Shown here in pieces: positions 1 to 64,000 of a stretch of 64,000 nt of DNA; position 1 is the first letter of the stretch, and the number at the start of each line of letters is the position of its first letter. A program made the position numbers and the translations under genes. Below the pieces are notes generated by a model. It saw only the letters and a program-made list of their open reading frames with translations. It made no database searches and was not told where the DNA came from. Where the stretch lies: the IMG/VR virus record IMGVR_UViG_3300013296_000001, positions 4,211 through 68,210 of that record. One strand, 5' to 3'. This stretch comes from a virus.

Positions 1-34
1 ATCGGCGCCGGCGCTTGTCTGTCGTGGTCCCCAT
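1..34 (-). CDS. Start of next leftward gene (partial, MGTTTDKRRRR)
   Basis: ATG at 34 preceded by purine-rich GGAAAGGAAGG; runs off the window edge. Confidence 0.35.
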   Translation of the reverse strand, partial: MGTTTDKRRRR

Positions 35-129
35 GATGCCCTTCCTTTCCACATTCGTACCCTAAATACATGGTAGATGTGCATTTGGAAGGAATCAATA
101 GGATTCTGTGGAAAATATTTTGATCAAAA

Positions 130-2559
130 TTACGGGATAGACACACCCTCTGCCCATGAGTCACCATGATATTCCGCTGAAACTGGCGTCGGTATGCCAA
201 TATCGTTCCCACCCTCTTGCATAAGCCGTCGTACCTCTGCCACGATTGGAGCGTTATACGTGTGCAGTGGCTTCCCGGGTATCACCCTCTTCGGCATGTC
301 CAACACTAGTTCGTCATGTACCTGTAATACGATATGATAGCCACCTTGCCACGTCTTGCCGGCAAACACTTCACCGGCATTGATTCTCTGGAAGAAATCA
401 TGTACTCGGATCATTGCCTTAGTCATCCACCAGCCGGCGGTTCCCTGTACGTGGTAATTGAGAGGTACTGTCGGCTTAATGCGCCCGTAGTCGGTTCTAG
501 TACACATCAGCGGATAACCGCGTTCAGGATCGACAGTCTTATCGGGAATAGTCTCTACGTACCCGTGTTTTTCGGCGAACTCTACCCACTTCTGGTTTAG
601 CTTCTCTTTCTTGGCGAATCGGGCTGCTACTAACTTCTGCGCCCCCGGTCGTCTAGCGGCTTGGTCGGCTGTGCCGCTACCGTCTTCACGGTCTACTGAT
701 CGATATCCCACGGCGAACCCGAAGTTTTTACACCATTGATAGTTTCTAGATCGGTACTTGTCCTTGATGTGGTTCTTGTTATCCATCTGGAACGGTAGTT
801 CTTTAGCCCATATCTCTGGGTAGATGGTGGAGAAGTTCAGTAGGTGTTCACTGCCGAAATAGGGTGGCTCTTTCGACTTCTCGAATAGGTTGATTAACTC
901 TTGTTCGCCTGATTCGTAAGCGGGTATGCGTAGTTCTATGTTCTGGGCATCAAAGCTATACCACTCCCTGCCCGGTGACGGTCCGAATATCCACCGGAGA
1001 CTACGGAGAGAGTATCCCTTGAAGTGGCATTTCTCACACCCTTCTCCCTCACAGTGTTTACACTCAGCCTCTTCCTTTCCGATTTGCTGGCCGTTAGGAT
1101 TACTACATCCGAATCGTGTAGTGGCCGTGCGGGTCGCGTTGAAATTTGGGTAAAGGACGTGCCACTCAGGGTGATAACATTTTTGATCAAATTCTGTAGA
1201 TACTACGCCACATATACGACACAGTTCTACCCCACCGAACTGCGATATGTAGGGGCGGTGCGGCTTACCGGTCGGTAGCTTGCATATATACCGTCCGTAA
1301 CTCTCCATATATGTTAGAGCCGTATTCTTCTTCCTCATCTCCATCATGGATTCTAGAAAGTTAAGTTCACGGCTGCCCTTGTTTAGTATCTCGAAGTAGT
1401 AGGGAATAGCGTTCTTCGCATCGAGTGCCGGGGCGTCTGTCTTTGCCTTCTTATTACGGACTGGTGGTAACTTCATTACATCGAATACGAATGTCCGTAG
1501 ATTCGCGTTTACCGTTTTGGGCATGTCCAGATCATACCCGTACTCGGCTGCTATCTTCTCGCACTCCAGCTTGAGACGTGCTGAGTCTTCTTTGTACTCT
1601 TCCGACAGTTCGTATAGCCGTCCCTCGTGCATTGTGACGCCACGCCGTTCCATTCGATACACAATCTCTGACAGTCGGCGCCGGGCGTCGTACAGCTTCC
1701 ACCGGCCCCGCTCGTGTAACTTCCGTTCAATGACATTCCATAACTGCATTGTCACTTGTGAGTCAACGTCGCTATACTCTTGTAGGAGAATTGGCCAGCG
1801 GTTCAACTCGGCTATCGTTATGTTGCTGTACTTGGCGATGGTATCGGCCCCCATTGCGTCGATCATCGCTATCGGTAGCCAGTAGTCGGCTCGCCAGTTC
1901 TCTTTACCAGCGCTAGGCATTTCGTAGTTGCCTTCAGAGTCCGTCAAGTCTTCTCCGGCGATCATCCATTTGGCCAGTTGGTCTAGCGGACCGTGAGTTT
2001 TGATCAAATTTTTCGATGACTTAGGCGCTCGTCCGAACAACGTCGGCACCGTCTTCTTAGGGGTCGCCTTAGCCGTCTCTAACTTACCTACTCTTATCTT
2101 CGCTTGCTGCACTAACCGACGTGCCTTATGGACTGCCGTTGCCAGTTCGTGTTCATAGGGGCCGATGTCCGTTCCCAGATACATTGCGGCTAGTACCGTA
2201 AGATTCTTCGGCTTGTTGCTCGCCAGGACGTGCGCCGCTAGTAGCGTGTCGTGTGTGATGTCCCACAGCCACCTAGATTCGACTTCGGGAAGGATGGTTG
2301 TCAGTGCAGCCGTGTCAAATTTCCCGTTCTGCGCCACGAACCCTACTCGCCCTCCGTGGTGAGGGTCATTCTGGTAGTCAAAGAAGATGGAGCGGATTTC
2401 GTCTATATCCTCCGAAGGGACTGTTACCTTTCGTGTGTACGGATCAACTTTCCATGTCCACGTTCGTAGGATACCCTCGTCGTTACACGTCGTCAGGTAG
2501 AAAGGGCGGGTTCCGTGGTGATGGTCCGTTCCTGATGTTTCTGTGTCGAACGCAATCAT
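130..2559 (-). CDS. polA: DNA polymerase family A with 3'-5' exonuclease domain
   Basis: N-terminal AFDTETSG exo I motif; TATTRFGCSNPNGQQI; motif A FDAQNIELRI; motif B KNFGFAVGY; motif C LQVHDELV. Confidence 0.95.
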   Translation of the reverse strand: MIAFDTETSGTDHHHGTRPFYLTTCNDEGILRTWTWKVDPYTRKVTVPSEDIDEIRSIFFDYQNDPHHGGRVGFVAQNGKFDTAALTTILPEVESRWLWDITHDTLLAAHVLASNKPKNLTVLAAMYLGTDIGPYEHELATAVHKARRLVQQAKIRVGKLETAKATPKKTVPTLFGRAPKSSKNLIKTHGPLDQLAKWMIAGEDLTDSEGNYEMPSAGKENWRADYWLPIAMIDAMGADTIAKYSNITIAELNRWPILLQEYSDVDSQVTMQLWNVIERKLHERGRWKLYDARRRLSEIVYRMERRGVTMHEGRLYELSEEYKEDSARLKLECEKIAAEYGYDLDMPKTVNANLRTFVFDVMKLPPVRNKKAKTDAPALDAKNAIPYYFEILNKGSRELNFLESMMEMRKKNTALTYMESYGRYICKLPTGKPHRPYISQFGGVELCRICGVVSTEFDQKCYHPEWHVLYPNFNATRTATTRFGCSNPNGQQIGKEEAECKHCEGEGCEKCHFKGYSLRSLRWIFGPSPGREWYSFDAQNIELRIPAYESGEQELINLFEKSKEPPYFGSEHLLNFSTIYPEIWAKELPFQMDNKNHIKDKYRSRNYQWCKNFGFAVGYRSVDREDGSGTADQAARRPGAQKLVAARFAKKEKLNQKWVEFAEKHGYVETIPDKTVDPERGYPLMCTRTDYGRIKPTVPLNYHVQGTAGWWMTKAMIRVHDFFQRINAGEVFAGKTWQGGYHIVLQVHDELVLDMPKRVIPGKPLHTYNAPIVAEVRRLMQEGGNDIGIPTPVSAEYHGDSWAEGVSIP

Positions 2560-2909
2560 TTCTTGTCTCCACTATCTGCCTTGTCGGTAATCCCCACGTC
2601 GTCACGGTAAACATCAAACACCGACTTTGCGTCATCTCTACTAAAACTCGACCCTTTGGTATGGTCAATCTTCATACGAGACGTGCCAAGTCTCCACACA
2701 GCGTACTCCTCGTCGCTCTCGCACAGAATCAAATTCAGGTTGCCGAACCGGACCGGGCGCTTTTCCCCCGCTTGCTGAACTTCCATTTTCTTGTCAGCAA
2801 GCAATCTTAATCTCGATGCAGTCTCGGTGTCTACTCTTATTACTAGGTCTACGTCACTGCTAGGCTTTGGGGTGCCGTATACTCGACTCCCTGTTAGGAA
2901 TGCGAACAT
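2556..2909 (-). CDS. Minimal nucleotidyltransferase (Pol-beta superfamily)
   Basis: FLTGSRVYG...SDVDL = GS-x-DxD motif. Confidence 0.75.
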   Translation of the reverse strand: MFAFLTGSRVYGTPKPSSDVDLVIRVDTETASRLRLLADKKMEVQQAGEKRPVRFGNLNLILCESDEEYAVWRLGTSRMKIDHTKGSSFSRDDAKSVFDVYRDDVGITDKADSGDKK

Positions 2910-2921
2910 AGTTGTAGTCCG

Positions 2922-3059
2922 TTATGGTTTGATTCGTCCGTTCATTACACAAGGTTGGCACGATCCGCCCTTGCTGTTCTTACCCGTCCCACCACATGCC
3001 TTGCAGCACTTACACACCTTCTGTCGGCATTGTGGGCAAAGATGAACTGGTGTAGGCAT
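2922..3059 (-). CDS. Small Cys-rich protein, DnaJ-type zinc finger-like (45 aa)
   Basis: Hand translation MPTPVHLCPQCRQKVCKCCKACGGTGKNSKGGSCQPCVMNGRIKP; contains CxxCxGxG; below the ORF-track cutoff. Confidence 0.6.
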   Translation of the reverse strand: MPTPVHLCPQCRQKVCKCCKACGGTGKNSKGGSCQPCVMNGRIKP

Positions 3060-3104
3060 GATACACCTTGCGGAAATTTTGATCAAAATTCTAACACTGT
3101 AGAC

Positions 3105-3150
3105 GAAAAGAGGGTGAGATAACCCACTGGAGATAAGTTATCCCACCCTC
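3105..3150 (-). terminator. Intrinsic terminator after thyX
   Basis: 14-bp stem GAGGGTGGGATAAC/GTTATCTCACCCTC followed by TTTT on the minus strand. Confidence 0.65.
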
Positions 3151-3173
3151 CTACCTTTGACCTATCGGCAGGA

Positions 3174-3944
3174 CTATACCACCCCCTTGCCTGATGGCGT
3201 ACTAGGATTGCGTCCTGCAACGTACAGCTTCCATGTTCTCGGGAATTTGGATTCAAGGATTACACCAATAGCATCCGCGAACTGTTGGATTTCCCACATG
3301 GCGCCAGGATCGGCTCTCAGTGTTATAAAGGCTAGCCAGTTCCGTAGGTTGGCATTTGCTCGCATCTTGGAGTACCGTCCTACTGGCAGTTCTATCCGAG
3401 CCAGTTCCTTCGGCACTCCCCTACCTAGCCATTTCTGGTAGAACTCCTCTTGCCGTTCGTACATAAACTGCAACTCTCGGATAAACTCTTCGGCATAGTC
3501 GTCGGTCAAGTCTTCGGCGCCTTTGACTGTTCCCGCTTGCTTGTTCTTCGTACTCGTCAGGAAGCATCTTGCCTTAGTTGGGACGTAGTTTAGGTCCGGC
3601 AACGGAGCATAACGGGCGGACATTTCGTTGTAACTTTGTGTCCTATGACGGTGCCATTCTCTGAAGATGAAGATAGGTGCTTGCACTTCGATAATCAGTC
3701 CAGCGAACTCGAAAGGCGTTGCGTGGGGCGGCTTGTTACTGTACAAGAACCTCAATAACCGTTCGTCCTCTTCCCATCCGCGGAAGCTGCCTTGCGTGGA
3801 CTGTCGAGCTGTCTCTATGATCCCGCACTCGTAGTCCTGTAACTCACTTAGGTTGGAACCGTTCGGGTCTAGTCCGGCGTCCCCGTGACCGTAAGCTTCG
3901 ATGAACCGCACGTACCCGTGGTCTAGCACCTTGATCGCATCCAT
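3174..3944 (-). CDS. thyX: Flavin-dependent thymidylate synthase
   Basis: REWHRHRTQSYNEMSARY signature, HATPFEF, ELAR. Start reassigned to ATG 3944 because the track's TTG lies inside the palindrome. Confidence 0.95.
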   Translation of the reverse strand: MDAIKVLDHGYVRFIEAYGHGDAGLDPNGSNLSELQDYECGIIETARQSTQGSFRGWEEDERLLRFLYSNKPPHATPFEFAGLIIEVQAPIFIFREWHRHRTQSYNEMSARYAPLPDLNYVPTKARCFLTSTKNKQAGTVKGAEDLTDDYAEEFIRELQFMYERQEEFYQKWLGRGVPKELARIELPVGRYSKMRANANLRNWLAFITLRADPGAMWEIQQFADAIGVILESKFPRTWKLYVAGRNPSTPSGKGVV

Positions 3945-4017
3945 ACCGCACCGTGGGGAAATTTTGATCAAAAATGTACTGCCACGATGGTTAGTCGTGG
4001 CAGTACGTGAGGGTAGA

Positions 4018-5292
4018 TCACTCAGGCATCGGCGTCAATGCACTGATCGACACGTTATAAATTCGGTTGTCGGTCAGATTCTTGATATTCACCTTACCTT
4101 CTTGATCCTCCGTCCCAACCTTAATGATCTGCCCTTGCACCTGCTTCTTCGTCTTCGGGTCAGTGAAGAGGAACACGTCATTCACTGCCGGCGGTTGTGG
4201 TTCGTCTGACACTTCCTCTACTTCGTCATTCGTTGTGTGCTTTGACTCATCGGCGTTATGCTCGCGCTGCCGAATCTCCTCTACCACTGCCGGCCAACCT
4301 CCGTCGGTGTTCGCTATCTCATCATCCGTGATGCCCGCTTCGTTGGCCGCACGAGTCAACTTGTCTTGGAAATCTTCGTTTGTGTCCGCCTCTGCCGCCA
4401 TTTCTTCCAACGTCGGTTCCTTCTTTGGTGCTGCCTTCGGAGCCGGCTTACCGCCCGTTGTCGGCTTGGTCTGACCGTTCTTCGCCGGTGCCGGAGTTGT
4501 TGTCGGCTTGTTCTGTGCGGACTTGGTTGTCGCTTTCGGCTTGTTCGCACTACCGAACCGGGTGGACTTAGGCGCCTCTTCGACTGGTGGCGATTCGGTG
4601 TCGTTCGTCATCTCCTCTGGCTCCGTCGCTACTTCCTCCCCTTCAGCAGTTGTTACGTCTGCCGTGTCGTCGTGCGGTTCCTCTGGTGGTGTGTCGTCCT
4701 GCACCATCTGAGCCGGCACGTCGGGGGGTGTAAAGTCGATGGCTTGTTCCCAGATTTGGTTTAGTAGCGGTTCCTTGCCAGCGTACTTACCTTGTTTCTG
4801 AGGCTCGCCCTTCCACGTCCTGAACCGGAAATGGATACCAGCTTTGGCGATCTGGGCACAGATGTCTTCCACGTTCTCAAACGTCACGTCTGCCATACTC
4901 ACACCGAGTCGGCCGAGCAACTGCACCACCCAATTCCAGTGCTCTTGAAGTGTCCGGTTGCCCTCTGATCGTGTCGGGGTGTCATACAGTGGGCGGGTGA
5001 CAGAGGTACGCATCCCCCGCGTGAAATACTTGTTGCCAGACTTGTCCACGAACGTCTCGGGTTCGACGACAACACCCGACGCATATAACATCATCTTGCC
5101 CTTATTCGCTCCCTCTTTCTTGATCTCTGTGAACCGAAGTTCCTTCAGTTCCGCAATGCCGTTCATCCCCGCCGGCAGATCACCACCACCCGCGACCGGC
5201 TTGATTTCCTGCGTCTTGACCTTCTCGTGAACCGGCGCCAGAACCTTACCCAGCTTGCGAAACAGCAGACCGGTCGATTGTGCCGCAGCCAT
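4018..5292 (-). CDS. Putative single-stranded DNA-binding protein with long acidic, Pro/Lys-rich tail
   Basis: GGGDLPAG beta-rich N-terminal domain typical of phage SSB-like proteins; sits next to an AAA recombinase-type gene. Confidence 0.5.
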   Translation of the reverse strand: MAAAQSTGLLFRKLGKVLAPVHEKVKTQEIKPVAGGGDLPAGMNGIAELKELRFTEIKKEGANKGKMMLYASGVVVEPETFVDKSGNKYFTRGMRTSVTRPLYDTPTRSEGNRTLQEHWNWVVQLLGRLGVSMADVTFENVEDICAQIAKAGIHFRFRTWKGEPQKQGKYAGKEPLLNQIWEQAIDFTPPDVPAQMVQDDTPPEEPHDDTADVTTAEGEEVATEPEEMTNDTESPPVEEAPKSTRFGSANKPKATTKSAQNKPTTTPAPAKNGQTKPTTGGKPAPKAAPKKEPTLEEMAAEADTNEDFQDKLTRAANEAGITDDEIANTDGGWPAVVEEIRQREHNADESKHTTNDEVEEVSDEPQPPAVNDVFLFTDPKTKKQVQGQIIKVGTEDQEGKVNIKNLTDNRIYNVSISALTPMPE

Positions 5293-5329
5293 TGCATACC
5301 CCTTAGACGAGTGATACGGAGGTTAGAGA

Positions 5330-5377
5330 AACCGTCTTCCCCACTGCCTTATTATTATAACAACAAGGAAGACGGTT
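5330..5377 (-). promoter_or_regulatory. Putative extended -10 promoter (TGnTATAAT) bracketed by an 11-bp inverted repeat
   Basis: CTTATTATTATAACAACAAG at 5348-5367; AACCGTCTTCC at 5330-5340 and GGAAGACGGTT at 5367-5377. Confidence 0.6.
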
Positions 5378-5425
5378 CAGGACACGCACGCACTAGACGC
5401 ACACTAGAATTTTGATCAAAATTCT

Positions 5426-5833
5426 TTACACTTTCGACGGGTCGGCGTAGTCACCGTAAGCAGACCGCCACGCCTCACTATTCACGTCCACGGCACCCGT
5501 GATCTTGTCTTCGGTACAGCAGACGTAGACCCATCTGGAGTGATTGAAGAGGTACTTGAGAATGCGTACCTCTGGGTGGGCAGTAACAATGTCCCCGACT
5601 TGAACGCCCGACTTGCACAAGGGACCAACTGACAGTACCTCGAACACCGCCGTCTCGTAATTGTCTTGAGTCCCTTCCGGCAGCATCAGTCCGGCCTTCG
5701 TCATGTTGACTTTGCGAGCCTCATTGAACCACATCACCACGAAGTTGCCGTAAGCCTTCAACACTGGTGGCGGCTTTGGCTTGACCTCCGATTGATTGTT
5801 GGCCAGAATGTGTGCGTTGTTCAGTCCGTTCAT
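5426..5833 (-). CDS. groES: GroES/Cpn10-like co-chaperonin
   Basis: LKAYGNFVV...TKAGLMLPE...EVLSVGP...VQVGDIV; GGAGG RBS before ATG 5833. Confidence 0.7.
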   Translation of the reverse strand: MNGLNNAHILANNQSEVKPKPPPVLKAYGNFVVMWFNEARKVNMTKAGLMLPEGTQDNYETAVFEVLSVGPLCKSGVQVGDIVTAHPEVRILKYLFNHSRWVYVCCTEDKITGAVDVNSEAWRSAYGDYADPSKV

Positions 5834-5880
5834 AGGTTGTCCTCCGTTGTCGTCTATCACTAACTTCCTGCGATGCATTG

Positions 5881-6819
5881 TTACCCCTTGATGAGTTTGA
5901 CCAGCTTCGCGTAAGTCGGATCGGCGATGTAGCTCGGCAGGGATTTGTTCTTACTCGCCGGAATGCGGAACTTTGTCATAATGACCGTATGCGGCTCGAC
6001 GCGGATACGGTACTCCACACCCGGTAGCCTCTTCTGAATCTTGATCGGCTGTTTGCCCTCCCCCATGCTTTTCGTGACCGTCTCGTACCGTGGCGCCTTG
6101 AACGTCTGAACGGCGTAATCGAGTGCCGGACGTAGCCATGCCGCCATTGACGGGATCACCCCCGGCCCGATCTTCGGCCCGAGTGCGTCCGACTCCGTAA
6201 TGGTGACGATCCCCTCTTCCGACTCCCCCTCTTCCTTCGGCTTGAATATCCTCTCTTGGGTCAGGACGACGATATTTACCCCTACGAGGTTCAACATCTT
6301 CCGTACAATCTCTTTCTCTTGTGCGGCAATCTGCCCCCACTGCTGTTGGCTACAGATGCCCCAACTCTTCTGCGCCGGAGCCTCGTCCATGCCAACGACT
6401 TCACAGAATATGATGTCTTCTAACCCGCTCAAGTGGTCTAATACAATCGTCTTGAAACCCTTGTCTACCACCCCGTCTAGAACGTCGTGGATTTTCTTCG
6501 ATGCGACAACTCCGCTCGACGGCTTGGGAGTGAACTTGCGAATCCGGTTCGCGTTCTCGGGTGTGTCTACCGACTTCAACTCACCCGGGTTCTTACTGCC
6601 GCTGCACTGAATCCATAACAGAGGGTCGGGGAACGTGGCGGCGAACGTCGTCTTGCCTGTTCCACTGTCACCGAACACCAGCACTTTTAGTGACTCGTCC
6701 CTCCCTTCTCCGATGGGAGTGACTTCATCCCATACGCTAGGAGTTTTGATCAAATTTCCGTTGCTCGTCCGTGGCATCACTCGCCCCGGCACTATCCGCT
6801 GTGGTACTGGCGTTGGCAT
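5881..6819 (-). CDS. AAA-family NTP-binding protein (AAA_24/Sak4-like)
   Basis: Walker A VFGDSGTGKTT; Walker B-like TIVLDHLS. Confidence 0.8.
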   Translation of the reverse strand: MPTPVPQRIVPGRVMPRTSNGNLIKTPSVWDEVTPIGEGRDESLKVLVFGDSGTGKTTFAATFPDPLLWIQCSGSKNPGELKSVDTPENANRIRKFTPKPSSGVVASKKIHDVLDGVVDKGFKTIVLDHLSGLEDIIFCEVVGMDEAPAQKSWGICSQQQWGQIAAQEKEIVRKMLNLVGVNIVVLTQERIFKPKEEGESEEGIVTITESDALGPKIGPGVIPSMAAWLRPALDYAVQTFKAPRYETVTKSMGEGKQPIKIQKRLPGVEYRIRVEPHTVIMTKFRIPASKNKSLPSYIADPTYAKLVKLIKG

Positions 6820-6820
6820 A

Positions 6821-7042
6821 CTAACCCTTTCCTTCGTTGTAACCTTGTTTGGTGGCATCCGCTACCGACTGTTTCTCTAGACAAGCCGTGTGGGCGAACT
6901 CTTCTCCGAAGTTAAATGTTAGTTTTTGTGGATACACCATCTGTCTAAACTCTAATGGTGCGTCCTTCGGTGTACCAGATAGACTTATCGGTAGTTCACA
7001 TATACGGCAGACTCGTTTCTCCCTAGCCTCTGCAACAGTCAT
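6821..7042 (-). CDS. Small hypothetical protein with CxxC...HxxC
   Basis: Tightly packed between neighbours. Confidence 0.55.
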   Translation of the reverse strand: MTVAEAREKRVCRICELPISLSGTPKDAPLEFRQMVYPQKLTFNFGEEFAHTACLEKQSVADATKQGYNEGKG

Positions 7043-7491
7043 TTCAGTTCCTCGAAGAGTGTTTCCTGCCGAGTTAGTCCGACTGTAGAACCTTCAACTA
7101 GGTAAGCGTCAAGGTCTGTTGCTCCCCCCTCAGTTAATGGCGAGTATACGCCGAATGGCATCTGCCAGTGTCCAGAATCTCTATCCTCGAAAATGTCATA
7201 CTTTGGGTCTTCCATTGCAAACTGAGCACATTCGTACCATTTACACAACTGTTCTAGCAGTGGGTCAAGTGTCCTCTTGCGAAACAGTGCTATATTCTCT
7301 GGAGAAAAGGCAGTCTCCCATCTGGCAAAGAAATCCGCCGGATTCTCCCTTACGATACCCGCTAACCGCTGTTGAAACTGCTGTGGAGTTTCCTTCTTAC
7401 CCTGATACTGCGCGGGGCGTTTGATGACGTTGTAACGGACTCCTCGAATCGGATGAGCGCCTAGAATTTTGATCAAAGTTTTTTCATCCAT
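7039..7491 (-). CDS. PD-(D/E)XK (Cas4-like) exonuclease, C-terminal fragment
   Basis: IRGVRYNVIKRP continues the nuclease fold; own ATG at 7491 inside the GIY-YIG gene end. Confidence 0.6.
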   Translation of the reverse strand: MDEKTLIKILGAHPIRGVRYNVIKRPAQYQGKKETPQQFQQRLAGIVRENPADFFARWETAFSPENIALFRKRTLDPLLEQLCKWYECAQFAMEDPKYDIFEDRDSGHWQMPFGVYSPLTEGGATDLDAYLVEGSTVGLTRQETLFEELK

Positions 7492-8165
7492 TTTGCAACC
7501 CTCTTTTTGGCTAATGCAGCTTTTACTGCCTCTGAGATTTTGGCACAATGTTCCGGGGTTTTTGGCCTACCTCTTCCGGCTAACGACATCTTTAACCTAG
7601 TCTCTGCGGACGCTTTTTTACCTTTATTAGCCGGCTCTCTTCCTAGAAACGACCTTAGAATTCCTTCAGATATTTTGGCTTTACTCTCTTCTGAGTGTTT
7701 CCATCCTTGCCGGTTTTGCCATAGGTTTGCCTTATGCTCTTCTGACTTAGGCTTGCCCTTGAGTGCGTTGCTAATCTTTTTCTTTATCCAATCCGCCATT
7801 ACAACACCACGTTTAACCTCTGACATTTTCTTTTTAGTTTCTTCTGTGTGCCTGAACCCGAGACAGTTACCAGCCGTAGGGCTACGGTTATATCCATTCT
7901 CAAATTTATAAGGCTTCAGTGTGTCTAACCAGTGTTGCTCTCTAAGTAAACATTCACTAGGATCGCATTGTTCTGGGATGGTTATTACGAATCCTAGTGG
8001 CCCGTACTTATTCCAAGAGTTTTGTAAGTATGTAATTGGGTGGTATCCTCCATTTAATGCGCGTAAATGGTCATTGATGCGCCGTTCTATGTCACAACTA
8101 CTACCTACATAAACCTTCCCGTTGTAAACGTTTTTGAAGATGTAGACTCCACTTTTCGGTTTCAA
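7473..8165 (-). CDS. GIY-YIG homing endonuclease with NUMOD3 repeats
   Basis: SGVYIFKNVYNGKVYVGSS; HTEETKKKMS and HSEESKAKIS repeats; AT-rich. Confidence 0.92.
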   Translation of the reverse strand: MKPKSGVYIFKNVYNGKVYVGSSCDIERRINDHLRALNGGYHPITYLQNSWNKYGPLGFVITIPEQCDPSECLLREQHWLDTLKPYKFENGYNRSPTAGNCLGFRHTEETKKKMSEVKRGVVMADWIKKKISNALKGKPKSEEHKANLWQNRQGWKHSEESKAKISEGILRSFLGREPANKGKKASAETRLKMSLAGRGRPKTPEHCAKISEAVKAALAKKRVAKWMKKL

Positions 8166-8911
8166 GTGTTACCTCCTTTTGATATTTGGCATAGTGCTAC
8201 TAAATAGAGGAGCATTTGTAAGTCCCCGGTCAACTGCCGACTGATGGCTAACCCCTCTATCCGGCTTTTCGTCTTGTGGTCCCCTATCCAGATGCCCGAA
8301 CTTGTAGCGTCTTTCACCAACACAACCTCATCCCACTTGCCACGGAGCCGCACTGTTCGGCCGCTTGGCAGTGTGTACGGCACGTTGAACACATGCTCTT
8401 GCAGTAGGGGAATTACCTTGCGGGAATTTTGATCAAAATTCTGTGTCCAATACTCGACGTAGATCGGGAACATCGTCCGACAGATGCCGTACCAGTTGTT
8501 AATCGCATCTCTGTCGAAGGGATACTGTTTACTTAACCCGTTCATCCCGTAGACGTAATCCTTTAAAGCAATTTCCCACGCTGACTGATCTGTTCCGGTT
8601 ATAGGACGCAATTGCCCGTCCATACTACATTGCTTCTGTGCTAGTGCCTCTTCACAGATGTGCCACATATTGCCGAATTCCATCCGTGCATTGAACGACG
8701 GTGCCGGTGCCCACCCTTCGAGATACTGCACTCGAAATCGCTCTCGACAGACGATGAATCGTGAGAGCATCGAGAACGTAATACCGCCGTTCTCCTCGTT
8801 CGACTCCGGCCCTTTCCATAGTGGCGGACGCTTGACGAACTGGTTCTTAATTCCCATCCCCTTTAACGTCTCTGAGACCGAGGGCTTTCTTGCCTTCATT
8901 GGTGTACTCAC
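8162..8911 (-). CDS. PD-(D/E)XK (Cas4-like) exonuclease, N-terminal fragment
   Basis: TFSMLSRFIVCRERF...GNMWH...LRGKWDEV...IGDHKTK...LQMLLY. Confidence 0.8.
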   Translation of the reverse strand: MSTPMKARKPSVSETLKGMGIKNQFVKRPPLWKGPESNEENGGITFSMLSRFIVCRERFRVQYLEGWAPAPSFNARMEFGNMWHICEEALAQKQCSMDGQLRPITGTDQSAWEIALKDYVYGMNGLSKQYPFDRDAINNWYGICRTMFPIYVEYWTQNFDQNSRKVIPLLQEHVFNVPYTLPSGRTVRLRGKWDEVVLVKDATSSGIWIGDHKTKSRIEGLAISRQLTGDLQMLLYLVALCQISKGGNT

Positions 8912-9089
8912 ATGCGGTAGGGGTTATAGTTAGATACTTGGCGGGGTGTAATGCAAAGTCCATCAATATCGCCTTGTGTACGTCACATGCTCCGAATTTC
9001 TTGTGCGTGCAGTCGTTACACCCGTCGATCATCTCCGTCACGAACAGTTTCTTTGCCCGGTTGAGCCTCTTTCGGAACTCCGGCGACAT
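8847..9089 (-). CDS. Hypothetical protein (CxxC-x-C-x-H)
   Basis: Fills the gap but overlaps both neighbours. Confidence 0.4.
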   Translation of the reverse strand: MSPEFRKRLNRAKKLFVTEMIDGCNDCTHKKFGACDVHKAILMDFALHPAKYLTITPTACEYTNEGKKALGLRDVKGDGN

Positions 9090-9276
9090 GGCCATAGGCA
9101 ATCTTCCTTTGTGCAGCAGTTAACTCGGATTCGATCAACTCTTGCCTGTGTATCGGTGTGTCACCCGGGGCGACGATGCCGATACGCACCTTGTTACGGT
9201 CGATGGACAGGACTGTTATGCAGATAGTTTCCCCGATCCATATGTTTTCTCCACCCTTGCGAGATAAGACGAGCAT
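9016..9276 (-). CDS. csrA: Carbon storage regulator CsrA/RsmA homologue
   Basis: MLVLSRKGGENIWIG...VRIGIVAPGDTPIHRQEL. Confidence 0.92.
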   Translation of the reverse strand: MLVLSRKGGENIWIGETICITVLSIDRNKVRIGIVAPGDTPIHRQELIESELTAAQRKIAYGHVAGVPKEAQPGKETVRDGDDRRV

Positions 9277-9300
9277 TATAGCCTTCCGTGTAAATTTTGA

Positions 9301-9885
9301 TCAAAATTTTCCGTGCTCTTGTCGGTGTCGATTATTCGCCGTTATACCCCCTCTCCCGTTACGGCACTCCCACATTGCATCTGGCACCCCGGCAACGGTG
9401 ACAACCCATTGTAAGTCTCTCAATACCGTCTTGACACATACCCCACACGCCGCAGCGATCGCTAACGCCGTCCACCCTTCGACGGCGTACATATACAAGA
9501 ACATTCGAGTCCGCATCGGCCAGTATCTTCGATCTTCCTTAGTGTCCTCCCATAACTCGCTAACCCGTTCCTCTGGGCTTGGGTTGTACTCTCTGTCCAG
9601 AACCTCGATAACCTCAGTGAATCCGTTCGATCGGTCCGGCTCAAACGACAGGTACTTACTGAACTGGCATACGTCCGAATGCCTGGACCGTCTTACCCCG
9701 TACCGTGCCGCAATCCTTGCCAGTCCGATCGGATTCTTTACGTCCTTCACTAGCCCTATCCGCTTCACTGCTTCCAGCCATGCCGCACCGACGTAGGCAC
9801 CGTAGTCCTCTCCCGTCTGGTATGCCATACGTCGGGACTCGGTGAACGCAGCTATAACACAGACATCAGGTACGTCTACTTCCAT
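9301..9885 (-). CDS. Sigma-70 region 4-like HTH protein
   Basis: C-terminal MFLYMYAVEGWTALAIAAACGVCVKTVLRDL helix-turn-helix. Confidence 0.55.
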   Translation of the reverse strand: MEVDVPDVCVIAAFTESRRMAYQTGEDYGAYVGAAWLEAVKRIGLVKDVKNPIGLARIAARYGVRRSRHSDVCQFSKYLSFEPDRSNGFTEVIEVLDREYNPSPEERVSELWEDTKEDRRYWPMRTRMFLYMYAVEGWTALAIAAACGVCVKTVLRDLQWVVTVAGVPDAMWECRNGRGGITANNRHRQEHGKF

Positions 9886-9918
9886 GATTTTTGATCAAAA
9901 TTCTAAGGGAGTAGTAGT

Positions 9919-10524
9919 CTAGTACGGTTGCTCTGACAGTGCCTCACACGCTGTCCGCAGTGTGGCAATTGCAGTGTCGCACATCCACTCTTGAGCCGCC
10001 ACATTGTTACGGAGGATGGCCGCAGGGTGAACGATGTCTATCACCTTGAACGGTAGTTTGTCCCTTTCCCCGACCCCGAACGGCTTCAGAGGAAACCACT
10101 TCTGAGAAATCCTACCAACCCGTACCACCATCTGCGGATTACACAATTCCACGAACTCTATCAGTCTCGGTTGACACGCTTTAATCTGATCAACGTCCGG
10201 CTCCGTCCACTTCTCGCCGTTCTCGTCCCGTGGGATGCATCCAACGATATTTGTGAATGCCTTCCGCAGATGCGTCGGCAAGCCTTCCGATACGATTCGG
10301 TCTAATAGATGCCCGGCCGGTCCGATGAATGGGACACCGATTGTATCCTCTGACTCTCCGGGCGCTTCTCCGACGAATAGCACGTCAGCGGGAACACTCC
10401 CTCTAGCAATGCAGACGTTACTTGCATTGGCGCAGTGGTCGGAGCCGCACCCTACACCCTTCCGTCCGTACTTCTCGACGTGAAGTGAATACCTAGTCCT
10501 TCTCTGTTGGCTTCCCTTTTCCAT
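9919..10524 (-). CDS. udg: Uracil-DNA glycosylase family 4
   Basis: VLFVGEAPGESED...PFIGPAG...TNIVGCIP...HPAAIL with Fe-S cysteines. Confidence 0.9.
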   Translation of the reverse strand: MEKGSQQRRTRYSLHVEKYGRKGVGCGSDHCANASNVCIARGSVPADVLFVGEAPGESEDTIGVPFIGPAGHLLDRIVSEGLPTHLRKAFTNIVGCIPRDENGEKWTEPDVDQIKACQPRLIEFVELCNPQMVVRVGRISQKWFPLKPFGVGERDKLPFKVIDIVHPAAILRNNVAAQEWMCDTAIATLRTACEALSEQPY

Positions 10525-10608
10525 TGTTGTCGTCCTTTGTGAGCCAGTAGAACAAGAGTCCGATGCATCCGAGACTGTACAGCACTAGTTCTGCTCTAGA
10601 CATTTTGA

Positions 10609-11163
10609 TCAAATTTCATGTGATGGGTAAACCATCCTGGCGGTTTTCCTACGTCTGCAAAACTCAGCCAGAAGTAAAGCATCTGCCGTCTTCAGCGTGA
10701 CATTCTCTAACGGGAACATCTGTTGTGCCACCCCCTTCAGGTAGTTCTTCCATTCCGTCTTACCCTCTTCCTTACCCTTCTTTCGTAACCCCATCCCGCG
10801 CATCCATTCTTGCGGTCGGACAAGTTGCCACCGTAACCCAGTGAGCTTACCGAGCGTGGCCAGCGTTCCCCGAATCTCCCCGTTGTTCAGACCGAACGCG
10901 AACGCGCTAGATACTCCCTCTCTCGGCAGTGAGTGTACGTCTTCCACGAATACCCATGTCGAAGGGCCGGTGACACTCCATAGCCAGTCCGTGATATCTC
11001 GTGTCGTCTGCGGCATCGGAACGGCTGAGTAGGTGACTGGACTAGTGCCGTGTATCACCGCCATCCCACCACCAGAGCCGCCGGGGTCGATGCCGACGAA
11101 CCGACTAACTTCCCACGGTAGGGGAAGAGGGTCAGGGAACGTCTTGAACACTCTCTCTGTCAT
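10609..11163 (-). CDS. RuvC-like Holliday junction resolvase
   Basis: VGIDPG...FVEDV...SAFAFG...VRPQEW...ADALLLA. Confidence 0.85.
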   Translation of the reverse strand: MTERVFKTFPDPLPLPWEVSRFVGIDPGGSGGGMAVIHGTSPVTYSAVPMPQTTRDITDWLWSVTGPSTWVFVEDVHSLPREGVSSAFAFGLNNGEIRGTLATLGKLTGLRWQLVRPQEWMRGMGLRKKGKEEGKTEWKNYLKGVAQQMFPLENVTLKTADALLLAEFCRRRKTARMVYPSHEI

Positions 11164-11363
11164 CGGTCCCGTACCTCCACAACTAGACTCGTGCCCCTGT
11201 CTTCGATCGACACCCGGACGCCGTATCGGCTCGCCATATTTCTTACTTGCTGCACCATAGCCGATTGCGAAACGTGGTAGTCCCTTCCTTGCTGTAGCTC
11301 AAAGGTAGGGTAGCTAAACCAGTAATCCCACTCGTATTTGCTGTGCCGCTTCTGGAGTCTCAT
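11160..11363 (-). CDS. Small basic hypothetical protein
   Basis: First gene after the leftward promoter motif; ATGA overlap with the ruvC-like gene. Confidence 0.55.
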   Translation of the reverse strand: MRLQKRHSKYEWDYWFSYPTFELQQGRDYHVSQSAMVQQVRNMASRYGVRVSIEDRGTSLVVEVRDR

Positions 11364-11394
11364 ACCGTCACACTTGGGGTTGCATCTCAAGACA

Positions 11395-11406
11395 CTTATT
11401 ATTATA
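11395..11406 (-). promoter_or_regulatory. Putative -10 promoter element (TATAATAATAAG)
   Basis: Same 12-mer as at 5348 and 27895; heads the leftward replication operon. Confidence 0.55.
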
Positions 11407-11620
11407 CTAATAAGGAAAGTACGACTAGACAGGAATTCGGCGGATTTCCAGAATTTTGATCAAATTTCTGGATTCCGGCAAGAAACGTGCTTCCCGCCGT
11501 GGGGAAAGTATTTTCCGAATTCCGTCCGTATCGGCCATTTTTCGTTAGACGCGGACCCGTCTGGAGCGTATACCAGTCTGTGCGGCGGGAAATTTTGATC
11601 AAAATTCTGGAGGGTCTATC

Positions 11621-12082
11621 GTGAAAAAGTGCGTCATCATGCGGGGGATTCCGGGGGCGGGTAAATCAATGTGGGTCAGAATCGAAAAGGCCGGCTGCGA
11701 CGGTGGTTTCTACACAGTTTCCGCAGACAGTTTCTTTACTCGCCCAACAGGTGAGTACGTCTTTGACTCGGCCAAACTGTCTGAAGCACACAACCAGTGT
11801 CTTGGAGATTTCTTAGGATTCTGTATAACTGGCATGAACAGCAAATCTCCACACACGTTAGTTGTCGATAACACCAATGTCCGGCTTTTCGAGATTGCCC
11901 CTTACTACCGAATCGCTGAAGCGTTTGGCTACTCGGTTCAAATCGTGTGGGTGGTGTGCGACGTTCAGAAAGCGATTGCCCGTAACGTCCACGGTGTTCC
12001 CGCCAACGCCATTGAGACGATGGCCAAGTCTTTTGAGCCGATTCCGCACTTCTGGAACCAGACCATTGTTATCGGAGGGTAA
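11621..12082 (+). CDS. P-loop kinase (AAA_33/polynucleotide kinase-like)
   Basis: IMRGIPGAGKS...SADSFF...VVDNTN...RNVHGVP; GGAGG RBS. Confidence 0.85.
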   Translation: MKKCVIMRGIPGAGKSMWVRIEKAGCDGGFYTVSADSFFTRPTGEYVFDSAKLSEAHNQCLGDFLGFCITGMNSKSPHTLVVDNTNVRLFEIAPYYRIAEAFGYSVQIVWVVCDVQKAIARNVHGVPANAIETMAKSFEPIPHFWNQTIVIGG

Positions 12083-12085
12083 GCC

Positions 12086-12274
12086 GTGCCGATTCCAGTC
12101 ATCACGTTCAATGTCATGCGATTTCCAGCAACAAAGAAATGGGCAGTCTCTTGCGCTGGCTTTAGAGGCGGGTTTCACACTCGGCGCCGTGACGCTCTAG
12201 AGGAAGCGTACCAGTGGCGCGATAAAACGCACCCTGCAGCCCGTGTTCGGGTCACGGGGGATCGGGCAAAGTAG
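12086..12274 (+). CDS. Early hypothetical protein
   Basis: GGAGGG RBS; packed between neighbours. Confidence 0.55.
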   Translation: MPIPVITFNVMRFPATKKWAVSCAGFRGGFHTRRRDALEEAYQWRDKTHPAARVRVTGDRAK

Positions 12275-12315
12275 CCCATGCTCGGAGACGTGTGGCACTC
12301 TCGGAGGGTTGCCTA

Positions 12316-12690
12316 ATGGACAAGGAAGATGCCGAAGTCGGACAGAAATATGTTCTCAAAATTTACAGTACCACTCGACGGTACACAACCGTAGTGGCAT
12401 GGCTGGAATCAGTTACGAAGTACCGTAACCTTTGCTATTTGTTCCGTGACGTTCAGACAGGAGAACTCTACCAGCGTAAGACGCTGAACAACGTCTATCG
12501 TTTCGCTGACCGAACGATGTACTTCCCCGAAGACGTGTATGAAAATGACACCTGCCCTTCATGCCGGCCGGTGGTCGATAACTCGGACGCTACGAAAGAG
12601 TATGGACGGGACGTAGCCACTGACGAACTATGGACAAGCCTGATCCTCGCTGAAATCGCTCGACTCCAAAAGGGAAAGGAACCCGTATGA
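12316..12690 (+). CDS. Early hypothetical protein
   Basis: GGAGGG RBS before ATG 12316. Confidence 0.6.
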   Translation: MDKEDAEVGQKYVLKIYSTTRRYTTVVAWLESVTKYRNLCYLFRDVQTGELYQRKTLNNVYRFADRTMYFPEDVYENDTCPSCRPVVDNSDATKEYGRDVATDELWTSLILAEIARLQKGKEPV

Positions 12691-13148
12691 CATCCACCGA
12701 CATTCGAGAGGGATATCAGTACCTCGTGCGGACCGGAGTCGGACACAATCAGCGGAATGTGGCGGTAGAAGTGATCGAAGTGAAGGTCAACGCCATCAGC
12801 CGGAAGGGCATATGCCCACACAACTACCGGTGTCGGGTGCTGTTCGACGGATCGGTGATGACGGTTCCGTGTGTCAACGCTTTCCTTCGTCTGGCTATTG
12901 CCAGAGACACAAACTGTGAGCCATGCGGAATACTGACGCTCGTGAACGATAAGGGGTTTATCGACAATCGGCGTTGCGTTCTGCCCTACAAACATCGGGG
13001 GAAGTGCCTTACGTCGTTGTACATCCTGCAAGGGCTACCGACCGATAGAGAAGCTGAGGACTGGATTGCGTCACTCACTGAGGACGACTCGGCCGATTAC
13101 GCTCCGGTAGTGATACCTCGTGCCAATTGGCCAAGATTTGCTCTGTAG
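12687..13148 (+). CDS. Early hypothetical protein
   Basis: ATGA overlap with the upstream gene. Confidence 0.6.
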   Translation: MTSTDIREGYQYLVRTGVGHNQRNVAVEVIEVKVNAISRKGICPHNYRCRVLFDGSVMTVPCVNAFLRLAIARDTNCEPCGILTLVNDKGFIDNRRCVLPYKHRGKCLTSLYILQGLPTDREAEDWIASLTEDDSADYAPVVIPRANWPRFAL

Positions 13149-13265
13149 GGGTTGGAATTCCTATTTATGGGAATCTCGGAATTCTCTGGAAGAAAACAGG
13201 CAGAGTGACGTATATAGAGGTAGTGGCGAACGGAAATTTTGATCAAAATTCTTGGAGGGTTAACC

Positions 13266-13454
13266 ATGTACGAAGTCGAAACCACCAGCGGCGAGAAGGT
13301 TAGGATTGGTGCGGGGCTACTGTACCGTCTACGGATGTGGGCAGACTGGCAAATCGTTCAGTGCGGTTACAAGCCGGAGAGCATCAACGATGTCTGCCGG
13401 ATGCTCGATGAACGGGAGGAGAAGGAACGATATGGGCGGATTGGTGTTGCGTAA
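13266..13454 (+). CDS. Early hypothetical protein
   Basis: GGAGGG RBS; bracketed by palindromes at 13237 and 13456. Confidence 0.6.
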   Translation: MYEVETTSGEKVRIGAGLLYRLRMWADWQIVQCGYKPESINDVCRMLDEREEKERYGRIGVA

Positions 13455-13538
13455 ATTTTGATCAAAATTCTCAATCCTTGAAAGACGACGGCACCAGCGG
13501 CGTACTAGTCGAGACGGAACCACTAACGGAGGACTGAC

Positions 13539-13781
13539 GTGAAGGCCAACGAAATCGAAGTCGGCGGGTACTACATGGCGAAGGTATCGAACAATATTGT
13601 TAGGGTGCGGGTAGACGGTATCCGCACCGTCATTGGCTACGGTCGTGGCGTGGGTATCTACGGTACACGATCGACCGCTGATAAGACGGTGTACGACGTT
13701 ACCAACACTGTCACCGGCCGTAAGACGATGTTCCGTTCTGCCGCCAAGTTCCGTTCCCGAGTGCCTGTATCCGTGTCGTAA
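13539..13781 (+). CDS. Early hypothetical protein, SH3-like
   Basis: GGAGG RBS; EIEVGGYYMAKV beta-rich pattern. Confidence 0.6.
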   Translation: MKANEIEVGGYYMAKVSNNIVRVRVDGIRTVIGYGRGVGIYGTRSTADKTVYDVTNTVTGRKTMFRSAAKFRSRVPVSVS

Positions 13782-13797
13782 CTATTGGAGGGATACC

Positions 13798-14052
13798 GTG
13801 AAATACCGATGGAGGAAAGTTACGTTCGGAGAAGTGGTAGACCACTGTAGAGAAAGGGAAAGACTAGGTTTACCCCCTAATAATATGGAAAACCGTCCTG
13901 AGTCGGAGCGATGGGGTATGGCTGATTACGTAGGTCTAAACGACGGGACCGTAATTGCAGCGTGTTCGGCATGGTCCGGTCCATACTCGGAGGACACTCC
14001 TGATACCGACGGTGATCCGCCTGAGTTTTTTATCGGGATACCAGTTGTGTAA
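13798..14052 (+). CDS. Early hypothetical protein
   Basis: GGAGGG RBS then GTG at 13798. Confidence 0.55.
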   Translation: MKYRWRKVTFGEVVDHCRERERLGLPPNNMENRPESERWGMADYVGLNDGTVIAACSAWSGPYSEDTPDTDGDPPEFFIGIPVV

Positions 14053-14076
14053 AATTCGCCCTACGGAGTCTCTACC

Positions 14077-14214
14077 GTGTTACAGTTCTTCGCCCACCTG
14101 CTGAACCTCGAATTGCCGCCGCTCGAACTGTTCGACTGGTGGTTAGCGATCCCCTATGCCATCGTAGGTATCGGGGCGTTGTGTCGGTTGTCCTCGAAAC
14201 TGGAAGTCAAGTAG
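14077..14214 (+). CDS. Small membrane protein (45 aa)
   Basis: Hand translation MLQFFAHLLNLELPPLELFDWWLAIPYAIVGIGALCRLSSKLEVK; GGAG RBS. Confidence 0.45.
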   Translation: MLQFFAHLLNLELPPLELFDWWLAIPYAIVGIGALCRLSSKLEVK

Positions 14215-14266
14215 ACTTCCTACTCTATCACACCACTCCCCGCTAATAACGGGGGTGGTAACGATC

Positions 14267-14830
14267 ATGTTTCTTTGTCATGCCTGCGGTAACAGCACCA
14301 AGCCACGCGAGCAACGGACCGTCCTACCGATCTACTATGCTGGCACTCCTCGGCAGATCAAACGGGAATGCTGGTTGTGCCCTCGATGTGCTCAGGTCGT
14401 CTATCAGGATAAGCCGTCCGAACAAGTGGCAATTGCTCGATTGAACGCGGTGATTGCCATTCGGATCGCACAAGATGCCGAAGCATACCGACGGGCTGAA
14501 CTAGAGCGGATCGGTGAGGAGAACTACCGTCGGGAACGGGATCGGATGCGCCTTGCCGCGAAGATGGTTAAGACGATTCTAGTTCCTGAAGTTGACCACC
14601 TTGATACACCACCCGTTAAACCCCGCGGGTCGTACCAACTGCCGGAGTCGGCTCCGCAACCTACCCTGTCGGAACTGCTGCGGAACGCTGGCATCAAACC
14701 GCAGTCCCCGTTGAAGCGCGTCAAGTCGCACAATGCCAAATGCCTTGTGTGTGGCAGGACTGCGGCCGGTGGAATGAGCAACGAGACTGGTGTATACTGC
14801 CATCGGCACATAGACCACGCGAAATTTTGA
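14267..14830 (+). CDS. Hypothetical zinc-finger protein
   Basis: CxxC pairs near the N-terminus and CxxC...CxxH at the C-terminus; stop TGA supplied by the palindrome. Confidence 0.6.
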   Translation: MFLCHACGNSTKPREQRTVLPIYYAGTPRQIKRECWLCPRCAQVVYQDKPSEQVAIARLNAVIAIRIAQDAEAYRRAELERIGEENYRRERDRMRLAAKMVKTILVPEVDHLDTPPVKPRGSYQLPESAPQPTLSELLRNAGIKPQSPLKRVKSHNAKCLVCGRTAAGGMSNETGVYCHRHIDHAKF

Positions 14831-14839
14831 TCAAAGTTT

Positions 14840-14920
14840 TTGACAAGATTACCCCTTGTCCGTCGAATCGACTTGTATAGACTATCGAGACGGCTGCAAC
14901 GTGTAGCCGTCTCTTGTTTC
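14840..14920 (+). promoter_or_regulatory. Putative promoter plus leader hairpin upstream of the ParB-like gene
   Basis: TTGACA at 14840, TTGTCC at 14856 and TAGACT at 14878; 12-bp stem GAGACGGCTGCA/TGTAGCCGTCTC at 14887-14913 followed by TTGTTTCT. Confidence 0.5.
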
Positions 14921-14948
14921 TCAACCGTCTCTAGTGTGGAGAATCGAA

Positions 14949-16892
14949 ATGGCGAAGACGACAACCGCTCCTAAGCCGGCTACCCCGAGCAAGCCCGCTC
15001 CGAAGACTCCGGCCCCGACTCCTAAGCCGACGACGCCAAAGGGGAGCAATGGGAAGGCCAAGCCGGCGACGGAACCCGTGGAAGAGGTTGAAGAGGTTAC
15101 GGAAGTGACCGAGGGGACTGCGGACGACGTGAACGACGCTGCGGAGCCGGAACCGACGGAACTGCCTGATCCGATCGACCGGACGGAAATCAAGTACCCG
15201 AAGATTACCGTTATCAACAAGACGGCGGACGGTGAAGGGCCGTTGACCCCAGATGAGGTTAAAGAAATCGTCGGGTACTGTACCGATCCGATCACGGCGA
15301 AGGTCAACGGGTTCAGCGAGAAGGAACCGCTTGACACTCTGCCGGACGGAACAAAGTTCTGGTTCTTGTACAACACGAAGAACCGTCCGTACTACCCCGC
15401 CATTGCCCGTAGTTACGCGCAGTCGATCCTTACCGGCAAGTGGGAAGCGAATGGCGAATCGGCTGTCATCGGTAAGACCGCTGAGTGTCTGTCGATTCAA
15501 CACCGAGCCGGGGGGCTGCTGATCGCTGAAGCCGAGCGGGCTGCTAACCCTGAAACGTGGGAACACTTGTGGGGCGAAGGGCCGGTGACTATGCCGACAA
15601 TTCTGGTGTTCGGGGTCGAAGAGACGGACCGTGTAGTGAACACGATGGACACCGGCAAGGGCCGGACCGGTGCCGATATGCTGTTCCGCACGGAAATCAT
15701 GCTGCAAGCGTTTCCGAACAAGCAGACTCGGCGTGTTGCCGGGAACATCGTGACCAACGCCGTGAAGATGCTTTGGGATCGGATGGGAGTCAAGCAACAC
15801 AGCTTTACGCCTCAACTCAACCAAGCGGAGTTGCACGACTTCCTTATCCGTCACCCGAAGATTGTGGAAGCGGCGGCTCACATCCTGGAGGAAGACACTT
15901 ATGAGGGTGAGAAGAAGCGCGGGCGGGTTTCTAGTACAATCCTACCCCCTGGCTACGCTGCCGCCGTCCTGTTCCTGATGGGCGTGTCTGATACCGATGG
16001 GGACGAGTACAACCACGTTGGAGACATCGACAACTATAAGAAAACTGTGCCCACTCAAGACGGGATGGATTTGGGTAAGTGGGACAAGGCCGCTAAGTTC
16101 TGGAGTCAGTTGGTGGATCAGAATAACACCAACTTGTCCGGTGTGCGGCAAGCGTTCCTCTTGCTGCAAGATAAGTTCATGGGCCGTGGTCTGCCCGAAG
16201 GTATGGAACCGCTGACGGACGATTCCGGTGCGGTGATTGAGGCTGAGGGGTGCCACCCGTCGATTGACGAAAAGTTGATTGTCTTAGCGCGTGCCTGGAA
16301 TCTCTACAAGAAGGGCAAGCCGGTCAAGGCCGACGATTGCCTACCGGAAGTGGATAGCGTCAAGTTCGATAAGAACCGTCGTCGGAAGATCGTCGGTGAG
16401 TTGCCGAACTTTGGTGGTGTGGACGTGCCGAAGGTGGGCAAGATGTCCGAGACTCCCGACGATCCCGACAACACGGAAGAGGTTGAGGAAGGCACTGAGC
16501 AAGTTCAGCGGACCCCGCAGGAAGAAATCAACTTCATGCGGTTGCAGTTCGGTCTGGACGATAATGATGTGGCCCTCTTCAAGATGGGTGGCAGTGACCT
16601 GTACCGTCTGTGGAACCCGAATTCCCGTGACAAGGAACTCGTCAAGGCACTCGGATTCAACTGGAACAAGCCCGGGGAAGAGGGTGCGTTTTCTGGAATG
16701 CACAAGTACGAATTCGACCAATCGAAGCTCGATGCCGTGGTAAGCAAGGCAGTGGCGGCCGGTCGGAAGGTCCACTTGATTGAGACGTTTGGCAAGGACA
16801 AGCCGCCGCAACATACTGCCTTGACGGGTGCTCCGAGCAAGCCGGCTGCTGGTGGCAACGGTGCCAAGCCAAAGGTGGCTCCGAAGAAGTAA
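14949..16892 (+). CDS. DGQHR/ParB-Srx-superfamily protein with Lys/Pro/Ala-rich tails
   Basis: NRPY...SYAQSILTGKWEANGESAVIG...LSIQHR...ILVFGV...TMDTGKGRT matches the phage ParB-like pattern NR...Y..DM..G.W..NGE.I...LlDGQHRL...tmDtG..Rt. Confidence 0.7.
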   Translation: MAKTTTAPKPATPSKPAPKTPAPTPKPTTPKGSNGKAKPATEPVEEVEEVTEVTEGTADDVNDAAEPEPTELPDPIDRTEIKYPKITVINKTADGEGPLTPDEVKEIVGYCTDPITAKVNGFSEKEPLDTLPDGTKFWFLYNTKNRPYYPAIARSYAQSILTGKWEANGESAVIGKTAECLSIQHRAGGLLIAEAERAANPETWEHLWGEGPVTMPTILVFGVEETDRVVNTMDTGKGRTGADMLFRTEIMLQAFPNKQTRRVAGNIVTNAVKMLWDRMGVKQHSFTPQLNQAELHDFLIRHPKIVEAAAHILEEDTYEGEKKRGRVSSTILPPGYAAAVLFLMGVSDTDGDEYNHVGDIDNYKKTVPTQDGMDLGKWDKAAKFWSQLVDQNNTNLSGVRQAFLLLQDKFMGRGLPEGMEPLTDDSGAVIEAEGCHPSIDEKLIVLARAWNLYKKGKPVKADDCLPEVDSVKFDKNRRRKIVGELPNFGGVDVPKVGKMSETPDDPDNTEEVEEGTEQVQRTPQEEINFMRLQFGLDDNDVALFKMGGSDLYRLWNPNSRDKELVKALGFNWNKPGEEGAFSGMHKYEFDQSKLDAVVSKAVAAGRKVHLIETFGKDKPPQHTALTGAPSKPAAGGNGAKPKVAPKK

Positions 16893-16915
16893 CAGGACTG
16901 CCAATTTGGCAACCG

Positions 16916-16948
16916 TACCCTATCCTAATCCGGTGGGGTATTTTTATT
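16916..16948 (+). terminator. Intrinsic terminator
   Basis: TACCCTATC/GGTGGGGTA stem plus TTTTTATT. Confidence 0.7.
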
Positions 16949-17050
16949 GCCAGACAGTAGTTACGGTAATTTTGATCAAAATTCTTTGCCTTCCCTGCCG
17001 AAGTAGAGTATAGATACTGGTAGATCGGACACCGCACAGGAGAACCAGAG

Positions 17051-17263
17051 ATGCCCGCTCAAACCACGATGGAAAGCAAGCTGACCGCAGTTGCCTCTAA
17101 GGTGTTTGAGAACGGGATGATCTTCGTTTACGAGTCCGGCGGGGTGTACTGGTTAGCGACTCGGGTTGAAGACAAGTTCAGGACGATGCGATCTATCGGG
17201 TTCGACGGGGCAGGGTATCGGGAGATGGTCAAGGAAATCAAGCGGGTTGCTGCGGAATACTGA
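17051..17263 (+). CDS. Early hypothetical protein
   Basis: AGGAG RBS; terminator follows. Confidence 0.65.
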   Translation: MPAQTTMESKLTAVASKVFENGMIFVYESGGVYWLATRVEDKFRTMRSIGFDGAGYREMVKEIKRVAAEY

Positions 17264-17272
17264 CCGACACCT

Positions 17273-17304
17273 AACCCCGGGATAACCTCTCGGGGTTTCT
17301 CTTT
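17273..17304 (+). terminator. Intrinsic terminator (AACCCCGG family)
   Basis: AACCCCGGGA/TCTCGGGGTT stem plus TCTCTTT. Confidence 0.75.
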
Positions 17305-17314
17305 GGGGGAACCT

Positions 17315-17545
17315 ATGAAAGTCCGATGGAGACGTAGGAACACGGCATCGGTAGGAACGTTCTACGAAGTCGATAACTCGGCTGGGCAAGTCATTATCCA
17401 CATACACCGTAAGGATCACTGCGGGTATTGGTACGTGTTCGTCGGGGAGGACATGGACGAAGCAGATGGGGACCGGTTTAATTTCCTATGGGAAGCGAAA
17501 CGGTATGCAGAGAAAGAGATTAAGTCGGGACGGGTGACTATCTAG
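17315..17545 (+). CDS. Early hypothetical protein
   Basis: GGGGGA RBS before ATG 17315. Confidence 0.6.
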   Translation: MKVRWRRRNTASVGTFYEVDNSAGQVIIHIHRKDHCGYWYVFVGEDMDEADGDRFNFLWEAKRYAEKEIKSGRVTI

Positions 17546-17641
17546 AAATTTTGATCAAAATTCTTGCAACATTCCGCCCCGAGTGACGTATACCTTACCA
17601 GAGGGATGCAAACCGTGTCCCCAACCTGCAAGGAGAGAGCA

Positions 17642-17908
17642 ATGGGAAGCTTCCAGATCATCGGTCGGATCGTGGTGGGGCAAGAGGACTACGTGATCGA
17701 CTCAGGCGACGGAACGACGATCTACCCGAGAGGGGCAGTGCGGGTGTTCGGTTACAAGGTCGGGTGTCTGTCGAACGGCACCCCCCGTGTCTACTTGTTC
17801 GACTCGTTGCAGGACGCTATGCAGTGGATCGACACGCAAGAGGAAGCCGTATCCGCTGAACGTGGATTCGATGCGTGGGTGGACTCCTACCGTGAACCGA
17901 CTGAGTAG
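17642..17908 (+). CDS. Early hypothetical protein
   Basis: AGGAG RBS before ATG 17642. Confidence 0.65.
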   Translation: MGSFQIIGRIVVGQEDYVIDSGDGTTIYPRGAVRVFGYKVGCLSNGTPRVYLFDSLQDAMQWIDTQEEAVSAERGFDAWVDSYREPTE

Positions 17909-17919
17909 CCCAGCAATTG

Positions 17920-17953
17920 AACCCCGGCACTAATCCTGCCGGGGTTTCTTTTT
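17920..17953 (+). terminator. Intrinsic terminator (AACCCCGG family)
   Basis: AACCCCGGCA/TGCCGGGGTT stem plus TCTTTTT. Confidence 0.8.
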
Positions 17954-18073
17954 GCTATGGCGTGAACTACCTATCGATAATTTTGATCAAAATTTCGGAT
18001 TCCCTGCAACAAACCCTGCCGACTGTCGTATATATAGTTGTGTGGAACGGAAAACCCCTTCAGGAGTAGGACA

Positions 18074-18802
18074 ATGGCCGTTGCGAACACCACTCGGGTT
18101 GGTACGGGTTACTCCTCCGCGGATCAGGTGGTTGTCCCAGACTCCCTTAAGTTCGTCGGCCGGACCCTGAACCACTATTGGTACACCGAACGGGTTTCCT
18201 CCGATCACGCTTGGATCGACAGCGGCAACCGCGTTCGGGTTACCTACCTAGACGAAAACGAGATGCCCCGCTCGAAGTCGTTCTACACCGACGATAACGA
18301 TTATGTCTTCGAGAACGACGCCACACCCGAGATGATGGAACGTGCCCGGCGGGTTATCCAGGTAGTCAACGGGCTGCAAAGCGTCATCCACGGCTACCGT
18401 AACGAGGAACGGCAGAATAGGGAAGTTCGGCAGGGGGATACGGTCGAAGTGTACAAAGGGCGGAAGGCACCGAAGGGTCGGTACGAAATCGTAGCGATGG
18501 GTAACGGCAACTACGGACCGTACTACAATCTGCGGGATGCCTCCGGCAAGTGGTACAGCTACATCAGCGTTGACAACTGCCGCAAGGTGGATGTGGCCCC
18601 TGCGAACGTCGAAGCGTCCTGCCCCGATGAAGAGGCTTTCATTCGTGCCCTAATCGTCAAGCTTGATGATATGGCTACGATTGGTGCCTACGCTGACTGG
18701 CTGACCGAAAACGGGGAAGAGGATGGCGAAATCCTCTCTCAGTGGGTCAATGCTGGTTGCCCGCAGCTGCCGAGCATTGCTGACCTGGACCACAAGAGCT
18801 AA
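18074..18802 (+). CDS. Early protein with C-terminal TIGR02996-type domain
   Basis: DEEAFIRALIVKLDDMATIGAYADWLTENGE resembles the E.all.aI...PdDd..rlvYADWL.E.G consensus. Confidence 0.7.
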   Translation: MAVANTTRVGTGYSSADQVVVPDSLKFVGRTLNHYWYTERVSSDHAWIDSGNRVRVTYLDENEMPRSKSFYTDDNDYVFENDATPEMMERARRVIQVVNGLQSVIHGYRNEERQNREVRQGDTVEVYKGRKAPKGRYEIVAMGNGNYGPYYNLRDASGKWYSYISVDNCRKVDVAPANVEASCPDEEAFIRALIVKLDDMATIGAYADWLTENGEEDGEILSQWVNAGCPQLPSIADLDHKS

Positions 18803-18820
18803 ACCGATCGACAGCAAACC

Positions 18821-18845
18821 ACCCCGGCTAACCACCGGGGTTTTT
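18821..18845 (+). terminator. Intrinsic terminator at the convergence of the early and glyco operons
   Basis: ACCCCGG/CCGGGGT stem plus TTTT. Confidence 0.75.
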
Positions 18846-18848
18846 CGT

Positions 18849-19652
18849 TTACCCCTTCTCTCCCTCGAATTGGTCCCGTCCTTCCTTCCTGAGCCTCTGC
18901 CTCTTCTCCCAGATATTGCCGACCATCGCCGCCCGCTTGCCCGATTCTGGTGGCACTGTGCCGTCAGCGTAGGGGGTTGCTCGTCCGCACCAGTTGGCGC
19001 CAGCCGGTCCCATGTGCAGCACTTCAAACGGGGGGCGTACCTTTCTCTCCCGTGGCCACTTCGCCTGAAAGAAGCTATCTGCCCCTCCGGCCGTTTTCCA
19101 AGTAATGTCGTGCCACGGGGGCGGACCTAGAACGGGATCGCTGGCGTGGAATATCTGAGTGTACCCTGCCCACTCCGCAATATTCTTATGAATCGGGTAC
19201 TTGCTCCATTCCGACTCGGGTGGAATTTGATCAAAATTCTGTGGTACGGTGTGGTACATTCGTCTAAGTGGGGAGTACAACATTCCCGGCAAGAACGCAC
19301 ATCCGTTGATGACAAACTCGCAGATATTAGGTCGACCAGGAATGAATACCTCTAGATTTTTCGGCCACAATACATCAGCATCCATGACGCATAGCCACCC
19401 CTTACGTCCTATGCAGTCTAGCCCGAATTCCATCGCCGGCCACTTCGCAAACACGTCTCCCTTGCGAGCGTAGAACAAGTCCGTAACAATCACATCCGCA
19501 TTGTTCGCTTCGCAGATTGGCTTGACATTCGGGGCGTCAGCCGTGGATGTGATGACCGTTACTGTATCGAAGTGCGATCTATTCCAAGGTAACGACAATT
19601 TCAGGCAGTCCGTGTAGTCTACGGACACGAGCACGGCTCTAAGTCCCATCAC
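18849..19652 (-). CDS. Glycosyltransferase (GT-A fold)
   Basis: WLCVMDADV DXD motif; C-terminal FEVLHMG. Confidence 0.7.
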   Translation of the reverse strand: MMGLRAVLVSVDYTDCLKLSLPWNRSHFDTVTVITSTADAPNVKPICEANNADVIVTDLFYARKGDVFAKWPAMEFGLDCIGRKGWLCVMDADVLWPKNLEVFIPGRPNICEFVINGCAFLPGMLYSPLRRMYHTVPQNFDQIPPESEWSKYPIHKNIAEWAGYTQIFHASDPVLGPPPWHDITWKTAGGADSFFQAKWPRERKVRPPFEVLHMGPAGANWCGRATPYADGTVPPESGKRAAMVGNIWEKRQRLRKEGRDQFEGEKG

Positions 19653-20443
19653 TCACCCCCGTACAGACTGAGTTGCGGTTTCTTCGTGTGGTAAGCGTGC
19701 AATACCTCAGACCAAAACTTACCCATGATACGGCCCGTCTCCGACACCTTCTGAACGACTCTACCATCTGGCGGATTCCAATGGCCGCACACCCGACACA
19801 GGATCGTAGCCTGACCCAGCATGGCGTTCCATGTCACGTCTTTCAGCGACATCACCCCGATATCGTACCCTGCCACTCGTGCGATACTCGCCCCGGCTCC
19901 ATCGAGAAAGTACCCGTGTCGTGTCAAGCCGATGCCGCACCCACGAATAGCGAAGATACCGCACGGTGGCAGGATACCGACTTTCGGGTTACGGTCTACC
20001 GGCACTATCCGTGTGTTCGTGAACCAGTCCGGCGTAATACCCTTTGTCTTCGGCCCTTCTACGTGAACGTTCCATCCGGCCCGTGTGAGCCAGTCCTTCT
20101 CTCGTGCCCACTTCCCCCGACCGTTGCTCAGCACTTGGAGGAACACTTTCGGGAAGCGTGCTGTGTATCGTGCGATCTCGGCGGCAATCTCGTGTAACTG
20201 CGGGTGGAGTGTCGGCTCACCCCCCAGAATACGGATACGCTCCCATTCCCAATCCAACTCTAGTGACTCGTCTACGAATCGAGCGACTTGAGCGACTGTC
20301 ATATTCGGGGCGGTCGTTACGTCACTGAACCGGTCGCAGCCAAAGCAATCGAGATCGCAAATCGAATTTACTTCGATCTCTACATGTTTAAATCTTTCCC
20401 CTGGGTCTCTAGGGTAGAAGTCTGGTAGTGGCAGACTGATCAT
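19649..20443 (-). CDS. Radical SAM protein
   Basis: CDLDCFGC (CxxxCxxC), ILGGEPTLHP, VLSNG, C-terminal SPASM-like cysteines. Confidence 0.88.
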   Translation of the reverse strand: MISLPLPDFYPRDPGERFKHVEIEVNSICDLDCFGCDRFSDVTTAPNMTVAQVARFVDESLELDWEWERIRILGGEPTLHPQLHEIAAEIARYTARFPKVFLQVLSNGRGKWAREKDWLTRAGWNVHVEGPKTKGITPDWFTNTRIVPVDRNPKVGILPPCGIFAIRGCGIGLTRHGYFLDGAGASIARVAGYDIGVMSLKDVTWNAMLGQATILCRVCGHWNPPDGRVVQKVSETGRIMGKFWSEVLHAYHTKKPQLSLYGGE

Positions 20444-21084
20444 TTACGTCTCCTACTAACTGAATGCGTTCCAAGCTTTTTAGTTAATGACTCTTCTACG
20501 GACATACCTCGTGCCAACCTTCCAAATAATGTTACATACTTGATACCTAACTCTTCAGCCCACTCTATTGCTAACTGCTTTCTACCGTTAAAGGTTAGAA
20601 ATAGGTTGTTTCTTCTATTTCTTGCTTGTTCCTCTGCCGTAGCCCATCTCACATTTCCAGGCTCATAGTTACCATCATTATTCGGCCATCTATCAAGAGA
20701 ATAGAGAAGCGATGGTCTATATCCCATATCTCTTAAGAAAGTCTTGAATTCTGTCCACTGCGGAGCAACCGTAATACCTACTGATCCATACATCCAATAG
20801 AGTTTGTTAGTCGGGTTGTTACATCTAGCTAACATAGACCGCCAGCAAGTATACGTTGGGGTTCCATATTCGCCGTGTTTGATCTTCCATGCACTTTCTT
20901 TTATCAAACATCCACAACTCTTTACACCACCTTTAAGTAAACTTCCTGTGCTTGCCTTATGCGTACCTCCACATACACAGTCGCACAGCATAAGCCGATA
21001 CCCACCGGGGGCTACTCCTATGTCTTGTCTCACTGTTAGTCTGTGAAACTTATCTCCAGGCTTCACTTTTGGTTTAGCTGGCAT
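20440..21084 (-). CDS. HNH homing endonuclease
   Basis: RLTV...CDCVCG...KSCGC...WRSMLARC...SLDR..NNDGNYEPGNVRWAT; AT-rich. Confidence 0.9.
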   Translation of the reverse strand: MPAKPKVKPGDKFHRLTVRQDIGVAPGGYRLMLCDCVCGGTHKASTGSLLKGGVKSCGCLIKESAWKIKHGEYGTPTYTCWRSMLARCNNPTNKLYWMYGSVGITVAPQWTEFKTFLRDMGYRPSLLYSLDRWPNNDGNYEPGNVRWATAEEQARNRRNNLFLTFNGRKQLAIEWAEELGIKYVTLFGRLARGMSVEESLTKKLGTHSVSRRRK

Positions 21085-21175
21085 ACATACCTCGGTTTAC
21101 CTCTAGCTCTATATGTTTGAACCTCTCGCCAGGGTCAGATGGGTAGTCGGGCGGTAGTGTTATCAGTGGGACCAT
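21074..21175 (-). pseudogene. Stranded duplicate of the radical SAM 5' end (33 aa)
   Basis: Hand translation MVPLITLPPDYPSDPGERFKHIELEVNRGMYAS*, versus MISLPLPDFYPRDPGERFKHVEIEVNSICD at 20443. Confidence 0.85.
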
Positions 21176-21207
21176 ATATCTCTCGATGGGGAAATTTTGA
21201 TCAAAAT

Positions 21208-21963
21208 TTACGGTATTGGAATTACACCCACACCGCAGCTTCTACCGTACCAGTGTCTCAACCACGACTCGTGAGCCGTCTTACAGTCTATTCCCTTACT
21301 CTGTCTCTCTAATGCGGGGAGTACATCTGTCGATCCGTCAATAATGGTGTAACTGTCCTTATACTCTCTCCGCAACACGTTCCATGCCTCTTTCGGTCCG
21401 GGGAAGTCTGTGATATCGTGCAGAAAGATGACGCCACCGCTCCGCACCATCGGACGATAAGTATTGAAGTCCTCTAGAAACTTCGACTTGTCCCCGTCGA
21501 TGAACAGACAGTCGATACCACCGTAGTTGTCAGACACGACACGAACCATGTCTACAAACTCTCTCTGTCTACTATCTCTCCCCCATACGAATTGAATGTT
21601 AGGAAAGGCTCTCTCGAATAGCCGGCTGTACGGCGTTCCTCGAATCTCACATCCGATCACCAATTCAACTTTACCGACTGACCGACACCAGTGATACAGT
21701 CCACCCGACTTATCCGCCCCAATCTCCATGACGACTTTCGGACGCACAGCACTTCTCACACCTGCCGCGGCAAACATACGTACCATCTCGGCCGGACGCT
21801 GAAGAGGGAACATCAGCGGACTATTAATTACCGGTTGATAGACTGACAGTCCGTCTGGTAGACTCTTACACTCCTCTAGCACTCGTTCAATTTCCTCACA
21901 CATTCCAACGGGGAAGTCGGACTTATCTACGGTTCTCTGAATCATACTTGTCCTTTGTGCCAT
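21208..21963 (-). CDS. Class I SAM-dependent methyltransferase (Methyltransf_24-like)
   Basis: VMEIGADKSG...IDCLFIDGDK...GGVIFLHDI. Confidence 0.82.
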   Translation of the reverse strand: MAQRTSMIQRTVDKSDFPVGMCEEIERVLEECKSLPDGLSVYQPVINSPLMFPLQRPAEMVRMFAAAGVRSAVRPKVVMEIGADKSGGLYHWCRSVGKVELVIGCEIRGTPYSRLFERAFPNIQFVWGRDSRQREFVDMVRVVSDNYGGIDCLFIDGDKSKFLEDFNTYRPMVRSGGVIFLHDITDFPGPKEAWNVLRREYKDSYTIIDGSTDVLPALERQSKGIDCKTAHESWLRHWYGRSCGVGVIPIP

Positions 21964-21980
21964 AATTTTGATCAAAATTT

Positions 21981-22931
21981 CTACGCACCATTTTGAAGAT
22001 ATCTCACTACATTCCCTAAACGCTCTCCTAACTGAGATTCAACCGTCACCAACTCTACACGTCTACCCTTACGCTTCGGTTGGTATATCGACTGATGAGT
22101 TGCCGACACTTGCTCTACACCGTCTGCCGACTGTGATAGCTCTCCGTGTCCTCTCAATGGCACCCCACACGAATGACAAGCTTGACGCACTTGGTCCGTA
22201 AAAGAGTGCATTCCGAGTTGCCACCACTTCTGACCGTGGCCATTAACAAAATCGACTGGATAGCCTAAATCTGGGTAACTCGGATCGTGCTGGTATAACC
22301 CCGCAAAGCTCGCGGCTATCTCACAAAAAAATGCTCTGGCTTGTCCTCGAAACTGGATGATTCCGGCACTCCAACCCCTGTTGATATCACAGTTACTAAT
22401 CAGTTCCCACCGTCGCCCCTCATCAGCAATCACATCTTTCATGGCTACTAATACCGGAGCGTGCCGGCTATCTCTATCGTGGCCGAATGGCATTGATTCC
22501 GGCCAGTCGCGCTTAAATTCGGCGTAGGCTTCCTTGTCGAGATGGCAATTAAGATTGCTATAGCGGGGATTAAACGTATCCCTCATCAATTTACCTTTAC
22601 CTCTAGGACTATTACACCATAAACCACGTCGTTCAAAAGGGATGTACTTTTTCAGAATCTCGCAGTATTCCCCGAAGTACGTCGAGACTGCCGGATTCCC
22701 TCCCATAGTACCCACGACTCCAAAATAGTTTTGCAAACTGATAACTGATTTCTCGAAGTTATCAGGGGTCATAAACTCTATTTTGCCGGCTAGTTGAGAC
22801 GACTGGGTACAATTTGCGCAAGACTGGTCACACCCACGAGTCACTAGTATTTGAATTACACCAGCAAGCCATTTCGTCTCTCTCCGTTGTCCCGGACCAA
22901 TCATCTTTGAGAGACAAGTTTTTTCGTCCAT
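21981..22931 (-). CDS. Radical SAM protein
   Basis: VTRGCDQSCANC, TMGGNP, C-terminal CHSC. Confidence 0.85.
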   Translation of the reverse strand: MDEKTCLSKMIGPGQRRETKWLAGVIQILVTRGCDQSCANCTQSSQLAGKIEFMTPDNFEKSVISLQNYFGVVGTMGGNPAVSTYFGEYCEILKKYIPFERRGLWCNSPRGKGKLMRDTFNPRYSNLNCHLDKEAYAEFKRDWPESMPFGHDRDSRHAPVLVAMKDVIADEGRRWELISNCDINRGWSAGIIQFRGQARAFFCEIAASFAGLYQHDPSYPDLGYPVDFVNGHGQKWWQLGMHSFTDQVRQACHSCGVPLRGHGELSQSADGVEQVSATHQSIYQPKRKGRRVELVTVESQLGERLGNVVRYLQNGA

Positions 22932-23557
22932 TGTGATTTTCCTTTTACTGGTGTGGTTAAAGTCCGCTCTGCTGTCCAACCTCGGTCGAGTCTATACATT
23001 AACGTCATCGGGTGTATTCCAAGTTCTCTAGCCCAGAACGTAATACACTGAGTTCTTCCCTTATATGTGACGTTCCTGTTAGTCCGTCTATTAGTGTCTT
23101 GTTCTATCTTAGTAGCCCATCTGCAATTTGACGGCTCATAATCACCATCGTTATTCACCCTGTCTATGCTGTGTTTAGGCGACGGGCGTGGTCCCATATC
23201 CTTATAGAAATTCTCGAACTTCAACCATCTCTCACAAACTTTAATACCTCTACCGCCATAGTTATGATGCCCTTTCCCTTCTCTATTACTACATCTAGCA
23301 ATCATACAAGTCCAGATTCTATACTCTGGTGTTCCGTTTCTCGACATCCCGTGTGTAGTGTTAGCTTCTCTAGATAAACACCCACAACTAACAGTATTAC
23401 CAGACGCCAGATGTGACCCGACTACTGTTGTCAATTTTCCGCAGATACATCTACATTCCCATAAACGATTTCTAAAACGGCTTAGTCCAACGTACCGTAG
23501 TACAGTTAGCCTCCCGAATCTATCTTTGGCTTTCACAGGCGAAGTTTTATTAGCCAT
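22901..23557 (-). CDS. HNH homing endonuclease (paralogue of 20440-21084)
   Basis: RFGRLTV...CRCICG...SCGC...WTCMIARC...YGGRGIKVCERW...SIDRVNNDGDYEPSNCRWAT. Confidence 0.92.
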   Translation of the reverse strand: MANKTSPVKAKDRFGRLTVLRYVGLSRFRNRLWECRCICGKLTTVVGSHLASGNTVSCGCLSREANTTHGMSRNGTPEYRIWTCMIARCSNREGKGHHNYGGRGIKVCERWLKFENFYKDMGPRPSPKHSIDRVNNDGDYEPSNCRWATKIEQDTNRRTNRNVTYKGRTQCITFWARELGIHPMTLMYRLDRGWTAERTLTTPVKGKSQWTKKLVSQR

Positions 23558-23595
23558 TCCTTGTCTCCGCACTAGAATTTTGATCAAAACTTACA

Positions 23596-24117
23596 CTACT
23601 TCGTTGCTGCTAATGCCATGTCAAATCCCGTCGCAATCTGTGTGTATTGCTCCGATGTTATGTCCGTCCACGTCGCTCCGCTTGTCGGCAGCATGAGGTT
23701 ATTCGGTAGGTTACTGTGCCCTAGCCCTATCGCGTGACATATCTCGTGTGCGGCATCTCGAATTGTGAATGCCAACTGTTCCGGCGTATTCCCGAACCAC
23801 CGGCACAGTGCTAGTTTCTCGAATATGTCTACCCCCGGCATCAGGAATGAGGATTGAACTGCTGTACCGTCATACCCACCGGGCAAGTTCGGCAGGAACC
23901 GCAAGACACCGTACTTCCTCATAGACCCATTCGGGCGCTGTGTCGTTAGACAGAAGTTACCGGCCTTGAGTATCTTTAGCACCCCATTCATCAGGTCGCT
24001 AGCCTGCATGATTGTGATAGGATTCTCGAATAAACACACTACGTTAAACCCGCCTCCCCATCCTACACCCATTTGCGGCAGAGGTTCGTACACTCGGTTA
24101 GGGTCGATGTTCGCCAT
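23596..24117 (-). CDS. Zinc metallopeptidase (metzincin/matrixin-like)
   Basis: HEICHAIGLGH (HExxHxxGxxH) followed by Met-turn NLMLP. Confidence 0.85.
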   Translation of the reverse strand: MANIDPNRVYEPLPQMGVGWGGGFNVVCLFENPITIMQASDLMNGVLKILKAGNFCLTTQRPNGSMRKYGVLRFLPNLPGGYDGTAVQSSFLMPGVDIFEKLALCRWFGNTPEQLAFTIRDAAHEICHAIGLGHSNLPNNLMLPTSGATWTDITSEQYTQIATGFDMALAATK

Positions 24118-24167
24118 ACCGCACTTATACCTTTCATAAATTTTGATCAAAATTCTGCAATACTTCT

Positions 24168-24740
24168 CTAGTCATCTATTCTACCTAACAAAACTGCCTG
24201 ATGAGCATCCGTATGCTCTTGAAACTCCGACCACTTGACCCACTCACGTCTGACGAATCCCTCCCCCTCTCCAGACCATAGTTTCGATATTACCCACCCT
24301 TTGACACCCGCCGCCAGATGGAAGAATTCTTTCGGTGTGTACTCTCGGCAGTGGTAGCCGTTGGCCGCGTGGGACACGTTAAAATTGGGTGTCGTGAGTA
24401 ACACGTACTTCCGTGCGATGCGGCACATCTCATTCAAGAAATCCACGTCTTCTACCACATGCTCTAACACATCGAACGCTGTCACCGAATCGAACGACTG
24501 GTCACGGATCACCGTCAGATTGGCACAGATTTCAACCGGTAGACCAAATGCAACGTCCTGAGTCATACACAGCGGAATCCGGTTCTTCGACAGTGCTAAC
24601 CCTGCCCCCACGTCCAATACCGCCCCCAGATGCAACTCGGTTGCTAGTACATGCCACCCCCGCTGACAGTCTTCCCTTCCTTCAGTATCACTGTGGTACG
24701 TCACGTCTCGGAAGTGCGGCTTTGCAGGCTTACTTTGCAT
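24168..24740 (-). CDS. Class I SAM-dependent methyltransferase
   Basis: VLDVGAG...FDSVTAFDVLEHV...LLTTPN. Confidence 0.85.
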   Translation of the reverse strand: MQSKPAKPHFRDVTYHSDTEGREDCQRGWHVLATELHLGAVLDVGAGLALSKNRIPLCMTQDVAFGLPVEICANLTVIRDQSFDSVTAFDVLEHVVEDVDFLNEMCRIARKYVLLTTPNFNVSHAANGYHCREYTPKEFFHLAAGVKGWVISKLWSGEGEGFVRREWVKWSEFQEHTDAHQAVLLGRIDD

Positions 24741-25518
24741 CGACGATTACCCCCGACTTCTGGTTCTCGTAATGGGCTTCATGTAGCAGACGATAGATCA
24801 ACGTCCCTTGTAACGACGATCCCGACCGCATCACCCCTTCCATCTGGCTAGGGAAGTTATGTGACATCCAGGAGTAATTCAGCCCGAACGCAATCGTGTT
24901 ACCGTCTACGTGTCGCCACCAGTTTTCACACAGATCGAAGTATTGATACACGTTGCTATCAATATCGACCGGCATGAACGTTTCTATAGGTATCTGCCAT
25001 GACGACTTACTAGACGGTGACATATTGACTAGTAGCGTTAGTATCTTCTCCCCCAGATCACCCCAACCAATATTCTCACTGTTCTCCAGAGCGTCACAGA
25101 CGAAGTTGTACCACTGCTTTGCAATCGGGTGCCGTGGTGGGGAGTACACGTATCCAGCAATTACCCTCTCGCCACCAGTCGGCCACCGACTATAGAGGAA
25201 TTGTTTCGGGTCGTGACGATTTTTGATCAAATCTCCGGGGTTGCGAAGACACACGGTATCAGCATCACACCACAGTCCGCCAAACTCGTATAGCAGTGCA
25301 GCCCGGAGACAATCAGTCCCTACCCCCGGCGGCAAGTCGAGCCACCGTTTCGGTAGCCATCGTTTCACCCACGAATCTACTACTGTTGCCTCACTGGCAA
25401 TCGTATCGGGCGTCAGTAGGTGAAACTTGGTTGTACCGTTACAGCATCGCGCAATGCTTTTTAAACACACGTCAATCCACTCGGGTTTATTCCCTGACCA
25501 ATAAGAATAGACGTTCAC
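24730..25518 (-). CDS. Glycosyltransferase, GT32/capsular polysaccharide synthesis type
   Basis: YSYWSG...DCLRAALLYEFGGLWCDAD. Confidence 0.85.
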   Translation of the reverse strand: MNVYSYWSGNKPEWIDVCLKSIARCCNGTTKFHLLTPDTIASEATVVDSWVKRWLPKRWLDLPPGVGTDCLRAALLYEFGGLWCDADTVCLRNPGDLIKNRHDPKQFLYSRWPTGGERVIAGYVYSPPRHPIAKQWYNFVCDALENSENIGWGDLGEKILTLLVNMSPSSKSSWQIPIETFMPVDIDSNVYQYFDLCENWWRHVDGNTIAFGLNYSWMSHNFPSQMEGVMRSGSSLQGTLIYRLLHEAHYENQKSGVIVDAK

Positions 25519-26597
25519 GACTGCCCTCCGTTATAGGACTGACGTAGTGTCTCGATTGCACCCGCCAACCGTATACCTTCCGTCCGGTAGTCGTACCGTG
25601 CCTTTGCCACTTCGGCGAGTGCTGCTTGTCGTTCGGGGTTGTACGACGTGATGAGATTTTTGATCAAACTTCCCATCTCTCCCGTACTGATGTCACTTGA
25701 CACTCTCACCAAGTTCTCGTCAATCCCCGGCAGCGTTTCGTCCGACGGAAGGTTAGTCACGACAATACACCCACACGCCGTTCCTTCCACTATCTTCCGA
25801 AGTGCGTAACCGTACACCGAACACGTACAGATAGCGACTTTATAGTGGCTCAATGTCGTTAGGTACTCCGGTGTGTAGCAATGGTTCCGGCCGTATCCGG
25901 GGTGTGGCAGTACGTCTACAATCCCCTTCAAGTCTCGTGTTGGTTCGTAGTGAGACGCCAGCAGCCGCATTCGCAACGGGTAAGCCTTGCTCACTGCCCC
26001 GCTCAACAATGCCTTATTAAATCGAGTCGCCTTGTATACCGGCACCAATTCTCTATTAACCGTGTGGTATGTCCGAACGATGTGCTCTTGCCGGACGTAG
26101 GGCGCCAGATGGCAGACGATACGAGGGTTGTAGTACGCTACCCATGCATGACACCCTATCTCACTGGCACTGTCACAGTGGTAAGCCGGGTTGTGTTGAG
26201 CGTCTTTCAGAATCGTGAACTTGAATACACTTTCTCTGGAAGAAAGTATATGGACATTCTGAAATCGTTCACTTGCATCGAATCCCGGGCCGGCTGTTTT
26301 GCCTTCATACTCTCGCTTGTCTTGTATCCCTAGTACGTCTGGGGTTAAGTGGTCTAGCACGTCCTTACAGTCGGTGAACTGGCATTCACCTATACCGTGC
26401 CCCGTGATGCCATATCCGCCTGACGCAAGAGCTAAAGCGATCTGCCATCCTTCGTCAGTCATGTGGGTAGACATCGACTTGACAGCCATAAACGTGCGGC
26501 GTTCTCCTGACGTGCCGGTGTACTTCGGAGCCGGTAGACGGGGCATCTGCACTTTAGGCAGTCGTCTAATCACGTCGTCAACGGTATCGATCTGCAT
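25515..26597 (-). CDS. Glycosyltransferase, GT-B/CgeB-like
   Basis: LLSGAV...YPLR...YLTTLSHYKVAIC...RKIVEGTACGCIVVTN. Confidence 0.7.
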   Translation of the reverse strand: MQIDTVDDVIRRLPKVQMPRLPAPKYTGTSGERRTFMAVKSMSTHMTDEGWQIALALASGGYGITGHGIGECQFTDCKDVLDHLTPDVLGIQDKREYEGKTAGPGFDASERFQNVHILSSRESVFKFTILKDAQHNPAYHCDSASEIGCHAWVAYYNPRIVCHLAPYVRQEHIVRTYHTVNRELVPVYKATRFNKALLSGAVSKAYPLRMRLLASHYEPTRDLKGIVDVLPHPGYGRNHCYTPEYLTTLSHYKVAICTCSVYGYALRKIVEGTACGCIVVTNLPSDETLPGIDENLVRVSSDISTGEMGSLIKNLITSYNPERQAALAEVAKARYDYRTEGIRLAGAIETLRQSYNGGQS

Positions 26598-26627
26598 ATC
26601 GTCCCTTTCTAAATTTTGATCAAAATT

Positions 26628-26924
26628 CTACTTCGATCGTGACGGATGGGACTTTGGCATCGGTCCTCTTAATAGTGCATCTTCTACTAATCTCGGAGCA
26701 TCTTGAACTGCTAATCCCGCGTCTCGTATAGCGATGTCGAGTTGGCAGACGGGGCAATCGTCTACATAGTCCCCGTTGTAGTGTTCACACCCTGACGACG
26801 TTTTCGATCGAATGTCGTCTATGTCTCTCGTCAGTTGGTTGACCTTCCTTCGTATCTCTCGGAACAGATCGGCTTGTTCATCTGTTAGGGTCTTAATGGC
26901 TGTGCCCTCTAGAATTTTGATCAA
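26628..26924 (-). CDS. Hypothetical protein (start uncertain)
   Basis: Fills the gap between two palindromes; CxH...CPVC. Confidence 0.5.
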   Translation of the reverse strand: MIKILEGTAIKTLTDEQADLFREIRRKVNQLTRDIDDIRSKTSSGCEHYNGDYVDDCPVCQLDIAIRDAGLAVQDAPRLVEDALLRGPMPKSHPSRSK

Positions 26925-26937
26925 AATTCTCGTTACC

Positions 26938-27786
26938 CTACTTACCCTTAACCTTTCGTGTTCGGTGTTCTTTATTTGCCCTTAGAGATGCTTCACCCAC
27001 TACTGACACCAGTTTTTCTTTTGCACACATGGCGACGAACTGCCGCAAGTCCTTCTCCAGACATTTACCGCCATATCCGTACTTACCATCGGGGCCGGGG
27101 ACTTGAGTGTGATGCTCGCTAATACGGTAGTCGGCACACATCAACCGAACAACACTCTTGTAGTCTACTCCCATCCGTTCACACAGTAGGTTCAACTCGT
27201 TGAAGAACGAGAGCTTGACACAGAAGAACGCATTTTGCGCAATCTTCGCCATCTCTGACTCTTCTGACGACGTTGGTGATATAGGGATAGTCGGGAATCG
27301 CTGGTACAGGATCGACAACAACAAGTTATACGTCGGGTGCATCTTCCATGCGTCCGGTCTACCTAGCATAATCGTGCTAGGGTTTTTGGAGTCATGCTCG
27401 GCGGTTCTCTCCGATAGGAACTCTGGCCAATGGTAGACGTGCGGCAGACTGTACTTTCTCTGGAGAAAAGATGTAGTACCCACGGGGCATGTTGAGCGGA
27501 TGACGAAGTGCGTGTTTCTGTATACGTCCTCCGGTAAGTTGTACTGTAGTGGTAGGTATTTCCCGCACCAATTGTCTAATTCTGTTTCGGGTAAGCAGAG
27601 GAATACGATATGACTTAGCCTTAACGCACCTTCTATTCGCATCTCGTGCATATCTTGCTTTTTCTCGTCAATGTCCCAGACGTATAACTCTCGACAGTAG
27701 TCACGGAATACGTCTGCCGTGGCAGTGCCGACGACACCGCCTCCGACTACACAGATTACACAGTCCTTAAGGTTCTTCACTGCCAT
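26938..27786 (-). CDS. UDP-glucose/GDP-mannose dehydrogenase family (lacks the C-terminal UDP-binding domain)
   Basis: VVGGGVVG Rossmann motif, IRSTCPVGT, PEFLSE, GYGGKCLEKD. Confidence 0.9.
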   Translation of the reverse strand: MAVKNLKDCVICVVGGGVVGTATADVFRDYCRELYVWDIDEKKQDMHEMRIEGALRLSHIVFLCLPETELDNWCGKYLPLQYNLPEDVYRNTHFVIRSTCPVGTTSFLQRKYSLPHVYHWPEFLSERTAEHDSKNPSTIMLGRPDAWKMHPTYNLLLSILYQRFPTIPISPTSSEESEMAKIAQNAFFCVKLSFFNELNLLCERMGVDYKSVVRLMCADYRISEHHTQVPGPDGKYGYGGKCLEKDLRQFVAMCAKEKLVSVVGEASLRANKEHRTRKVKGK

Positions 27787-27894
27787 TGCCGCACTTGTCC
27801 TTTCTTGGAATTTTGATCAAATTTCTCCACCGCACCGATTCTCGTCTTCTACCTCTCTACTACCTACCTTACTCTCTACTATCTCTTACTGTGT

Positions 27895-27914
27895 CTTATT
27901 ATTATAACAACAAG
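27895..27914 (-). promoter_or_regulatory. Putative extended -10 promoter heading the glyco operon
   Basis: 20 bp identical to 5348-5367. Confidence 0.6.
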
Positions 27915-28033
27915 AAAGGGGATTTACGAAGTAGGAATGCGAAGCATCCTACTTTTGTATTCCTCTTCTCTGTTTCAATTAAACCCTTTATTTTTCTTCT
28001 CTGACATCTTCTATTTTCTTATGTATTCTCTAT

Positions 28034-28067
28034 CCGCCACACCCTAAAAATTTCCCCCGCCACACCC
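28034..28067. repeat. Direct repeat CCGCCACACCC x2 in a non-coding region
   Basis: Copies at 28034-28044 and 28057-28067. Confidence 0.7.
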
Positions 28068-28207
28068 CCCCTATTATAGGGGTAGCCGGAAGTAATACAA
28101 GGGGAGTTAGTTAGAGTATATTACTTGACGTGTTGTGATATGCCGACTGCTTCAAGTACACCCTCTGTGGAATTTTGATCAAATTCCGTAGCACTACTAT
28201 ACATCAC

Positions 28208-29221
28208 TTACATATCCCGCGAGATGTGCATAATCGGGGTAGTCATTGGGCGTATCTTCCCCTCTGCCATCTTACCCATACCGAAATTCCGAGCGTTGAA
28301 TTCCTCTCCGAGAAACCCTTGCCCGATCGGCTGTGGCCTTGCCCCCTCTGCTTCCTTACGGCTGCTGACGTGTCCCGTGTGCTGCACCAGCGTCGGGTAA
28401 TGGACGTACTCTAGATAGCCGGCGCCACCGTTCGCTGTAGGATTCGTCCGGTCATTCCCCGACATGGCCGCACTAATACCCCCGTCGATCTTGCAGTACC
28501 ACCGTTCTGCATTACTCGGCTTGTCACGATTGCTAGGGCGCCGTGCCAGATGCCGACTACACAGTAGCTCGATGACACCTTGCCGGTCGAATACAAGAGC
28601 AATAGCACTCTTCCCCCACTGGTTAGACGAATACCACCCCGTACTCGGTTTACCGTCTGTACCATGCGGGGTGAAGTGTGTTACGTTCGATTCCATCGTG
28701 TATAAGTTGAGATACCCTTTCTCTGGAAGAAAGGTATTCAAGTAGTCTCTCGTGTTACGATACATAATCAAGTCATCTTGAAACAGTGCGTACCGATCAG
28801 CTAGTGGGTTGCGGTAGTACAACTCGTACAAGCTCAGTATCCAGTTGCCAGCTACCCGCACCGGTATACCCCCGCGGCATGTGACATCGAGTCCGAACGA
28901 GTTAGCCCACCAGCTACCATCGGTGGCACCGTCTACGAACAAATGCGGTCTGTCGAACCCACCCTTTCGTAGAGAATCGAGCGTTTTCGGCAAGTGGGAT
29001 ACGCTACGGCTAGGGACGGTGGTGACGCCGTAGCACCACTCTAGGCGCTTGGTAATGCTGCCTACGGACCCTGTTACGCTTCCAGCAACCGCTAACGCAT
29101 TTCCCCGTGGTACACCTTCTGAGCAGCGCGATCTAGGTGTAGAATTTTGATCAAATTTCTGCGCACCATTCACTTGCTCAACGGGAATACGTCCGTCACG
29201 ACGGTTACTACGTGGGTGCAT
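28208..29221 (-). CDS. Glycosyltransferase (GT-A-like)
   Basis: YGVTTVPSR...HLFVDG...ALFQDDL...PTLVQHTG; GAGGAG RBS. Confidence 0.7.
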   Translation of the reverse strand: MHPRSNRRDGRIPVEQVNGAQKFDQNSTPRSRCSEGVPRGNALAVAGSVTGSVGSITKRLEWCYGVTTVPSRSVSHLPKTLDSLRKGGFDRPHLFVDGATDGSWWANSFGLDVTCRGGIPVRVAGNWILSLYELYYRNPLADRYALFQDDLIMYRNTRDYLNTFLPEKGYLNLYTMESNVTHFTPHGTDGKPSTGWYSSNQWGKSAIALVFDRQGVIELLCSRHLARRPSNRDKPSNAERWYCKIDGGISAAMSGNDRTNPTANGGAGYLEYVHYPTLVQHTGHVSSRKEAEGARPQPIGQGFLGEEFNARNFGMGKMAEGKIRPMTTPIMHISRDM

Positions 29222-29223
29222 CT

Positions 29224-29466
29224 CTACTCCTCAGTCTGTGAGTCTTGCTGACACCGTGCCAGGATGATAATCGCCGTGGCCGATGACAGTGCGGCTACGA
29301 TGATCACCAGCAGAGGCGGCAACACCCCCGTATCATATCCGACGTTGGGGATTTGTACTGCCATCAGTGGCGTCCGACTACCCTCGAATACGCCGACGGT
29401 GTACGCCACTACGGACTGTAGTGTGATGGTGGTAACGCTAATGGCGGTCCATAGTGTACGGTACAT
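29224..29466 (-). CDS. Small membrane protein
   Basis: Two hydrophobic segments; AAAGG RBS. Confidence 0.45.
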   Translation of the reverse strand: MYRTLWTAISVTTITLQSVVAYTVGVFEGSRTPLMAVQIPNVGYDTGVLPPLLVIIVAALSSATAIIILARCQQDSQTEE

Positions 29467-29527
29467 GACATGACTACCTTTCGTGTGGGTGACATAGGGC
29501 ATTGAACTGATACTAAGCCTACTACTA

Positions 29528-30016
29528 CTAAGTCGGGGTGGAGTTACTGTTTTCTTCCAGAGAAGTCTCTGGCTGTATGTGATCGCTCCAGTGTGGGCAA
29601 GTCTGGCCATTCTCGATAGGGATGCACGTCGGGTGCTGTGACTGTTTGGTGTCGTTCGGATGGTCACATTCATACGTCCACCGACTGCCCCCGCAGTTGG
29701 GAATTTTGATCAAAACTGCACCAGTGTAGACACACTTCCCCCGTACCATCCGTACCGACGGTTGGCTACTCTGTACGTGTATTCGCTGTCGTTCGTCGGA
29801 TATTGGAGAAATCGTAGACGGCAGTAACGGAATGACCCTTTTCGGTATTACTCCGTCTCTCTCGTCCTTCCGACGGCGCAACTTCGCCCGCTCATTGTTG
29901 GACGACTGACACAACCTGACGTGGTGCGGCCGTTGCTCAATGCCGTACCGCGGGCACAGTCCACCAGACTCGGGGCATTCGCACGGAGGCTCTACGGATG
30001 TGGGTGTGCCTTCCAT
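29528..30016 (-). CDS. Cys-rich hypothetical protein (distal tail module)
   Basis: CECPESGGLCPRYG...HVRLCQ; position after the tail genes. Confidence 0.6.
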   Translation of the reverse strand: MEGTPTSVEPPCECPESGGLCPRYGIEQRPHHVRLCQSSNNERAKLRRRKDERDGVIPKRVIPLLPSTISPISDERQRIHVQSSQPSVRMVRGKCVYTGAVLIKIPNCGGSRWTYECDHPNDTKQSQHPTCIPIENGQTCPHWSDHIQPETSLEENSNSTPT

Positions 30017-30028
30017 ACCACAACCCTT

Positions 30029-31291
30029 CTAGGCCGCTCGGGTGACACGGACGGGGATCGTCGCCACGCAACACGCCGAACTACTGCCTGTACACGGCAC
30101 GTCGAACGTCTGACCGTCACTCAACCCACCGGGGATGCGGGGGTCGCCATTCGCTAACGATCCGTCGCAGGGGTCACACGACGCGGAACAGGTCGAGCCG
30201 GCCAGCGTTGCCCCGCCCGTCATCTCTATGTATGTGTAAGTACAAACCCCCGTACACACCCCGCCGGGGGATGTCATCGGCACCATGAACGTTTCGTCAA
30301 AGTCCTCAATATCCTCATTCGGTACGACGACTTGAGCCGTCCCCGTGTTGTCGGCGCCGCACAACAGGTCGAGTTGGTACGTCGTCGTGCCGTCACTGCC
30401 GCCGAGACACGTCACGCGGATCGAGCCGGCCGGACCACACCCCCACGTCAGTAGCTTTTCCCATCCGCCGCCACTGCCAATAGAATTATCGTGAGACAGC
30501 CCATAGTCCCCGTTCATGCAAGGACACGATCCGCTGATCGTCGCTATCAAGGGACACGTCATGGACGAGCAACCGCGCTGCGGTTGAATGTCGTAGATAC
30601 ATGGGGATTCGACACGGAATATAGGGGTGTACTTGTCCTTCCATCCACCGTACTTCGCCCACCGATCCTTATGACAGTTGGCCGCAGCGAAAAAGAATAT
30701 TGTTGGCTGGTTGTCCGTACTAGGTGGAGTGCTTGAGTCACTGTTACACCGGCAGCAGCCGATAAACGTCTCCTGTCCGAATGAAATCCCTAGTGGATCG
30801 GTGCAATCTGCATCGTGCGTCAGACTGCCCGTGTCGCAGCCCGTCCAACTCAAGCGGAATGACGTGGCCGTGAGGACTTTAAACGTAAGGTATAGTATTC
30901 CGCCCCTTAGCGTAACCTGTCCTATCCACGTTCCAGAGCCGGAATCGAAGTTAAGGATGGTCCGCTGAAGGTAGGCGGAATAGCAGTTTGACACGTCGGC
31001 CAGATAGAGAGCCACCCTCTTTGATATGCCACCGGGGAGTATGTCTGCCCGCTTGTAACAGTCGTTCGCCAGTTCTTCGGCGCGGGTACATAACCCATTG
31101 CAGCATATCCAGGAGAACTTCGCCGTAGGGGTGCGCGTGATTGGATCGAATCCGCTGAACTTGCCGGCGAATTTGGCCCCGTTGGTGAATTGGGCGAGAC
31201 ACTGAAGCGCCGGCATCAGCTTAAATTTCGGGGTGTGTTTGTCAGCCCACCCGCCGTACTTCCCCCGTCGGATGCGTCCTATGATAGTCAC
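30029..31291 (-). CDS. Cys-rich putative tail-tip protein
   Basis: 28 Cys in 420 aa; internal duplication KYGGWADKHTPKF / KYGGWKDKYTPIF. Confidence 0.55.
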   Translation of the reverse strand: MTIIGRIRRGKYGGWADKHTPKFKLMPALQCLAQFTNGAKFAGKFSGFDPITRTPTAKFSWICCNGLCTRAEELANDCYKRADILPGGISKRVALYLADVSNCYSAYLQRTILNFDSGSGTWIGQVTLRGGILYLTFKVLTATSFRLSWTGCDTGSLTHDADCTDPLGISFGQETFIGCCRCNSDSSTPPSTDNQPTIFFFAAANCHKDRWAKYGGWKDKYTPIFRVESPCIYDIQPQRGCSSMTCPLIATISGSCPCMNGDYGLSHDNSIGSGGGWEKLLTWGCGPAGSIRVTCLGGSDGTTTYQLDLLCGADNTGTAQVVVPNEDIEDFDETFMVPMTSPGGVCTGVCTYTYIEMTGGATLAGSTCSASCDPCDGSLANGDPRIPGGLSDGQTFDVPCTGSSSACCVATIPVRVTRAA

Positions 31292-32286
31292 GGGTCGGTG
31301 TCCTCTTCCAGAACGATAATCAGAGTGCCGTCCACGTACTTACCCTGATTCGGGTCTTTCAGACGTTCAATGGCCGCTCCTGTGCCAGCGTCGGTGATGC
31401 GGAATAAGTCTTGCCGTGGCGTGCCGTAGAAGACTGTATACAACCCCGTCGGCCCCATCTCCATCTCTACAACGGCAAGGTGATGGAAGATCGGTTCCTC
31501 TGTACCCGTCCCCGTGTCACTAAACCCACTGCAAGACGTGTCGGGCATGGCCCACGGGTAAGGGGGCCAGTATTCGTTAGCGTAGTGAACTCCGGGCAGG
31601 CAGTTGATACCACCGCGGGTGGGTAAGTCCCCGGATTCGTCAGCGTCATACGTCAGTACACAGGGGGTGCCGGAAAGAATGCCAGTCGGCTTGACCCTCA
31701 CCCATCCGTAACGGTAGAAACCGGCCGGACACACACCGTCGAACGGCACACACCGGCCACTAATCCCGCCATCCGTCGTCGGCAGGCACACATACCCGAG
31801 ACAAGCGAGCCAGCGTGTCGGGGTCGATGTTGAGGGTGTCGTGCCACCACCCGAACCCATCTCCAGAATTAACCAGTTGCCGAACTTGTCTCGGATGACG
31901 GGTACGAACTGGTAATCAACGTTGGTACCCGTTCCGGTGCCAGTGCCGACACCACTACTGTCGGGTGTGATGGTCGTTGATGATAGGTTATAGACGACTT
32001 CCTTCAGTCCGTGCGTTGTGTACAGTTTGGGAGATATGCCATCCAGCCGAGTGTCACCAATCCGGTAGATATCGACTTGACCAACTCCAGGGTATAGGCC
32101 GGATCGGGCAGGGATGGTGGACGTAACAAGTGCCACGTATACTTCGGGCGCCATCTGTTCTTCGATGTCCGGCCCGACTGTCTGCGCTCGATTGGGTGTG
32201 CTCTTGCTGGTAGACAAGACTTGATGTACGATGTCTTTTAAGACGCGGATATCATCAGCCGAGAATAGAAACCGTTTCTCTGGCAT
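31288..32286 (-). CDS. Putative tail/baseplate protein
   Basis: Position after the tape measure; IPARSG..PG.G.V pattern. Confidence 0.55.
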   Translation of the reverse strand: MPEKRFLFSADDIRVLKDIVHQVLSTSKSTPNRAQTVGPDIEEQMAPEVYVALVTSTIPARSGLYPGVGQVDIYRIGDTRLDGISPKLYTTHGLKEVVYNLSSTTITPDSSGVGTGTGTGTNVDYQFVPVIRDKFGNWLILEMGSGGGTTPSTSTPTRWLACLGYVCLPTTDGGISGRCVPFDGVCPAGFYRYGWVRVKPTGILSGTPCVLTYDADESGDLPTRGGINCLPGVHYANEYWPPYPWAMPDTSCSGFSDTGTGTEEPIFHHLAVVEMEMGPTGLYTVFYGTPRQDLFRITDAGTGAAIERLKDPNQGKYVDGTLIIVLEEDTDP

Positions 32287-32349
32287 ACCGCACCGTGCTT
32301 GACGTGTCGGAAATTTTGATCAAAATTCTAGAGAAGGTATACGAGACTC

Positions 32350-33744
32350 CTACCAACTTTCCGGTATGCCTAAAAGGCGCATGTCACTTTCTCCATACCG
32401 TTCAACGTGTATCATCCCCGGAGACGTTGCCAAGTCGTGTTCCGTACCTGTCCCCGTACCCTCATCCGGCCCGCGCACCCATACCCCCGTCGGCTTACCC
32501 TCACCGTCGAGAATCACGCGGGCATTCTCACCGTTGAAATCCTTGAACCGGATGAAGTGACGAGGGTTATCGGGGTCCGGCCAGACTTGCCCAGTAGACG
32601 TACCAACCTCTAACGGAGTCTTACCATCGCTGATGAATGTGCCGGTATCGATGTAGGTCAAAACACCAGTGGCCACATCGGCAACGTGTGTGTATGTCGT
32701 ATCGCCTTCTATCCGCGAGTATATGCGATAACCACCGGTCTCACCACTAACGGCTGTCCATGTCAACGTGATCTTGTTTGTGGGGAACGGCATCCCCGGT
32801 ACGCCTGGAAGTGCCTGAATCTCCGAGCTAGCGGCTGACTCCCCTCCCGTACTGTCGAGCGATGCCACACGGTAGCTATACGGACCGACCAGTAGACTAC
32901 CGCCAGTCGGGGAAACGACAGTACCCACACGACTCGGCGGACCGAGAGAGGAGAGGGGGTCAAGTACCCACGCACCGCTAGAATCCCAGTGTCCTTTGAG
33001 TACCTTCGTCCCCTCGTCCAAGATGTCACGGTCCCAATTGATATACTTGCCGGCAATTACTTCGATCAGATCAACGTGAGTACCCGTACCCGGCTCAAAC
33101 GTCGAGTCTACCCCCAACTCGCGCCGGTAGCGGATGTCAAACGTGAGGACACGATGGTACAGCTTCCGCCCACCAGATGCCGTTTCGTCGTACACAATAT
33201 CGTATTTGTAATCGCTCAGTTTGATTGTGCGGGGCGGATGGTTCCAGAGTGGATACTTGTTGACCGAGCTAGACATCTGCGACAGTAGAGACAACTGTAG
33301 GTCCGTTATCCATTGCTCGATTACCACTTGGTTATCATCCACGTCCCATTCATTCTGCGGACCGCGGATGTGTTCGTGAGAACTGGTGAAGACGGGATCA
33401 CCGAATCGGTCGGTTGCCGCCTCTTCCTTCTGTTTGACGCTGTTACCCGTTATGCGTGGGTTTGTGTCAATGAATGTCTTTGTTACCTTCCACAAGGGCG
33501 ACTTCTCGTTACCCTTCTTCTGCTCTTGAGAGATTTCCGACTGAGCCGTACAAAGCATAGTAGCGTCTACGTCACCCCCGAAGTTGAGCGGATCACCGGC
33601 GCGGGGGAGTCCTGTTGTCGCCTTGACGGCATACACATTGTCGGATACAGCGGCACCGATGAGGTAATCAATCGTATACGTCTTGCGTCCGTTGCTGTCG
33701 ATCGACAGACGGTTATTCGCCGTTCCCAATAGTCGAGTTGTCAC
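32350..33744 (-). CDS. Putative distal tail/hub protein with FN3-like insert
   Basis: First gene after the tape measure; YSYRVASLDSTGGES...ITLTWTAV...YRIY. Confidence 0.6.
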   Translation of the reverse strand: MTTRLLGTANNRLSIDSNGRKTYTIDYLIGAAVSDNVYAVKATTGLPRAGDPLNFGGDVDATMLCTAQSEISQEQKKGNEKSPLWKVTKTFIDTNPRITGNSVKQKEEAATDRFGDPVFTSSHEHIRGPQNEWDVDDNQVVIEQWITDLQLSLLSQMSSSVNKYPLWNHPPRTIKLSDYKYDIVYDETASGGRKLYHRVLTFDIRYRRELGVDSTFEPGTGTHVDLIEVIAGKYINWDRDILDEGTKVLKGHWDSSGAWVLDPLSSLGPPSRVGTVVSPTGGSLLVGPYSYRVASLDSTGGESAASSEIQALPGVPGMPFPTNKITLTWTAVSGETGGYRIYSRIEGDTTYTHVADVATGVLTYIDTGTFISDGKTPLEVGTSTGQVWPDPDNPRHFIRFKDFNGENARVILDGEGKPTGVWVRGPDEGTGTGTEHDLATSPGMIHVERYGESDMRLLGIPESW

Positions 33745-33759
33745 GGCGGTATTCTCTGA

Positions 33760-33791
33760 AAGAAAAGAGTAGCCCCTTTGATAGAGGCTAC
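33760..33791 (-). terminator. Terminator-like hairpin after the tape measure gene
   Basis: GTAGCCTCT/AGGGGCTAC stem followed by TCTTTTCTTT; the U-tract comes from a motif-2 copy. Confidence 0.55.
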
Positions 33792-33870
33792 GACGGTTGC
33801 CACTGCTGCGCTACAGACTTACATACTACATTGCGGAAATTTTGATCAAAATTCTCAGGTCTTAGGATGG

Positions 33871-36570
33871 TCACGGATCACCAATCTTGGCCATGAATAC
33901 AACCTGCCCGTTATCGTTATGCTTAGTGTTCTCCGCAATCTGCTTTAGCAGTTCTTCGACGGACTTATTGTGATCCTCGTTGCTGCCCGTTGTGATGTCA
34001 GACGGTACGATACCGTTGAAAGCGTTATCAACCCCTCCGGTAATGTCGGCCCGATTAATCCCAGCGTATGCGGCTGACATATTCTTCAGTGCGTCGGGGA
34101 CTTCGATATTCTGCAAGAATCCAGGAACACCGGCGCCTTGGAACATCCCCCAAACACCTTTAGCACCCTCTACAATCTTGTTTGCCGTCTCAGCATTGGC
34201 GAACGGGGCTATCATGTCTTTGAACTGCTGTGACACTTTTGGTGCATCACCCGGCCTTGCCAGTCCTAGCCCATTCGCTGCCATTGCACCAGCCTTCTGA
34301 CCACTACTCCGCATCTTGTCCAGGTAGTCTGACACTCGTGTAGCAGCCTCTACAGAGCCGGCTAGTGCGGCGTCGAACTTGTGGATTTCGTGAATAGCCG
34401 CCTTTGCAAATGCCCCACCGGCCTTCTCACCGTTCTTGGCCGCCTCTGTGTTCGTCTTGTCCTTGTTCTTTGCCATCTCTTGAGCAATCTCGAAATCCTT
34501 CTCCAGTTCCTTAAGATACGTCCTCGCTCGCTCGACGTTCTTATTGTCCGGTTCTGCCATTGCCGCATCGAGTGCTTCCTTTGCCTTCGCCATCTGTTCC
34601 TTGAGTACATCGGCGGCGTTGGAATTTTTGATCTGAGTTTCTATGTCGATCTTGCCGAGTGCGTTCTGTAACTCCTCACCAGCTTGCTTGGCGACTGGAC
34701 CTAATGCCTTGAGGATACCGGCTAGCCTCAGACCGAACACTAACAACTCCCCTGCCGCCTCTCGAATCTTGGCACCGACTTCGAGGAACATCGTAATCAT
34801 CGGGACGGTAAATTGTGTCGTCGTCAACTTCTTACCGTAGAGGAATATCCGTTCAAACTCGTTGTAGAACACGGCTCCGATGTACTTGATCGACGCTTCG
34901 GCCACGGCCCGGACGAACTCCCACAGTGCGGGGAACCGCTGTTGGACGTGCGCGACGAATAGGTTAAACGTCCCCTTCGCGTACTCCCACGCGAGTTGCA
35001 TATCAGTCTGGGCAATCTTGACAATCATTTTCAAGTGTCCGCCCAACTCGTCTACAATGCCGCCGATCCGACTGATTGTCTCCTCACTAGTACCCATTTC
35101 CTTAAATGCGTCTATTAGTCCTACTACCGACTTGTAAGCTGCGTTGCTGGCCGTCCCCACTGCCACCATTGCCGCCCCTGCCGCCGCTAATACGAATCCC
35201 AGCGTGACGGCTGCGGCAATCAACGGGATGATGGTTTCCGCCTCTAGTATTGCTAATGCCCCTGTCAGTATCCCCGTTCCTGCTGTAGCTGTCGCAGTAG
35301 CCGCTGTGTACAGTCCCCATGCCGCCCACAAGGCATTGACGAGGAATCCCTGCACCATTACAGCAGCGTTGAACACGAGAAACATCCCCTTGACGATGCC
35401 CAACACTCCTATGTAGGTAAGCCACAAGCCGATGCCGAGGAGTTGCTTGACCTTTAGTATGGTTAGTGCAAAGTTCGTTAACCCGATGGCCAGTCCGAGT
35501 AGGGTGTACGCCGTCCGCAACTGCATGATGACGCCGGCCGCAGTGAGTGCCCACTTGATCGTTTCCTTGTTCGCTTCGTAGAACTCGATGGCCGATTCGA
35601 CTCCCCTTTCGTACAAGTTGGCTACCGTAGATTTGATCGTGTCGAGTGCGTCAATCGCCAGCTTGACACCACTCGTGAACATCGGCCCTTGAAACCAGTC
35701 TGCCACTTTGTTCGTCGTCTCGATGAGGGATCGCAACACTTCCTTCAGACGGAACACCTGGACAATGGCATCACCGAACTTGGTGAGAGCCATGCCGACG
35801 TTATCTTTGAGAGTGGACCAGAGTCCGATGAGCGTTTGGGACTGCTCTAGCATCATGCCATTGAACCTACCGCCGGCACCCGTCATGTTCTTGAATGCGG
35901 CTTCTACCTGCGGGAACCCGACTTGCCCCTTCTCTACCAGATCACGAATCTTGGTGGTACTCACTCCCATCACCTTCGACAGTTCTTCCCATATCGGGAT
36001 ACCGCGCGTGGCGAACTGGTTGATATCAACGGTGAACGCTCGCCCTTGTGCCTTGAGCGTGCCGAAAACGTAGGTCAGTTGGCCGAGTGGGATATTCAAC
36101 GCCGATGCTACGTCTCCGAGCATTCGCATAGTGGGGACGATGTTCGATGCATCTTCCCCGAACCCAATCATCTGCTTTGCTGCCGCCATGATCTCGGGCA
36201 GTTCAAATGGTGTCTCGGCGGCAAACTGTTGTAAGTCTTTTAACGCGGCTTTCGCTTTCTCCGTGTTGCCGACAAGGCTCGTGAACGCGACGGTCGTTTG
36301 TTCCATCGACGCCGATCGACGGACAGACTCAAAAAGGGTTCCACCGATACCGGCAACTCCGGTGAGGGCGGCTAACTGTGCGATCGTCCCGCGGGCACTG
36401 CTGGCGTACAGCTTGAGAGAGCCGGCGAACGATTCGATCTTACGCGAGTGGAATTGAATAACTCCGGCGGCACGGGCTGTACTCGTCTCGGCAGTCCGTA
36501 TCATGTTCTCGAATGACGTACCATCCCCGATGAGACGTGTCACCATCCGTTCCAGTTCAATCGTGTTCAT
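33871..36570 (-). CDS. Tail tape measure protein
   Basis: 899 aa, Ala-rich and helical; EQTTVAFTSLVG...FAAETPFEL...FATRGIPIW tape-measure N-terminal domain. Confidence 0.92.
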   Translation of the reverse strand: MNTIELERMVTRLIGDGTSFENMIRTAETSTARAAGVIQFHSRKIESFAGSLKLYASSARGTIAQLAALTGVAGIGGTLFESVRRSASMEQTTVAFTSLVGNTEKAKAALKDLQQFAAETPFELPEIMAAAKQMIGFGEDASNIVPTMRMLGDVASALNIPLGQLTYVFGTLKAQGRAFTVDINQFATRGIPIWEELSKVMGVSTTKIRDLVEKGQVGFPQVEAAFKNMTGAGGRFNGMMLEQSQTLIGLWSTLKDNVGMALTKFGDAIVQVFRLKEVLRSLIETTNKVADWFQGPMFTSGVKLAIDALDTIKSTVANLYERGVESAIEFYEANKETIKWALTAAGVIMQLRTAYTLLGLAIGLTNFALTILKVKQLLGIGLWLTYIGVLGIVKGMFLVFNAAVMVQGFLVNALWAAWGLYTAATATATAGTGILTGALAILEAETIIPLIAAAVTLGFVLAAAGAAMVAVGTASNAAYKSVVGLIDAFKEMGTSEETISRIGGIVDELGGHLKMIVKIAQTDMQLAWEYAKGTFNLFVAHVQQRFPALWEFVRAVAEASIKYIGAVFYNEFERIFLYGKKLTTTQFTVPMITMFLEVGAKIREAAGELLVFGLRLAGILKALGPVAKQAGEELQNALGKIDIETQIKNSNAADVLKEQMAKAKEALDAAMAEPDNKNVERARTYLKELEKDFEIAQEMAKNKDKTNTEAAKNGEKAGGAFAKAAIHEIHKFDAALAGSVEAATRVSDYLDKMRSSGQKAGAMAANGLGLARPGDAPKVSQQFKDMIAPFANAETANKIVEGAKGVWGMFQGAGVPGFLQNIEVPDALKNMSAAYAGINRADITGGVDNAFNGIVPSDITTGSNEDHNKSVEELLKQIAENTKHNDNGQVVFMAKIGDP

Positions 36571-36613
36571 ATCGACTCGCCGGAATTTTGATCAAAATTT
36601 CTACACTATGCCG

Positions 36614-37099
36614 TTACTGAGACTGCTTCAACCGTTGCCGTTCTTCCCATTCCTGTCGATCCTTTGCCTGCCGTTCCTCGTATTCCTTGCGTGAGATGAC
36701 AACTGTCGTCACTTTGCCGCCGAGTCTTTGTATATCCCGTGCAATGAGATTCTTTGTTGCAGCGTCTATGTCTTTTCCGTCTGTACCGTCAACGACACTA
36801 ACCACATCATTCACTTTCTGAACCTTCACCGACTGCTGCCTTTGGAATGGAATCTTGAACTCGTCCATTTGCACGGTGTTAGGGTCTTTCACATACGACC
36901 GTTTAACCTCTCGGGTCGCCTGCATAACGTAGTAATCCCCACGGTCGGGGGTGTTCATGTCGTGTAGTAACCACTCTTCCCACAGACGGTATTGCCGGCG
37001 CGTCATCGGCAGGGGGGAGCCTAACAGTTCGTTCAGTGACTTCCCTAACCTTGTGCAGAGTCGGAAGTCTGTGTCGAACCGTCGGACAAGGCTTTTGGG
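36614..37099 (-). CDS. Tail assembly chaperone, -1 frame extension (GT)
   Basis: Frame is open from the slippery site: PKSLVRRFDTDFRLCTRLGKSLNELL...WEEW. Confidence 0.7.
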   Translation of the reverse strand, partial: PKSLVRRFDTDFRLCTRLGKSLNELLGSPLPMTRRQYRLWEEWLLHDMNTPDRGDYYVMQATREVKRSYVKDPNTVQMDEFKIPFQRQQSVKVQKVNDVVSVVDGTDGKDIDAATKNLIARDIQRLGGKVTTVVISRKEYEERQAKDRQEWEERQRLKQSQ

Positions 37100-37545
37100 C
37101 CGCTGTCGCCCTCCAACTTGGCCAACTTGTCTTGGAGAGATGCAATCGTCTTGCGGATGTCGTCCGGTGACTGTTCCTTCTCGTCCAGATCGGATACTCT
37201 CTTGATCCAGTCGAACATTTCCTTGACGATGCGCGTCGGCATCTTCTGGATTCGTTCGAGTGGCACCTTGACGGGCGTCTGACCACTCATCAGGCAGGTT
37301 GTACCGTCGTTACCTTGAGTCTCGAAAAGGCATTCGTGGACTACAGCGGCTTGAATGTCGGCAATCTCGCTGCCAATGCCGCTTACCTTACCATCTACCA
37401 ACCGTAGCGACCTTGTAGCCATCCCTCGATAAACACGACTGGCGCTCTCTGTTGCTTCTGTGAGAAGGAACCGAGCGCCTTTGTACTTGACCGTCTTAAC
37501 CTGGATAACCACGTCGTCATAATCGAACGTCGGATCATTCGCCAT
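37045..37545 (-). CDS. Tail assembly chaperone (G)
   Basis: Between the major tail and tape measure genes; GGGAG RBS before ATG 37545. Confidence 0.75.
   Translation of the reverse strand: MANDPTFDYDDVVIQVKTVKYKGARFLLTEATESASRVYRGMATRSLRLVDGKVSGIGSEIADIQAAVVHECLFETQGNDGTTCLMSGQTPVKVPLERIQKMPTRIVKEMFDWIKRVSDLDEKEQSPDDIRKTIASLQDKLAKLEGDSGPKALSDGSTQTSDSAQG
37093..37099 (-). other. -1 ribosomal frameshift heptamer C CCA AAA
   Basis: GGC CCA AAA GCC shifts to CCC AAA AGC CTT, joining the downstream ORF. Confidence 0.75.
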
Positions 37546-37695
37546 TGGGGCCGCACTCCCAAATTGAAGGTTACTGTTACCGAATTTTTGATCAAATTTC
37601 TCTGGAAGAAAAGCAAGAGGATGACATAGAGGGTGGTGGTCCTCTCCGACCGGCTCTCCACAACACTTATAGAACTCGGTCGGTGGCCACATAGG

Positions 37696-38226
37696 TTACG
37701 TCCCTGCAACGCTCGTCAATACCGGACCGGCTTCTACCTTGTTGGTTGGATCGAAGTTAGTCGGTACGATCGTCACTGTCACCGTCGGAGGATTACCTTC
37801 CGTCTGAGCGTCGAACTCGGCTTTTTGCCAGTAGCCGTAAAACGCCAGCGTGCTACCGTCGTTATAGCGGTTCGTCAGTGTCGTCTCTCGGTTGAGGATG
37901 GCGATAATCTGGCTGTAGCACGCCGGATCATACTGGTACTTGACGGGGAACGGCGTCAACGTCTGGAGAACACGAGGAGCCATCGTGCGGTATAGCACGT
38001 TCTCTTGCGTCGTTGTGTCGATCGGATCACCGCCGTCGATCCCTGGAAATCCTGTCTCCGTGGCCCATAGGCTGATATCCGTGTCGAGTGCGTTCGTGTG
38101 GAATACCTGCGGTCCGCCTGTTTTGAGACGGATACCGGCCGGCGCGACGTGAGCCACAGGACTCGGAGCTGTGGCGAGGTAGATCAGTAGAGCCAGCCCG
38201 AGAGCTAGGACAACGGTGAAGATCAT
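37696..38226 (-). CDS. Major tail protein
   Basis: PGIDGGDPIDTTT...YRTMAPRVLQTL...YDP...STLAFYGY; position before the chaperone. Confidence 0.75.
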   Translation of the reverse strand: MIFTVVLALGLALLIYLATAPSPVAHVAPAGIRLKTGGPQVFHTNALDTDISLWATETGFPGIDGGDPIDTTTQENVLYRTMAPRVLQTLTPFPVKYQYDPACYSQIIAILNRETTLTNRYNDGSTLAFYGYWQKAEFDAQTEGNPPTVTVTIVPTNFDPTNKVEAGPVLTSVAGT

Positions 38227-38434
38227 TAAACTCTCTCCAGATAGTGACACGGGGGTTAGGGCGAAATTTTGATCAAAATTCTCTGTACTCATTTCGTAAG
38301 CGAGGATTCTTACGATGTTCTTCCAGCATTCGACCGACTTCAATCCATCCGCACACACGTCTTGACAGAAACGCGAGAGCCATTGCAGCAGCGAACTTCC
38401 CATAGACCACAATGTATGTGGGGTCCATATGTGA

Positions 38435-39076
38435 CTACTCACTAGGTCGCTGGCTGATACTCGCCATCAAGTTCATCGTGACGATATACCGCTTGCTCGT
38501 TGCGTCGTGTCCGAGGACCATAGGCTTGCCCCGACGCACGATCGAATTGACAAGGTACGTCGTGCCGTCAATCACCACGTCGCGGTTGAACATGCCGTCA
38601 AGAGCGATGGCGATGTTCGCCGCTTTGGCGTAGGCTTCATCCGACCGTCTAGCGCGGACTCTCAGTTGTACGCCGTACAGTTCACTCCGCGGGCCGACTT
38701 GCACCCGTCCCAAATCCTGCCCTTCCGTGTCTTGTGTAACGATGACGTAATCAGGAGAGTCGGGTTCGTTAGGGCTGTACCCTTTCCAGATGTCTCCGGC
38801 CATTGATTCTGCTACCGTACCTATGTACCCTAAATCTTGAATGAGTTTCAAGACGATACGCGCCGGCGGGTGGCTTGACACGTTGGGTGAGTTGTCGTCG
38901 TATGGCGGAAGTGGTCCCGTCCCTCCACCAATTAGCGTTCCTGTGTATAGTCCGTTGCCATAGACGACACCTAATCGCACGTCCGACTCGGCGGGATAAT
39001 CACACAATCCCCCACCCCCTGACCCCAGAGAGAAGGGTGGTGCAACCGGAAGTATGGCTAGGATATCGACAGACAT
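38435..39076 (-). CDS. Tail terminator/completion protein with N-terminal extension
   Basis: EPDSPDYVIVTQDT...YGVQLRVRARR...AYAKA pattern. Confidence 0.6.
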   Translation of the reverse strand: MSVDILAILPVAPPFSLGSGGGGLCDYPAESDVRLGVVYGNGLYTGTLIGGGTGPLPPYDDNSPNVSSHPPARIVLKLIQDLGYIGTVAESMAGDIWKGYSPNEPDSPDYVIVTQDTEGQDLGRVQVGPRSELYGVQLRVRARRSDEAYAKAANIAIALDGMFNRDVVIDGTTYLVNSIVRRGKPMVLGHDATSKRYIVTMNLMASISQRPSE

Positions 39077-39132
39077 TTTTGATCAAAATTCTCGTTCTAG
39101 TTGCTTTGGTTAATTGACCAATAGATTTATTA

Positions 39133-40179
39133 TCATGTCGCTTTATTTATCGTATCCACACCTGTCGCGCTGGTGAACGTCTGAGTTGTCTGAGCCGTGC
39201 TACCAGTTCCTTGCATGACCTTGACTGTACCAGCGTTGTCATCCTTGACCACCTTGCCGAAGAACCGCTCCCATACTTGCAGTACCTTCTCTCGGAACGT
39301 GGTGGCGAGTGCTGTGGGGGATGTAGCGCTGATTTGATCTAGTCCGGTAGCCGCTAGTACAACTCCGGTAGCCGCAGTGATATTGGTGGGTGTGGCCAGT
39401 CCGGATTGAATCTTGGTCACGGCGTCGGCCTTCACACCCGTAGCGGATATCCAGTCCGTAGGGATTGCCGGTAGTGTGATAGCATTGGTGACACTCTGCA
39501 CGTCAAACGTGCCGCCGTTATAAGCACTTGTCATCACCGCCAGAGCATCGGCGTTGTTAGTAACTCCGCTGATGGCCAGCACATTCGCCCCGACGACCGC
39601 CGACCCGGCGTACACACTATCCCACTGGATGACATTCACACTACCATCGGGTAGAATTGAGAATGTCGTAGTGCCGTCGGGGTTTGTGGTCCAGTTGATA
39701 CCGACTGTGGCAACCTTCGTGGAGCCTACGTACCCGGTAATCACCCGGTCTTGTCCGGCCCCTGTGCCGCCGGTGAGAAACACTCTCTGACGCTTGTAGA
39801 AGTTGTCTACTGCTGATGCACCCGAGTCGAGTGTAATTGTACTCGATGCACCAGCTTGAGCGGTTCCGGTCCTCACCGAGTCTCTACGTACTTGAAACGA
39901 TCCTATCTTACATTTGGCAGCAACCCCACCGATCGTAGCCGATGCAATGACGTTGTAAGACTTACCAGCCTCAAACCCGTTTGCTGCCGTACATGCAACA
40001 GGGACACGGTAATTACCCGTCTTGCTCGTCCTTTTCGTGACAGTGAGGGCAACTACCGTAGTATCGGTAGCATTCTCGAAGACTTCGGCAGTAGGTGTAC
40101 TGTCGGCGTCCGCCGCCGCTCCAGTGGCATCTGACGTGATGAAGTCAAGATAGATCGTTTCTTCAAGACTCGGTGTCAT
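39133..40179 (-). CDS. Putative virion fibre/baseplate protein
   Basis: DFITSDATGAAADADSTP N-terminus; TITL..AS..DNFY...GTGAGQ.R.I..Y.G.TKVATV repeat unit. Confidence 0.55.
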   Translation of the reverse strand: MTPSLEETIYLDFITSDATGAAADADSTPTAEVFENATDTTVVALTVTKRTSKTGNYRVPVACTAANGFEAGKSYNVIASATIGGVAAKCKIGSFQVRRDSVRTGTAQAGASSTITLDSGASAVDNFYKRQRVFLTGGTGAGQDRVITGYVGSTKVATVGINWTTNPDGTTTFSILPDGSVNVIQWDSVYAGSAVVGANVLAISGVTNNADALAVMTSAYNGGTFDVQSVTNAITLPAIPTDWISATGVKADAVTKIQSGLATPTNITAATGVVLAATGLDQISATSPTALATTFREKVLQVWERFFGKVVKDDNAGTVKVMQGTGSTAQTTQTFTSATGVDTINKAT

Positions 40180-40230
40180 ATATGGTAGCCTTTACTAGAC
40201 TCTCGACAATTTTGATCAAAATTCTGTGCG

Positions 40231-42513
40231 TTACTGAAGACTGCGAATCAAAGGGGAGCCGATCATCGGCACCGGGCCGGACCCGCCGCCCGCCGGGACC
40301 ATCGACCGCTGGTAGCCGGTCGCCCAGATGTACTGCAATTCTTGCTGCCCGGTCGAGTCCGGGTGTACTTCGTCCGCCAGCCGGTTCGGGTTGGTGCGGA
40401 AGTAGTCGAACGCCCGGTCCGACCCAGCGAAGATGTTAGTTCCGTCGGCGAGAGCGGGGATCGAATCTCGGTAGGCGATCAGCCGCCCCACGCACGCCTC
40501 GTCGAACGCCCCGAACGCACCCGGCACGACGTAGGTCGGCCCGTTCAGCAGCACGCGCAACCCCGCGGTCACGCAGTCGGCCGCGATGCCGGCCAGGTTC
40601 GCCGAGAACGCGACGGTGGTCGTGGCGACGGCCGTCTTGGCGTCGTTCGGCCCGAGCGACACGAATACGTCCGTACTGTTCGCCGCGACGCACGCGGCGA
40701 TGGCGTCCGACAGCCGCGTGGTGCCGCTCTTCCAGTCCTCGGACGTCGTGCCGCCGACCCCCTGGTTGGTGCCGAGCGTGTACAGCGACTCCGGGTCCAG
40801 GTTAGACAGGGCCGTGATAAGGCCTGCCGCCGACCCCATGTTCTCCGTGATCGAGTCGCCGATCAGGCTGACGACGCGGGCGGTGCGGTAGACCCGGGCG
40901 ACCAGCGCCCCCTGGTCGGCGGACTGTGAGCTTAGGGCGGTGGTCGATGCGCCGTCGGTGGCGAGCACGCGAACAAACACATCAGCCGAACCGGGTGTTA
41001 TCGTGAAACTGGTGCCGGAAGTGGTTCCCGCGTGCGTGCCGGTTCCCGGCGCGGTGAACGGGGCCGACGTGTGGTAATACACGTCGTAGGTCTTGCTGCC
41101 GGTCCCGCCAGTGGCCGCACTCCACCCAATAGTTACATCTGTTGTCGTCCGGTCCGTGACCGACAACGCCCCCATGACCAGCGGGGCCGCGTCGGTCGTG
41201 AACTGTGCCGATGACACCACCGACGACTTGTTCCCGGCCGCGTCCTCGTGCATCAGGTGTGCGTAGTAGGACGTGGACGCCGTTAGCCCCGTGGCCGAAA
41301 TCGTCTTCGCCCCGGTCGAACTGACCGACGTGCTGCCGGCGAACACCGCCGCCGAGCCGGACGAGTTCTGCCCGGCCTTGACCTGCGTCGCGGTAGGGGC
41401 CGTGGAGTTCGTAGTCACCACCCCGTACAGGGTGCCGTTCCCCTCGTCCGTTGTCGCCCCGATGGTGGCCGTAGTCGCGCCGGTGGCCGTGCCGACCGGG
41501 CTGGTGAGCGTCGGCGGCGTGGTGTCGCTGACGTTGTTGGTGACAGCCGCCCCGCTGAAGTCCGCGAGGTAGGAGCCGCCGGAGTTCTTGATGTCGTCGG
41601 TGGTGGACGCGCGAGCGTAGCTGTACGTTACCGTGTCGCCGATTGACACGGCGCCGGACAGGGTGAGGGTCAGCGTCGTCCCGCTGATGGCCCACGAGGA
41701 GACGGTAGCCGACGTGCCAGACAGGGTGAAACCGCCGGCCCCGGACGATCCGCCCCCGTCCGCGGTACACCCCGACTCCGAGAGGGTGGCGGTAATGGCC
41801 GTGCCGGACCCGTTCGTGCCCGCCCCCGAGAGAGTCGGCGGGGCGACCGTAGCGTCCTTGATGATGATGCGCGTGTATGCCGCCGCCCCGCCAGTGTCCC
41901 ACGCACCCACGCCCCACCGGCCCGCGGACTGCGACCCGCTACTGTCGCTGAACGTCCGGGTGCCGACCGGCGTTCCGGGGGTTGCGCCGTCCAGGTCGTA
42001 CAAGTTCTGCGTGACGGTCGTGGGGTTGGAGCCGGATAACACCGCCTCAACGCGGTAGCGGTGCCCGGCGTTGATGGCCGCGCCGGTGTCCACGTCCGAC
42101 GGGGAGTTGGCGAAACTCCCATTCTTCTGCATGTACGCGGTGAACGTCGCGGTGGCGAACGCGGTAAACAATACGCCGAGTTCCGACCAGTCGTTGCCGC
42201 TGTTGGCATAGCGGCACGGCACCAGTGTGCGGCCGACGAACCCGGCGGCCAAGTCCGCGGAAATCGAGCCGTCGAGGAGGCTGGCGCCCTCGCCGGACAC
42301 GCTGGAATGCCGCAGGAGGAACGACGTGTTGTAGGCCGCACCGCTATTGGGCACGAGGTTTCCGGAACCGTCGCGGTGCCAGATGCCGCCCTGAAGGTCC
42401 TCCCATTTGTTCGCAGTCCCGACGGTTGCAGTGTCGGCGGCGCCTGTGGTGGTGCCGGCCGCCCCCGCGGACGTGGCACCCCCCGGAAACGTGCCGTCAT
42501 AGAGGACAGTCAC
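40231..42513 (-). CDS. GC-rich multidomain protein: lectin-like, Ig/FN3 and C-terminal SGNH hydrolase
   Basis: LIGDSITE (block I), NQGVGG (II), LGPND (III), DEVHP (V); Ala/Thr/Gly/Ser-rich; much higher GC than its flanks. Confidence 0.75.
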   Translation of the reverse strand: MTVLYDGTFPGGATSAGAAGTTTGAADTATVGTANKWEDLQGGIWHRDGSGNLVPNSGAAYNTSFLLRHSSVSGEGASLLDGSISADLAAGFVGRTLVPCRYANSGNDWSELGVLFTAFATATFTAYMQKNGSFANSPSDVDTGAAINAGHRYRVEAVLSGSNPTTVTQNLYDLDGATPGTPVGTRTFSDSSGSQSAGRWGVGAWDTGGAAAYTRIIIKDATVAPPTLSGAGTNGSGTAITATLSESGCTADGGGSSGAGGFTLSGTSATVSSWAISGTTLTLTLSGAVSIGDTVTYSYARASTTDDIKNSGGSYLADFSGAAVTNNVSDTTPPTLTSPVGTATGATTATIGATTDEGNGTLYGVVTTNSTAPTATQVKAGQNSSGSAAVFAGSTSVSSTGAKTISATGLTASTSYYAHLMHEDAAGNKSSVVSSAQFTTDAAPLVMGALSVTDRTTTDVTIGWSAATGGTGSKTYDVYYHTSAPFTAPGTGTHAGTTSGTSFTITPGSADVFVRVLATDGASTTALSSQSADQGALVARVYRTARVVSLIGDSITENMGSAAGLITALSNLDPESLYTLGTNQGVGGTTSEDWKSGTTRLSDAIAACVAANSTDVFVSLGPNDAKTAVATTTVAFSANLAGIAADCVTAGLRVLLNGPTYVVPGAFGAFDEACVGRLIAYRDSIPALADGTNIFAGSDRAFDYFRTNPNRLADEVHPDSTGQQELQYIWATGYQRSMVPAGGGSGPVPMIGSPLIRSLQ

Positions 42514-42568
42514 CGCTATCGCCTCCCCTGCCGCCGGTCGAATACGAAATTTTGATCAAAATTCTTAT

Positions 42569-42590
42569 AAGAGAAAGGGGATTTCTCCCC
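42569..42590 (-). terminator. GNRA-loop terminator
   Basis: GGGGA-GAAA-TCCCC followed by TTTCTCTT on the minus strand. Confidence 0.55.
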
Positions 42591-42605
42591 CCCTCAATCA
42601 ACTCG

Positions 42606-43004
42606 TTACTTGCCTTGCCGACGTTCCCGAATCATCTTCGCAATCGCAATCACCGTCTGGAAGAGGAATAGAATAGTTGCCGGATCGACTGCCTTCGTAG
42701 GATCAGATTCACCAGCCTCGAATCCAGCCTTAGTAGCTGACTGAAGTGCCTCATTGCTACTGTTGAACTTATTACGGCACTTGCTCTCACATTCGAGAGT
42801 CGATCGGCAAATCTCGTCTAACGGACCGCATACACCACCCTCTACGTCGGCACTCATCAACGGAGCTTGACTCTCTAGCTTGCGAATTAGTGCGGCACTT
42901 TCCTTTGCGTAATCCCCGAAAATATCAAGTGCGTGAGCCGTGTTCTCGTTGATAATCGCGTCTTGAATCGTCTTTGCTAGTTGCAGTAGCTTTGTAAAGT
43001 CCAT
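42606..43004 (-). CDS. Hypothetical protein with hydrophobic C-terminal helix
   Basis: GGAG RBS; ATILFLFQTVIAIAKMI. Confidence 0.6.
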   Translation of the reverse strand: MDFTKLLQLAKTIQDAIINENTAHALDIFGDYAKESAALIRKLESQAPLMSADVEGGVCGPLDEICRSTLECESKCRNKFNSSNEALQSATKAGFEAGESDPTKAVDPATILFLFQTVIAIAKMIRERRQGK

Positions 43005-43131
43005 GTTAGATACTCCGCACGAGTAATTCCGACGATTCCTATAACCGTCGGTCAGTTAATGATTCTACGGACCATCAGGCATTCTCTGGAAGAAAACAGT
43101 AGTGGCGTTGAGTGGCAACCGTATTAGACCA

Positions 43132-43545
43132 CTAACGGAACAGTCCTCTCCGCTGTTGCACTTGTGGTGTGTTGTATGGGCACACTTGCTGCCCCGTTCG
43201 TGGGTCGGTGTAGCACCCTTGCCCGGTGAGCGACTGTTGCGGCTGCATAGTCGGATATACGGTGAACGTTGGTTGCAGGGACGTTGATGGGGTTAGTACG
43301 TTGCTGGGAGACACAACCTTGCTAGTGACACCACACCGACACCCGCCTTGTCCGTCTTGTGGGCAGACGTACTTTGTCTTCCAACACTCACATCCCGGCA
43401 TTCCTGTGCAGTCGCAATTTTGATCAAAATTCTTAGTCACACCCTTCGACGTGCCAGCATATGCCGGCGGTTCACTGTACTGCGGTGGCGATATCTCTAC
43501 CGTTAGAGCGGTTAGAAACATGACAGTTCGGAGTGTCGTTCCCAT
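43132..43545 (-). CDS. Secreted Cys-rich hypothetical protein
   Basis: Signal-like N-terminus; CDCTGMPGCEC. Confidence 0.55.
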   Translation of the reverse strand: MGTTLRTVMFLTALTVEISPPQYSEPPAYAGTSKGVTKNFDQNCDCTGMPGCECWKTKYVCPQDGQGGCRCGVTSKVVSPSNVLTPSTSLQPTFTVYPTMQPQQSLTGQGCYTDPRTGQQVCPYNTPQVQQRRGLFR

Positions 43546-43555
43546 GTTGTTACTC

Positions 43556-44416
43556 TTATGGTTGGTAGTTCGGTGGAATCGTCGGGTCTTGCGGGTCTTC
43601 GATTACAGCTTCAATGATGCAACAGTCCGGTTGGTCGCCACCGCCGAATAGGTGGTCCTCGTCAATGTAGACACGTCCGTTGCCGAACGGTCCCCAACTG
43701 CTGTCCCATGAGTTGTGATCGTCCAGCACCCATCGGCCGTCCGGCAGCTTCACTACCCCGTCGGCGTGATTACAATGGTTGCCCGGTCCTCGGTCGTGTC
43801 CAGCCACCCCGTACCGATCGAATGACTGGAAGCTACGTCCGACTTGATAGCCGTACACCGGAATCATCGGCTTGGGCATCAGGAGAGCCGTGATAATCTC
43901 GTCATAGCTGTTCACTTGAAACGCACGAGACAGCTTGAACCGAGCCGCCTCAGCCTTTGCCGCAGACGGCATCCGGCTTTGGTAGATCGGGTCTTGTCCA
44001 ACTGTGGCGAACGTGCAACAACCGACGTTTAGCCCCGCGTCGAGTCCGTCCGAGATAATCGCGCCATTGTCGCTGTTGCCGTTAATGAGCGAGTAAAACC
44101 ACGCCGGGGAGAGTAGTACGGGCTTCATACCGGCGAGGACACGGGCTTTCGACATGCCCATTGCCCACCCGTTACCTACACAACTCCCGTGGCCATTTTG
44201 ATCAAAAGTTCCGAACGCTGCGAACACTGCCCGACGGTTCACTTCAAACCAGTCGGCCCGGTGCATGACGCTGAAGTGATCGGAGAACTTCGGCAGTGCC
44301 TTAAACTTCCCCGGTGTGTCGGGCTTTGAGGCTAGATACCTCTTCTGCCCGTTCACTTCGATGTAGTCAAGGTCTTTCGACGGGTCGTATACAATTCCGC
44401 TTGTTCCGTTGCTCAT
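43556..44416 (-). CDS. Papain-like (C1) cysteine peptidase
   Basis: DQNGHGSCVG (Gln and catalytic Cys), GNHC (His), NSWDSSWG (Asn). Confidence 0.88.
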   Translation of the reverse strand: MSNGTSGIVYDPSKDLDYIEVNGQKRYLASKPDTPGKFKALPKFSDHFSVMHRADWFEVNRRAVFAAFGTFDQNGHGSCVGNGWAMGMSKARVLAGMKPVLLSPAWFYSLINGNSDNGAIISDGLDAGLNVGCCTFATVGQDPIYQSRMPSAAKAEAARFKLSRAFQVNSYDEIITALLMPKPMIPVYGYQVGRSFQSFDRYGVAGHDRGPGNHCNHADGVVKLPDGRWVLDDHNSWDSSWGPFGNGRVYIDEDHLFGGGDQPDCCIIEAVIEDPQDPTIPPNYQP

Positions 44417-45213
44417 GGCTGCATAACCCCCTTAAGAGTGGCGGCGAGAGTCGTATCGTCGTTCGGCAGCTTACCAGAAATCACTACCTTACCGCCCTTG
44501 TCCAGCACGAACACGGCTGGTGGTGTCAGCATCTTGTCTGTCATCATCCGATCATATCCTTTTGATGCTAACTTGTCGGAATCGCTCACCGATCCGTACA
44601 CCCGACATTTACCAGCAGCCTTTAGACTCGTCAGCGTGACACCGGTAGCCACTTCCTCTTGAGCGCGTGTTGGGTTGTTCTCGTCCACAACGACGATAAC
44701 ATAGGCACCAGTCGCAACGGGGGTGGGTTGTGGTGGGACTGGCGGAACTGGTGGTGTCGGTCCGGGGGGTACTGGTGTCGGTGCAACGAGAGGGGCGAAT
44801 TGAACGTGTCCCGTCTTCCTCCCCTTCCGACGTGTGTCGAAGTTAATCAGATCAACCGTTACCGTGTACTTCGTGCCCGGCGTTCCTGAGAAGATGTAGA
44901 TACCCGGCGAGACGTTCGTTACCGTGTCGGGTGGGTCGGGAGACACTTCCCAATCCACTGTATCCCCGTCTTCGTAGTTTACGGCAACTCGCGCTATGTG
45001 GAACGGCTGAACGGGAGTGGCAGAAATCGTCAGCCTGACCGGCGTTGCTACGGGCTTGGTCGGCGTGGGGGTAGGCTTTGGCGCTGGCTGCGGAGGATCG
45101 TCCGCCACAACAGACGGCAAGTACGACACCCGATCTGACAATACCGTAGCCGTGGCACTTGTCAGTAGACCAGTTGCCAGAATTGACAATGCTGTGAGCC
45201 GCACACGAGACAT
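44413..45213 (-). CDS. Secreted protein with Pro-rich linkers, Ig-like domain and thioredoxin-like C-terminus
   Basis: Signal peptide MSRVRLTALSILATGLL; PTPVPPGPTPPVPP linker. Confidence 0.55.
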   Translation of the reverse strand: MSRVRLTALSILATGLLTSATATVLSDRVSYLPSVVADDPPQPAPKPTPTPTKPVATPVRLTISATPVQPFHIARVAVNYEDGDTVDWEVSPDPPDTVTNVSPGIYIFSGTPGTKYTVTVDLINFDTRRKGRKTGHVQFAPLVAPTPVPPGPTPPVPPVPPQPTPVATGAYVIVVVDENNPTRAQEEVATGVTLTSLKAAGKCRVYGSVSDSDKLASKGYDRMMTDKMLTPPAVFVLDKGGKVVISGKLPNDDTTLAATLKGVMQP

Positions 45214-45251
45214 TCTCTTTTCTCCAGAGAGGTAAATTTTGATCAAAATTT

Positions 45252-45785
45252 CTATACAGTCGGTTTATCTGGTTCTGCCTTGTCCGTTCCTTCCTTTCGT
45301 CGTTCTGGACCGACGTACCACCGTCCCGACCCTGGATTGTTCGGGTCACGTCGATCGGGCATCCCGGGCAACCACGGCGGCATGTCATCGTCCGGCCACA
45401 TGCCCATACGCCGGAACGCTGTTTTCATCTGCTCATTCTCTTCCTTAAGCCCTGATATCTGCTGCTCTAACCCGCTGACTTGTGCGAGTCGCTGGTTAAG
45501 CTGTCGAATCTCTTTACGATTATCTGCAATTTCGGCCTTCAGTTCTGACACGTCCTTCTCATGCTGCTGCTTACGTTCGGCAGCAAAATCGCGCCATGCA
45601 TCCGCGGCCGTCTTCGCTTGCTCAGCTTCCCGCTTGACTCGTGTTGACTCGGCGATTTCCCACCGTGTCATCAACTTGTCATATAGGGCATATATGGCAC
45701 TGCCGATGCCGAGAATAGCTGTAGCCGTTACACCGATGTCAGTGGGCGATAACTGTAACTGATCAAACACAATACCCTCCGTCAT
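45252..45785 (-). CDS. Membrane-anchored coiled-coil protein (holin/spanin-like)
   Basis: One transmembrane segment (GVTATAILGIGSAIYALY) then a long coiled coil. Confidence 0.5.
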   Translation of the reverse strand: MTEGIVFDQLQLSPTDIGVTATAILGIGSAIYALYDKLMTRWEIAESTRVKREAEQAKTAADAWRDFAAERKQQHEKDVSELKAEIADNRKEIRQLNQRLAQVSGLEQQISGLKEENEQMKTAFRRMGMWPDDDMPPWLPGMPDRRDPNNPGSGRWYVGPERRKEGTDKAEPDKPTV

Positions 45786-45823
45786 TTGGTATTGTCACCG
45801 ATACGACTGGTCGGGGGAGAGGA

Positions 45824-46000
45824 TTACATACCCGGGGGAAGCGTGATAGTGCAGTGGCCGTTAGACCCCGGTGGACCATAGGGGGTTATGTCATTACCCT
45901 TTTTCGGATCACAGTGTCGGCCGATGCGTGACGAGAGAATTGTGATTCCGAACGCCACAGCCGCCAGACACAACATGAACAACTGATAGTTCGACATCAT
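45824..46000 (-). CDS. Small membrane protein
   Basis: Hydrophobic N-terminus; GGAAGGA RBS. Confidence 0.45.
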   Translation of the reverse strand: MMSNYQLFMLCLAAVAFGITILSSRIGRHCDPKKGNDITPYGPPGSNGHCTITLPPGM

Positions 46001-46052
46001 TCGTCCTTCCGCGCTAGGGCGAATTTTGATCAAAATTTCAAGACAGTTATAG

Positions 46053-46238
46053 TTACCGCACCAACACTGGTCTACCAAACACTCCGAACAGTGGACCCAA
46101 TACGACGACTACAACAATCAACAGCAGCACTAGCCAGATGATTTGCTTCACGTTCGCTGGTAGCGTTAGGCTGTTGATGATTAGATAGGCTATCGCCGCA
46201 GCTATTGCTACGACTACTAGCCAAAGAATCATGTCCAT
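46053..46238 (-). CDS. Small two-TM protein (holin-like)
   Basis: 61 aa, two very hydrophobic helices. Confidence 0.6.
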   Translation of the reverse strand: MDMILWLVVVAIAAAIAYLIINSLTLPANVKQIIWLVLLLIVVVVVLGPLFGVFGRPVLVR

Positions 46239-46598
46239 TTACGTTTCCTCCACACGGGCGAATGCACTGTCTTTGAGGAACCCCGTATCCACTGGCACTT
46301 CCTCTTGTGATGCGTACATCAACTTCATTCCTGCCCGTAGCATCGCTTCCTTTAACGTCCGTCCGCTCCTCAAGTCTTCCGCAATCTGCTTGCGAAGTTC
46401 TGCCCTCAGTCGGCGGAACGGGTCGATCAGGAATCCCGCCTTGCCGATGTCATGGTGAGCCTGCCTATTCTCATGCACGTATACGGCGTAAGGCGCTTCG
46501 TAGCCTACCTGAGTCGTCGTCACCACTCCACCCGACAGACGGCGCCGACGGTCCCTCAACTGCACCTGTATCTTGTCGAACCCTTGAAGGATCGGCAT
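46239..46598 (-). CDS. HK97 gp10-like tail completion protein
   Basis: VGYEAPYAVYVHE...KAGFL...SQEEVPVDTGFLKDSA. Confidence 0.8.
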   Translation of the reverse strand: MPILQGFDKIQVQLRDRRRRLSGGVVTTTQVGYEAPYAVYVHENRQAHHDIGKAGFLIDPFRRLRAELRKQIAEDLRSGRTLKEAMLRAGMKLMYASQEEVPVDTGFLKDSAFARVEET

Positions 46599-46612
46599 GC
46601 TACACCATCCGT

Positions 46613-46987
46613 CTAAATCGTCGCCATGTTCCGCACCAGTCCGTACTGATAGCGGCGAGAACGACCTTTGATGTCTAGTGCCGTCTCGTCCGTTGCCACG
46701 TACCACACCTTCGTTGTCGTGTCTCCGCTCCCTGTACCAGTCCACTCGTCTAACGTCCCTTCCCACAGCCGGCTACCGATGGCAATGGCTCGGTCAGAAT
46801 GCACCATTGCGTCAATCCCGATTGTGTTACCCTCCGGGTTGACACTCTGTTTCCGTCGGCGGACAATGCGAACCTTGATTTCTACAGGTGTCTCGTTGAC
46901 GGTCGGATCACCGTGTTCGTCGTTCTCACCCGTGGCGTTCCACAGCAACGCATCTTCATACCGATCTAGGGATTCAAGGGGCGGCAT
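46613..46987 (-). CDS. Head closure protein
   Basis: PVEIKVR...GNTIGIDAMV; position in the neck module. Confidence 0.65.
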   Translation of the reverse strand: MPPLESLDRYEDALLWNATGENDEHGDPTVNETPVEIKVRIVRRRKQSVNPEGNTIGIDAMVHSDRAIAIGSRLWEGTLDEWTGTGSGDTTTKVWYVATDETALDIKGRSRRYQYGLVRNMATI

Positions 46988-47012
46988 TTTTGATCAAAAT
47001 TCTAAGGTACGG

Positions 47013-47198
47013 TTATTCTCTGGAGAAAGACACAATAGCCGTCGGTAGGTCGGCTAGCATTTGCTGCACCGATAACGGTTCAAACGTCCGCCATGTCTTA
47101 TTTACGTCTGTTGTCGTCTCTCGTAGCCCGCAGCGTTTGCACTCTCGTTGCTCATCTAGTTCCTGATTGCACGTTGGGCAAGGTCCGTAGTTGTTCAT
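47013..47198 (-). CDS. Small zinc-ribbon hypothetical protein
   Basis: CPTC...CKRC. Confidence 0.45.
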   Translation of the reverse strand: MNNYGPCPTCNQELDEQRECKRCGLRETTTDVNKTWRTFEPLSVQQMLADLPTAIVSFSRE

Positions 47199-47202
47199 CG
47201 TA

Positions 47203-47613
47203 TTACCAGTCCCTATAGTCAGGCTGTTCGGCGTCTGTCATGCCACCCCACGATGCACCAGCACTACCCGGCTTGAGGATGGCAGCAAGACATCCACTGT
47301 CGTCTGACTCTATAGCCGCCGTTTTGTACCGATCCTTGTCCGTGGCGAATGACCCACTGGCTGACAGTGTGGACCGACTGAGGTATAGAGGGTCCATAAT
47401 CGTATAGTTGTACGCTGCTAGCCACCGCTCGATTATCTCCAGTTCGGCATCTACGAACAAGTAACCCTTTGCCATAGCACAGGTGTAGACCCGATCAATT
47501 GTCAATGTCGCCTTGTCGATGTACGGTTGGAGACTAGGGAGACTACCATCCGTTCCCGGACCGTAGTTATTCCCTAGTATCTCCCGAACTGCTGTAGTCG
47601 TCGTGCGTGCCAT
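47203..47613 (-). CDS. Head-tail connector protein
   Basis: [11 protein letters not shown]...[10 protein letters not shown] pattern; position in the neck module. Confidence 0.7.
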
Positions 47614-47686
47614 TTTTGATCAAAATTTTGGAAAGAGTTATGACACGCATAAAACCTGTAACCTACTACCGGTCTACACAACTCAA

Positions 47687-48439
47687 TTACTGCTCTAGAT
47701 CACCCTTCTCTTGCTGATTCTCCGTCATCAACTGTTGGTCACGCTCGCGGAGGGCAGCGATCATCCCTTCCTTAGTCTGCTTGCCTTTGACTTGTACACC
47801 CGCTTCCTTGCAGATGTCCCGCAGGTCGTTCGCACTGTGGTTCTCGAAGTCACCCCACTGAGATTCCAGCGGGCCAGTATCGGTGCCACCACTGTTAGTA
47901 GCACGCGCCTTCGACTTATTCGAGAAGCGTGGGTCATCACTGCCGTCAGGATCGTCGTTACGGATGTCTGGGTTCTCGGCCAGCTTCGCCTGAGTCAGTT
48001 CCGACGCTTCGTTCAGTGGGTGACGGGCGGCGTTCGTCTGCTGGTCGGTAATCGAACGGGTGTTGCGGTCGGGAGAGACAACGGGATTGCCGCCCGTCGG
48101 CGCCTTCCGTTCGCGTTCCTTCCGACACACTACTTCCTTATCCTTCACCTGACCGAGATACTGCACACGGTCCGGTCCGTCACGCTTGGCAATGTCCTTG
48201 TCGTGACTGTAGAACCGTTGTCCGCCGTTGATCGTTTCCTTCGGGTACTCGCCGTTGTCGTCCGGCTCCGCTGTTACGTCGCGCTGAAGCCGCTGCCCTT
48301 GCAAGAGACGGTAAGCGTATAGCGGCTTGTTGGCGTCCGACTTGACACGCGCATCCTTCTTTGCAGCGTTCTCTGTGTACTTCTTAACCCCCATGCCAAC
48401 ATCGCTGTCAACGTCATCGTGGTGAACTGGCGTCGGCAT
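47687..48439 (-). CDS. Hypothetical protein with C-terminal HeH/Rho-N/SAP-like motif
   Basis: SANDLRDICKEAGVQVKGKQTKEGMIAALRE; AGGAG RBS. Confidence 0.6.
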   Translation of the reverse strand: MPTPVHHDDVDSDVGMGVKKYTENAAKKDARVKSDANKPLYAYRLLQGQRLQRDVTAEPDDNGEYPKETINGGQRFYSHDKDIAKRDGPDRVQYLGQVKDKEVVCRKERERKAPTGGNPVVSPDRNTRSITDQQTNAARHPLNEASELTQAKLAENPDIRNDDPDGSDDPRFSNKSKARATNSGGTDTGPLESQWGDFENHSANDLRDICKEAGVQVKGKQTKEGMIAALRERDQQLMTENQQEKGDLEQ

Positions 48440-48493
48440 ATCTCGACTCCTACTGTAAAGGTTAGTTGATGTCTCTGTGTCAGATAGAGTAAG

Positions 48494-48554
48494 CCAGTAG
48501 TGCCCGGGTGTTCCGTCTCTAGTGCGGCATAGAGTTTCGGCCGGGCACTACTGG
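48494..48554. other. Long intergenic hairpin
   Basis: Perfect 14-bp arms CCAGTAGTGCCCGG/CCGGGCACTACTGG enclosing an inner CTCTA/TAGAG stem. Confidence 0.7.
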
Positions 48555-48644
48555 TGTCAGCAGAGAGGGGTTAGTCCCGATTAACTCTCCGAATCTCACA
48601 GCACTGACAACAAGTCAATACCATGTCGCCCGTCGGAAGAGTCA

Positions 48645-48884
48645 CTAACCCCTCTCTGTATCACATAGTCCAGTTTCCTTGAGGAAGGATTCTACCCCGT
48701 CTTCTACTGTTAGTTCTATAGGTTGCCACTTACCCGAAGGACTGAATATGACTTTATCCTGTGAATAGTAGCCATACCCGAACCATAGTTGGACGGAATT
48801 ACCTCCCTCAAGTTTGACTTGCTGTCTGTGGTGAACGGCCGAAGCTTGAAGGACTTTTATCAGTTTGATAAGGTCTTCTCGCAT
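48645..48884 (-). CDS. Hypothetical protein (AT-rich)
   Basis: GAGGA RBS; directly after palindrome 48901. Confidence 0.5.
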   Translation of the reverse strand: MREDLIKLIKVLQASAVHHRQQVKLEGGNSVQLWFGYGYYSQDKVIFSPSGKWQPIELTVEDGVESFLKETGLCDTERG

Positions 48885-48976
48885 TGGTGTTCCTCACAAA
48901 TTTTGATCAAAATTCTAGAGGCACGGTTCCGCGCGACTGTTAATGAGGACGTATCGACACACTCACACCCCTAGTA

Positions 48977-50194
48977 TCAAGACGTAGTGCCGTGAACGAC
49001 ACGAGCCACCCCGCCATAGTTCGTCTTCAGCAGAGGCGCGGCGATGATATACGTGACAAAGTGAACACGTCCACCGCCCATCGTCTCATACTGAATCGTC
49101 TCGATGTCACTGCCGATCAGCGCTTCCGCAAACTCACGGTCGGGGTCTACCATGATCGCCTGGTAGCCACTCGACAAGTAGTCCAGCCGGCGGATTGACG
49201 TGATGCCGCCGATCTGCATAATACGGTTGCGGAGCGTCGTACTCTGGCTAGTGGACCCGGCGCGGAAATAGTCGTCGTCAAGGAACGCATCGTACCCCGT
49301 GGACGTGTACACGAAGAACGGGCCGAAGTAGTTATTCGCGTACATCAACTCGCGCATCTCGATGAAGTCTTGCTTCACCGCCTCCGGGTTGCTGCCCGTC
49401 GGAGTCGTCATGTCCGTCTTGGCAATCTTCGTCGGCAGATTCGTATACCCGTACACCGTCGAGTTGCCGGTGTACCGACTGTCCGTCGCCGAAGTCGGCC
49501 CGAGTGAAGTCCCTGTCATCGTGCCGATTGTCGTCTGTTCCAGCACTTCCGCAACACGACGCCCGGCCGCTTCCGCCATTGACAGGTTGACCGCCTGACC
49601 ATTCCGACGGGCAGAAGCCGCTAGACGCCGACGAGAGAACGAGAACTTGACGAACGTGACCGGCAACGGGATCGACCGCAGCTTATATTGCGGTGCGTCG
49701 TTGCGGCCGTCCGTGTCCATGTCCATGTCAACAAGCGCTTCACCAGGGTCGTTCTGCGATTCGTACTCATAAGTGATCGTACCCATTCCGTCTTCGATGC
49801 GGAGGGGGTTCGTGTCCGCCAAATCGGCCCACGCCCGCAGACGCTTACGAGCCTCACGGAGAGACGCGGCTCGCATCTGAATCCACGTATCCTTGCGGAG
49901 CGTGGCGTTGCGGACGATCGAAGAGTCGTACCCGGCCTTCTCCAAGTCCTCTCGATACATCTTCTGGTATTGCTTCTCACGCCGACCAGTCTTCGGGTTC
50001 GTCTTGACCCGCCCCGTGTTGACGATGATCGCCTTGCGGCCGGTGTCGTCAATGAATGGGCGGCTCAAGTTGGGGTCAAACCCCACGTCGAGAAGGGCCG
50101 ACGCCACTTCCCCCTGTGCTTCCACCCCGTTACGGGTGTTGTGGATGAAGTCCCGCCCGGTGGTTACACCGTCGTAGACCATGTTAGCGAACAT
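48977..50194 (-). CDS. Major capsid protein (HK97 fold)
   Basis: 405 aa after the protease and decoration genes; P.P...F.F..R.L.A...G.......AE.AGRRVAE..E pattern. Confidence 0.82.
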   Translation of the reverse strand: MFANMVYDGVTTGRDFIHNTRNGVEAQGEVASALLDVGFDPNLSRPFIDDTGRKAIIVNTGRVKTNPKTGRREKQYQKMYREDLEKAGYDSSIVRNATLRKDTWIQMRAASLREARKRLRAWADLADTNPLRIEDGMGTITYEYESQNDPGEALVDMDMDTDGRNDAPQYKLRSIPLPVTFVKFSFSRRRLAASARRNGQAVNLSMAEAAGRRVAEVLEQTTIGTMTGTSLGPTSATDSRYTGNSTVYGYTNLPTKIAKTDMTTPTGSNPEAVKQDFIEMRELMYANNYFGPFFVYTSTGYDAFLDDDYFRAGSTSQSTTLRNRIMQIGGITSIRRLDYLSSGYQAIMVDPDREFAEALIGSDIETIQYETMGGGRVHFVTYIIAAPLLKTNYGGVARVVHGTTS

Positions 50195-50287
50195 CGTTTA
50201 GACTCTCCTCTGGTTATGGTTGGTTATCGACGGTGTTATCAGGGAGGAAAACTTTGATCAAAATTCTGAGTAGTGGGTAGGACTGCC

Positions 50288-50782
50288 TTAGTACCCGCTC
50301 CACACACACCAAGCAACCGTATCTGCCACCGGATCAGTGATGGATTCGAGAAGTTCCGCCATCTCCGTTTCGGGGCTACCGGTCGTGGCGATAAACATGC
50401 CCGTACCAGTGTCAAGAATCAGCTTCTCGCCCTTCGTATGGTCGTCCGCAGTGCCCGACAGATTCTTGATCAGCAAGTTCAACTCTTCGCCCATGCGCGG
50501 CGAGTACAGCGAAACTTTCGTTCCGGCGGCATAACTCGCAGTCGGAGCACCACCCGTAAGAGCGTTCATTTCTTCCGTGACAATGAAGATGCCACCAGTG
50601 GGATGGTCCCCATCGGCACTCTCGTCATAAATCTTGTATGTGTGTCGTCCGCCGATCAGATCGACCGACGCATCCTTGATGACACCCATGCCAGGATAAA
50701 ACGTCTGCCCAGTCTTCACATAGCCTTCCGTCTTGATGCCTCCGGCCGGCTCTGTGACAACCGTTCGGCTACCGCGGGCCAT
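50288..50782 (-). CDS. Capsid decoration/auxiliary protein
   Basis: Beta-rich, 164 aa, between the protease and the capsid gene. Confidence 0.65.
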   Translation of the reverse strand: MARGSRTVVTEPAGGIKTEGYVKTGQTFYPGMGVIKDASVDLIGGRHTYKIYDESADGDHPTGGIFIVTEEMNALTGGAPTASYAAGTKVSLYSPRMGEELNLLIKNLSGTADDHTKGEKLILDTGTGMFIATTGSPETEMAELLESITDPVADTVAWCVWSGY

Positions 50783-50854
50783 CGTATCCCCCTTCTCTGT
50801 TTAGTGAGTGAGTCTATCTATCGAGAAATTTGATCAAAATTCCTGTGCGGTGTG

Positions 50855-53233
50855 TTACTTACGGACACGCTTCAAGTCATGTTCGTCGTGGTTCTTCACG
50901 ATTTCGGAGTAGTCCAGCTCCGGCGTGACCATTGCCGCAACGTCGTCGTCAGCGTTCTCGACGTACTCAACCTCTTCCTCATCGTTCTTACGTCGATTCG
51001 TTACACCACCGCCACCGCCGTAGTTCGTAATGCGGTTCGTGACGGTCTTCTCGGCATCGTCGTCATCGTCGTCATCATCGTCGTCAGGGTTGATCTTGAT
51101 GCGGGCGTTGTTCGTCTGGCGCCCACTCTTAGAGTCGTCTTGCACGGCGATCAACAACTCTTCCAGCGATTCGAGCGACACACCGATTTCGTCGTGCCGC
51201 TTCAGCTTGTTGGCGATCAGCGTCCGCTTCGCCTTGTTCGTCGTGACCTTCGCCACCTTCTGCAACTGCTTCACAACGTCGTCAAGACGCTGCTTCTCTT
51301 GCTTCTGAGCGTTCTTCACCAGTCGCTTGACACTCTTCGGAATGTCGTCGCGCTGGAGGAAATCTTCTAGCGACTCCTCGTTCTTTGCCATCATGTCATC
51401 CTCATCAGGTTCGTCGGAGGTACAAGTAGCAGACTTCTTTTTCTTCTTCTTGGCGGTCGATTCGCTCTGCTCACCCTTCAGCGCGTTCGCCGTTACCGTC
51501 GTCAGTTCTTCCAGGTCCATTTCATCGGCGTCGTCAATCGACTCGCGGACGGCGTTCGCAATCGCCTCGTCTTCCATGTGACGGCGTGCTACACGGATCA
51601 GGTTCTTCAGTCGGGTGTCATCCATACTGTTAAGGATGTCTTCGCCATCCTGCCAACACTCACAATTGTTTGTGAGATACTGAACCATCTTTTGCTTGCC
51701 GGTCATAGCAGAGCCTTTCTCTGGAAGAAAAGGAGTAGTCGCGGAATCACGGTTAGTTACCATCTCAGAATTTTGATCAAAATTTCGTGTCTTCGATCGG
51801 CGAGATAACTTGCGAGCATTCCCTACCATCCGCAGACGACGCATTGAGTGAGCCGTCGCCATATGAGCCATTGCGGCATCCCTATGGGCTTGATGTGCCA
51901 GTGCGTGATGAACGGCGCCGCTGCCTGACATGGCAGTGTCTAGTTCCTCGTGACGCTGTGCTGCCTTTGCGTGTGCCTTTGCTGCCGCTTCGTGGTGCTC
52001 TGGTGTCAGCCCGGCGTATCCGACCCCTGCCGTTGCCCGACGTGCTAACTTGCGGGCTGTTGACGCCAGCTTTTCGGCCTTGTCGTCGGGGTGCTTCTCT
52101 AGCGCAGTGCTGCTGGCGAACATCGCCTTTGTGCTGGCGTTCGACGCACGCAACCGGTTGTTGGCGATGTCTTCTCTCAATGATTGGGAGACACCACCAG
52201 AGGCGCCAGACTTCGCGCCCTTTTGCGTGAGGGAGCCGCCACCGCTGGCACAGTGGTTGCCCTTTTGGAATCCACCGGCGCCAATACCACAGTTGCCGCC
52301 ACTGCCACCGATTGACATGGATGATGCAGACGGGCCGACAACGGTGTGTATGGAATTTTTGATCAAATTTCTTATCAGGCGCTTCCAGAATCCCACTTTC
52401 GCGCCCTCGTTTGACGTGTGTCCTTCTCCGCATTTGGCGCCGAACATGCCACGCTGAGCCTTTGTGAGTGGGTGCCCGTGAACACTGCCATCTTTCAAGA
52501 TGCGGCATGCTTTTTGGCTAGACATGGATAACTTAACTGACGGTTTCTTCTTTGTATTGTTGATGTGAACACCACATCCGTCACGCAGCGAACAAGCGCC
52601 CTTACTGTCGGGCAGAATTGCCAAGTGATCGGGCTTGTAATCGCGGGCTATGGCGACGTATTCCCGTCCGTTGGGAGAGACACCCCGGCCATTTGCTGCC
52701 GGCACGTTGCGTGTGAATAGTCCTGTTGACAGTTCGATCGGTTCGCCTTTGAGGAGACGGAGAAGGATCGTAGGACGACCATTTTTGATCAAAATTTCGT
52801 CCTGTGCCTTCACTAACTTCTCGTCAAACCATGCTTGCCCTTGCAGACTGCCGGTCTGGTTGTTGATCCGTACCCGATAGACGTGTCCTAACCCGTGCCG
52901 TTCCAGTGTACCAGGGTCGCGAGCACTGACATTCAATCCTGTCGAATCGTCCGTCGGGTGGTCACACGTCAACGGCATCCCATTCCAGGCATCGACGTTA
53001 CGCGCTACCTCTTCTTTCGGGTAGTACAGCGGCCCCTTACTACCGTTCAGTACCCCCGGCACCAGCATTGTCACGGGGACAACGAGGTAATCCCGTCCGT
53101 GGTGTTTCACACGGCGGGCTTGCGTGTTCAACGTCAATCGAATTCGCTTCGCCCGGTTGAGCAGAACGAAATCGAGAGCGATGGATGGAGACGACTTAGT
53201 AGGTGTAGAGTGTCGTGTAGCCATTCCCGCCAT
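50855..53233 (-). CDS. DUF2213-like prohead protease/scaffold with inserts
   Basis: VPGVLNG...LYYP...WNGMPLTCDHP...IELSTGL...PDHLAILP...GACS...GCG; acidic scaffold-like C-terminus. Confidence 0.8.
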   Translation of the reverse strand: MAGMATRHSTPTKSSPSIALDFVLLNRAKRIRLTLNTQARRVKHHGRDYLVVPVTMLVPGVLNGSKGPLYYPKEEVARNVDAWNGMPLTCDHPTDDSTGLNVSARDPGTLERHGLGHVYRVRINNQTGSLQGQAWFDEKLVKAQDEILIKNGRPTILLRLLKGEPIELSTGLFTRNVPAANGRGVSPNGREYVAIARDYKPDHLAILPDSKGACSLRDGCGVHINNTKKKPSVKLSMSSQKACRILKDGSVHGHPLTKAQRGMFGAKCGEGHTSNEGAKVGFWKRLIRNLIKNSIHTVVGPSASSMSIGGSGGNCGIGAGGFQKGNHCASGGGSLTQKGAKSGASGGVSQSLREDIANNRLRASNASTKAMFASSTALEKHPDDKAEKLASTARKLARRATAGVGYAGLTPEHHEAAAKAHAKAAQRHEELDTAMSGSGAVHHALAHQAHRDAAMAHMATAHSMRRLRMVGNARKLSRRSKTRNFDQNSEMVTNRDSATTPFLPEKGSAMTGKQKMVQYLTNNCECWQDGEDILNSMDDTRLKNLIRVARRHMEDEAIANAVRESIDDADEMDLEELTTVTANALKGEQSESTAKKKKKKSATCTSDEPDEDDMMAKNEESLEDFLQRDDIPKSVKRLVKNAQKQEKQRLDDVVKQLQKVAKVTTNKAKRTLIANKLKRHDEIGVSLESLEELLIAVQDDSKSGRQTNNARIKINPDDDDDDDDDDAEKTVTNRITNYGGGGGVTNRRKNDEEEVEYVENADDDVAAMVTPELDYSEIVKNHDEHDLKRVRK

Positions 53234-53292
53234 TATCTGTGGTGGGTGTTACATAAGATGTGCAGTCGGACTACTTATTGACTGGTAATCCC

Positions 53293-53550
53293 TTACTCGT
53301 TCCAATTAATCGTCCTCATCATCCGATAACGGCATCCGTGCCCGTTGTAGTGGCGTCCAATAATCATTAAGTGGCTCGGCAGCGATCGATTGAGACGTGT
53401 CATGTGCATCGAAATGGCTTCTAGTGACGCATATTCGTCCTTGATGACCATACGGATTTCGTCCAACGTGTGTTCTGCCCCGTCTAGCAGAAGGTTTAGT
53501 ATCTTCTGCTGCATGTACGTATAACTGCGGGGCTGCTGCGGGGACGACAT
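53293..53550 (-). CDS. Small winged-helix DNA-binding protein
   Basis: QQKILNLLLDGAEHTLDEI...AISMHMTRLNRSL...YRM. Confidence 0.6.
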   Translation of the reverse strand: MSSPQQPRSYTYMQQKILNLLLDGAEHTLDEIRMVIKDEYASLEAISMHMTRLNRSLPSHLMIIGRHYNGHGCRYRMMRTINWNE

Positions 53551-53619
53551 AGCGAATCCCTGTCTAGTATGTCACGAAATTTTGATCAAAATTCTCTAAC
53601 TACTACCTATCTCCCTCGT

Positions 53620-56600
53620 CTACTTGCTCGACTTCGTGAGTAACTTCCGAATAAACTCGACGTGTGCCGGTGTTCGTCCTGTCAAGTGTGATACATAACT
53701 GTCAATAATCAGAGGGTTGTTACCGAGATACCCACTGCTCCCCGTATGATTCGCTGGGTTTGTCTCCACTACCTTATACCCCTCTGTCGTCTTCACGATA
53801 TCCGGCGCGTAAATCTGGCCGTGCTTCTCCGAATGTGGCAACCGGTCAACTGCCTGCCGTGCTGCCTCTGCCATTGCTCTAGTGTCGGCATTGTCGAACA
53901 CAACCGGCAAGTGATCCCCCTTCAACCATGTTGAGTAGGGCACGACTTCCGCCTTGCCATTACGTGTGACGACGTGTACCCGCCCCTCTTGTCCGTACTT
54001 GATCGTGACTCCGGCTGCTCGGTCTGCCTCACTGATGCCGACGACGTTAAACGCCGGCTGAACCATATAATCCTTACCGCCCCCCGCTAGTGCAGCACCA
54101 TGTTCGTGCTGTGCCGCTTCGTGTGCTTTGTCACCCCAATGCCGTACTTCACCGTCGATCGTCTTATTGTACTTGTCAGTGCCGAACAAGTACGTATCTC
54201 CACTCGTGTGCTTCAGTCCGACCACGTTGTTAGACTCGTCTCGGTGGAGTGAGAATCCGTACTTGGCAACACCAGCACCGGCATTCCAGATATTGTTCTG
54301 CGCCTCCCCTTGCATCTGTCGGGCACGCTGCGGGAAGTAGATACCATACCCTGCCGCGGCATCGTCGCCGTATGCCTTGACAATCCACTTATCCTTTCCG
54401 TAGATTGAATCAAACTTCGCCGTCACGTCTGGTGTCAAGTGCGTTACCTTCTTACCAGCAACCTTGCTCACGTCCTCGCTCGTTTCTAGTCCCGGCAACC
54501 GCTTCGACTCTTCGAGCTTATCCCTGAGTGTCGGATCGGATACCGTGAACGACCCTTTGCGCCGGGGGTGTACGTCCTTCGCCTCCGTGCCGCCATATTT
54601 GGGGCTGGCGGACGACACCAACGGCTGTGGCGACGACGGATCAATCCTATCCGTCTGGTGGGACATCGTGATGCCGTGCCGGTTCAAGTACGACTCACAG
54701 AACTGCGCGAGATGCCGGCCGTGATCGCCGTGGTCGAATGCGTCTTTGTCCCACCCCCCTTCATACTCGACGCTCTTTTTCGTGTGCTTGCCGGTCCCCA
54801 CACCACCGACGGCGGCTAGAGTCGCCTCAACGCCGTTACCTTCGACGTGATTGCGCAAGTGCCCTAACCAGTCGGCAACTTGGTGTTCTCCCTTGCTACG
54901 GAAGAACGACTCAAATCGATCGATCTTCTTACGTACCTCGTCAACGTGGGCCGGCTGACGTTCGACAGCCTTTGCCACTACTTTTGTGGGAAAGCCTTGA
55001 GGAGACGTTTTACCAGTGGGTCCACCGTCACTTCCCCCGCTTCGATCTGCCGGCGTGTCACCGGATCGCGTAGGATGTCCCGCCACTTGTCCGCTTGTGC
55101 TTGTAGGTCTTTCTTGAGTTGGTTTGCCTCTTCCGCTGTCACTTCGTCCGCCATGAGATTGCTCCTTCTTCTTAGGGTTCTCGATCGTGTGTTGCTTCGT
55201 GTGGAATCGTGTCGTTAGAATGTGTCGGTGCAGCGCCGATACTGCGCTCGATTTCTTCTGCTGTGGAGTTACAGGATTCACAGATTGCTGAGACTGCACC
55301 TTCGCGTCTCGCTTCTCCATGTGCGTATTGATCGCCTTCATAACGTGTGGATTACCGGCGACGACACGACCACCTTTAATGTAGACGTGGTGTCCTGAAT
55401 CCGTGGTGATCCATCGCCCGCCTGTGAGATGCGAAAACTTCCCTTGACCACCACTCTTGTCGTTGGCGACTACGAAATTTTGATCAAAATTCTGGTTGTC
55501 GATCTGCGAGCGTGATACATCTCTCTTGCCAGCATACCAACTCCTGCCCGTCGCCCTCTGCCCCGGCGCTGGTGCCCATTCGCATCGGCAGTGAGTGTGC
55601 CGGGGGATCAACCCCCGCGCACTGTTCACCGTGAACACCTTACCAGCCAGCGGAGCACACTTCTTACACGGTTGCCCCGTCGTGTGGTACTCGACGTTAG
55701 CCATGATCTGCTCAACGCCGAGCGATTCCATCGTGTCTAACTGCCCTTCGGCGTGTACGCGCACCATCTCTGTGCGAGCGATCGCAAGTGCCTTCTGCTT
55801 GCTAATCTCTAGTTGCTTACGTAGTTGGTTTGCTACCGTTTCTGGTTTGGTGCCGTTCTTAACACCCCTCTCGACAATTTTGATCAAAATTGCACCCATC
55901 TCTCCCGTGATACCCTGAATCTGGTCGAGTGCAACGGCGCTATTCGTTGTGAGGCTATTACTCTCTATGTTCGCAATGAACTGCTCTCTTCGACCGTTGT
56001 AGTGATCGACACTCTCTCCTACCTTCTGGGGTGCCGACCGCTGGTAAGCGTTATGTACACCCTTCATGTAGCCTTGACGTGTGTATTTTCTCCAGAGAGA
56101 TTCCCCGCACGGTCCTTCTCTGGAAGAAAGAGTATACCGTAGCCAGTCCCGAACGGTATCAGCGACGTTGGCCACTAAATTTTGATCAAAATTGCTGTTG
56201 CCGGTTACTGAGCCACCGAACGCAACGTAGAACCTGTCGCCGTTCTCTTTCTGATCGAAGATAACCCCGTCGTGTCCGTGTTCTTTCGCCTTTTTAATGA
56301 TGGGGTTTTCAAACGAGGGATCGGAAAATTGTCGCTGCGTTGCTTCGACGTGTAGGGGATTCTTGAGTTTGACCTTGCCAGCGATTATGCTACCCGATCC
56401 CCCTACAGTTTCTCCGAATGCTTCGGCGTAGTCCTTCTCTCGTGACCAGAACACATCTCCTGCTGCCTTTAACCCTGTTCGGTTAAATCGGTGTGCGTCT
56501 TCTGCAATCGGCTTACCTGTTAGTTCGCCAATCTTGACGTGTGAACCGTAGTCGGCGTGACCAGTGCCCCCATCTTTTGCACACGTATTCCCCTTCTGGA

Positions 56601-57828
56601 AACCCCCCTCTCCAATACCGCAGTTCTGACCCGTTGTCTTGTCGGTGTTACCTACCAAGTTAGGTGGCGTTGGGTTCTCCGATAGCACTCTCGTTGCCAG
56701 GACGATGGCACTAGCGCCGTCTTGTGTCTGCTGAAGTGCCGCAGCAAATACGGCACAACGCCAGTCCAGTACGTCGTTAGGCAATGGGGCAGTGCGTGGT
56801 GTCTTGCTGTTAGAATTTTGATCAAAAATCAGGTTAGCGATTAACCCCGCATTATCCTTGTCACTGTTGCCCACCGGCACCGTTGCCACCGGCACGTTCG
56901 TTCGTAGCTTCCCCTTTGTGTAGTACGTGCCTTTCTTCTGACCGACGCCGACGACGGAACTCCACCAACTTGCGACACGACTACCGAACCCCGTCTTGAC
57001 GGACTTCGCCGACTGGATGGCGTGCGATGTGGCGTCCTTCACTAACCCTTTAGCGGCTCGATACGTGGCGCGAGGGTCTTTCGCCGTCGAGTACAGTAGA
57101 TAACCAGCGGTTGCGGGTGGCACCATTGATGCGATACCGAGTCCTCCGGCACCCAGACCAGTTGTGTGCAGTCCGAGTTGAACCGGCTTAAGCAACGCCA
57201 CGTCAAGAGACGATAAGACTCCCCGTAATCGTCTCGACTCTTCATCACTCGCGCCCCTCTCTTTTGACACACGTTCGGCTAACTTCTGCCCGACTGTCCA
57301 ACTGACGAACGCGGCCTGAGTGCCGGCGCGTGTGACGTAGTACGTCGCCGTGGCCGCCTTCTGCATCGGACCGGGCAGCTTCGATACAGCGTGTACGATG
57401 CCGTCTCTCACCCACTCTTTCGCCGCATGTTCGATGTGTCCAACTTTCGCCCCGGCCTTGATGATCGCGGGGACGACACCACTGACAACAGCGTGTCCGG
57501 CTGTTGCTGCGAACCGTCCTATCCGATCCCGTGTGTACGTGCGGTTGCCGATGACGGCATAGAGAGACTTATCATCGTCGTTGCCGTTATTGCCATCGCC
57601 ATTGAGTGCCGCAAATGTCCAACTGTTCTCCAGTATGTTCAGTGCTAAGTCATACGTGATTTGCTCGTGTTGCTGTGACTGAGCATTCTCGACAGCAGAC
57701 GGCAACAACGTCAGTACGTCGTTTGCTACCTTATCGAATCGTCGTGTCAACTCGGCTTGCATCTGACGGCGTAGTGTGGCCGTCCGTGTGGGGTCAATGC
57801 GTAGGGGATTACGTCGGTGGATTGGCAT
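53620..57828 (-). CDS. MuF (Mu gpF/SPP1 gp7) minor head protein fused to ART-like and ATP-grasp-like domains
   Basis: RIDPTRT N-terminus; ALAIARTE...CKKC...IPRHTHCRC; VFWS...KLKNPL...GHDGVIF...YVAF; WIVKAY...YMVQP...EGRVH...PDI...VVETN. Confidence 0.8.
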   Translation of the reverse strand: MPIHRRNPLRIDPTRTATLRRQMQAELTRRFDKVANDVLTLLPSAVENAQSQQHEQITYDLALNILENSWTFAALNGDGNNGNDDDKSLYAVIGNRTYTRDRIGRFAATAGHAVVSGVVPAIIKAGAKVGHIEHAAKEWVRDGIVHAVSKLPGPMQKAATATYYVTRAGTQAAFVSWTVGQKLAERVSKERGASDEESRRLRGVLSSLDVALLKPVQLGLHTTGLGAGGLGIASMVPPATAGYLLYSTAKDPRATYRAAKGLVKDATSHAIQSAKSVKTGFGSRVASWWSSVVGVGQKKGTYYTKGKLRTNVPVATVPVGNSDKDNAGLIANLIFDQNSNSKTPRTAPLPNDVLDWRCAVFAAALQQTQDGASAIVLATRVLSENPTPPNLVGNTDKTTGQNCGIGEGGFQKGNTCAKDGGTGHADYGSHVKIGELTGKPIAEDAHRFNRTGLKAAGDVFWSREKDYAEAFGETVGGSGSIIAGKVKLKNPLHVEATQRQFSDPSFENPIIKKAKEHGHDGVIFDQKENGDRFYVAFGGSVTGNSNFDQNLVANVADTVRDWLRYTLSSREGPCGESLWRKYTRQGYMKGVHNAYQRSAPQKVGESVDHYNGRREQFIANIESNSLTTNSAVALDQIQGITGEMGAILIKIVERGVKNGTKPETVANQLRKQLEISKQKALAIARTEMVRVHAEGQLDTMESLGVEQIMANVEYHTTGQPCKKCAPLAGKVFTVNSARGLIPRHTHCRCEWAPAPGQRATGRSWYAGKRDVSRSQIDNQNFDQNFVVANDKSGGQGKFSHLTGGRWITTDSGHHVYIKGGRVVAGNPHVMKAINTHMEKRDAKVQSQQSVNPVTPQQKKSSAVSALHRHILTTRFHTKQHTIENPKKKEQSHGGRSDSGRGKPTQERPTSTSGQVAGHPTRSGDTPADRSGGSDGGPTGKTSPQGFPTKVVAKAVERQPAHVDEVRKKIDRFESFFRSKGEHQVADWLGHLRNHVEGNGVEATLAAVGGVGTGKHTKKSVEYEGGWDKDAFDHGDHGRHLAQFCESYLNRHGITMSHQTDRIDPSSPQPLVSSASPKYGGTEAKDVHPRRKGSFTVSDPTLRDKLEESKRLPGLETSEDVSKVAGKKVTHLTPDVTAKFDSIYGKDKWIVKAYGDDAAAGYGIYFPQRARQMQGEAQNNIWNAGAGVAKYGFSLHRDESNNVVGLKHTSGDTYLFGTDKYNKTIDGEVRHWGDKAHEAAQHEHGAALAGGGKDYMVQPAFNVVGISEADRAAGVTIKYGQEGRVHVVTRNGKAEVVPYSTWLKGDHLPVVFDNADTRAMAEAARQAVDRLPHSEKHGQIYAPDIVKTTEGYKVVETNPANHTGSSGYLGNNPLIIDSYVSHLTGRTPAHVEFIRKLLTKSSK

Positions 57829-57889
57829 GAATACCCCTAGAGGAGTGCAGTACGTGTTGTATGTATGGAAATTTTGATCAAAATTTCTG

Positions 57890-60001
57890 CTACTTCTTAC
57901 CGCTCCAGAACCAGTTAGCGAGCTTCCGTGAGAAGTTGCCTAGCGTCGTGTTAGTGACTAGTGGCACGTCTTCAGTCTCAACCTCTAATACTGGTGTTGC
58001 CACTACAACCGGCTTGACCTTCCGTTCCTTGTTCCGCACAGGCTTAGCTGGTTTCGGCATCGGTGGACCTTGTGCGATCGTCTTGCCCGTCTGTGGGTGT
58101 ACTAGACTTGTGCCGGGCTTCATCTGGACTGGTGGCGGTTCCGGCGGTGGTGCCTGGGGGTCGGGTGCCAACCCCTCGTCAATCATCGTCTGCTGTTTCT
58201 CCATGTCCTTCTCTTGCATACCCTGTGCGTGCTCCTCACCAGCCGCTAGAATCGCCTCTGCCTCATCGTCGTCGTACCCTAGCTCTCGTGTGAGGAATTC
58301 GTGCGGCGGGAACCACGACTGAATATCTGCTTGCGTGTACTGTGCCATTGCCGCCGTGCGAGTCTGCGCGAGTGTGCCTTGCTGAGCGCGTGTCATGCTG
58401 TCCATGTCCGGCCACTTGATACGCAGTCCCGTCGGTCGTGGTAGCACTCCCAGCATGACAAGCCGAGTGATAAACGGAATAATGATGCCCGGTGTGATGT
58501 ACACGTTCTGCCTGTTGCGCAGTTCGTCGTTCCACTGGCTATCGTCTTGAGATGATGCTAGTTCGCCCCGTTCACTCCCCTTGAATATGCGAATCGGGAT
58601 GCCGAGCTTGATACAGATGGCCTCTACCAGAATGTTGATGAACGGTGTGGGGTCTGTTACCGTCGGAGCAATCGACTTGAGCGAGCCGTTCTCTAACCAC
58701 CCTGTCCGCTGTAGCGAATTCTGGATACGCCAGAAGAAATCCTTCATTCCCTGTGCGTTGACGGGTGGCTTGGTGCCGTCTGGCGTCGTGAACTCCCCGA
58801 TCAGTATCGTCATGCACGTCTTCCAGTACCCCTCCGCACTGGCGTACAGTGGCTTGCGTGCCGACAGAATCTCCCTCAGTACGGGTTCACACCGCGGCTT
58901 GGCGAGGATTTCACTGGCGTCGGCCGTGTGATACCAGTCCGCAACGTGTTGCACTCGTGTCCAGTGGACGTTATACGTACCTGTCGGCCCACTAGTAACA
59001 CTGCCACTACGACCGTACTCATTGAATGTGACACGGTATGATGTGGGTTGTCCGTACCGCGGTGACGTAATGTTCGTTTCGTATGACACCACTTCGGCCA
59101 TCGACTCGGGCAGGACACGGAGGTACATCAAGCGACGATTTTTGATCAAATTTGCGTTGGTGCTGAACGTGTACCGAGGGTACAACCCCCGATCATCATA
59201 TTTACCCGTGTACTGCGCGTCGGTGCCGTCTCGTGACCCACCGTCCTTCGGACGTGTTTTATCTCGCCCTTCTTTGATAGTCGCCTTGTCACCCGGCATA
59301 CTGTTCAGTTCTTCCACCCCTTCGGCCGGATCACTAAACGGCAGTCCGTCGTCAATGCCGAAGAATATGACGCCGTACTGACCGATGCCGCTGAGAATGT
59401 CCGCTCTCAGTAGGTACGACCAGATGGGACTACCTTGCTCCTGATCGAACATTGAATCAGAGTCACTGACATCGTTGGGCTTACCGTTCTGACCTTTGCC
59501 GCTCTTCTTAGCCGTACCATTCGTCCCGTTGATGAATCCACTATTCGGCAGTAGCGACCGGCCGAGTGTTGACCATGCCTTCTCAAACTCCGTCTGCTCC
59601 TCACCGTCCTCGTTCTCTGTTACTTCCGGCGTCACCTGGAAGCACTGTTTCGGCAGCACTTCTACGACTCTGGCGGCGATTGATGAACCGTCGTACAATT
59701 CCTTGTAATACGATGAGTCTTGAAACCCCTTCGGAAAATGACACTCGCCGTCGAGATCGCGCTTCTCGTCGTTGAGTGCGGAGAACAGTTCTCGACGTGA
59801 CAGATTGATGTTTGCTGTAATCTCTCTCAGTGCAAACAGCTTCTCCAGTTCGATCTCTCTCAGTTCACCGAGTCCGTTCAGTGAGAGTGGCATCTCAACG
59901 GCGCCACTCGTTGATACACTGCCGTTATTGACGTGTACAGTAGTTGGTGTTAGATCGCCGAGTCCGGCGTATACACTCCCGTCGGTTACTTCGTGCGGCA
60001 T
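57890..60001 (-). CDS. Portal protein (DUF1073-like)
   Basis: YKELYDGSSIAARVVE...YGQPTSY...VHWTRVQH...IPIRIFKGSERGELASSQD. Confidence 0.85.
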   Translation of the reverse strand: MPHEVTDGSVYAGLGDLTPTTVHVNNGSVSTSGAVEMPLSLNGLGELREIELEKLFALREITANINLSRRELFSALNDEKRDLDGECHFPKGFQDSSYYKELYDGSSIAARVVEVLPKQCFQVTPEVTENEDGEEQTEFEKAWSTLGRSLLPNSGFINGTNGTAKKSGKGQNGKPNDVSDSDSMFDQEQGSPIWSYLLRADILSGIGQYGVIFFGIDDGLPFSDPAEGVEELNSMPGDKATIKEGRDKTRPKDGGSRDGTDAQYTGKYDDRGLYPRYTFSTNANLIKNRRLMYLRVLPESMAEVVSYETNITSPRYGQPTSYRVTFNEYGRSGSVTSGPTGTYNVHWTRVQHVADWYHTADASEILAKPRCEPVLREILSARKPLYASAEGYWKTCMTILIGEFTTPDGTKPPVNAQGMKDFFWRIQNSLQRTGWLENGSLKSIAPTVTDPTPFINILVEAICIKLGIPIRIFKGSERGELASSQDDSQWNDELRNRQNVYITPGIIIPFITRLVMLGVLPRPTGLRIKWPDMDSMTRAQQGTLAQTRTAAMAQYTQADIQSWFPPHEFLTRELGYDDDEAEAILAAGEEHAQGMQEKDMEKQQTMIDEGLAPDPQAPPPEPPPVQMKPGTSLVHPQTGKTIAQGPPMPKPAKPVRNKERKVKPVVVATPVLEVETEDVPLVTNTTLGNFSRKLANWFWSGKK

Positions 60002-60095
60002 AATATATTCTCTGGAAGAAAGAGATAATGACAGTAACCGCATCTTAGGCGGGTACAGTTGGACTGGTTATGCAACATGCCGCACAGAATTTTGA

Positions 60096-60320
60096 TCAAA
60101 GTTTCTCTACGTTGTGGTTTACTACTACTGTGCCGCAGATGTCATCTTTCGATACTTCAACAGTGGCGCCATTGGCATACGTGGCTTTGACTCTTGAATA
60201 TCCAGTCGTTAAGAGTAGATTGATTAGTGATTCTTTGCTGCTTAGGAATCCTCGTCCCGATAGACAGTTCTTTAAGTTTGTTTCGTTGATGAACTCGATT
60301 GTCACATTGTCACTGTCCAT
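60096..60320 (-). CDS. Hypothetical protein
   Basis: AGGAG RBS; bracketed by palindromes. Confidence 0.55.
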   Translation of the reverse strand: MDSDNVTIEFINETNLKNCLSGRGFLSSKESLINLLLTTGYSRVKATYANGATVEVSKDDICGTVVVNHNVEKL

Positions 60321-60347
60321 GAGCCTACTCCTATTGCGAAATTTTGA

Positions 60348-60596
60348 TCAAAATCGGCTTATTACTCGAATGCCATTACGACTAGTGGAGGATTTTACCA
60401 CCTTCTTTACGTTTATGATTTTCTTTAGTCGTTCTCTCAGTGTGATAGGATGTCCGTCCTCCGTCTTACAATACTCTGTGTCTATTTGAGCGGAGATGTC
60501 CGGCCCGAACTCTACAATATACGGACCAAACTTACCTTTTGAGATGTAGTCCTCTATTTGGTTGAATGTGATATCTCTAACTTCTCTATTAGTCAT
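60348..60596 (-). CDS. Hypothetical protein
   Basis: Bracketed by palindromes; stop TGA lies inside the palindrome. Confidence 0.55.
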   Translation of the reverse strand: MTNREVRDITFNQIEDYISKGKFGPYIVEFGPDISAQIDTEYCKTEDGHPITLRERLKKIINVKKVVKSSTSRNGIRVISRF

Positions 60597-60652
60597 GTAC
60601 GCACCTACTTGTTGCGAAATTTTGATCAAAATTCTCTGTAGTATACCACATG

Positions 60653-61231
60653 CTAATAGCCGTATCGAACTTCCCATATGACAGCGTTTCGGCCCTTCAT
60701 TGTGCCGAAACACTTGCTGTACGCACTGAACTCGATTTGGTGATCGGGGTAGCGGTCGAGTAACTCCGTCAGGTCGTCATACGAGTTGTCATTCAGGTAG
60801 TGCCGCAGTGTCAGTAACGCTGTTGTGCCTCCAACTCCCTTGCCACCGGCAGCAAGTGATTCTCTCATGTATCCTGGTGCGGTGGAGTAGTACAGGTATA
60901 ATCCGTCAGTTTCGTTGCGGTAGCACTCGGCGTTAACCGTGCGGTATGCTTCGATGCCTTTGATCGTGGGAGTCAGCATGTATCCCTTCGGCCACAAACC
61001 TGCAAGGATGCCCGATACGACTTCCGTCCATTGTCGGTCACGCCAGAACGTACCCATCGGTTGCAGGTCACGCACGTTCCACACCCATTCCGACGGGTGT
61101 TTGTCTCCACAGGCTCGAACAGCGTCTGGTATACTGGCGTAGTGCGGGTAGATGTTACCGAAGTCTCCAACGAGGAAACGTCGGTACATCTCGGACTTGG
61201 TGGTGATTCTGTCGTCAAGTACGGTGGACAA
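60653..61231 (-). CDS. Hypothetical protein
   Basis: GGAGG RBS at the terminase end; 192 aa. Confidence 0.65.
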   Translation of the reverse strand: MSTVLDDRITTKSEMYRRFLVGDFGNIYPHYASIPDAVRACGDKHPSEWVWNVRDLQPMGTFWRDRQWTEVVSGILAGLWPKGYMLTPTIKGIEAYRTVNAECYRNETDGLYLYYSTAPGYMRESLAAGGKGVGGTTALLTLRHYLNDNSYDDLTELLDRYPDHQIEFSAYSKCFGTMKGRNAVIWEVRYGY

Positions 61232-61232
61232 T

Positions 61233-63086
61233 TTATCCTCCCACTCCGATGTACGCTGGTTGATGTTTGCCGATCATGCCGTGAATCGCTAGCACGAGTG
61301 CGTCGGCGTCGTCTGGGCTACGTCCTATAATCTCTTCTAGTGACTTCTGGTATACTGACTTACTCTTCGTCCGGTCCATGCTCTTCTTCCGCTTCGGGGG
61401 GAGCCACACTTGCCCTTCTTCGTTGTACAATATGGGGATCGGTGCGAGTTGACGGCGTAGCTCGGGGTCAGGGGGGAGTGCGAATCCGTAATAGGGTTCA
61501 CTACTACCTGCTACAGAATTTTGATCAAATTTTCCAACACTCTTATCCGGCCCTAATCCATACTGTCTTGAGGGGTCTAGTAGTTCGCGCAAGTCGTAAT
61601 ACATCTCCACACGCTTGCTACTGAATGTGTACCGTGTCTCTCGGTCGTCCTCGCTCTCCGTCCGGTTGAGCCTACCACCGGCCTTCGGCAACTGTGATGC
61701 GGCACCACCGAATCCGATCGTCTGAACGTCGTATCCTTTCGCACGGAGCCGGTCCGCCGCTTGCTTGCCGCCACCGCCCCGGTCGAAGAACACCATTTCG
61801 GGTGGCACTCGCAATCGCTCCATGAATGCAATGGCTTCTCTCGGAATGCACTCCGTATCCGGTGTCTTCTTGCTCGTCTTTTCGATCACTCCCCACTCAT
61901 CGACTGCTACCATTGACGTACTGTCGCCACCTTCTGCGGGGTCAATGCCGATTGCCTTCGCACGTCGCCGTAGTCCTCGCAACATCGAATAGCGACGTTC
62001 GGCACGGTTGAGCCAGTCGGGCGGGAAGAGAAGTGTCTCGGCACCTTCCCAAAATTCGGCGTCTAAGCTAACACACTGACGTATCTTGTCCCACATCGCA
62101 CGACGCTTCTCATAGTCGTTGTATGGTAGGACACCGGGGATCAGTACCTCACCTGTTGGTATCTTCCCCGCCTTGATCTGTGCTAGACCTAGCTGTACGT
62201 TCGGACTGTCCTCTGCTGTGATCTTGATTACCTTGCGGTAGTACCCCAACGCAATCGAATGAGAGGATTCGGTAGAGTGTCGTAAGTTGGTAGCATTTTG
62301 GGCATTGTGCGATTGATCCTGTACTGATCCATGTGAACTCATGCCCACATTTGGTACACTCTGCGACCATACATCACCGTTGGTAGAATTTTGATCAAAA
62401 TTTCCGTTACCATTCAGACCACTACTACCCCGTACCTTCCGTGGGATGTCACCCCCCTTGTCCTTGTCACCGTCACCCTTCACCGAGCGATAGAAGAAAT
62501 TTGTTGTCGGGTAGGCGTTCCCAATTGCTAGAATGCGACGTGCCCATGTCGTGCCGACTGTATATGTATGGTCATCAATGCCTGATGCCTCATCACACAC
62601 CATCATTGTTTTTGGTATGCCATCTCCCGTCTCTGCTACGTGGTGCCCTAGCATCCCTTCGCCACGGGCCGCAACCCTGGCGATCACATACGATGTGGGA
62701 CACACTTGCTTGGTATCGAAGTCAACAATTTTGCGTAAATGCAGATGGTTACAAACGAGTGGACCCCCTCGTGTCGATTCGAGAGGGTATTTGCACGTCT
62801 GGATAAACCGTCGTATTTCGCCCCATAAAACACTCTCTAGTTGCTCGTGATCGACGGACGTGGTGACAATACGACATGGTGTACGGGTGAGGAAGAACCA
62901 TATAACGGCATACCCTGCAACAAAGTCTTTCCCGACCATGTTCGCAGCAGGTACGATAGTCTCATCGTTTAAGTGTATAGAGTAGAGGATATCTCTTTGC
63001 TTCCTATAGAAAACTATCGAGGGCCATAGAAATCTGGCAAATTGAATAGGGTCTCTTACCTCTGCAATTAAGTTTTTGACCGACAT
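61233..63086 (-). CDS. terL: Terminase large subunit
   Basis: AANMVGKD Walker A, VCDEASGI Walker B, AIGNA, IGIDPAEGGD, SPDDADALVLA. Confidence 0.92.
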   Translation of the reverse strand: MSVKNLIAEVRDPIQFARFLWPSIVFYRKQRDILYSIHLNDETIVPAANMVGKDFVAGYAVIWFFLTRTPCRIVTTSVDHEQLESVLWGEIRRFIQTCKYPLESTRGGPLVCNHLHLRKIVDFDTKQVCPTSYVIARVAARGEGMLGHHVAETGDGIPKTMMVCDEASGIDDHTYTVGTTWARRILAIGNAYPTTNFFYRSVKGDGDKDKGGDIPRKVRGSSGLNGNGNFDQNSTNGDVWSQSVPNVGMSSHGSVQDQSHNAQNATNLRHSTESSHSIALGYYRKVIKITAEDSPNVQLGLAQIKAGKIPTGEVLIPGVLPYNDYEKRRAMWDKIRQCVSLDAEFWEGAETLLFPPDWLNRAERRYSMLRGLRRRAKAIGIDPAEGGDSTSMVAVDEWGVIEKTSKKTPDTECIPREAIAFMERLRVPPEMVFFDRGGGGKQAADRLRAKGYDVQTIGFGGAASQLPKAGGRLNRTESEDDRETRYTFSSKRVEMYYDLRELLDPSRQYGLGPDKSVGKFDQNSVAGSSEPYYGFALPPDPELRRQLAPIPILYNEEGQVWLPPKRKKSMDRTKSKSVYQKSLEEIIGRSPDDADALVLAIHGMIGKHQPAYIGVGG

Positions 63087-63104
63087 ACCTTCTACTACCC
63101 CATA

Positions 63105-63578
63105 CTATATATGTTTCCACGATTTCCTTTTTACAATATCTCTGATATTGGTGCCACTGGTGTTAAATAGTCTAGCAAGCACACCAGCGCCATTAGTTCT
63201 ACTATATCTCCTATACCTGCGCCGAATCTCTTTAACTTGTGCTTCGGTTAGTTTAGAGTTTCCTTGATCCTCCCCTTTTGCTTGTCTACCTTTCTTATCT
63301 CTATCGGCCATATTCGCTTGGTGAGTTCCTAAGAACAAATGGTCAGGATTCACACAAGCTCGGTTGTCGCACTGATGAAGTACATGCAGACCAAATGCTA
63401 TACCTCCGTGGGTTAAAACCCAACTCAGCCTATGTGTTAGCCACTTTGTACCAAACCTACCATAACCGTTTTCGAGTATAAGGCCAGTCCACACCCAACA
63501 CCTTGTTCCTAAGACTGGATGTGTAGGACCGAACTTATTCACTTTCAACCAGAACCGCTGTGTAAGGGTTAAATGCAT
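63105..63578 (-). CDS. HNH endonuclease (HNH_3 type)
   Basis: RFWLKV...CWVWTG...GYG...HRLSW...VLHQCDNRACVNPDHLFLGT...N..D. Confidence 0.92.
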   Translation of the reverse strand: MHLTLTQRFWLKVNKFGPTHPVLGTRCWVWTGLILENGYGRFGTKWLTHRLSWVLTHGGIAFGLHVLHQCDNRACVNPDHLFLGTHQANMADRDKKGRQAKGEDQGNSKLTEAQVKEIRRRYRRYSRTNGAGVLARLFNTSGTNIRDIVKRKSWKHI

Positions 63579-63614
63579 ACTACACCTACTGCATGAAAAT
63601 TTTGATCAAAATTT

Positions 63615-64000
63615 CTACACATACTCATCTTCATCAGATTGATCCATTTCTCTACCCCTCCCGTTGCTTCCGTTCACCCCGTTCCTATAGGATGAAGGAT
63701 TTTTTCCTTTACTATTACCCTTCCCACTACTCCCCTCATCACTCTCATCCACCCCCGAGAGATGAGGCGGCAGTGCTTTCGCCTGTGCCTCTTCTGCTTG
63801 TATCCTCTTCTCCAGTTCATCAGGATTGTCGAGGCTGTTCCCACTCCCCGACGGTGGTGCCGCTGCCGGCCCGAATATCTCGGCCCACTGCACATTAATC
63901 GTCTGCTGGTTCTTCATACTGTTAGCACCCTTGCCCGACTGTAACCCCAGGCACAGTGCCAGTTGGTCCAGTGCCCTCAGCTTGTTGTACGGCTTGACTT
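63615..64000 (-). CDS. terS: Terminase small subunit, C-terminal part (runs off the window)
   Basis: The frame stays open upstream of ATG 63917 to the edge: VKPYNKLRALDQLALCLGL resembles the TerS iKl.dKl.ALe.L.k.lG motif. Confidence 0.65.
   Translation of the reverse strand, partial: VKPYNKLRALDQLALCLGLQSGKGANSMKNQQTINVQWAEIFGPAAAPPSGSGNSLDNPDELEKRIQAEEAQAKALPPHLSGVDESDEGSSGKGNSKGKNPSSYRNGVNGSNGRGREMDQSDEDEYV

Follow-up and report, generated by a model that had tools for sequence, protein, structure and literature searches.

A palindromic word evenly dispersed along the chromosome of an uncultured soil phage, a candidate recognition site for a clade-specific protein

That lytic phages can carry dispersed palindromes has been known since the 2015 study of the Cluster O mycobacteriophages, without a function having been assigned to these palindromes (PMC4351075). 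Corndog and its relatives (Cresawn et al., 2015) carry a 17-bp dyad repeat, TGTTCGG-N3-CCGAACA (PMC4351075). This invariant palindrome occurs in more than 30 (34) copies, one third of them in coding regions; its function was left unexplained, and the authors inferred a dimeric DNA-binding protein with a role other than transcription initiation (PMC4351075). A second type of dispersed site is represented by the stoperators of the Cluster A mycobacteriophages (L5, Bxb1; PMC6550527, PMC9283540), which are asymmetric, oriented with transcription and read by the monomeric immunity repressor of a temperate phage. On mobile replicons, the operators of KorB (OB, plasmid RK2) and the parS sites of ParB are short AT-flanked palindromes which are likewise dispersed. 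Finally, the uptake sequences of Neisseriaceae and Pasteurellaceae (DUS/USS) occur about once per kilobase, are spaced more evenly than random, lie in permissive reading frames and form lineage-specific dialects.

The array described here was found in an uncultured phage from soil. Its contig of 75,155 bp ends in a terminal overlap of 123 bp, so that the genome is complete; the window, i.e., the whole stretch of DNA that was analysed, covers 64 kb of it. Between positions 118 and 63611 the window contains 66 exact copies of the core TTTGATCAAA (symmetric consensus RRAATTTTGATCAAAATTYY; no strand is assigned to this or any other site), whereas dinucleotide shuffles yield 0.07, and the extended 12-mer occurs 46 times against 0.00 expected. 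The cores start at positions 119, 1182, 1999, 3078, 3963, 5411, 6745, 7468, 8428, 9296, 9890, 10604, 11455, 11594, 13238, 13457, 14826, 16971, 17550, 17982, 19226, 21196, 21967, 23579, 24142, 25222, 25659, 26615, 26916, 27812, 28174, 29146, 29705, 32315, 33841, 36587, 37587, 38268, 39078, 40211, 42551, 43419, 44197, 45238, 46025, 46989, 47615, 48902, 50253, 50829, 51772, 52358, 52784, 53581, 55479, 55879, 56181, 56817, 57873, 59141, 60091, 60343, 60621, 61520, 62390 and 63601. Twelve further copies lie outside the window, which results in 78 copies genome-wide or one per 962 bp. These 78 exact cores are accompanied by a single one-mismatch variant (1.5 by chance) and 15 two-mismatch variants. 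To our knowledge, this is the densest array of its kind, with about one site per 0.9 kb.

Both copy numbers given in the initial annotation, 66 and 46, agreed with our recount, and the perfect 20-bp palindrome it reported was found at both places, at a gene junction (5406 to 5425) and in an identical second copy (26911 to 26930). An independent split also returned its distribution of 44 copies at gene junctions and 22 inside genes, and copies are present in all modules, early, replication, glycosylation and structural, and on both gene strands. The enrichment persists under the dinucleotide-aware as well as under a codon-aware null: synonymous-codon shuffles gave on average 2.6 in-ORF copies and never more than 6, whereas 33 were observed, a number based on loose ORF calls, for which the curated tally of truly intragenic copies is lower, about 22. 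The array is real and no assembly artefact: in an independent assembly by Logan the source run produced an identical contig of 75,062 bp, and a second sample, which also contains the phage, as well as diverged relatives from other metagenomes support it.

Cluster O and the present array have in common dozens of invariant inverted-repeat arms throughout a siphovirus genome of about 70 kb, approximately one third of the copies in coding sequence, mostly promoter-independent positions, an orientation without meaning and a phage that is not obviously temperate. The statement that nothing similar is known from any described phage is weakened by the Cluster O mycobacteriophages, which carry a comparable array (PMC4351075). 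In contrast, the sequence, the phage and apparently also the host are unrelated; the present array is twice as dense (78 versus 34 copies), AT-rich, without a central spacer and demonstrably evenly spaced, and it has a counterpart in a sister phage, in which the dialect has changed in concert at orthologous sites. The two arrays resemble each other in type and not through common descent.

Gaps between sites have a coefficient of variation (CV) of 0.574 compared to 0.98 for random placement, and none of 20,000 simulations was as even. This evenness also holds against a null in which the sites are locked to gene junctions, and in four stretches from array-bearing phages the gap CV was 0.57, 0.67, 0.50 and 0.24, compared to about 0.9-1.0 for random sites. 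Larger gaps are filled by intragenic copies (P = 0.003). The smallest gap of the genome separates two copies 139 bp apart (11455 to 11603), which lie on either side of the divergent early control region, where the leftward and the rightward gene blocks meet; a sigma-70-like TTATAATAATAAG box is located at 11395 on the minus strand. For 32 site orientations, the distance from the site centre to the start of an ORF preceded by a Shine-Dalgarno sequence is 19-63 nt, with a median of 28. The arms of the palindrome are symmetric and vary independently, and compensatory pairing is absent; such arms would be expected of a dimer on duplex DNA and not of a hairpin.

Intragenic sites arise through point substitutions which change residues (VLVK/VLIK, ILKK/ILIK, FDAS/FDQR) and not through insertions; they are confined to the two stop-free reading frames of the word and thereby shape the encoded peptides. 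In the gene of a 262-aa glycosyltransferase the copy at 25222 to 25231 is read as L-I-K; the related phage L205 has the site in the same codons, whereas the adjacent codons differ. A copy in the portal gene (59141 to 59150) is read as N-L-I-K and corresponds to N-L-T-K (ATC to ACC) in the sister phage. Four copies are found in the gene of a 1402-aa MuF-like head protein (55479 to 56826); two of them are orthologous to sister-phage sites with GAT changed to GAC, and there the flanking residues match the sister's own consensus. The two copies in the large terminase gene (61520 to 62399) are both lineage-specific, the sister phage having unrelated codons at the equivalent positions and a site of its own elsewhere in the gene. 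The GC-rich SGNH/GDSL gene (40231 to 42513, minus strand) is flanked by copies at 40211 and 42551 and contains none across its 2.3 kb, which is consistent with a slow mutational build-up of sites in resident genes.

Two related metagenomic phages carry arrays of the same kind and density, so that the search among relatives, which had been proposed as a check, was successful; across the three phages one site occurs per 962, 913 and 874 bp. L205, with proteins 50-87% identical, shares the core and contains 24 copies in 21.9 kb. At orthologous junctions its core is retained and its flanks are at chance identity; at the junction corresponding to 5406 to 5425, for example, they are unalignable. The sister phage (L226 and L321), whose large terminase TerL is 73% identical, uses the dialect TTTGACCAAA, with 26 sites of the form GAAATTTG-AC/GT-CAAATTTC in 21 kb. 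Orthologous codons differ by ATC to ACC and GAT to GAC, and the flanking residues fit the consensus of the respective phage. The centre of these sites is asymmetric, AC or GT in 24 of 26 and GC in none, with orientations of 14 to 10 that are unrelated to gene strand. A junction copy at 14826 to 14835, within which a TGA terminates a zinc-ribbon gene, is located at the corresponding position in each of the three array-bearing phages (this phage, L205 and L321 were compared). In more than 20 more distant relatives neither the array nor another palindrome was present, and the phage collection contained no DNA or close protein match to this phage. In 401 Planctomycetota genomes no dense array was detected, with at most 18 copies of the 12-mer per genome; the matches listed for GTDB species genomes included no dense stretch, with a maximum of two copies in one stretch.

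The sites are exact and evenly spaced, are under strong selection at the DNA level and co-evolve as a set. Exact cores in spite of flank divergence, residue-changing substitutions, even spacing and symmetric arms argue for a word under selection, and these sequence comparisons support the interpretation that the sites are a recognition word selected at the DNA level and no by-product. The pattern as a whole would be the signature of a double-stranded DNA word that is selected and co-evolves with a clade-specific reader.

As the best explanation we consider, with a probability of roughly 0.55, that the palindrome is a recognition word in double-stranded DNA for one sequence-specific protein, peculiar to this clade and acting on the whole chromosome. 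We infer from the pattern of the sites that a protein reads them, and likewise its dimeric state, the gene encoding it and the effect of its binding. The reader would probably be phage-encoded and, in the source phage, probably a symmetric dimer. Selection would maintain about one site per 0.9 kb along the entire chromosome, with sites placed first in the short spacers that separate a stop codon from the following ribosome-binding site and, in long genes, written into the coding sequence instead. Each site most likely acts as a nucleation point or anchor for a DNA stretch of roughly one kilobase, and the output would be the coating, organising, protecting or silencing of the phage chromosome. 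Because sites are maintained chromosome-wide, including within long genes, this output would be global and exerted on the DNA itself, and the sites would not be gene-by-gene promoter signals. The earlier proposal of a binding site for a dimeric protein is thereby retained as far as a selected DNA word with symmetric, independently varying arms is concerned, and coating, compaction, segregation or silencing would be candidate effects of such binding. The intolerance of near-misses counts against the best explanation, as it is more typical of enzymes (methylases, nucleases, translocase signals) than of operators, and the asymmetric centre of the sister-phage sites would not be predicted by a simple symmetric homodimer.

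A candidate reader is a basic protein of 191 aa encoded at 14255 to 14830 on the plus strand, with an N- and a C-terminal zinc ribbon and a helix of about 50 residues between them. Apart from a remote and partial match on a contig of 2 kb, homologues were found in the three array-bearing phages only, where the gene position is syntenic, and the array-less relatives yielded none. The structural model (pLDDT 65) had no PDB match. The initial annotation had favoured the neighbouring ParB-like protein of 652 aa with basic tails (14934 to 16892, plus strand) as the specific reader. Its N-terminal part is weakly ParB/KorB-like (VIA Z 4.0 and 3.7, KorB and ParB-N), its C-terminus has a fold like MutS domain I (Z 6.0), and homologues of this family also occur in the array-less relatives L206, L207 and L218, so that this protein alone does not account for the array. 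The short AT-flanked palindrome connects the array with KorB/OB and ParB/parS; in contrast to these, the fold match is weak, ParA was not detected, and the 12 KorB operators of RK2 compare with 78 sites in the phage. Co-occurrence in three phages suggests, tentatively, that the clade-specific zinc-ribbon/coiled-coil protein is the better candidate; other clade-specific ORFans could show the same co-occurrence, and the reader may be host-encoded rather than phage-encoded. Neither integrase nor ParA nor a recognisable repressor was found among the proteins scanned, a set that covers the small ORFs in part, so that a classic repressor or partition role would be without its usual partners.

It is possible, if unlikely, that the sites form a self-DNA word read by a moving machine, comparable in a phage to Chi or to the uptake sequences that Neisseria and Haemophilus use; with such a word a nuclease, recombination or packaging machine would tell phage from host DNA within every 1-3 kb. 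Density, evenness, exactness, permissive frames and dialects are population features of uptake sequences and Chi. The array resembles DUS/USS in about one site per kilobase spaced more evenly than random, in the restriction of intragenic sites to two frames that shape peptides and in dialects among related phages, and its recognition appears all-or-none (78 exact, one with one mismatch). The phage also encodes a PD-(D/E)XK nuclease, a Sak4-like ATPase and a RuvC-like resolvase. With a similarly low likelihood, a phage-encoded nuclease, recombinase, replication-restart or packaging motor would be the reader, and the GATC and GACC dialects would genetically isolate close relatives among the phages sharing a host. 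However, with 16-20 bp the symmetric consensus greatly exceeds Chi and the cores of uptake sequences in length, Chi depends on its orientation whereas the asymmetric dialect is used both ways (14 to 10), and for headful packaging a single pac site would suffice. DUS/USS, moreover, are marks of a bacterial chromosome that the competence machinery reads, whereas the present word, as far as the 401 Planctomycetota genomes and the listed GTDB matches show, marks the phage only.

Repressor operators of the stoperator type, serving a genome-wide shutdown in a carrier or lysogenic state or an early-gene shut-off, are a doubtful alternative. As with the Cluster A stoperators (PMC6550527, PMC9283540), tens of dispersed sites would be read by one phage protein, most sites lie in short intergenic spacers and the site sequence diverges between related phages. 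Sites between genes are positioned just upstream of ribosome-binding sites, two of them bracket the divergent early control region, and the divergence of dialects parallels the immunity specificities of Cluster A (PMC6550527). Against this reading stand the symmetric or orientation-free sites, in contrast to asymmetric, transcription-oriented stoperators, the position of about 30% of them deep in genes where they fill spacing gaps, the lack of an integrase or repressor among the scanned proteins and the absence of a prophage relative from the 401 Planctomycetota genomes.

We regard it as improbable that a site-specific DNA enzyme acts on the sites and marks them chemically, as a methylase or another modification enzyme would, or nicks them as a nickase. 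An exact 10-bp core without near-misses resembles enzyme specificity, GATC forms the centre of the word, and the phage has genes for a methylase of the Dam family (PF05869, E 1.5e-27) and for an N6/N4 methylase of 493 aa; it shares radical-SAM, methyltransferase and glycosyltransferase genes with L205. However, the 284 GATC sites outside the palindrome are as frequent as expected, so that Dam would have no need for the palindrome context, nicks on both strands of a palindrome would break up the genome, and even spacing gains no explanation. The suggestion that adenine methylation of the central GATC modulates binding is weakened as well: a Dam-family methylase is encoded, but 24 of the 26 sister-phage sites are without GATC.

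Transcription or RNA signals, be it a promoter specific to the phage, a terminator or a hairpin that serves RNA processing or stability, are a very improbable explanation. The regular distance to Shine-Dalgarno-preceded ORFs and the fact that a few sites come after GC-rich terminator hairpins are in line with it; opposed to it are the presence of the palindrome in all temporal modules and the 22 of 66 window copies inside genes. A sigma-70 scan found promoter-like sites to be no commoner than in shuffles, TTGATC as a -35 box would put the -10 box over the start codon, and a separate strand-specific motif together with four sigma-70-like boxes are better promoter candidates. An intrinsic terminator or structured RNA was rejected: the best hairpin, that of the perfect 20-mer, folds at only -3.4 kcal/mol as RNA, one weaker intragenic copy tested gave no fold, the arms vary independently, at position +/-7 in L205 the sense strand shows 10 A/C mismatches as against 3 G/U pairs, and there was no Rfam match. 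Short repeats spread by mobility or gene conversion, or recombination linkers for gene-cassette swaps, are hardly credible despite identical 16-24-bp words at many gene junctions, many homing endonuclease genes and some replaced genes with flanking sites, as this predicts neither even spacing nor concerted dialect change, junctions at which gene content switches between this phage and L205 carry a site in 7 of 12 cases against 5 of 11 for the others (a rough count by eye), and a REP/MITE-like element was rejected because aligned codons show point substitution in existing codons instead of insertion.

With exact sites, measurable spacing control, two natural dialects and few candidate readers this clade is an unusually clean study case, so that recognition can be tested with synthetic DNA and expressed proteins without a cultured phage or host. 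As the array illustrates, the amino acids of essential proteins, among them portal, terminase and head protein, can be dictated by a DNA word that is itself non-coding. This is of importance for annotation, for modelling the evolution of phage proteins and for the recoding of phage genomes. If the reader protects or marks the phage DNA, the array would represent a new layer of phage-host conflict.

The 10-bp AT-rich palindrome TTTGATCAAA, the core of the array, is present in 66 copies in the window as compared to 0.07 in dinucleotide shuffles. The longer 12-mer version is found 46 times and the perfect 20-mer at 5406 and 26911, all in agreement with the initial annotation, and the complete genome of the phage contains 78 copies of the core. 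A codon-aware null, in which synonymous codons were shuffled within genes, gave a mean of 2.6 in-ORF copies versus 33 observed with the same loose ORF calls. Chance or codon bias as the origin of the array is ruled out by these two shuffles. The mismatch spectrum is all-or-none, with 78 exact copies, one copy carrying one mismatch (1.5 by chance) and 15 copies carrying two, and the symmetric consensus of the sites is RRAATTTTGATCAAAATTYY. An assembly artefact was excluded, since the source run, when assembled independently, gave the same sequence and diverged relatives carry the array; in the second sample, which had lower coverage, contigs end at the repeats, as expected of real repeats. Nothing relevant to the exact core was found in the literature.

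The window spans positions 4211-68210 of one contig of 75,155 bp, with a GC content of 53%. As the contig ends overlap by 123 bp, the genome of about 75,032 bp is complete. It belongs to a tailed phage, with recognisable genes for a tape measure protein, portal, large terminase (TerL) and a MuF-like head protein (window 53620-57828), which is very long (1402 aa, and 1388 aa in the sister phage described below) and contains four palindrome copies. Furthermore, a family A DNA polymerase, TerS, CsrA, ThyX, a uracil-DNA glycosylase (UDG), a Sak4-like ATPase, a RuvC-like resolvase and a weakly matching primase are encoded, and radical-SAM, methyltransferase and glycosyltransferase genes are clustered as one block. 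The gene for a PD-(D/E)XK nuclease (window 7039-8911) is interrupted by a GIY-YIG/NUMOD3 homing endonuclease gene and is unsplit in the relatives L205 and L206, where it encodes 367-385 aa. A homologue of the RNA-binding global regulator CsrA is common to the phage (window 9016-9276) and its relatives L205 (3442-3639), L206 (4171-4389) and L207 (194-376). Among the proteins scanned, none was recognisable as an integrase, ParA or repressor, and no family matched 7-deazaguanine or other known DNA-modification pathways, the generic radical-SAM matches being below the cut-offs. The phage derives from rhizosphere metagenomes, where it is present in two samples, and deposited phages include no relative at the DNA level.

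Roughly two thirds of all copies lie in short intergenic spacers, where the preceding gene typically ends in a stop codon that adjoins the site or coincides with the TGA inside it. In 32 site orientations, a start codon preceded by a Shine-Dalgarno sequence is found 19-63 nt (median 28) past the site centre. The remaining third is located deep within genes, namely those for the DNA polymerase, the nuclease, glycosyltransferases, a 792-aa protein, MuF, portal and terminase. These intragenic copies are confined to two stop-free frames, giving F-D-Q or L-I-K. The spacing is even: the coefficient of variation (CV) of the gaps is 0.574 versus 0.98 for random placement, none of 20,000 simulations being as even. 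Gaps range from 139 to 2746 bp, whereas random placement gives means of 13 bp for the smallest and 4748 bp for the largest. This evenness persists under a null with sites locked to gene junctions, and intragenic copies prefer the larger junction-to-junction gaps (P = 0.003).

The main argument is comparative. L205, a 28-kb JGI contig which is syntenic with the phage at 50-87% protein identity, carries the same core 24 times in 21.9 kb. At orthologous junctions of the two genomes the core is unchanged and the flanks are at chance identity. Three intragenic sites occupy identical codons in both, and lineage-specific sites are due to residue-changing point substitutions, without insertions. A sister phage, represented by two contigs of one Logan sample (L226, with a TerL 73% identical, and L321), uses a different dialect, GAAATTTG-NN-CAAATTTC, with 26 sites in 21 kb and the centres AC (14), GT (10), AT (2) and GC (0). 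At orthologous codons the portal site reads ATC in the phage and ACC in the sister phage (Ile to Thr), and two MuF sites read GAT and GAC, respectively; moreover, the residues beside orthologous sites match the flank consensus of each phage. The site density is one per 962 bp in the phage and one per 913 and 874 bp in the other two array-bearing phages, and the spacing in the relatives is also regular (CV 0.67, 0.50, and 0.24). By this comparison, the array is under strong selection at the DNA level and its sequence changes in concert across the genome. More than 20 distant relatives (TerL or Sak4-like identity ≤50%) carry neither the array nor another enriched palindrome. A metagenome scan with a single protein detected no relatives, and an alignment-based scan only distant ones without the array. 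As three related phages possess an array and the distant relatives do not, it arose recently and in one clade.

A mobile repeat or element is excluded because the sites arose by substitution. An RNA hairpin or terminator is likewise rejected, as the best stem reaches only -3.4 kcal/mol, the arms vary independently and no Rfam match was obtained; G/U pairs on the sense strand are no commoner at the sites than A/C mismatches. An archaeal TATA box, an idea raised by portal matches to haloarchaeal viruses, was dropped because Shine-Dalgarno sequences follow the sites, which point to a bacterial host. Promoter-like sites are not in excess and the geometry of a sigma-70 promoter clashes with the start codons, and the same scan did not support a terminator role. 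Nor does the palindrome make a good class-specific phage promoter, since copies are spread equally over the early, replication, glycosylation and structural modules and also lie within genes.

Better promoter candidates are provided by other dispersed motifs. The sigma-70-like box TTATAATAATAAG has four minus-strand copies (window 5348, 11395, and 27895; genome 1320), upstream of leftward gene blocks including the divergent early control region, and probably represents strong host-type promoters. A near-identical word is present in the distant relative L207. A second motif, TTCTCTGGAAGAAA, which reads TTTCTTCCAGAGAA on the sense strand of leftward genes, has nine copies in one orientation (plus strand; window 384, 13182, 26232, 28719, 37598, 43082, 51717, 56116, and 60008) and one in the other (window 29552). 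Its strand specificity makes it more plausible than the palindrome as a phage promoter or translation signal. The motif is often situated directly 5′ of a start codon or adjoins a palindrome copy, and a similar word follows a site near position 1240 of the sister-phage contig L226.

The GATC centre of the sites is probably methylated in the phage, as a Dam-family DNA methyltransferase of 153 aa is encoded just left of the window (genome 3370-3831). A second, N6/N4 DNA methyltransferase of 493 aa (genome 71508-72989) carries a large insertion in its catalytic domain. The suggestion of the initial annotation that binding could be sensitive to methylation via GATC does not extend to the system as a whole: ordinary GATC sites occur at the expected frequency in the phage, and the sister phage retains the same site architecture with almost no GATC, so such sensitivity is not conserved. 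Avoidance of GATC was rejected as the cause of the sister dialect, its frequency there being only mildly low (37 versus 53-60 expected).

Two neighboring genes were considered with regard to the protein which reads the sites. The product of the first (652 aa, window 14934-16892) combines basic tails and a weakly ParB/KorB-like N-terminal part with a C-terminal MutS domain I-like fold. It had been put forward as the specific reader, but cannot alone explain the array because its homologues, tails included, occur in relatives without one. The viral family of this protein (P0003-P0019), for which the MutS-like fold was noted in the member from the window, has lysine/proline/alanine-rich tails and a conserved N-G-Q-H-R-type motif in the weakly ParB-like domain, and is widespread on viral contigs with or without the palindrome array. 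The gene directly upstream (window 14255-14830, plus strand) encodes a basic 191-aa protein in which a helix some 50 residues long links two zinc ribbons (model pLDDT 65). In searches of 5.8 billion and 1.8 billion proteins, L205 and the sister phage were the sole sources of homologues apart from a single remote, partial match on a 2-kb contig, and a fold search with the model returned generic zinc-ribbon resemblances only. In all three array-bearing phages the stop codon of this gene is the TGA within a site. In the sister-phage protein P0142 (L321 6137-6676), the C-terminal ribbon is missing and the N-terminal one contains an insertion of 20 residues; these alterations coincide with the asymmetric site centre of that phage. 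Given its co-occurrence with the sites in three genomes, the zinc-ribbon protein is a candidate reader, a lead rather than a finding.

Within the limits of the searches, the sites do not mimic a known host word. Scans of IMG/VR and GTDB genomes with 16-mers gave, among the matches listed, only chance-level hits (single copies and one stretch with two), and none of 401 Planctomycetota genomes contained a dense array or a terminase relative of the phage. Two Planctomycetota genomes (G009 and G021) have 91 and 79 dispersed copies of TTTGATCAAA versus 16 for the reversed control word. Little can be read from this modest excess, as the control word includes CTAG, a tetramer that is commonly avoided; the copies could also be the site of a host regulator. 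A Gemmata-type domain (TIGR02996) near threshold in the phage hints at a planctomycete host, a lead not borne out by the Planctomycetota genomes or by an Atlas search, which gave no clue to the host.

The array is real, striking and strongly selected; its function we infer. The sites would most likely be duplex-DNA recognition words for one sequence-specific protein peculiar to the clade, which in the phage would bind as a dimer, as the site arms are symmetric. Each site would serve about 1 kb of DNA, given that the density is roughly constant and the spacing has a floor and a ceiling. We infer that it acts as a nucleation or anchoring point from which the protein may coat, organise, protect or silence the phage chromosome. 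Since the core is so exact and the centre of the sister dialect is asymmetric, two other explanations retain some probability: the DNA may be marked or cut by an enzyme at the sites, or a translocating machine may read them as a "self" word, by analogy with uptake sequences or Chi.

Among known systems, KorB/OB and ParB/parS have the logic of a palindrome on a replicon in common with the array, but the ParB-like gene of the phage does not track the sites. Cluster A stoperators resemble the array in their dispersal and diverging dialects and differ in being asymmetric, oriented with transcription and found in temperate phages. Of the described cases, the closest is the 17-bp dyad repeat of Cluster O mycobacteriophages, with 34 invariant copies over about 70 kb, one third of them in coding regions (PMC4351075). 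The repeat shows no association with promoters and its phages are not clearly temperate; the authors inferred that a dimeric protein binds it and does something other than initiate transcription, the function being unassigned (PMC4351075). The array of the phage is of an already known but unexplained kind, and is distinctive in its density, exactness and even spacing as well as in the concerted change of dialect and the remodelling of essential proteins.

Follow-up and report, generated by a model that had tools for sequence, protein, structure and literature searches.

Selection acts on a palindromic DNA sequence, TTTGATCAAA, that recurs throughout a phage genome, and not on the peptides encoded by the copies that fall within genes. 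The DNA signal overrides protein sequence, with intragenic copies embedded mostly in floppy inserted loops. Four independent lines (codon choice, conservation of alignment columns in a sister phage, the nature of the host segments and the spacing of the copies) support selection on the signal strong enough to alter protein sequence, the first of two alternatives put forward in a preliminary description of this DNA. The palindrome is probably a cis-acting DNA element recognized in double-stranded DNA.

Copy number, exactness and spacing of the palindrome

The window, the whole stretch of 64,000 nucleotides that was analysed, contained 66 exact copies of TTTGATCAAA compared with 0.07 expected from shuffled sequences, for which the largest count was 2. 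The whole phage genome (75,155 bp) contained 78 copies, a density of approximately one per kb, and its terminal overlap of 123 bp indicates a closed circular assembly. The full consensus was a 20-bp dyad, RRAATTTTGATCAAAATTYY, longer than the preliminary description stated. The 10-bp core was perfect in 78 of 78 copies and no other central dinucleotide was found among them; a core with one mismatch occurred a single time in 75 kb, which is the chance level. Mismatch counts against the 20-mer were bimodal. Neither conservation beyond the 20 bp nor target duplications were found around the copies. Bacterial genome stretches searched for the 18-mer yielded at most a single chance copy each.

The near absence of one-mismatch cores is consistent with a methylation-linked repair drive of the HIP1 kind, in which Dam (presumed to act on GATC) and biased mismatch repair would perfect near-sites with no function at the individual site. 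The core is centred on GATC, and two methyltransferases are encoded by the phage, a PF05869 Dam (E=1.5e-27) and an N6_N4 enzyme. In the sister phage, where GACC/GGTC centres predominate, the Dam position is occupied by an unrelated 105-aa ORF. A repair-drive model was proposed for a cyanobacterial alternate iterated palindrome with a cognate methyltransferase (PMC4390886). However, chance would supply only ∼2 one-mismatch 10-mers over 75 kb, too few for a drive acting on near-sites to yield 78 copies of 20 bp. Moreover, 248 of the 314 GATC sequences in the window lie outside the motif without such context, and the drive leaves the even spacing, the intergenic preference and the conserved arms outside GATC unexplained. 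This explanation is considered distinctly unlikely.

Copies were concentrated outside genes, with 49 of the 78 located in sequence outside gene interiors, which makes up 16% of the genome (P=3e-20). Intergenic copies were typically 2-30 nt past a stop codon or 25-30 nt ahead of a start codon. The coefficient of variation (CV) of the spacing was 0.574 (about 0.57), compared with 0.98 for uniform placement, 0.89 under a gap-aware null and 0.80 with shuffling restricted to the intragenic copies (P<5e-5 for each). Intragenic copies fill gaps among the intergenic ones, evening out the spacing. The largest gap between copies was 2,746 bp, and no copy was present in four genes of 2.0-2.7 kb (tape measure, SGNH tail protein, a 652-aa protein and a primase-like protein), indicating that the spacing rule is loose. 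The arms were more degenerate within genes than between them (1.90 versus 1.08 mismatches, P=0.007), a trade-off.

The location of most copies just past stop codons or in 5' leaders is also what an RNA-level element would show, namely a short AU-rich hairpin with a GAUC loop that would mark gene borders for transcript processing, stability or termination. For idealised 24-mers the folding energy is -7 to -8 kcal/mol, and the sister phage keeps the stem while the loop changes. For the natural sites, however, this energy is only -1.2 to -4.7 kcal/mol, with one site folding no more stably than shuffled sequences, and a U-tract is missing. The stems are without compensatory variation, the sequence itself being invariant; the coding strand of the sister phage shows both loop orientations; and a third of the copies lie deep within long ORFs, where they even out the spacing on the DNA. 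An RNA-level role is judged very unlikely.

Reading frames and codon choice

Approximately 25 window copies were located inside ORFs of at least 80 aa, by our own ORF calls, 15 read as FDQ and 10 as LIK. The preliminary description had counted 22 intragenic copies, correctly for the 10 LIK but three short for FDQ (12). One further LIK copy falls in a doubtful 50-aa ORF. Read in frame, the 20-bp dyad encodes NFDQN(S/F) or ILIKI/NLIKN. The third frame is TT-TGA-TCA-AA on both strands and, in agreement with the preliminary description, no copy in this frame was found inside an ORF. Since one of the three frames contains TGA, only two are usable, giving (N)FDQ(N) or (I/N)LIK(I/N). Unnoticed earlier was that 8 genes terminate on the palindrome's own TGA; 7 of them are in the window and one, the Dam gene, lies outside it. 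The window copies that stop genes and those between genes are as follows.

7468..7477, copy supplying the TGA on which the GIY-YIG endonuclease gene ends (7473-8165, minus strand)
9296, 10604, 11594, 13238, 14826 and 60091, further window copies with TGA as a gene stop
119..63610, the remaining ∼33 window copies, in short intergenic spacers

The most over-represented tripeptide was FDQ (20 seen versus 1.4 expected). It was coded TTTGATCAA in 16 of the 20 cases, even though each of TTT, GAT and CAA is a minor codon (30, 35 and 45%), giving a joint expectation of 4.7%, and LIK was coded TTGATCAAA in 12 of 17 versus 2.3% expected. In other codings both tripeptides were at chance level, and the excess was confined to the motif-coded form.

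Selection of the FDQ and LIK peptides themselves would agree with the [L/F]DQ carried by peptidase homologues at the position of one copy. The excess, however, is entirely motif-coded, most copies are non-coding, and the residues encoded at retained DNA sites differ between the sister phages (I to T or V; ILIK to FDQI). That the repeat is an assembly or adapter artefact is contradicted by reading frames that continue through every intragenic copy and by a related motif at orthologous places in an independent sample. The motif-coded excess and the residue changes at retained DNA sites refute protein-level selection or artefact, to which almost no probability is assigned.

Intragenic copies and their counterparts in relatives

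The sister phage (L002 and L094, from one sample) was compared over ∼30% of its genome and shares ∼73% protein and ∼65% nucleotide identity with the phage (63-67% nucleotide identity per gene). The comparison covered 12 window copies in PolA, TerL, portal, MuF and a 792-aa head-module protein, listed here with the strand of the host gene.

1182..1191, minus strand, FDQ copy in PolA (130-2559), aa 457-459 (EFDQK)
1999..2008, minus strand, LIK copy in PolA, aa 184-187 (NLIK)
51772..51781, minus strand, FDQ copy in the 792-aa protein (50855-53233), aa 485
52358..52367, minus strand, LIK copy in the 792-aa protein, aa 289 (NLIK)
52784..52793, minus strand, LIK copy in the 792-aa protein, aa 147 (ILIK)
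55479..55488, minus strand, FDQ copy in MuF (53620-57828), aa 781
55879..55888, minus strand, LIK copy in MuF, aa 647 (ILIKI), where the Phage_Mu_F domain starts
56181..56190, minus strand, FDQ copy in MuF, aa 547
56817..56826, minus strand, FDQ copy in MuF, aa 335
59141..59150, minus strand, LIK copy in portal protein (57890-60043), aa 298 (NLIK)
61520..61529, minus strand, FDQ copy in TerL (61233-63086), aa 520
62390..62399, minus strand, FDQ copy in TerL, aa 230

The sister phage carried the variant TTTG[AC/GT/AT]CAAA, with 24 copies in 22.8 kb, the variant centre changing an encoded I to T or V. The site centre has changed in concert between the sister phages. On the coding strand of the sister phage the centre was GACC in 14 cases and GGTC in 6, and the presence of both orientations favours double-strand recognition over strand-specific reading. 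For 6 of the 12 window copies the sister phage has its motif in the identical alignment column: the PolA copies at 1182 (FDQ) and 1999 (NLTK), those at 52358 (NLVK), 55479 and 56181, and the portal copy (NLTK). Two more were displaced, one by 11 nt into the other frame (52784, ILIK to FDQI) and one by 15 codons upstream (TerL 62390, FGQI). These results establish that site positions persist over long divergence. No motif was present in the sister phage at TerL 61520, and two copies were window-only. At one of these, 51772, the sister sequence retains a relic with one mismatch (AAATTTGGTCCA) and shows a gap of 4 codons; the other, 56817, lies within an 8-codon insertion relative to the sister phage. 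Point-changed relics of the motif were present in both phages.

Relatives at ∼50% TerL identity were without the motif and without most of the host loops. Homologue evidence covers about half of the intragenic copies. Approximately 10 of these 14 sites lie in lineage-specific insertions or variable linkers, in line with the insertion-like segments noted in the preliminary description; two are pure recodings of conserved residues by substitution alone (peptidase [L/F]DQ and a MuF helix), and two have the sister phage as sole comparison. The PolA copy at 1182 is within a Cys-rich insertion that most homologues lack, and that at 1999 in a loop of variable length (0-55 aa across homologues). The TerL copies are in a ∼20-aa loop missing from distant homologues (61520) and in a ∼65-aa low-complexity insertion found only in the phage and its sister (62390). 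In AlphaFold models all four are in low-confidence coil with pLDDT<50 (PolA segments 455-459 and 169-187; TerL segments 508-532 and 221-278). The segment around 52784 is inserted relative to L004 and L005 (8 aa), as is that around 55479 relative to L005 (10 aa), and the portal copy is in a variable linker where every homologue shows indels. Indels of 1-2 codons flank the 56181 copy. At 55879 the MuF helix is conserved without an indel, homologues reading K[LIM][VA][KR] and the sister phage KLVKI (coded AAACTCGTCAAG); this site was therefore made by substitutions only. The peptides quoted in the preliminary description were found as written (TerL GLNGNGNFDQNSTNG and GKFDQNSVAG; PolA KSSKNLIKTHG and EFDQKC; MuF GSVTGNSNFDQNL; 792-aa protein KTRNFDQNSE; peptidase TFDQNGHGSC).

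The copies in other ORFs are as follows, again with the strand of the ORF.

6745..6754, minus strand, LIK copy in AAA_24 ATPase (5881-6858), aa 35, N-terminal to the Pfam domain (56-225)
8428..8437, minus strand, FDQ copy in a PD-(D/E)XK nuclease fragment (8162-8911), aa 159 (NFDQNS)
11455..11464, plus strand, FDQ copy in a putative 86-aa ORF (11338-11598), which also stops on the TGA of the next copy, 11594
19226..19235, minus strand, FDQ copy in a 267-aa ORF (18849-19652) with no family match, aa 140
25222..25231, minus strand, LIK copy in a glycosyltransferase-like ORF (24730-25518), aa 96
25659..25668, minus strand, LIK copy in a 360-aa ORF (25515-26597), aa 310
29146..29155, minus strand, FDQ copy in a 337-aa ORF (28208-29221), aa 23 (KFDQNS)
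29705..29714, minus strand, LIK copy in a 162-aa ORF (29528-30016), aa 101
37587..37596, minus strand, FDQ copy in a 215-aa ORF (37045-37692), aa 33
38268..38277, minus strand, FDQ copy in a 248-aa ORF (37696-38442), aa 56
43419..43428, minus strand, FDQ copy in a 137-aa ORF (43132-43545), aa 40
44197..44206, minus strand, FDQ copy in a Cys-peptidase-like protein (43556-44416), aa 71-73
46025..46034, minus strand, LIK copy in a putative 84-aa ORF (45824-46078)

The nuclease copy takes the place of the family's HPDVxxRT segment with a 2-aa insertion, only the D being kept. The peptidase copy is six residues ahead of Cys79, which is invariant together with Q73 in the family consensus ILDQxxHGSC. 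The motif-free relative L095 codes FDQ as TTCGATCAG; therefore, the site recodes pre-existing residues, and the earlier proposal that the motif co-opts a conserved DQ holds.

The preliminary description had also suggested a mechanism that inserts short segments. An active process of templated insertion or gene conversion would write the palindrome without requiring function at each site, leaving the genic copies as scars in tolerant loops. An indel was present within 6 codons of 9 of 14 sites versus 4.9 expected (P=0.025), the 56817 copy is part of an 8-codon insertion, and indels of 1-4 codons adjoin copies in portal, MuF and the 792-aa protein. Proteins of the lineage are consistently longer than their homologues (TerL 617 aa versus ∼530, MuF 1402 versus 790-930), and the cores are all perfect with no decayed copies. 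Against this process, indel enrichment is expected for loops anyway, the 20-bp unit is not a multiple of three, conservation stops at 20 bp without target duplications, relics carry point changes, and the even spacing is left unexplained. The peptidase and MuF helix copies arose in conserved segments by substitution only, and persistence in the same column through ∼35% nucleotide divergence needs purifying selection, whatever the origin. A writing mechanism is not needed and is considered unlikely, although the enriched indels remain in its favour.

Proposed reader of the element and known systems

The palindrome is most probably recognized by a phage-encoded protein that is twofold symmetric and sequence-specific. 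The phage would need an element with an exact 10-bp core roughly every kilobase, genome-wide, with most copies placed in the short gaps separating genes; a gene exceeding the tolerated spacing would have to contain a copy itself. Selection would then put copies in tolerant spots, whether lineage-specific inserted or disordered loops, variable linkers or a near-identical existing peptide, and the TGA frame could be used as a gene stop. The inferred reader is a dimeric protein that binds or processes DNA, its identity and action being much less certain than the main claim. Candidate roles include a ParB-kind loading or coating protein, priming or nicking signals, and a methylation-linked function via the central GATC and the phage Dam. 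The 652-aa early protein, a candidate reader, had no Pfam, NCBIfam, PADLOC or PDB sequence match; a weak Atlas lead (score 0.87) pointed to a cluster with ParB_N in 24% of members.

The known systems most similar to this one are repeats of Cluster O mycobacteriophages, uptake sequences and HIP1. [quoted passage not shown] 2015, PMC4351075). The phage palindrome is likewise a dispersed inverted repeat with many intergenic copies and about one third in coding regions, and the variant centre in its sister phage also occurs in both orientations. However, its sequence is unrelated, it is twice as dense (78 in 75 kb), its centre is invariant, and its copies are distributed evenly, whereas those of the Cluster O repeat cluster at one end of the genome. 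The Cluster O paper reports neither an effect on reading frames or protein loops nor concerted change between relatives.

Haemophilus and Neisseria uptake sequences (USS/DUS) also occur in coding regions (Findlay and Redfield 2009, PMC2817400). They too are DNA signals at ∼1 per kb that inflate the encoded tripeptides, use certain frames and prefer poorly conserved residues. They are, however, asymmetric uptake signals of host genomes that approximately double tripeptide frequency, whereas the palindrome is phage-confined and gives a 14-fold FDQ excess in non-preferred codons. HIP1 (GCGATCGC) and the alternate iterated palindromes of cyanobacteria have cognate methyltransferases (Elhai 2015, PMC4390886). 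The phage resembles HIP1 in having an iterated palindrome with a GATC centre and a matching methyltransferase gene, and a relative with a different centre in which this gene is missing from the syntenic position. In contrast to the 20-bp, AT-rich phage element, which is evenly spaced and mostly intergenic, HIP1 is a GC-rich 8-bp sequence that belongs to the cellular genome.

Cluster A mycobacteriophage stoperators are asymmetric, transcription-oriented sites bound by the monomeric immunity repressor of temperate phages (PMC9283540). They similarly comprise dozens of sites across a phage genome, mostly in short intergenic spaces, protein-bound there and putatively so here, whereas the phage site is a perfect dyad without orientation. 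No integrase or repressor was found among the phage proteins scanned. The lack of any degenerate copies is unusual for ordinary transcription-factor sites, and also fits repair drive or copy-paste.

Extent, exactness and spacing of the palindrome

The palindrome TTTGATCAAA occurred 66 times in the 64-kb window, compared with 0.07 expected from dinucleotide-preserving shuffles, and 78 times in the whole genome. The 75,155-bp contig, the ends of which share a 123-bp overlap, represents the whole genome of a tailed phage as a circular assembly. Symmetrised base frequencies yielded the consensus RRAATTTTGATCAAAATTYY with flanks at background composition. The palindrome reported in the preliminary description was itself borne out, but the conserved unit exceeds the length given there. 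The 10-base core was perfect in 78 of 78 copies, and no other central dinucleotide was present among the 78. A single one-mismatch core was found in the genome, which is the chance level. Mismatches to the 20-mer were distributed bimodally, with only two near-copies lacking a perfect core.

Near-copies of the 20-mer
Window 34622-34641: 4 mismatches, imperfect core
Genome 70061-70080, 1,851 bp beyond the window end: 4 mismatches, imperfect core

One of the two is a left half-site, GAATTTTTGATC, within the motif-free tape-measure gene. The features of MITE/REP-like elements (a longer element, conserved internal or flanking sequence, target duplications) were not found, the sequence being at background beyond -5/+5 of the core.

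Open reading frames were called on the locally dominant strand, and window counts were taken from ORFs of at least 80 aa. Because some small ORFs beyond the window (genome 1,700-3,100, probably + strand) were assigned wrongly by this region-wise rule, the whole-genome intragenic count of 29 to 33 of 78 copies is approximate. Sequence other than gene interiors makes up 16% of the genome and holds 49 of the 78 copies (P=3e-20). The window contained 25 copies within ORFs, 15 read as FDQ and 10 as LIK, and an additional LIK copy in a doubtful 50-aa ORF. The earlier figures of 12 and 10 were therefore correct for LIK and slightly low for FDQ; the peptides quoted with them were all present and the stop frame, TT-TGA-TCA-AA, was indeed absent from the interior of every ORF on either strand. 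The palindrome's own TGA is the stop codon of eight genes, including those for the GIY-YIG endonuclease and the phage Dam. Nine ORFs apparently started at a palindrome TTG; the actual ATG or GTG lies 12-33 nt downstream, often after a GGAG-like site, which makes these nine leader-region copies.

The CV of the gaps between copies was 0.574, compared with 0.98 under uniform placement, 0.89 when the intergenic and intragenic numbers were preserved and 0.80 when intragenic copies alone were shuffled with intergenic copies fixed. The observed value was reached in 0 of 20,000 simulations in each of the three nulls, indicating that intragenic copies fill the holes that long genes leave. PolA and TerL each carry two copies, the portal one, MuF four and the 792-aa head protein three. 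The spacing rule is a loose one, since four genes of 2.0-2.7 kb have no copy.

Codon choice and protein context of intragenic copies

The tripeptide with the highest over-representation in the predicted proteome was FDQ, found 20 times compared with 1.4 expected. It was coded TTTGATCAA in 16 of the 20, the joint expectation being 4.7%, and TTT, GAT and CAA are minor codons (30, 35 and 45%, respectively). LIK was coded TTGATCAAA in 12 of 17 occurrences (2.3% expected). Codon choice at these sites is bound to the palindrome, as the preliminary description had anticipated. Selection of FDQ and LIK as peptides was ruled out, since their other codings occurred only at chance frequency. Dyad-arm mismatches were 1.90 for intragenic and 1.08 for intergenic copies (P=0.007) with the core constant; looser arms in genes combined with an unvarying core are characteristic of a trade-off against coding. 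The results for codon choice, spacing and conservation in the sister phage support the first interpretation offered in the preliminary description, namely DNA-level selection that reshapes protein sequence.

Fourteen intragenic copies were compared with homologues. For the copies at aa 289 and aa 485 of the 792-aa protein the sister phage was the sole comparison, and the host segments were left unclassified.

Protein context of the classified copies
TerL, two copies: ~65-aa low-complexity insertion and ~20-aa loop, missing from motif-free homologues
PolA, two copies: lineage-specific insertion or variable-length loop, missing from motif-free homologues
792-aa protein, aa 147: 8-aa insertion, missing from motif-free homologues
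MuF, aa 781: 10-aa insertion, missing from motif-free homologues
MuF, aa 335: insertion of 8 codons, absent from the sister phage as well
Portal: variable stretch with small indels
MuF, aa 547: variable stretch with small indels
PD-(D/E)XK protein: variable stretch with small indels, NFDQNSRKVI in place of HPDVxxRT
MuF, aa 647: substitution only in a conserved segment, K[LIM][VA][KR] to ILIK
Peptidase: substitution only in a conserved segment, family consensus ILDQxxHGSC

The alignments with motif-free homologues revealed both indels and substitutions. Location in insertion-like stretches, as first described, was found for most of the 14 copies and failed for MuF aa 647 and the peptidase. When the sites were mapped on AlphaFold models built on alignments, all four TerL and PolA copies were located in segments with pLDDT<50 (TerL 221-278 and 508-532; PolA 169-187 and 455-459), the PolA model being otherwise confident with a mean pLDDT of 80. 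A mechanism that writes insertions, the second interpretation proposed, is possible but not required.

The peptidase (window 43556-44416, - strand), a candidate papain-like (clan CA) cysteine peptidase, had no match in a Pfam search even at E=1. Residues Q73, C79 and H214 were invariant in 17 homologues, with the Gln, which would belong to the oxyanion hole, six residues ahead of the putative catalytic Cys and the His downstream. Attribution of the FDQ residues to the DNA motif was qualified here, in that a motif-free peptidase relative also has FDQ, coded TTC-GAT-CAG; elsewhere, the host loops were mostly missing from motif-free homologues. One motif-free relative with a 71-kb genome has a 631-aa homologue of the peptidase (L095:10001-11896). 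Two stretches of this protein match the query, and its Pfam matches to intein/LAGLIDADG are faint; it is probably an intein-containing form of the same peptidase.

The sister phage and motif-free relatives

The closest homologues of TerL (73% identity) and PolA (72%) are encoded on contigs L002 and L094, both from sample SRR22868756; these contigs represent the sister phage. Codon alignments of genes shared with the window showed 63-67% nucleotide identity. The sister motif, GAAATTTG[AC/GT/AT]CAAATTTC, was counted 24 times over 22.8 kb; 4 of these copies have GATC, and the other 20 have an asymmetric centre facing either way. On the coding strand the asymmetric centres occurred in both orientations, 14 to 6. 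Each sister arm is one T/A pair shorter than that of the window (AATTTG vs AATTTTG), and neither phage had any copy with a GC centre. An assembly or adapter artefact was ruled out because reading frames remain open and a related motif is present in the sister sample.

Twelve window copies in PolA, TerL, the portal, MuF and the 792-aa protein were compared with the sister phage. Six occupied the identical alignment column. Another was displaced 11 nt with the frame switched (window DE-ILIK-NGRPTIL, sister IE-FDQI-LLQNNRPTIL), one had its counterpart 15 codons off in the same TerL insertion, and the remaining four were found only in the window. The residues at shared sites follow the centre, with NLIK in the window and NLTK or NLVK in the sister. 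Point-mutated relics were present in both phages, AAATTTGGTCCA in the sister opposite a window copy and TTTGATTCAATC in the window opposite a sister copy. An indel between window and sister was located at most 6 codons from the site in 9 of 14 cases vs 4.9 expected (P=0.025).

No iterated palindrome was detected by k-mer counts in five more distant relatives (L001, L003, L004, L005 and L095) that have similar-sized genomes and ~50-59% identity in TerL or peptidase. In one of these, L003 (~50% TerL identity), the 8-mer CCGTACCG/CGGTACGG occurred 18 times in 21.6 kb; it was ruled out as an iterated palindrome, being no dyad and having no conserved flanks. A megablast search of window positions 1-20,000 against the phage collection returned no matches, and an exact 18-mer scan of IMG/VR found none. 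Across 185,579 species genomes and the metagenome contigs, the 18-mer had single chance matches only, indicating that the motif is not a host-wide repeat in any genome scanned. A full-text literature search for the motif returned only unrelated barcode or primer matches. One gene would hint at a planctomycete host, the encoded domain having been described from Gemmata.

Window 18038-18802, + strand: TIGR02996 repeat-companion domain protein, 254 aa, E=1.7e-6, just under the curated cut-off

Related repeats, possible function and neighbouring genes

In Cluster O mycobacteriophages a 17-bp dyad, the arms of which are invariant, is repeated 34 times; a third of these copies are in coding regions, and the function is unknown (PMC4351075). 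The present element resembles this type in its invariant inverted-repeat arms and substantial intragenic minority (approximately 29 to 33 of 78 copies); the sequences, TGTTCGGNNNCCGAACA and RRAATTTTGATCAAAATTYY, differ, which makes the two an analogue class and not a homologous family. Uptake sequences of Haemophilus and Neisseria approximately double the encoded tripeptides, at poorly conserved residues (PMC2817400), although they are asymmetric and dense in the genome of a competent host, whereas the element described here is a palindrome confined to phage by the 18-mer scans. In cyanobacteria, alternate iterated palindromes accompany cognate methylases (PMC4390886). Such HIP-like palindromes are a property of cellular genomes, unlike the present motif with its lone chance matches in the genomes scanned; the phage encodes a PF05869 Dam, for which GATC specificity is predicted from the family and which may thus be a cognate methyltransferase with a target inside the palindrome. 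Stoperators are asymmetric and oriented with transcription, in contrast to a perfect palindrome with sister centres in both orientations. The element belongs with the Cluster O repeats and uptake sequences. New relative to these are the far stronger peptide effect and strict evenness, the exploitation of every frame (two giving peptides, the third a stop), a conserved site at which the frame has switched and the concerted site change between sister phages. As a natural case of protein sequence yielding to a requirement of non-coding DNA, the palindrome is unusually clean. Essential enzymes retain an unchanged set of 10 bases while the residues that it encodes, and even the frame in which it is read, vary; proteins have gained disordered loops at the sites. 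It also offers a direct experimental handle on dispersed invariant phage palindromes, an unexplained class of features also seen in Cluster O mycobacteriophages, and annotation of genes and domains in such phages should anticipate motif-imposed peptides, stops and insertions.

We infer the molecular function of the element from its perfect dyad, all-or-none core, occurrence in both orientations, retained place and concerted change of centre: a symmetric, highly specific protein would read the site on double-stranded DNA and co-evolve with it. Function as an intrinsic terminator was ruled out, since RNA hairpins at natural copies were weak (-1.2 to -4.7 kcal/mol), with an AU-rich stem and no U-run. 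A tentative reading, on the whole somewhat improbable, is that the palindrome is genome-wide punctuation. A phage protein with the exactness of a restriction enzyme might need to meet the 20-bp dyad approximately every kb, for example loading a spreading or coating protein, or priming or nicking both strands; the system would co-evolve with the site centres (AT vs AC/GT), possibly coupled to the gain or loss of Dam, and the housing of sites would have driven the birth of loops in essential proteins such as terminase, polymerase, portal and MuF. Core and arms together form a 16-20-bp dyad, in keeping with the 14-16-bp palindromes of the parS/NBS type. One candidate site-binding protein, a 652-aa early protein, gave a weak Atlas lead to ParB/Srx (score 0.87) and no HMM or PDB sequence match (Pfam, NCBIfam, PADLOC). 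Searches with a 194-aa HTH-like protein and other unknowns returned nothing decisive in Pfam, NCBIfam, PADLOC, PHROGs or PDB sequences. The altered centre of the sister phage is a natural specificity swap that could reveal the site-recognizing protein. The genome also encodes a 708-aa primase-like protein, PolA, ThyX, nucleases, several HNH genes, one GIY-YIG homing endonuclease gene and two methyltransferases outside the window.

L092:3370-3831, - strand: PF05869 Dam, the stop codon being the palindrome TGA
L093:3409-4890, - strand: N6_N4 type II-like methyltransferase, 493 aa

The sister contig has an unrelated 105-aa ORF at the Dam position (L094:6687-7004). By analogy, the GATC centre and Dam may go together, which is considered a lead.

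Neighbouring genes in the window
8162-8911, - strand: PD-(D/E)XK protein, 249 aa
7473-8165, - strand: GIY-YIG/NUMOD3 endonuclease, directly after the PD-(D/E)XK gene
19649-27786, - strand: block encoding two radical SAM, two SAM methyltransferase-like and two glycosyltransferase-like proteins
Within 19649-27786, - strand: UDP-glucose/GDP-mannose dehydrogenase-like protein and M10-like metallopeptidase motif protein

Nearly all homologues of the PD-(D/E)XK protein are 350-430 aa long, and the short protein with the adjoining GIY-YIG/NUMOD3 gene fits a split gene. The proteins of the block at 19649-27786 could act in the modification of DNA, the capsid or the host surface.

Follow-up and report, generated by a model that had tools for sequence, protein, structure and literature searches.

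Introduction

The WHO elements of yeast replace the 3' end of the FBA1 gene with a resistant copy and leave fragments behind (Coughlan et al. 2020, eLife, PMC7282813). They share several features with a locus that we have analysed in a virus-derived stretch of 64,000 nucleotides (IMG/VR record IMGVR_UViG_3300013296_000001, positions 4,211 to 68,210; hereafter, the window), where an endonuclease gene, HNH1, stands between two versions of the 5' end of a radical SAM gene. In both cases the endonuclease gene lies within a protein-coding gene with neither intron nor intein, and the insert holds a diverged copy of the gene end. The old end persists next to the endonuclease gene as a fragment in the WHO elements and probably here as well, which would make our host gene, like theirs, a chimera. 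The gene-end copy of the WHO mobile unit is the resistant one (PMC7282813). WHO elements replace the 3' end of their target, whereas our locus involves the 5' end together with its start codon; their proteins are intein-like, with LAGLIDADG and zinc-finger domains, and act in the yeast nucleus, whereas ours is a predicted PacI-like HNH protein of a phage. Allele-specific cleavage has been demonstrated for WHO6, whereas our locus is known from sequence alone, and WHO loci contain clusters of repeated fragments where we find two copies only.

Fungal mitochondrial mORFs likewise make gene hybrids, affecting atp6 in Allomyces macrogynus and atp6, atp9, cox2 and nad3 in Glomus (PMC3630166). In these systems, as probably at our locus, an endonuclease ORF has been inserted with a foreign gene end attached to it and the native end has been displaced to a position beside it; in both, the two ends differ strongly in DNA and little in protein. 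The mORFs act on C-terminal ends, encode LAGLIDADG or GIY-YIG proteins and in many cases form an in-frame fusion with the host gene; here, in contrast, the N-terminal end is affected and the HNH protein is encoded by a separate ORF, coupled to its target by an overlapping stop and start. The original prediction, made from the sequence of the window, named the Allomyces atp6 element as the closest established precedent. The yeast WHO elements are closer in mechanism (PMC7282813).

In T4-type phages, the free-standing endonucleases SegF, SegG and MobE promote intronless homing, and one-sided illegitimate double-strand-break repair occurs in T4 intron homing (reviewed in PMC2988022). As in our case, these genes are free-standing, lie between or beside phage genes and are sporadic among relatives. 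The T4 endonuclease genes are inherited together with flanking donor sequence, and illegitimate junctions form when one flank is without homology. They sit between intact genes and no gene-end duplicate is described, whereas here the junction lies inside the target and is accompanied by a 27-codon duplicate. Aeromonas phage Aeh1 provides an example of 'genes in pieces', its nrdA gene being split by mobE (cited in PMC2988022; PMC3045599). As outlined in those sources, a free-standing HNH gene lies inside a phage coding region there too, no intron is involved and function is retained; the two Aeh1 polypeptides reassemble, whereas here a full-length gene appears to be restored by an imported start. 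Publications on fungi and yeast describe the layout at the 3' ends of genes, and replacement of a 5' end differs from those cases. Our literature search found no paper describing such a layout for the 5' end of a phage gene.

Results

The stranded ORF at 21175-21074 (minus strand, 33 codons) encodes MVPLITLPPDYPSDPGERFKHIELEVN, then RGMYAS and a stop; 27 of its codons match the N-terminus of the radical SAM gene at 19649-20443. The radical SAM ORF (20443-19649) begins with MISLPLPDFYPRDPGERFKHVEIEVN, followed by SICDLDCFGC. BLASTP alignment of the 33-residue product to the 264-residue radical SAM protein gave 19/26 identities with an E value of 2e-11, and the similarity is therefore not due to chance. 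Only HNH1 (21084-20440, 214 residues) separates the two, its TGA stop overlapping the radical SAM ATG as ATGA (AAATGATC). The duplicated 5' end, the HNH ORF and the ATGA overlap of the original prediction are all present at these minus-strand coordinates. A search of the virus's own genome returned exactly two copies of the gene start, the stranded and the working one, and no clusters of repeated gene-end fragments. Non-coding bases account for 10 of the 729 nt between the copies, the remainder being coding. A contig from a different sample (L089, JGI 3300014745, 5.6 kb) is 100% identical to the window over 15649-21150 and covers the junctions of the stranded copy, HNH1 and the radical SAM gene; the layout is therefore not an assembly artefact.

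The left junction of the insert maps to 21074-21094 on the minus strand, as judged by sequence reading and alignment to the closest relative found, L002 (see below). AAC is the last codon with homology to the radical SAM gene, and the CGAGGT that follows holds the HNH1 ribosome-binding site, with GAGG located 5 nt before the HNH1 ATG at 21084. The stranded ORF extends six codons past the homology to a TAA 8 nt inside HNH1. BLASTP, the L002 alignment and GC content at third codon positions (GC3) point to the 27 codons at 21095-21175 as the 5' end that the radical SAM gene originally had, now stranded, while codons 1-26 of the working gene (20366-20443, minus strand) are the putative replacement N-terminus, from sequence reading, GC3 and divergence. 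The working start has an AGGAG 6 nt upstream, within the 3' end of HNH1.

The product of the working hybrid gene (19649-20443, minus strand, 264 residues) matches Pfam PF04055 with 32.5 bits against a cut-off of 29.5; its NCBIfam matches, MoaA and others, are weak and below threshold. The sequence CDLDCFGC (Cys-x3-Cys-x2-Cys) spans residues 29-36 and is encoded by 20336-20359, directly 3' of the insertion point. Every residue that is invariant in the family (163 homologues) is kept in the hybrid protein. The public gene call of this gene starts at Met48 and omits the iron-sulfur motif.

The upstream resident flank is a methyltransferase gene (Methyltransf_24, 21208-21975, minus strand; PF13578, 28 bits against a cut-off of 26.3) with a GC3 of 0.54. 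Its product is ~80% identical to that of the gene directly preceding the radical SAM gene in L002, and the gene anchors the synteny with this HNH-less relative. A phage palindrome, ATTTTGATCAAAAT, occurs at 21194-21207 and is present in 58 copies in the window, compared with 0 expected. Copies precede the stranded gene start (21194), the methyltransferase gene (21965) and a second endonuclease gene, HNH2 (23577), and neither radical SAM body has one in front. The palindrome at 21194 probably belongs to the original gene-start signal. Scanning for sigma-70 promoters and terminators gave nothing above shuffled sequence. Two short protein calls, P0073 and P0078, were considered as disrupted genes and rejected, both being intact with mis-called or non-ATG starts.

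L002, which is 75% identical at the amino acid level and has the same gene order, is without the HNH gene. Only 15 nt separate its methyltransferase stop from the ATG of the radical SAM gene. The stranded copy of the window, together with the ATCGAGA preceding it, aligns at this native gene start. Homology breaks directly after codon 27 (AAC), where the insert begins, inside a coding region that is uninterrupted in L002. The comparison suggests that the resident 27 codons were pushed upstream, being stranded at the native gene-start position behind the usual palindrome, and that the resident gene body is now read from an imported start codon. A search for HNH-less alleles had been proposed with the original prediction; L002 is such an allele, and its gene start aligns with the position of the stranded copy. 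HNH-less relatives carrying both copies, named there as a finding that would contradict the invasion, were looked for and none was seen.

The presence of the HNH gene is sporadic among otherwise syntenic relatives. It is absent before the orthologue in L002, L003, L004, L006-L011 and L092, and stands directly before it in L001 and L090 as well as in the window. In both L001 and L090 the radical SAM start behind the HNH gene is undisturbed and there is no upstream exon; the HNH-family genes of L090 are frameshifted or truncated. At least four phages have HNH genes at the 5' ends of both radical SAM paralogues, the gene neighbourhood is rearranged in several relatives, and in L169 another member of the HNH1 family is flanked by duplicated gene ends. 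The orthologues of L001 and L092, which are only 55% identical to each other, both carry one extra nucleotide (+1) directly following the TTT of Cys-Phe-x-Cys, seven codons 3' of the insertion point, a hint of a hotspot. Among the matches listed, which sample this lineage thinly, 95 HNH-family and 101 radical SAM loci contained no other 5' duplicate. The three-part structure was found in no other genome, only in the same virus in the second sample. A search for the donor gave a nearest HNH1 relative of only 53% identity. Searching GenBank phage nucleotide sequences with the 3-kb region revealed no relatives, the sole match being 78 nt of HNH sequence in cyanophages; a scan of metagenome contigs, among the matches listed, returned mostly sequences of <40% identity and no orthologous empty or occupied alleles.

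The two N-termini differ far more at synonymous than at non-synonymous sites. By the Nei-Gojobori method, a 17-codon ungapped block gave pS 0.92 and pN 0.11, and the ranges for the two copies overall are 0.78-0.92 and 0.11-0.15, with synonymous sites near saturation. Over 21 codons there are ~10 synonymous and 8 non-synonymous changes, against 13 and 50 sites, respectively (binomial p 0.0013). Near-saturated synonymous sites with conserved amino acids mean that the copies diverged as working genes in separate genomes, and the excess of synonymous change rules out a recent duplication within this genome. The original prediction described the shared block as recoded at most codons. The codon differences that it listed are there; the recoding itself is ordinary, as the pS of the whole radical SAM gene against L002 is 0.67, and what separates the copies looks like orthologue-level divergence in this phage group. 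Being no greater than that, it does not on its own point to selection for resistance. Among 82 homologues, both N-termini have the L002 protein as their best match, with 19 identities for the stranded copy and 16 for the working one; compared directly, they are each other's best protein match (score 101, compared with 99 for L002). At synonymous sites the stranded copy is not measurably closer to L002 than the working copy, because the nearest empty allele is only 75% identical in amino acids.

GC3 is 0.35 in HNH1 (overall GC 0.42; window, 0.53), 0.38 in the working N-terminus, 0.56 in the stranded copy and 0.64 in the gene body. The working N-terminus thus agrees with HNH1 (Fisher p 0.83) but not with the remainder of its gene (p 0.018; 26 codons). 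A maximum-likelihood change point in GC3 falls at codon 34, with a support range of 19-37. Gene starts are often somewhat lower in GC3; in HNH-less orthologues the N-terminal dip is much smaller or absent, and the gene start of HNH-less L004 has a GC3 of 0.50 versus 0.79. By composition, the working N-terminus looks cassette-like, and the stranded copy and gene body look resident-like. Stepwise pS against L002 runs 0.99, 0.80, then 0.45-0.66, rising again at the 3' end, and stays high to about codon 66. The change point and the higher pS over codons 1-66 would fit a short imported tract. A mosaic test, in which the nearest neighbour of each segment was sought among 96 homologues, found no clear switch of affinity along the radical SAM gene.

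HNH1 (20440-21084, minus strand) is a free-standing and apparently intact gene. Its product matches phrog_374 'HNH endonuclease' (E 9e-58), a family of >4,300 members (clusters), and retains all family-invariant residues, including the CxC...CGC cysteines. The AF2 model has a pLDDT of 92.7 and, of known folds, comes closest to that of PacI (3m7k_A; Z 6.1, r.m.s. deviation 2.3 over 76 residues, covering residues 70-160), a match that is weak when taken alone. Foldseek against the PDB gave no match at E <=0.001, I-HmuI coming first with E 0.39 and a poor global fit, and Pfam, NCBIfam and PDB sequence searches with both HNH proteins gave no match. From its model, HNH1 is a putative PacI-like His-Me finger (HNH) nuclease. 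The His of the HSLDR motif, present in most relatives, is replaced by Tyr in HNH1, and the position varies within the family; the sole near-invariant His of the family is H70, upstream of the HNH-like motif, and Y99 and Y140 are invariant. PacI-type enzymes use a tyrosine in place of the catalytic histidine (PMC5714182).

HNH2 (22901-23587, minus strand; phrog_374, E 6.5e-67) belongs to the same family and is 44% identical to HNH1. It is placed likewise before a paralogous radical SAM gene (21981-22931), the start of which its 3' end overlaps, and its site is without a stranded copy. Because the second radical SAM gene is only 48% identical to its L002 counterpart, we considered whether it had been exchanged together with HNH2, and dropped this idea: the low identity is due to a truncated or frameshifted L002 gene.

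Discussion

We propose, at a probability of roughly three in four, that a homing cassette entered the radical SAM gene after codon 27 and brought a replacement 5' end with it. The cassette would consist of a ribosome-binding site, HNH1 and the first ~26 codons of another phage's radical SAM gene, and the insertion point would directly precede the codons that specify the iron-sulfur motif, Cys-x3-Cys-x2-Cys. Position, the preceding ATCGAGA, the palindrome and GC3 all suggest that the working copy is foreign and the stranded copy native. Invasion of the gene's 5' end by an endonuclease element with a replacement N-terminus had been predicted originally, and four independent lines support it: the L002 empty allele, the divergence of the copies, GC3 and the lack of an intron match. 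A single transcript probably carries the stranded ORF, HNH1 and the hybrid gene, with their translation coupled; the endonuclease would then rely on the expression signals of its target, which would itself remain functional without RNA or protein splicing. The last point, also predicted, draws its backing from the sequence only: Rfam models, including those of group I and II introns, gave no match at E <=1 over 19500-24200, and 10 nt are non-coding.

Such an event could have occurred in a mixed infection, in which the donor phage carried HNH1 directly before its radical SAM gene. The donor endonuclease would have cut within or close beside the Cys-motif codons of the recipient gene, a target suggested by the position of the insert, and the 3' side of the break would have been repaired through homology of the gene body. 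The 5' side may have been closed by an illegitimate junction directly ahead of the ribosome-binding site of HNH1, in one-sided homing, or it may have paired with a stranded fragment that the donor already carried; the latter would be the mirror image of the WHO mechanism.

The direction of the replacement could be the reverse, with the working N-terminus native and a foreign 5' piece plus HNH1 inserted just upstream of the start codon. The HNH genes of L001 and L090, and HNH2, do sit right before undisturbed radical SAM starts, their usual site, and at the DNA level both N-termini are about equally far from L002. We nevertheless consider this unlikely: the stranded fragment keeps the native position, the upstream ATCGAGA and the palindrome, it is slightly closer to the L002 protein (by the 19 versus 16 identities), GC3 makes the working N-terminus the cassette-like one, and the support range of the change point excludes codon 1. 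We attach about the same low probability to ordinary phage mosaicism, that is, illegitimate recombination of related phages with the HNH gene as a possibly inactive passenger. The endonuclease activity of HNH1 is predicted, HNH-family genes decay in relatives such as L090, and rearranged neighbourhoods occur in this group, all of which would suit a passenger. Chance recombination, however, sits poorly with a junction located exactly at the endonuclease ribosome-binding site and just before the most conserved motif of the gene, a type of site favoured by homing endonucleases. Nor does it sit well with the recurrence of HNH genes at the 5' ends of both paralogues in those four or more phages, with two independent indels in the same 24-nt stretch, or with the duplicated gene ends that flank the family member in L169.

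A self-splicing intron, or some other recoding, would remove the HNH gene and join the exon at 21175 to the radical SAM body, the downstream N-terminus being part of the intron. In favour of this, introns often encode the HNH genes of phages, and the ORF of the upstream fragment is intact and has start signals of its own. Against this stand the negative Rfam result, the fact that all but 10 of the 729 nt are coding, the ATG and AGGAG of the downstream copy, which has been kept under purifying selection, and the HNH-bearing L001 and L090, which have no upstream exon; we regard splicing as very improbable. Less probable still is a tandem duplication of the gene start in this genome, followed by divergence and a later HNH insertion between the copies. 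Such an origin would account for the copies being each other's best protein match, yet an unselected stranded copy could not have kept its amino acids over near-saturated synonymous divergence, and the copies differ in composition.

Returning to the invasion of the gene by a cassette, imported and resident codons differ at about a quarter of positions, and these differences could make the hybrid allele immune to HNH1. The three parts may even form a self-contained phage homing element that mirrors WHO. The stranded fragment would then serve as the upstream homology arm, the imported codons would confer immunity, the Cys-motif DNA would be the target, and the +1 insertions of L001 and L092 would be escape scars. 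This extension is tentative, and we think it rather doubtful.

Besides introns and inteins, the proposed event would represent a third way in which a homing endonuclease can reside inside a phage gene without killing its host gene: the element supplies a spare gene start and takes over the expression signals of its target. If general, this would explain why some short orphan ORFs resemble the beginning of a gene two places further on, and gene callers would be expected to mis-start the host gene, as in the call at Met48 that misses the iron-sulfur motif. It would also mean that the 5' ends of phage genes evolve as chimeras. For the very large and uncharacterised family of PacI-like HNH proteins (>4,300 clusters), the locus offers a concrete candidate cleavage site.

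Results

The window belongs to a virus record of 75 kb that has terminal repeats, and all of the genes discussed here lie on its minus strand. In reading order, a metallopeptidase-like gene (24150-23596) is followed by the endonuclease-family gene HNH2 (23587-22901), a first, paralogous radical SAM gene (about 22931-21981), a methyltransferase gene (21975-21208), a copy of the phage palindrome ATTTTGATCAAAAT (21207-21194), a short ORF of 33 codons (21175-21074), HNH1 (21084-20440; 214 aa), the second radical SAM gene (20443-19649; 264 aa, CDLDCFGC being residues 29-36) and a 267-aa ORF. The start of the short ORF resembles a radical SAM N-terminus: its codons 1-27 (the stranded copy) match codons 1-26 of the second radical SAM gene (the working N-terminus) at 19 of 26 positions (E 2e-11), and these two are the only copies of this gene start in the genome. 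Similarity is lost directly after AAC; the bases that follow, CGAGGT, include the HNH1 ribosome-binding site, and the stop codon of the short ORF is located 8 nt within HNH1. At the other end of HNH1, its stop codon shares bases with the radical SAM ATG (AAATGATC), and AGGAG is found 6 nt upstream of this ATG. The junctions are real, because a contig of 5.6 kb from another sample matches the window at 100% identity over 15649-21150. The arrangement described in the original prediction is thus confirmed. The public call for the second radical SAM gene (P0001, 217 aa) begins at Met48 and therefore lacks the Cys-x3-Cys-x2-Cys motif; homologues P0072, P0073 and P0078 are likewise called too short, the genes themselves being intact.

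The possibility that HNH1 resides in an intron was considered and rejected. No Rfam family matched within 19500-24200 at E values up to 1, only 10 nt between the two gene-start copies are non-coding, and no upstream exon was found in the relatives that carry an HNH gene before the radical SAM gene (L001 and L090). At the sequence level, these results bear out the predicted absence of splicing.

HNH1 and HNH2 are 44% identical and both match phrog_374, 'HNH endonuclease' (E 9e-58 and 6.5e-67, respectively). Their family comprises more than 4,300 clusters, and searches of Pfam, NCBIfam and PDB sequences with it returned no match. Invariant residues include the CxC...CGC cysteines and two tyrosines. 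Only one histidine, H70, is near-invariant, and it precedes the HNH-like motif, in which the usual His position is variable (YSLDR in HNH1 versus HSLDR in most members). The HNH1 AF2 model is confident (pLDDT 92.7), and its fold is matched best by PacI, an HNH restriction enzyme (Z 6.1, r.m.s. deviation 2.3, 76 residues), in which the catalytic histidine is replaced by tyrosine (PMC5714182). Because this match is weak, the model makes a PacI-like His-Me finger likely, not proven.

The closest relative found, the 28-kb contig L002 (radical SAM protein 75% identical, methyltransferase about 80%), has the same gene order as the window without either HNH gene, and 15 nt separate its methyltransferase stop from its radical SAM ATG. 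It is exactly to this HNH-less gene start that the short ORF of the window aligns, including ATCGAGA before the ATG, and homology stops after codon 27. With up to 1 mismatch allowed, the palindrome is present 58 times in the window, where 0 copies are expected, and most copies stand immediately before a gene start. Copies are found ahead of the short ORF, of the methyltransferase gene and of HNH2 but of neither radical SAM body, and none lies within HNH1 or HNH2. The native gene-start signals therefore probably remained with the stranded copy. Composition agrees with the short ORF being the native copy: GC3 is 0.56 in the stranded copy, 0.54 in the methyltransferase gene and 0.64 in the remainder of the radical SAM gene, versus 0.38 in the working N-terminus and 0.35 in HNH1. 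The best GC3 change point falls at radical SAM codon 34 (2-lnL support, codons 19-37, a range that excludes the start codon), and in orthologues without an HNH gene the N-terminal dip is reduced or barely present. The L002 N-terminus is slightly closer to the stranded copy (19 identities) than to the working copy (16). Together, the L002 alignment, the palindrome position and the composition support the earlier proposal that the replacement N-terminus was imported.

An HNH gene lies directly before the orthologous radical SAM gene in L001 and L090, with overlapping stop and start codons and no stranded copy in either; none is present there in L002, L003, L004, L006-L011 or L092. Before the paralogous gene, an HNH gene is found in the window, L003 and L090. 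In the window, the last 10 codons of HNH2 overlap the paralogous start (ATG 22931), and another ATG shares bases with the HNH2 stop (ATGA); a palindrome precedes HNH2, and the paralogous gene (21981-22931) has neither palindrome nor stranded copy before it. One HNH gene in L090:612-2960 (Logan SRR15167844_9154) carries a frameshift, and the other is interrupted by a stop and lacks the C-terminal third, so endonuclease genes are still being gained and decaying at the 5' end of each radical SAM gene. In the L090 radical SAM gene, 25 nt (GGCAGTGGGAACGTATTCGACTACTC) are duplicated in tandem, which changes the reading frame near codon 70. Among the 95 HNH-family and 101 radical SAM loci listed, the 5' duplicate was seen in the window only, and no HNH-less relative carried both copies.

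Several related loci may contain other insertions. L169 (IMGVR_UViG_3300038412_000121) has another HNH gene of the family, with flanks resembling a 3'-end version of the layout: the last 26 codons of a small HNH-motif gene, ending ...MLPFNLWVMQRYLKKGTRFSPTEVIEHHLT (410-499), the endonuclease gene (577-1218), a terminator-like hairpin, and a 29-codon ORF, MPHPVWIAQRYGKEGYQFSSVEIIHHEQE (1246-1335), which is a diverged copy. In the corresponding neighbourhood of L001, a 94-kb relative (L001:2229-3176 and L001:7220-8809), there is a 315-aa GIY-YIG-type ORF, and the orthologue of the 267-aa ORF matches in two pieces about 800 nt apart, which may reflect another insertion. In L002, the radical SAM gene and the orthologue of the 267-aa ORF are separated by a 207-aa ORF (L002:4879-5502); its weak similarity to HNH2 (24% identity, E 3e-6) suggests that this ORF may encode an endonuclease located elsewhere than in the window.

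The radical SAM orthologues of L001 and L092, which are only 55% identical to each other, both have one extra nucleotide right after the TTT (Phe) of Cys-x3-Cys-Phe-x-Cys (L001:4985-5010, TTT T GGT; L092:2950-2975, TTT C GCT), followed by about 230 codons of intact frame. Coincidence is unlikely, since independent indels in two copies of a gene of 800 nt would share an inter-nucleotide position by chance in roughly 1 of 800 cases. The insertions are possibly scars of endonuclease escape, programmed +1 frameshifts (tRNA-Phe could re-pair in the +1 frame in both) or signs of recent pseudogenes. The site lies 7 codons beyond the insertion point in the 3' direction, at the position of the GC3 change point. 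Because the stranded-copy end, the composition switch and the indels all fall within the 24 nt encoding the most conserved motif, this stretch is probably the cleavage region.

Discussion

We propose that HNH1 was acquired during a mixed infection by an ancestor of the window phage and a donor carrying HNH1 directly before its own radical SAM gene. Cleavage by the enzyme would have occurred close to the codons of the Cys motif in the ancestor's gene, and the 3' end of the break would have been repaired through gene-body homology. The 5' end may have been ligated, with no homology involved, to the DNA immediately preceding the HNH1 ribosome-binding site, a one-sided illegitimate repair known from T4 intron homing (PMC2988022). 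Alternatively, it may have paired with a stranded fragment already carried by the donor; this would be the mirror image of the WHO elements of yeast, in which a gene fragment serves as the second homology arm (PMC7282813). Either way, the insertion would be neutral without splicing, and the endonuclease gene would come to lie downstream of the target gene's own signals and ahead of the coding body of that gene.

The two gene-start copies differ mostly at synonymous sites, as originally predicted (pS 0.92 and pN 0.11 in the ungapped 17-codon block; synonymous excess over 21 codons, p 0.0013). Because a stranded fragment cannot preserve its protein sequence up to near-saturation of synonymous sites, the copies diverged before the insertion, each within a functional gene of its own. 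For the whole radical SAM gene against L002, pS calculated in this way is 0.67, and the 'recoding' is therefore what would be seen between any pair of orthologues from this phage group and gives no evidence of design. The diverged N-terminus may nevertheless protect the gene from the enzyme.

WHO elements at yeast FBA1 (PMC7282813) and the mORF hybrids of fungal mitochondria, Allomyces atp6 among them (PMC3630166), replace gene 3' ends, whereas the 5' end is replaced in the window phage. Intronless homing and an endonuclease-split gene have been described in phages; we found no description of duplicated gene ends in the phage literature on homing. The locus is a clean, well-supported instance for which an empty allele is available, and it provides a large nuclease family that is still uncharacterised with a testable candidate for its target site.
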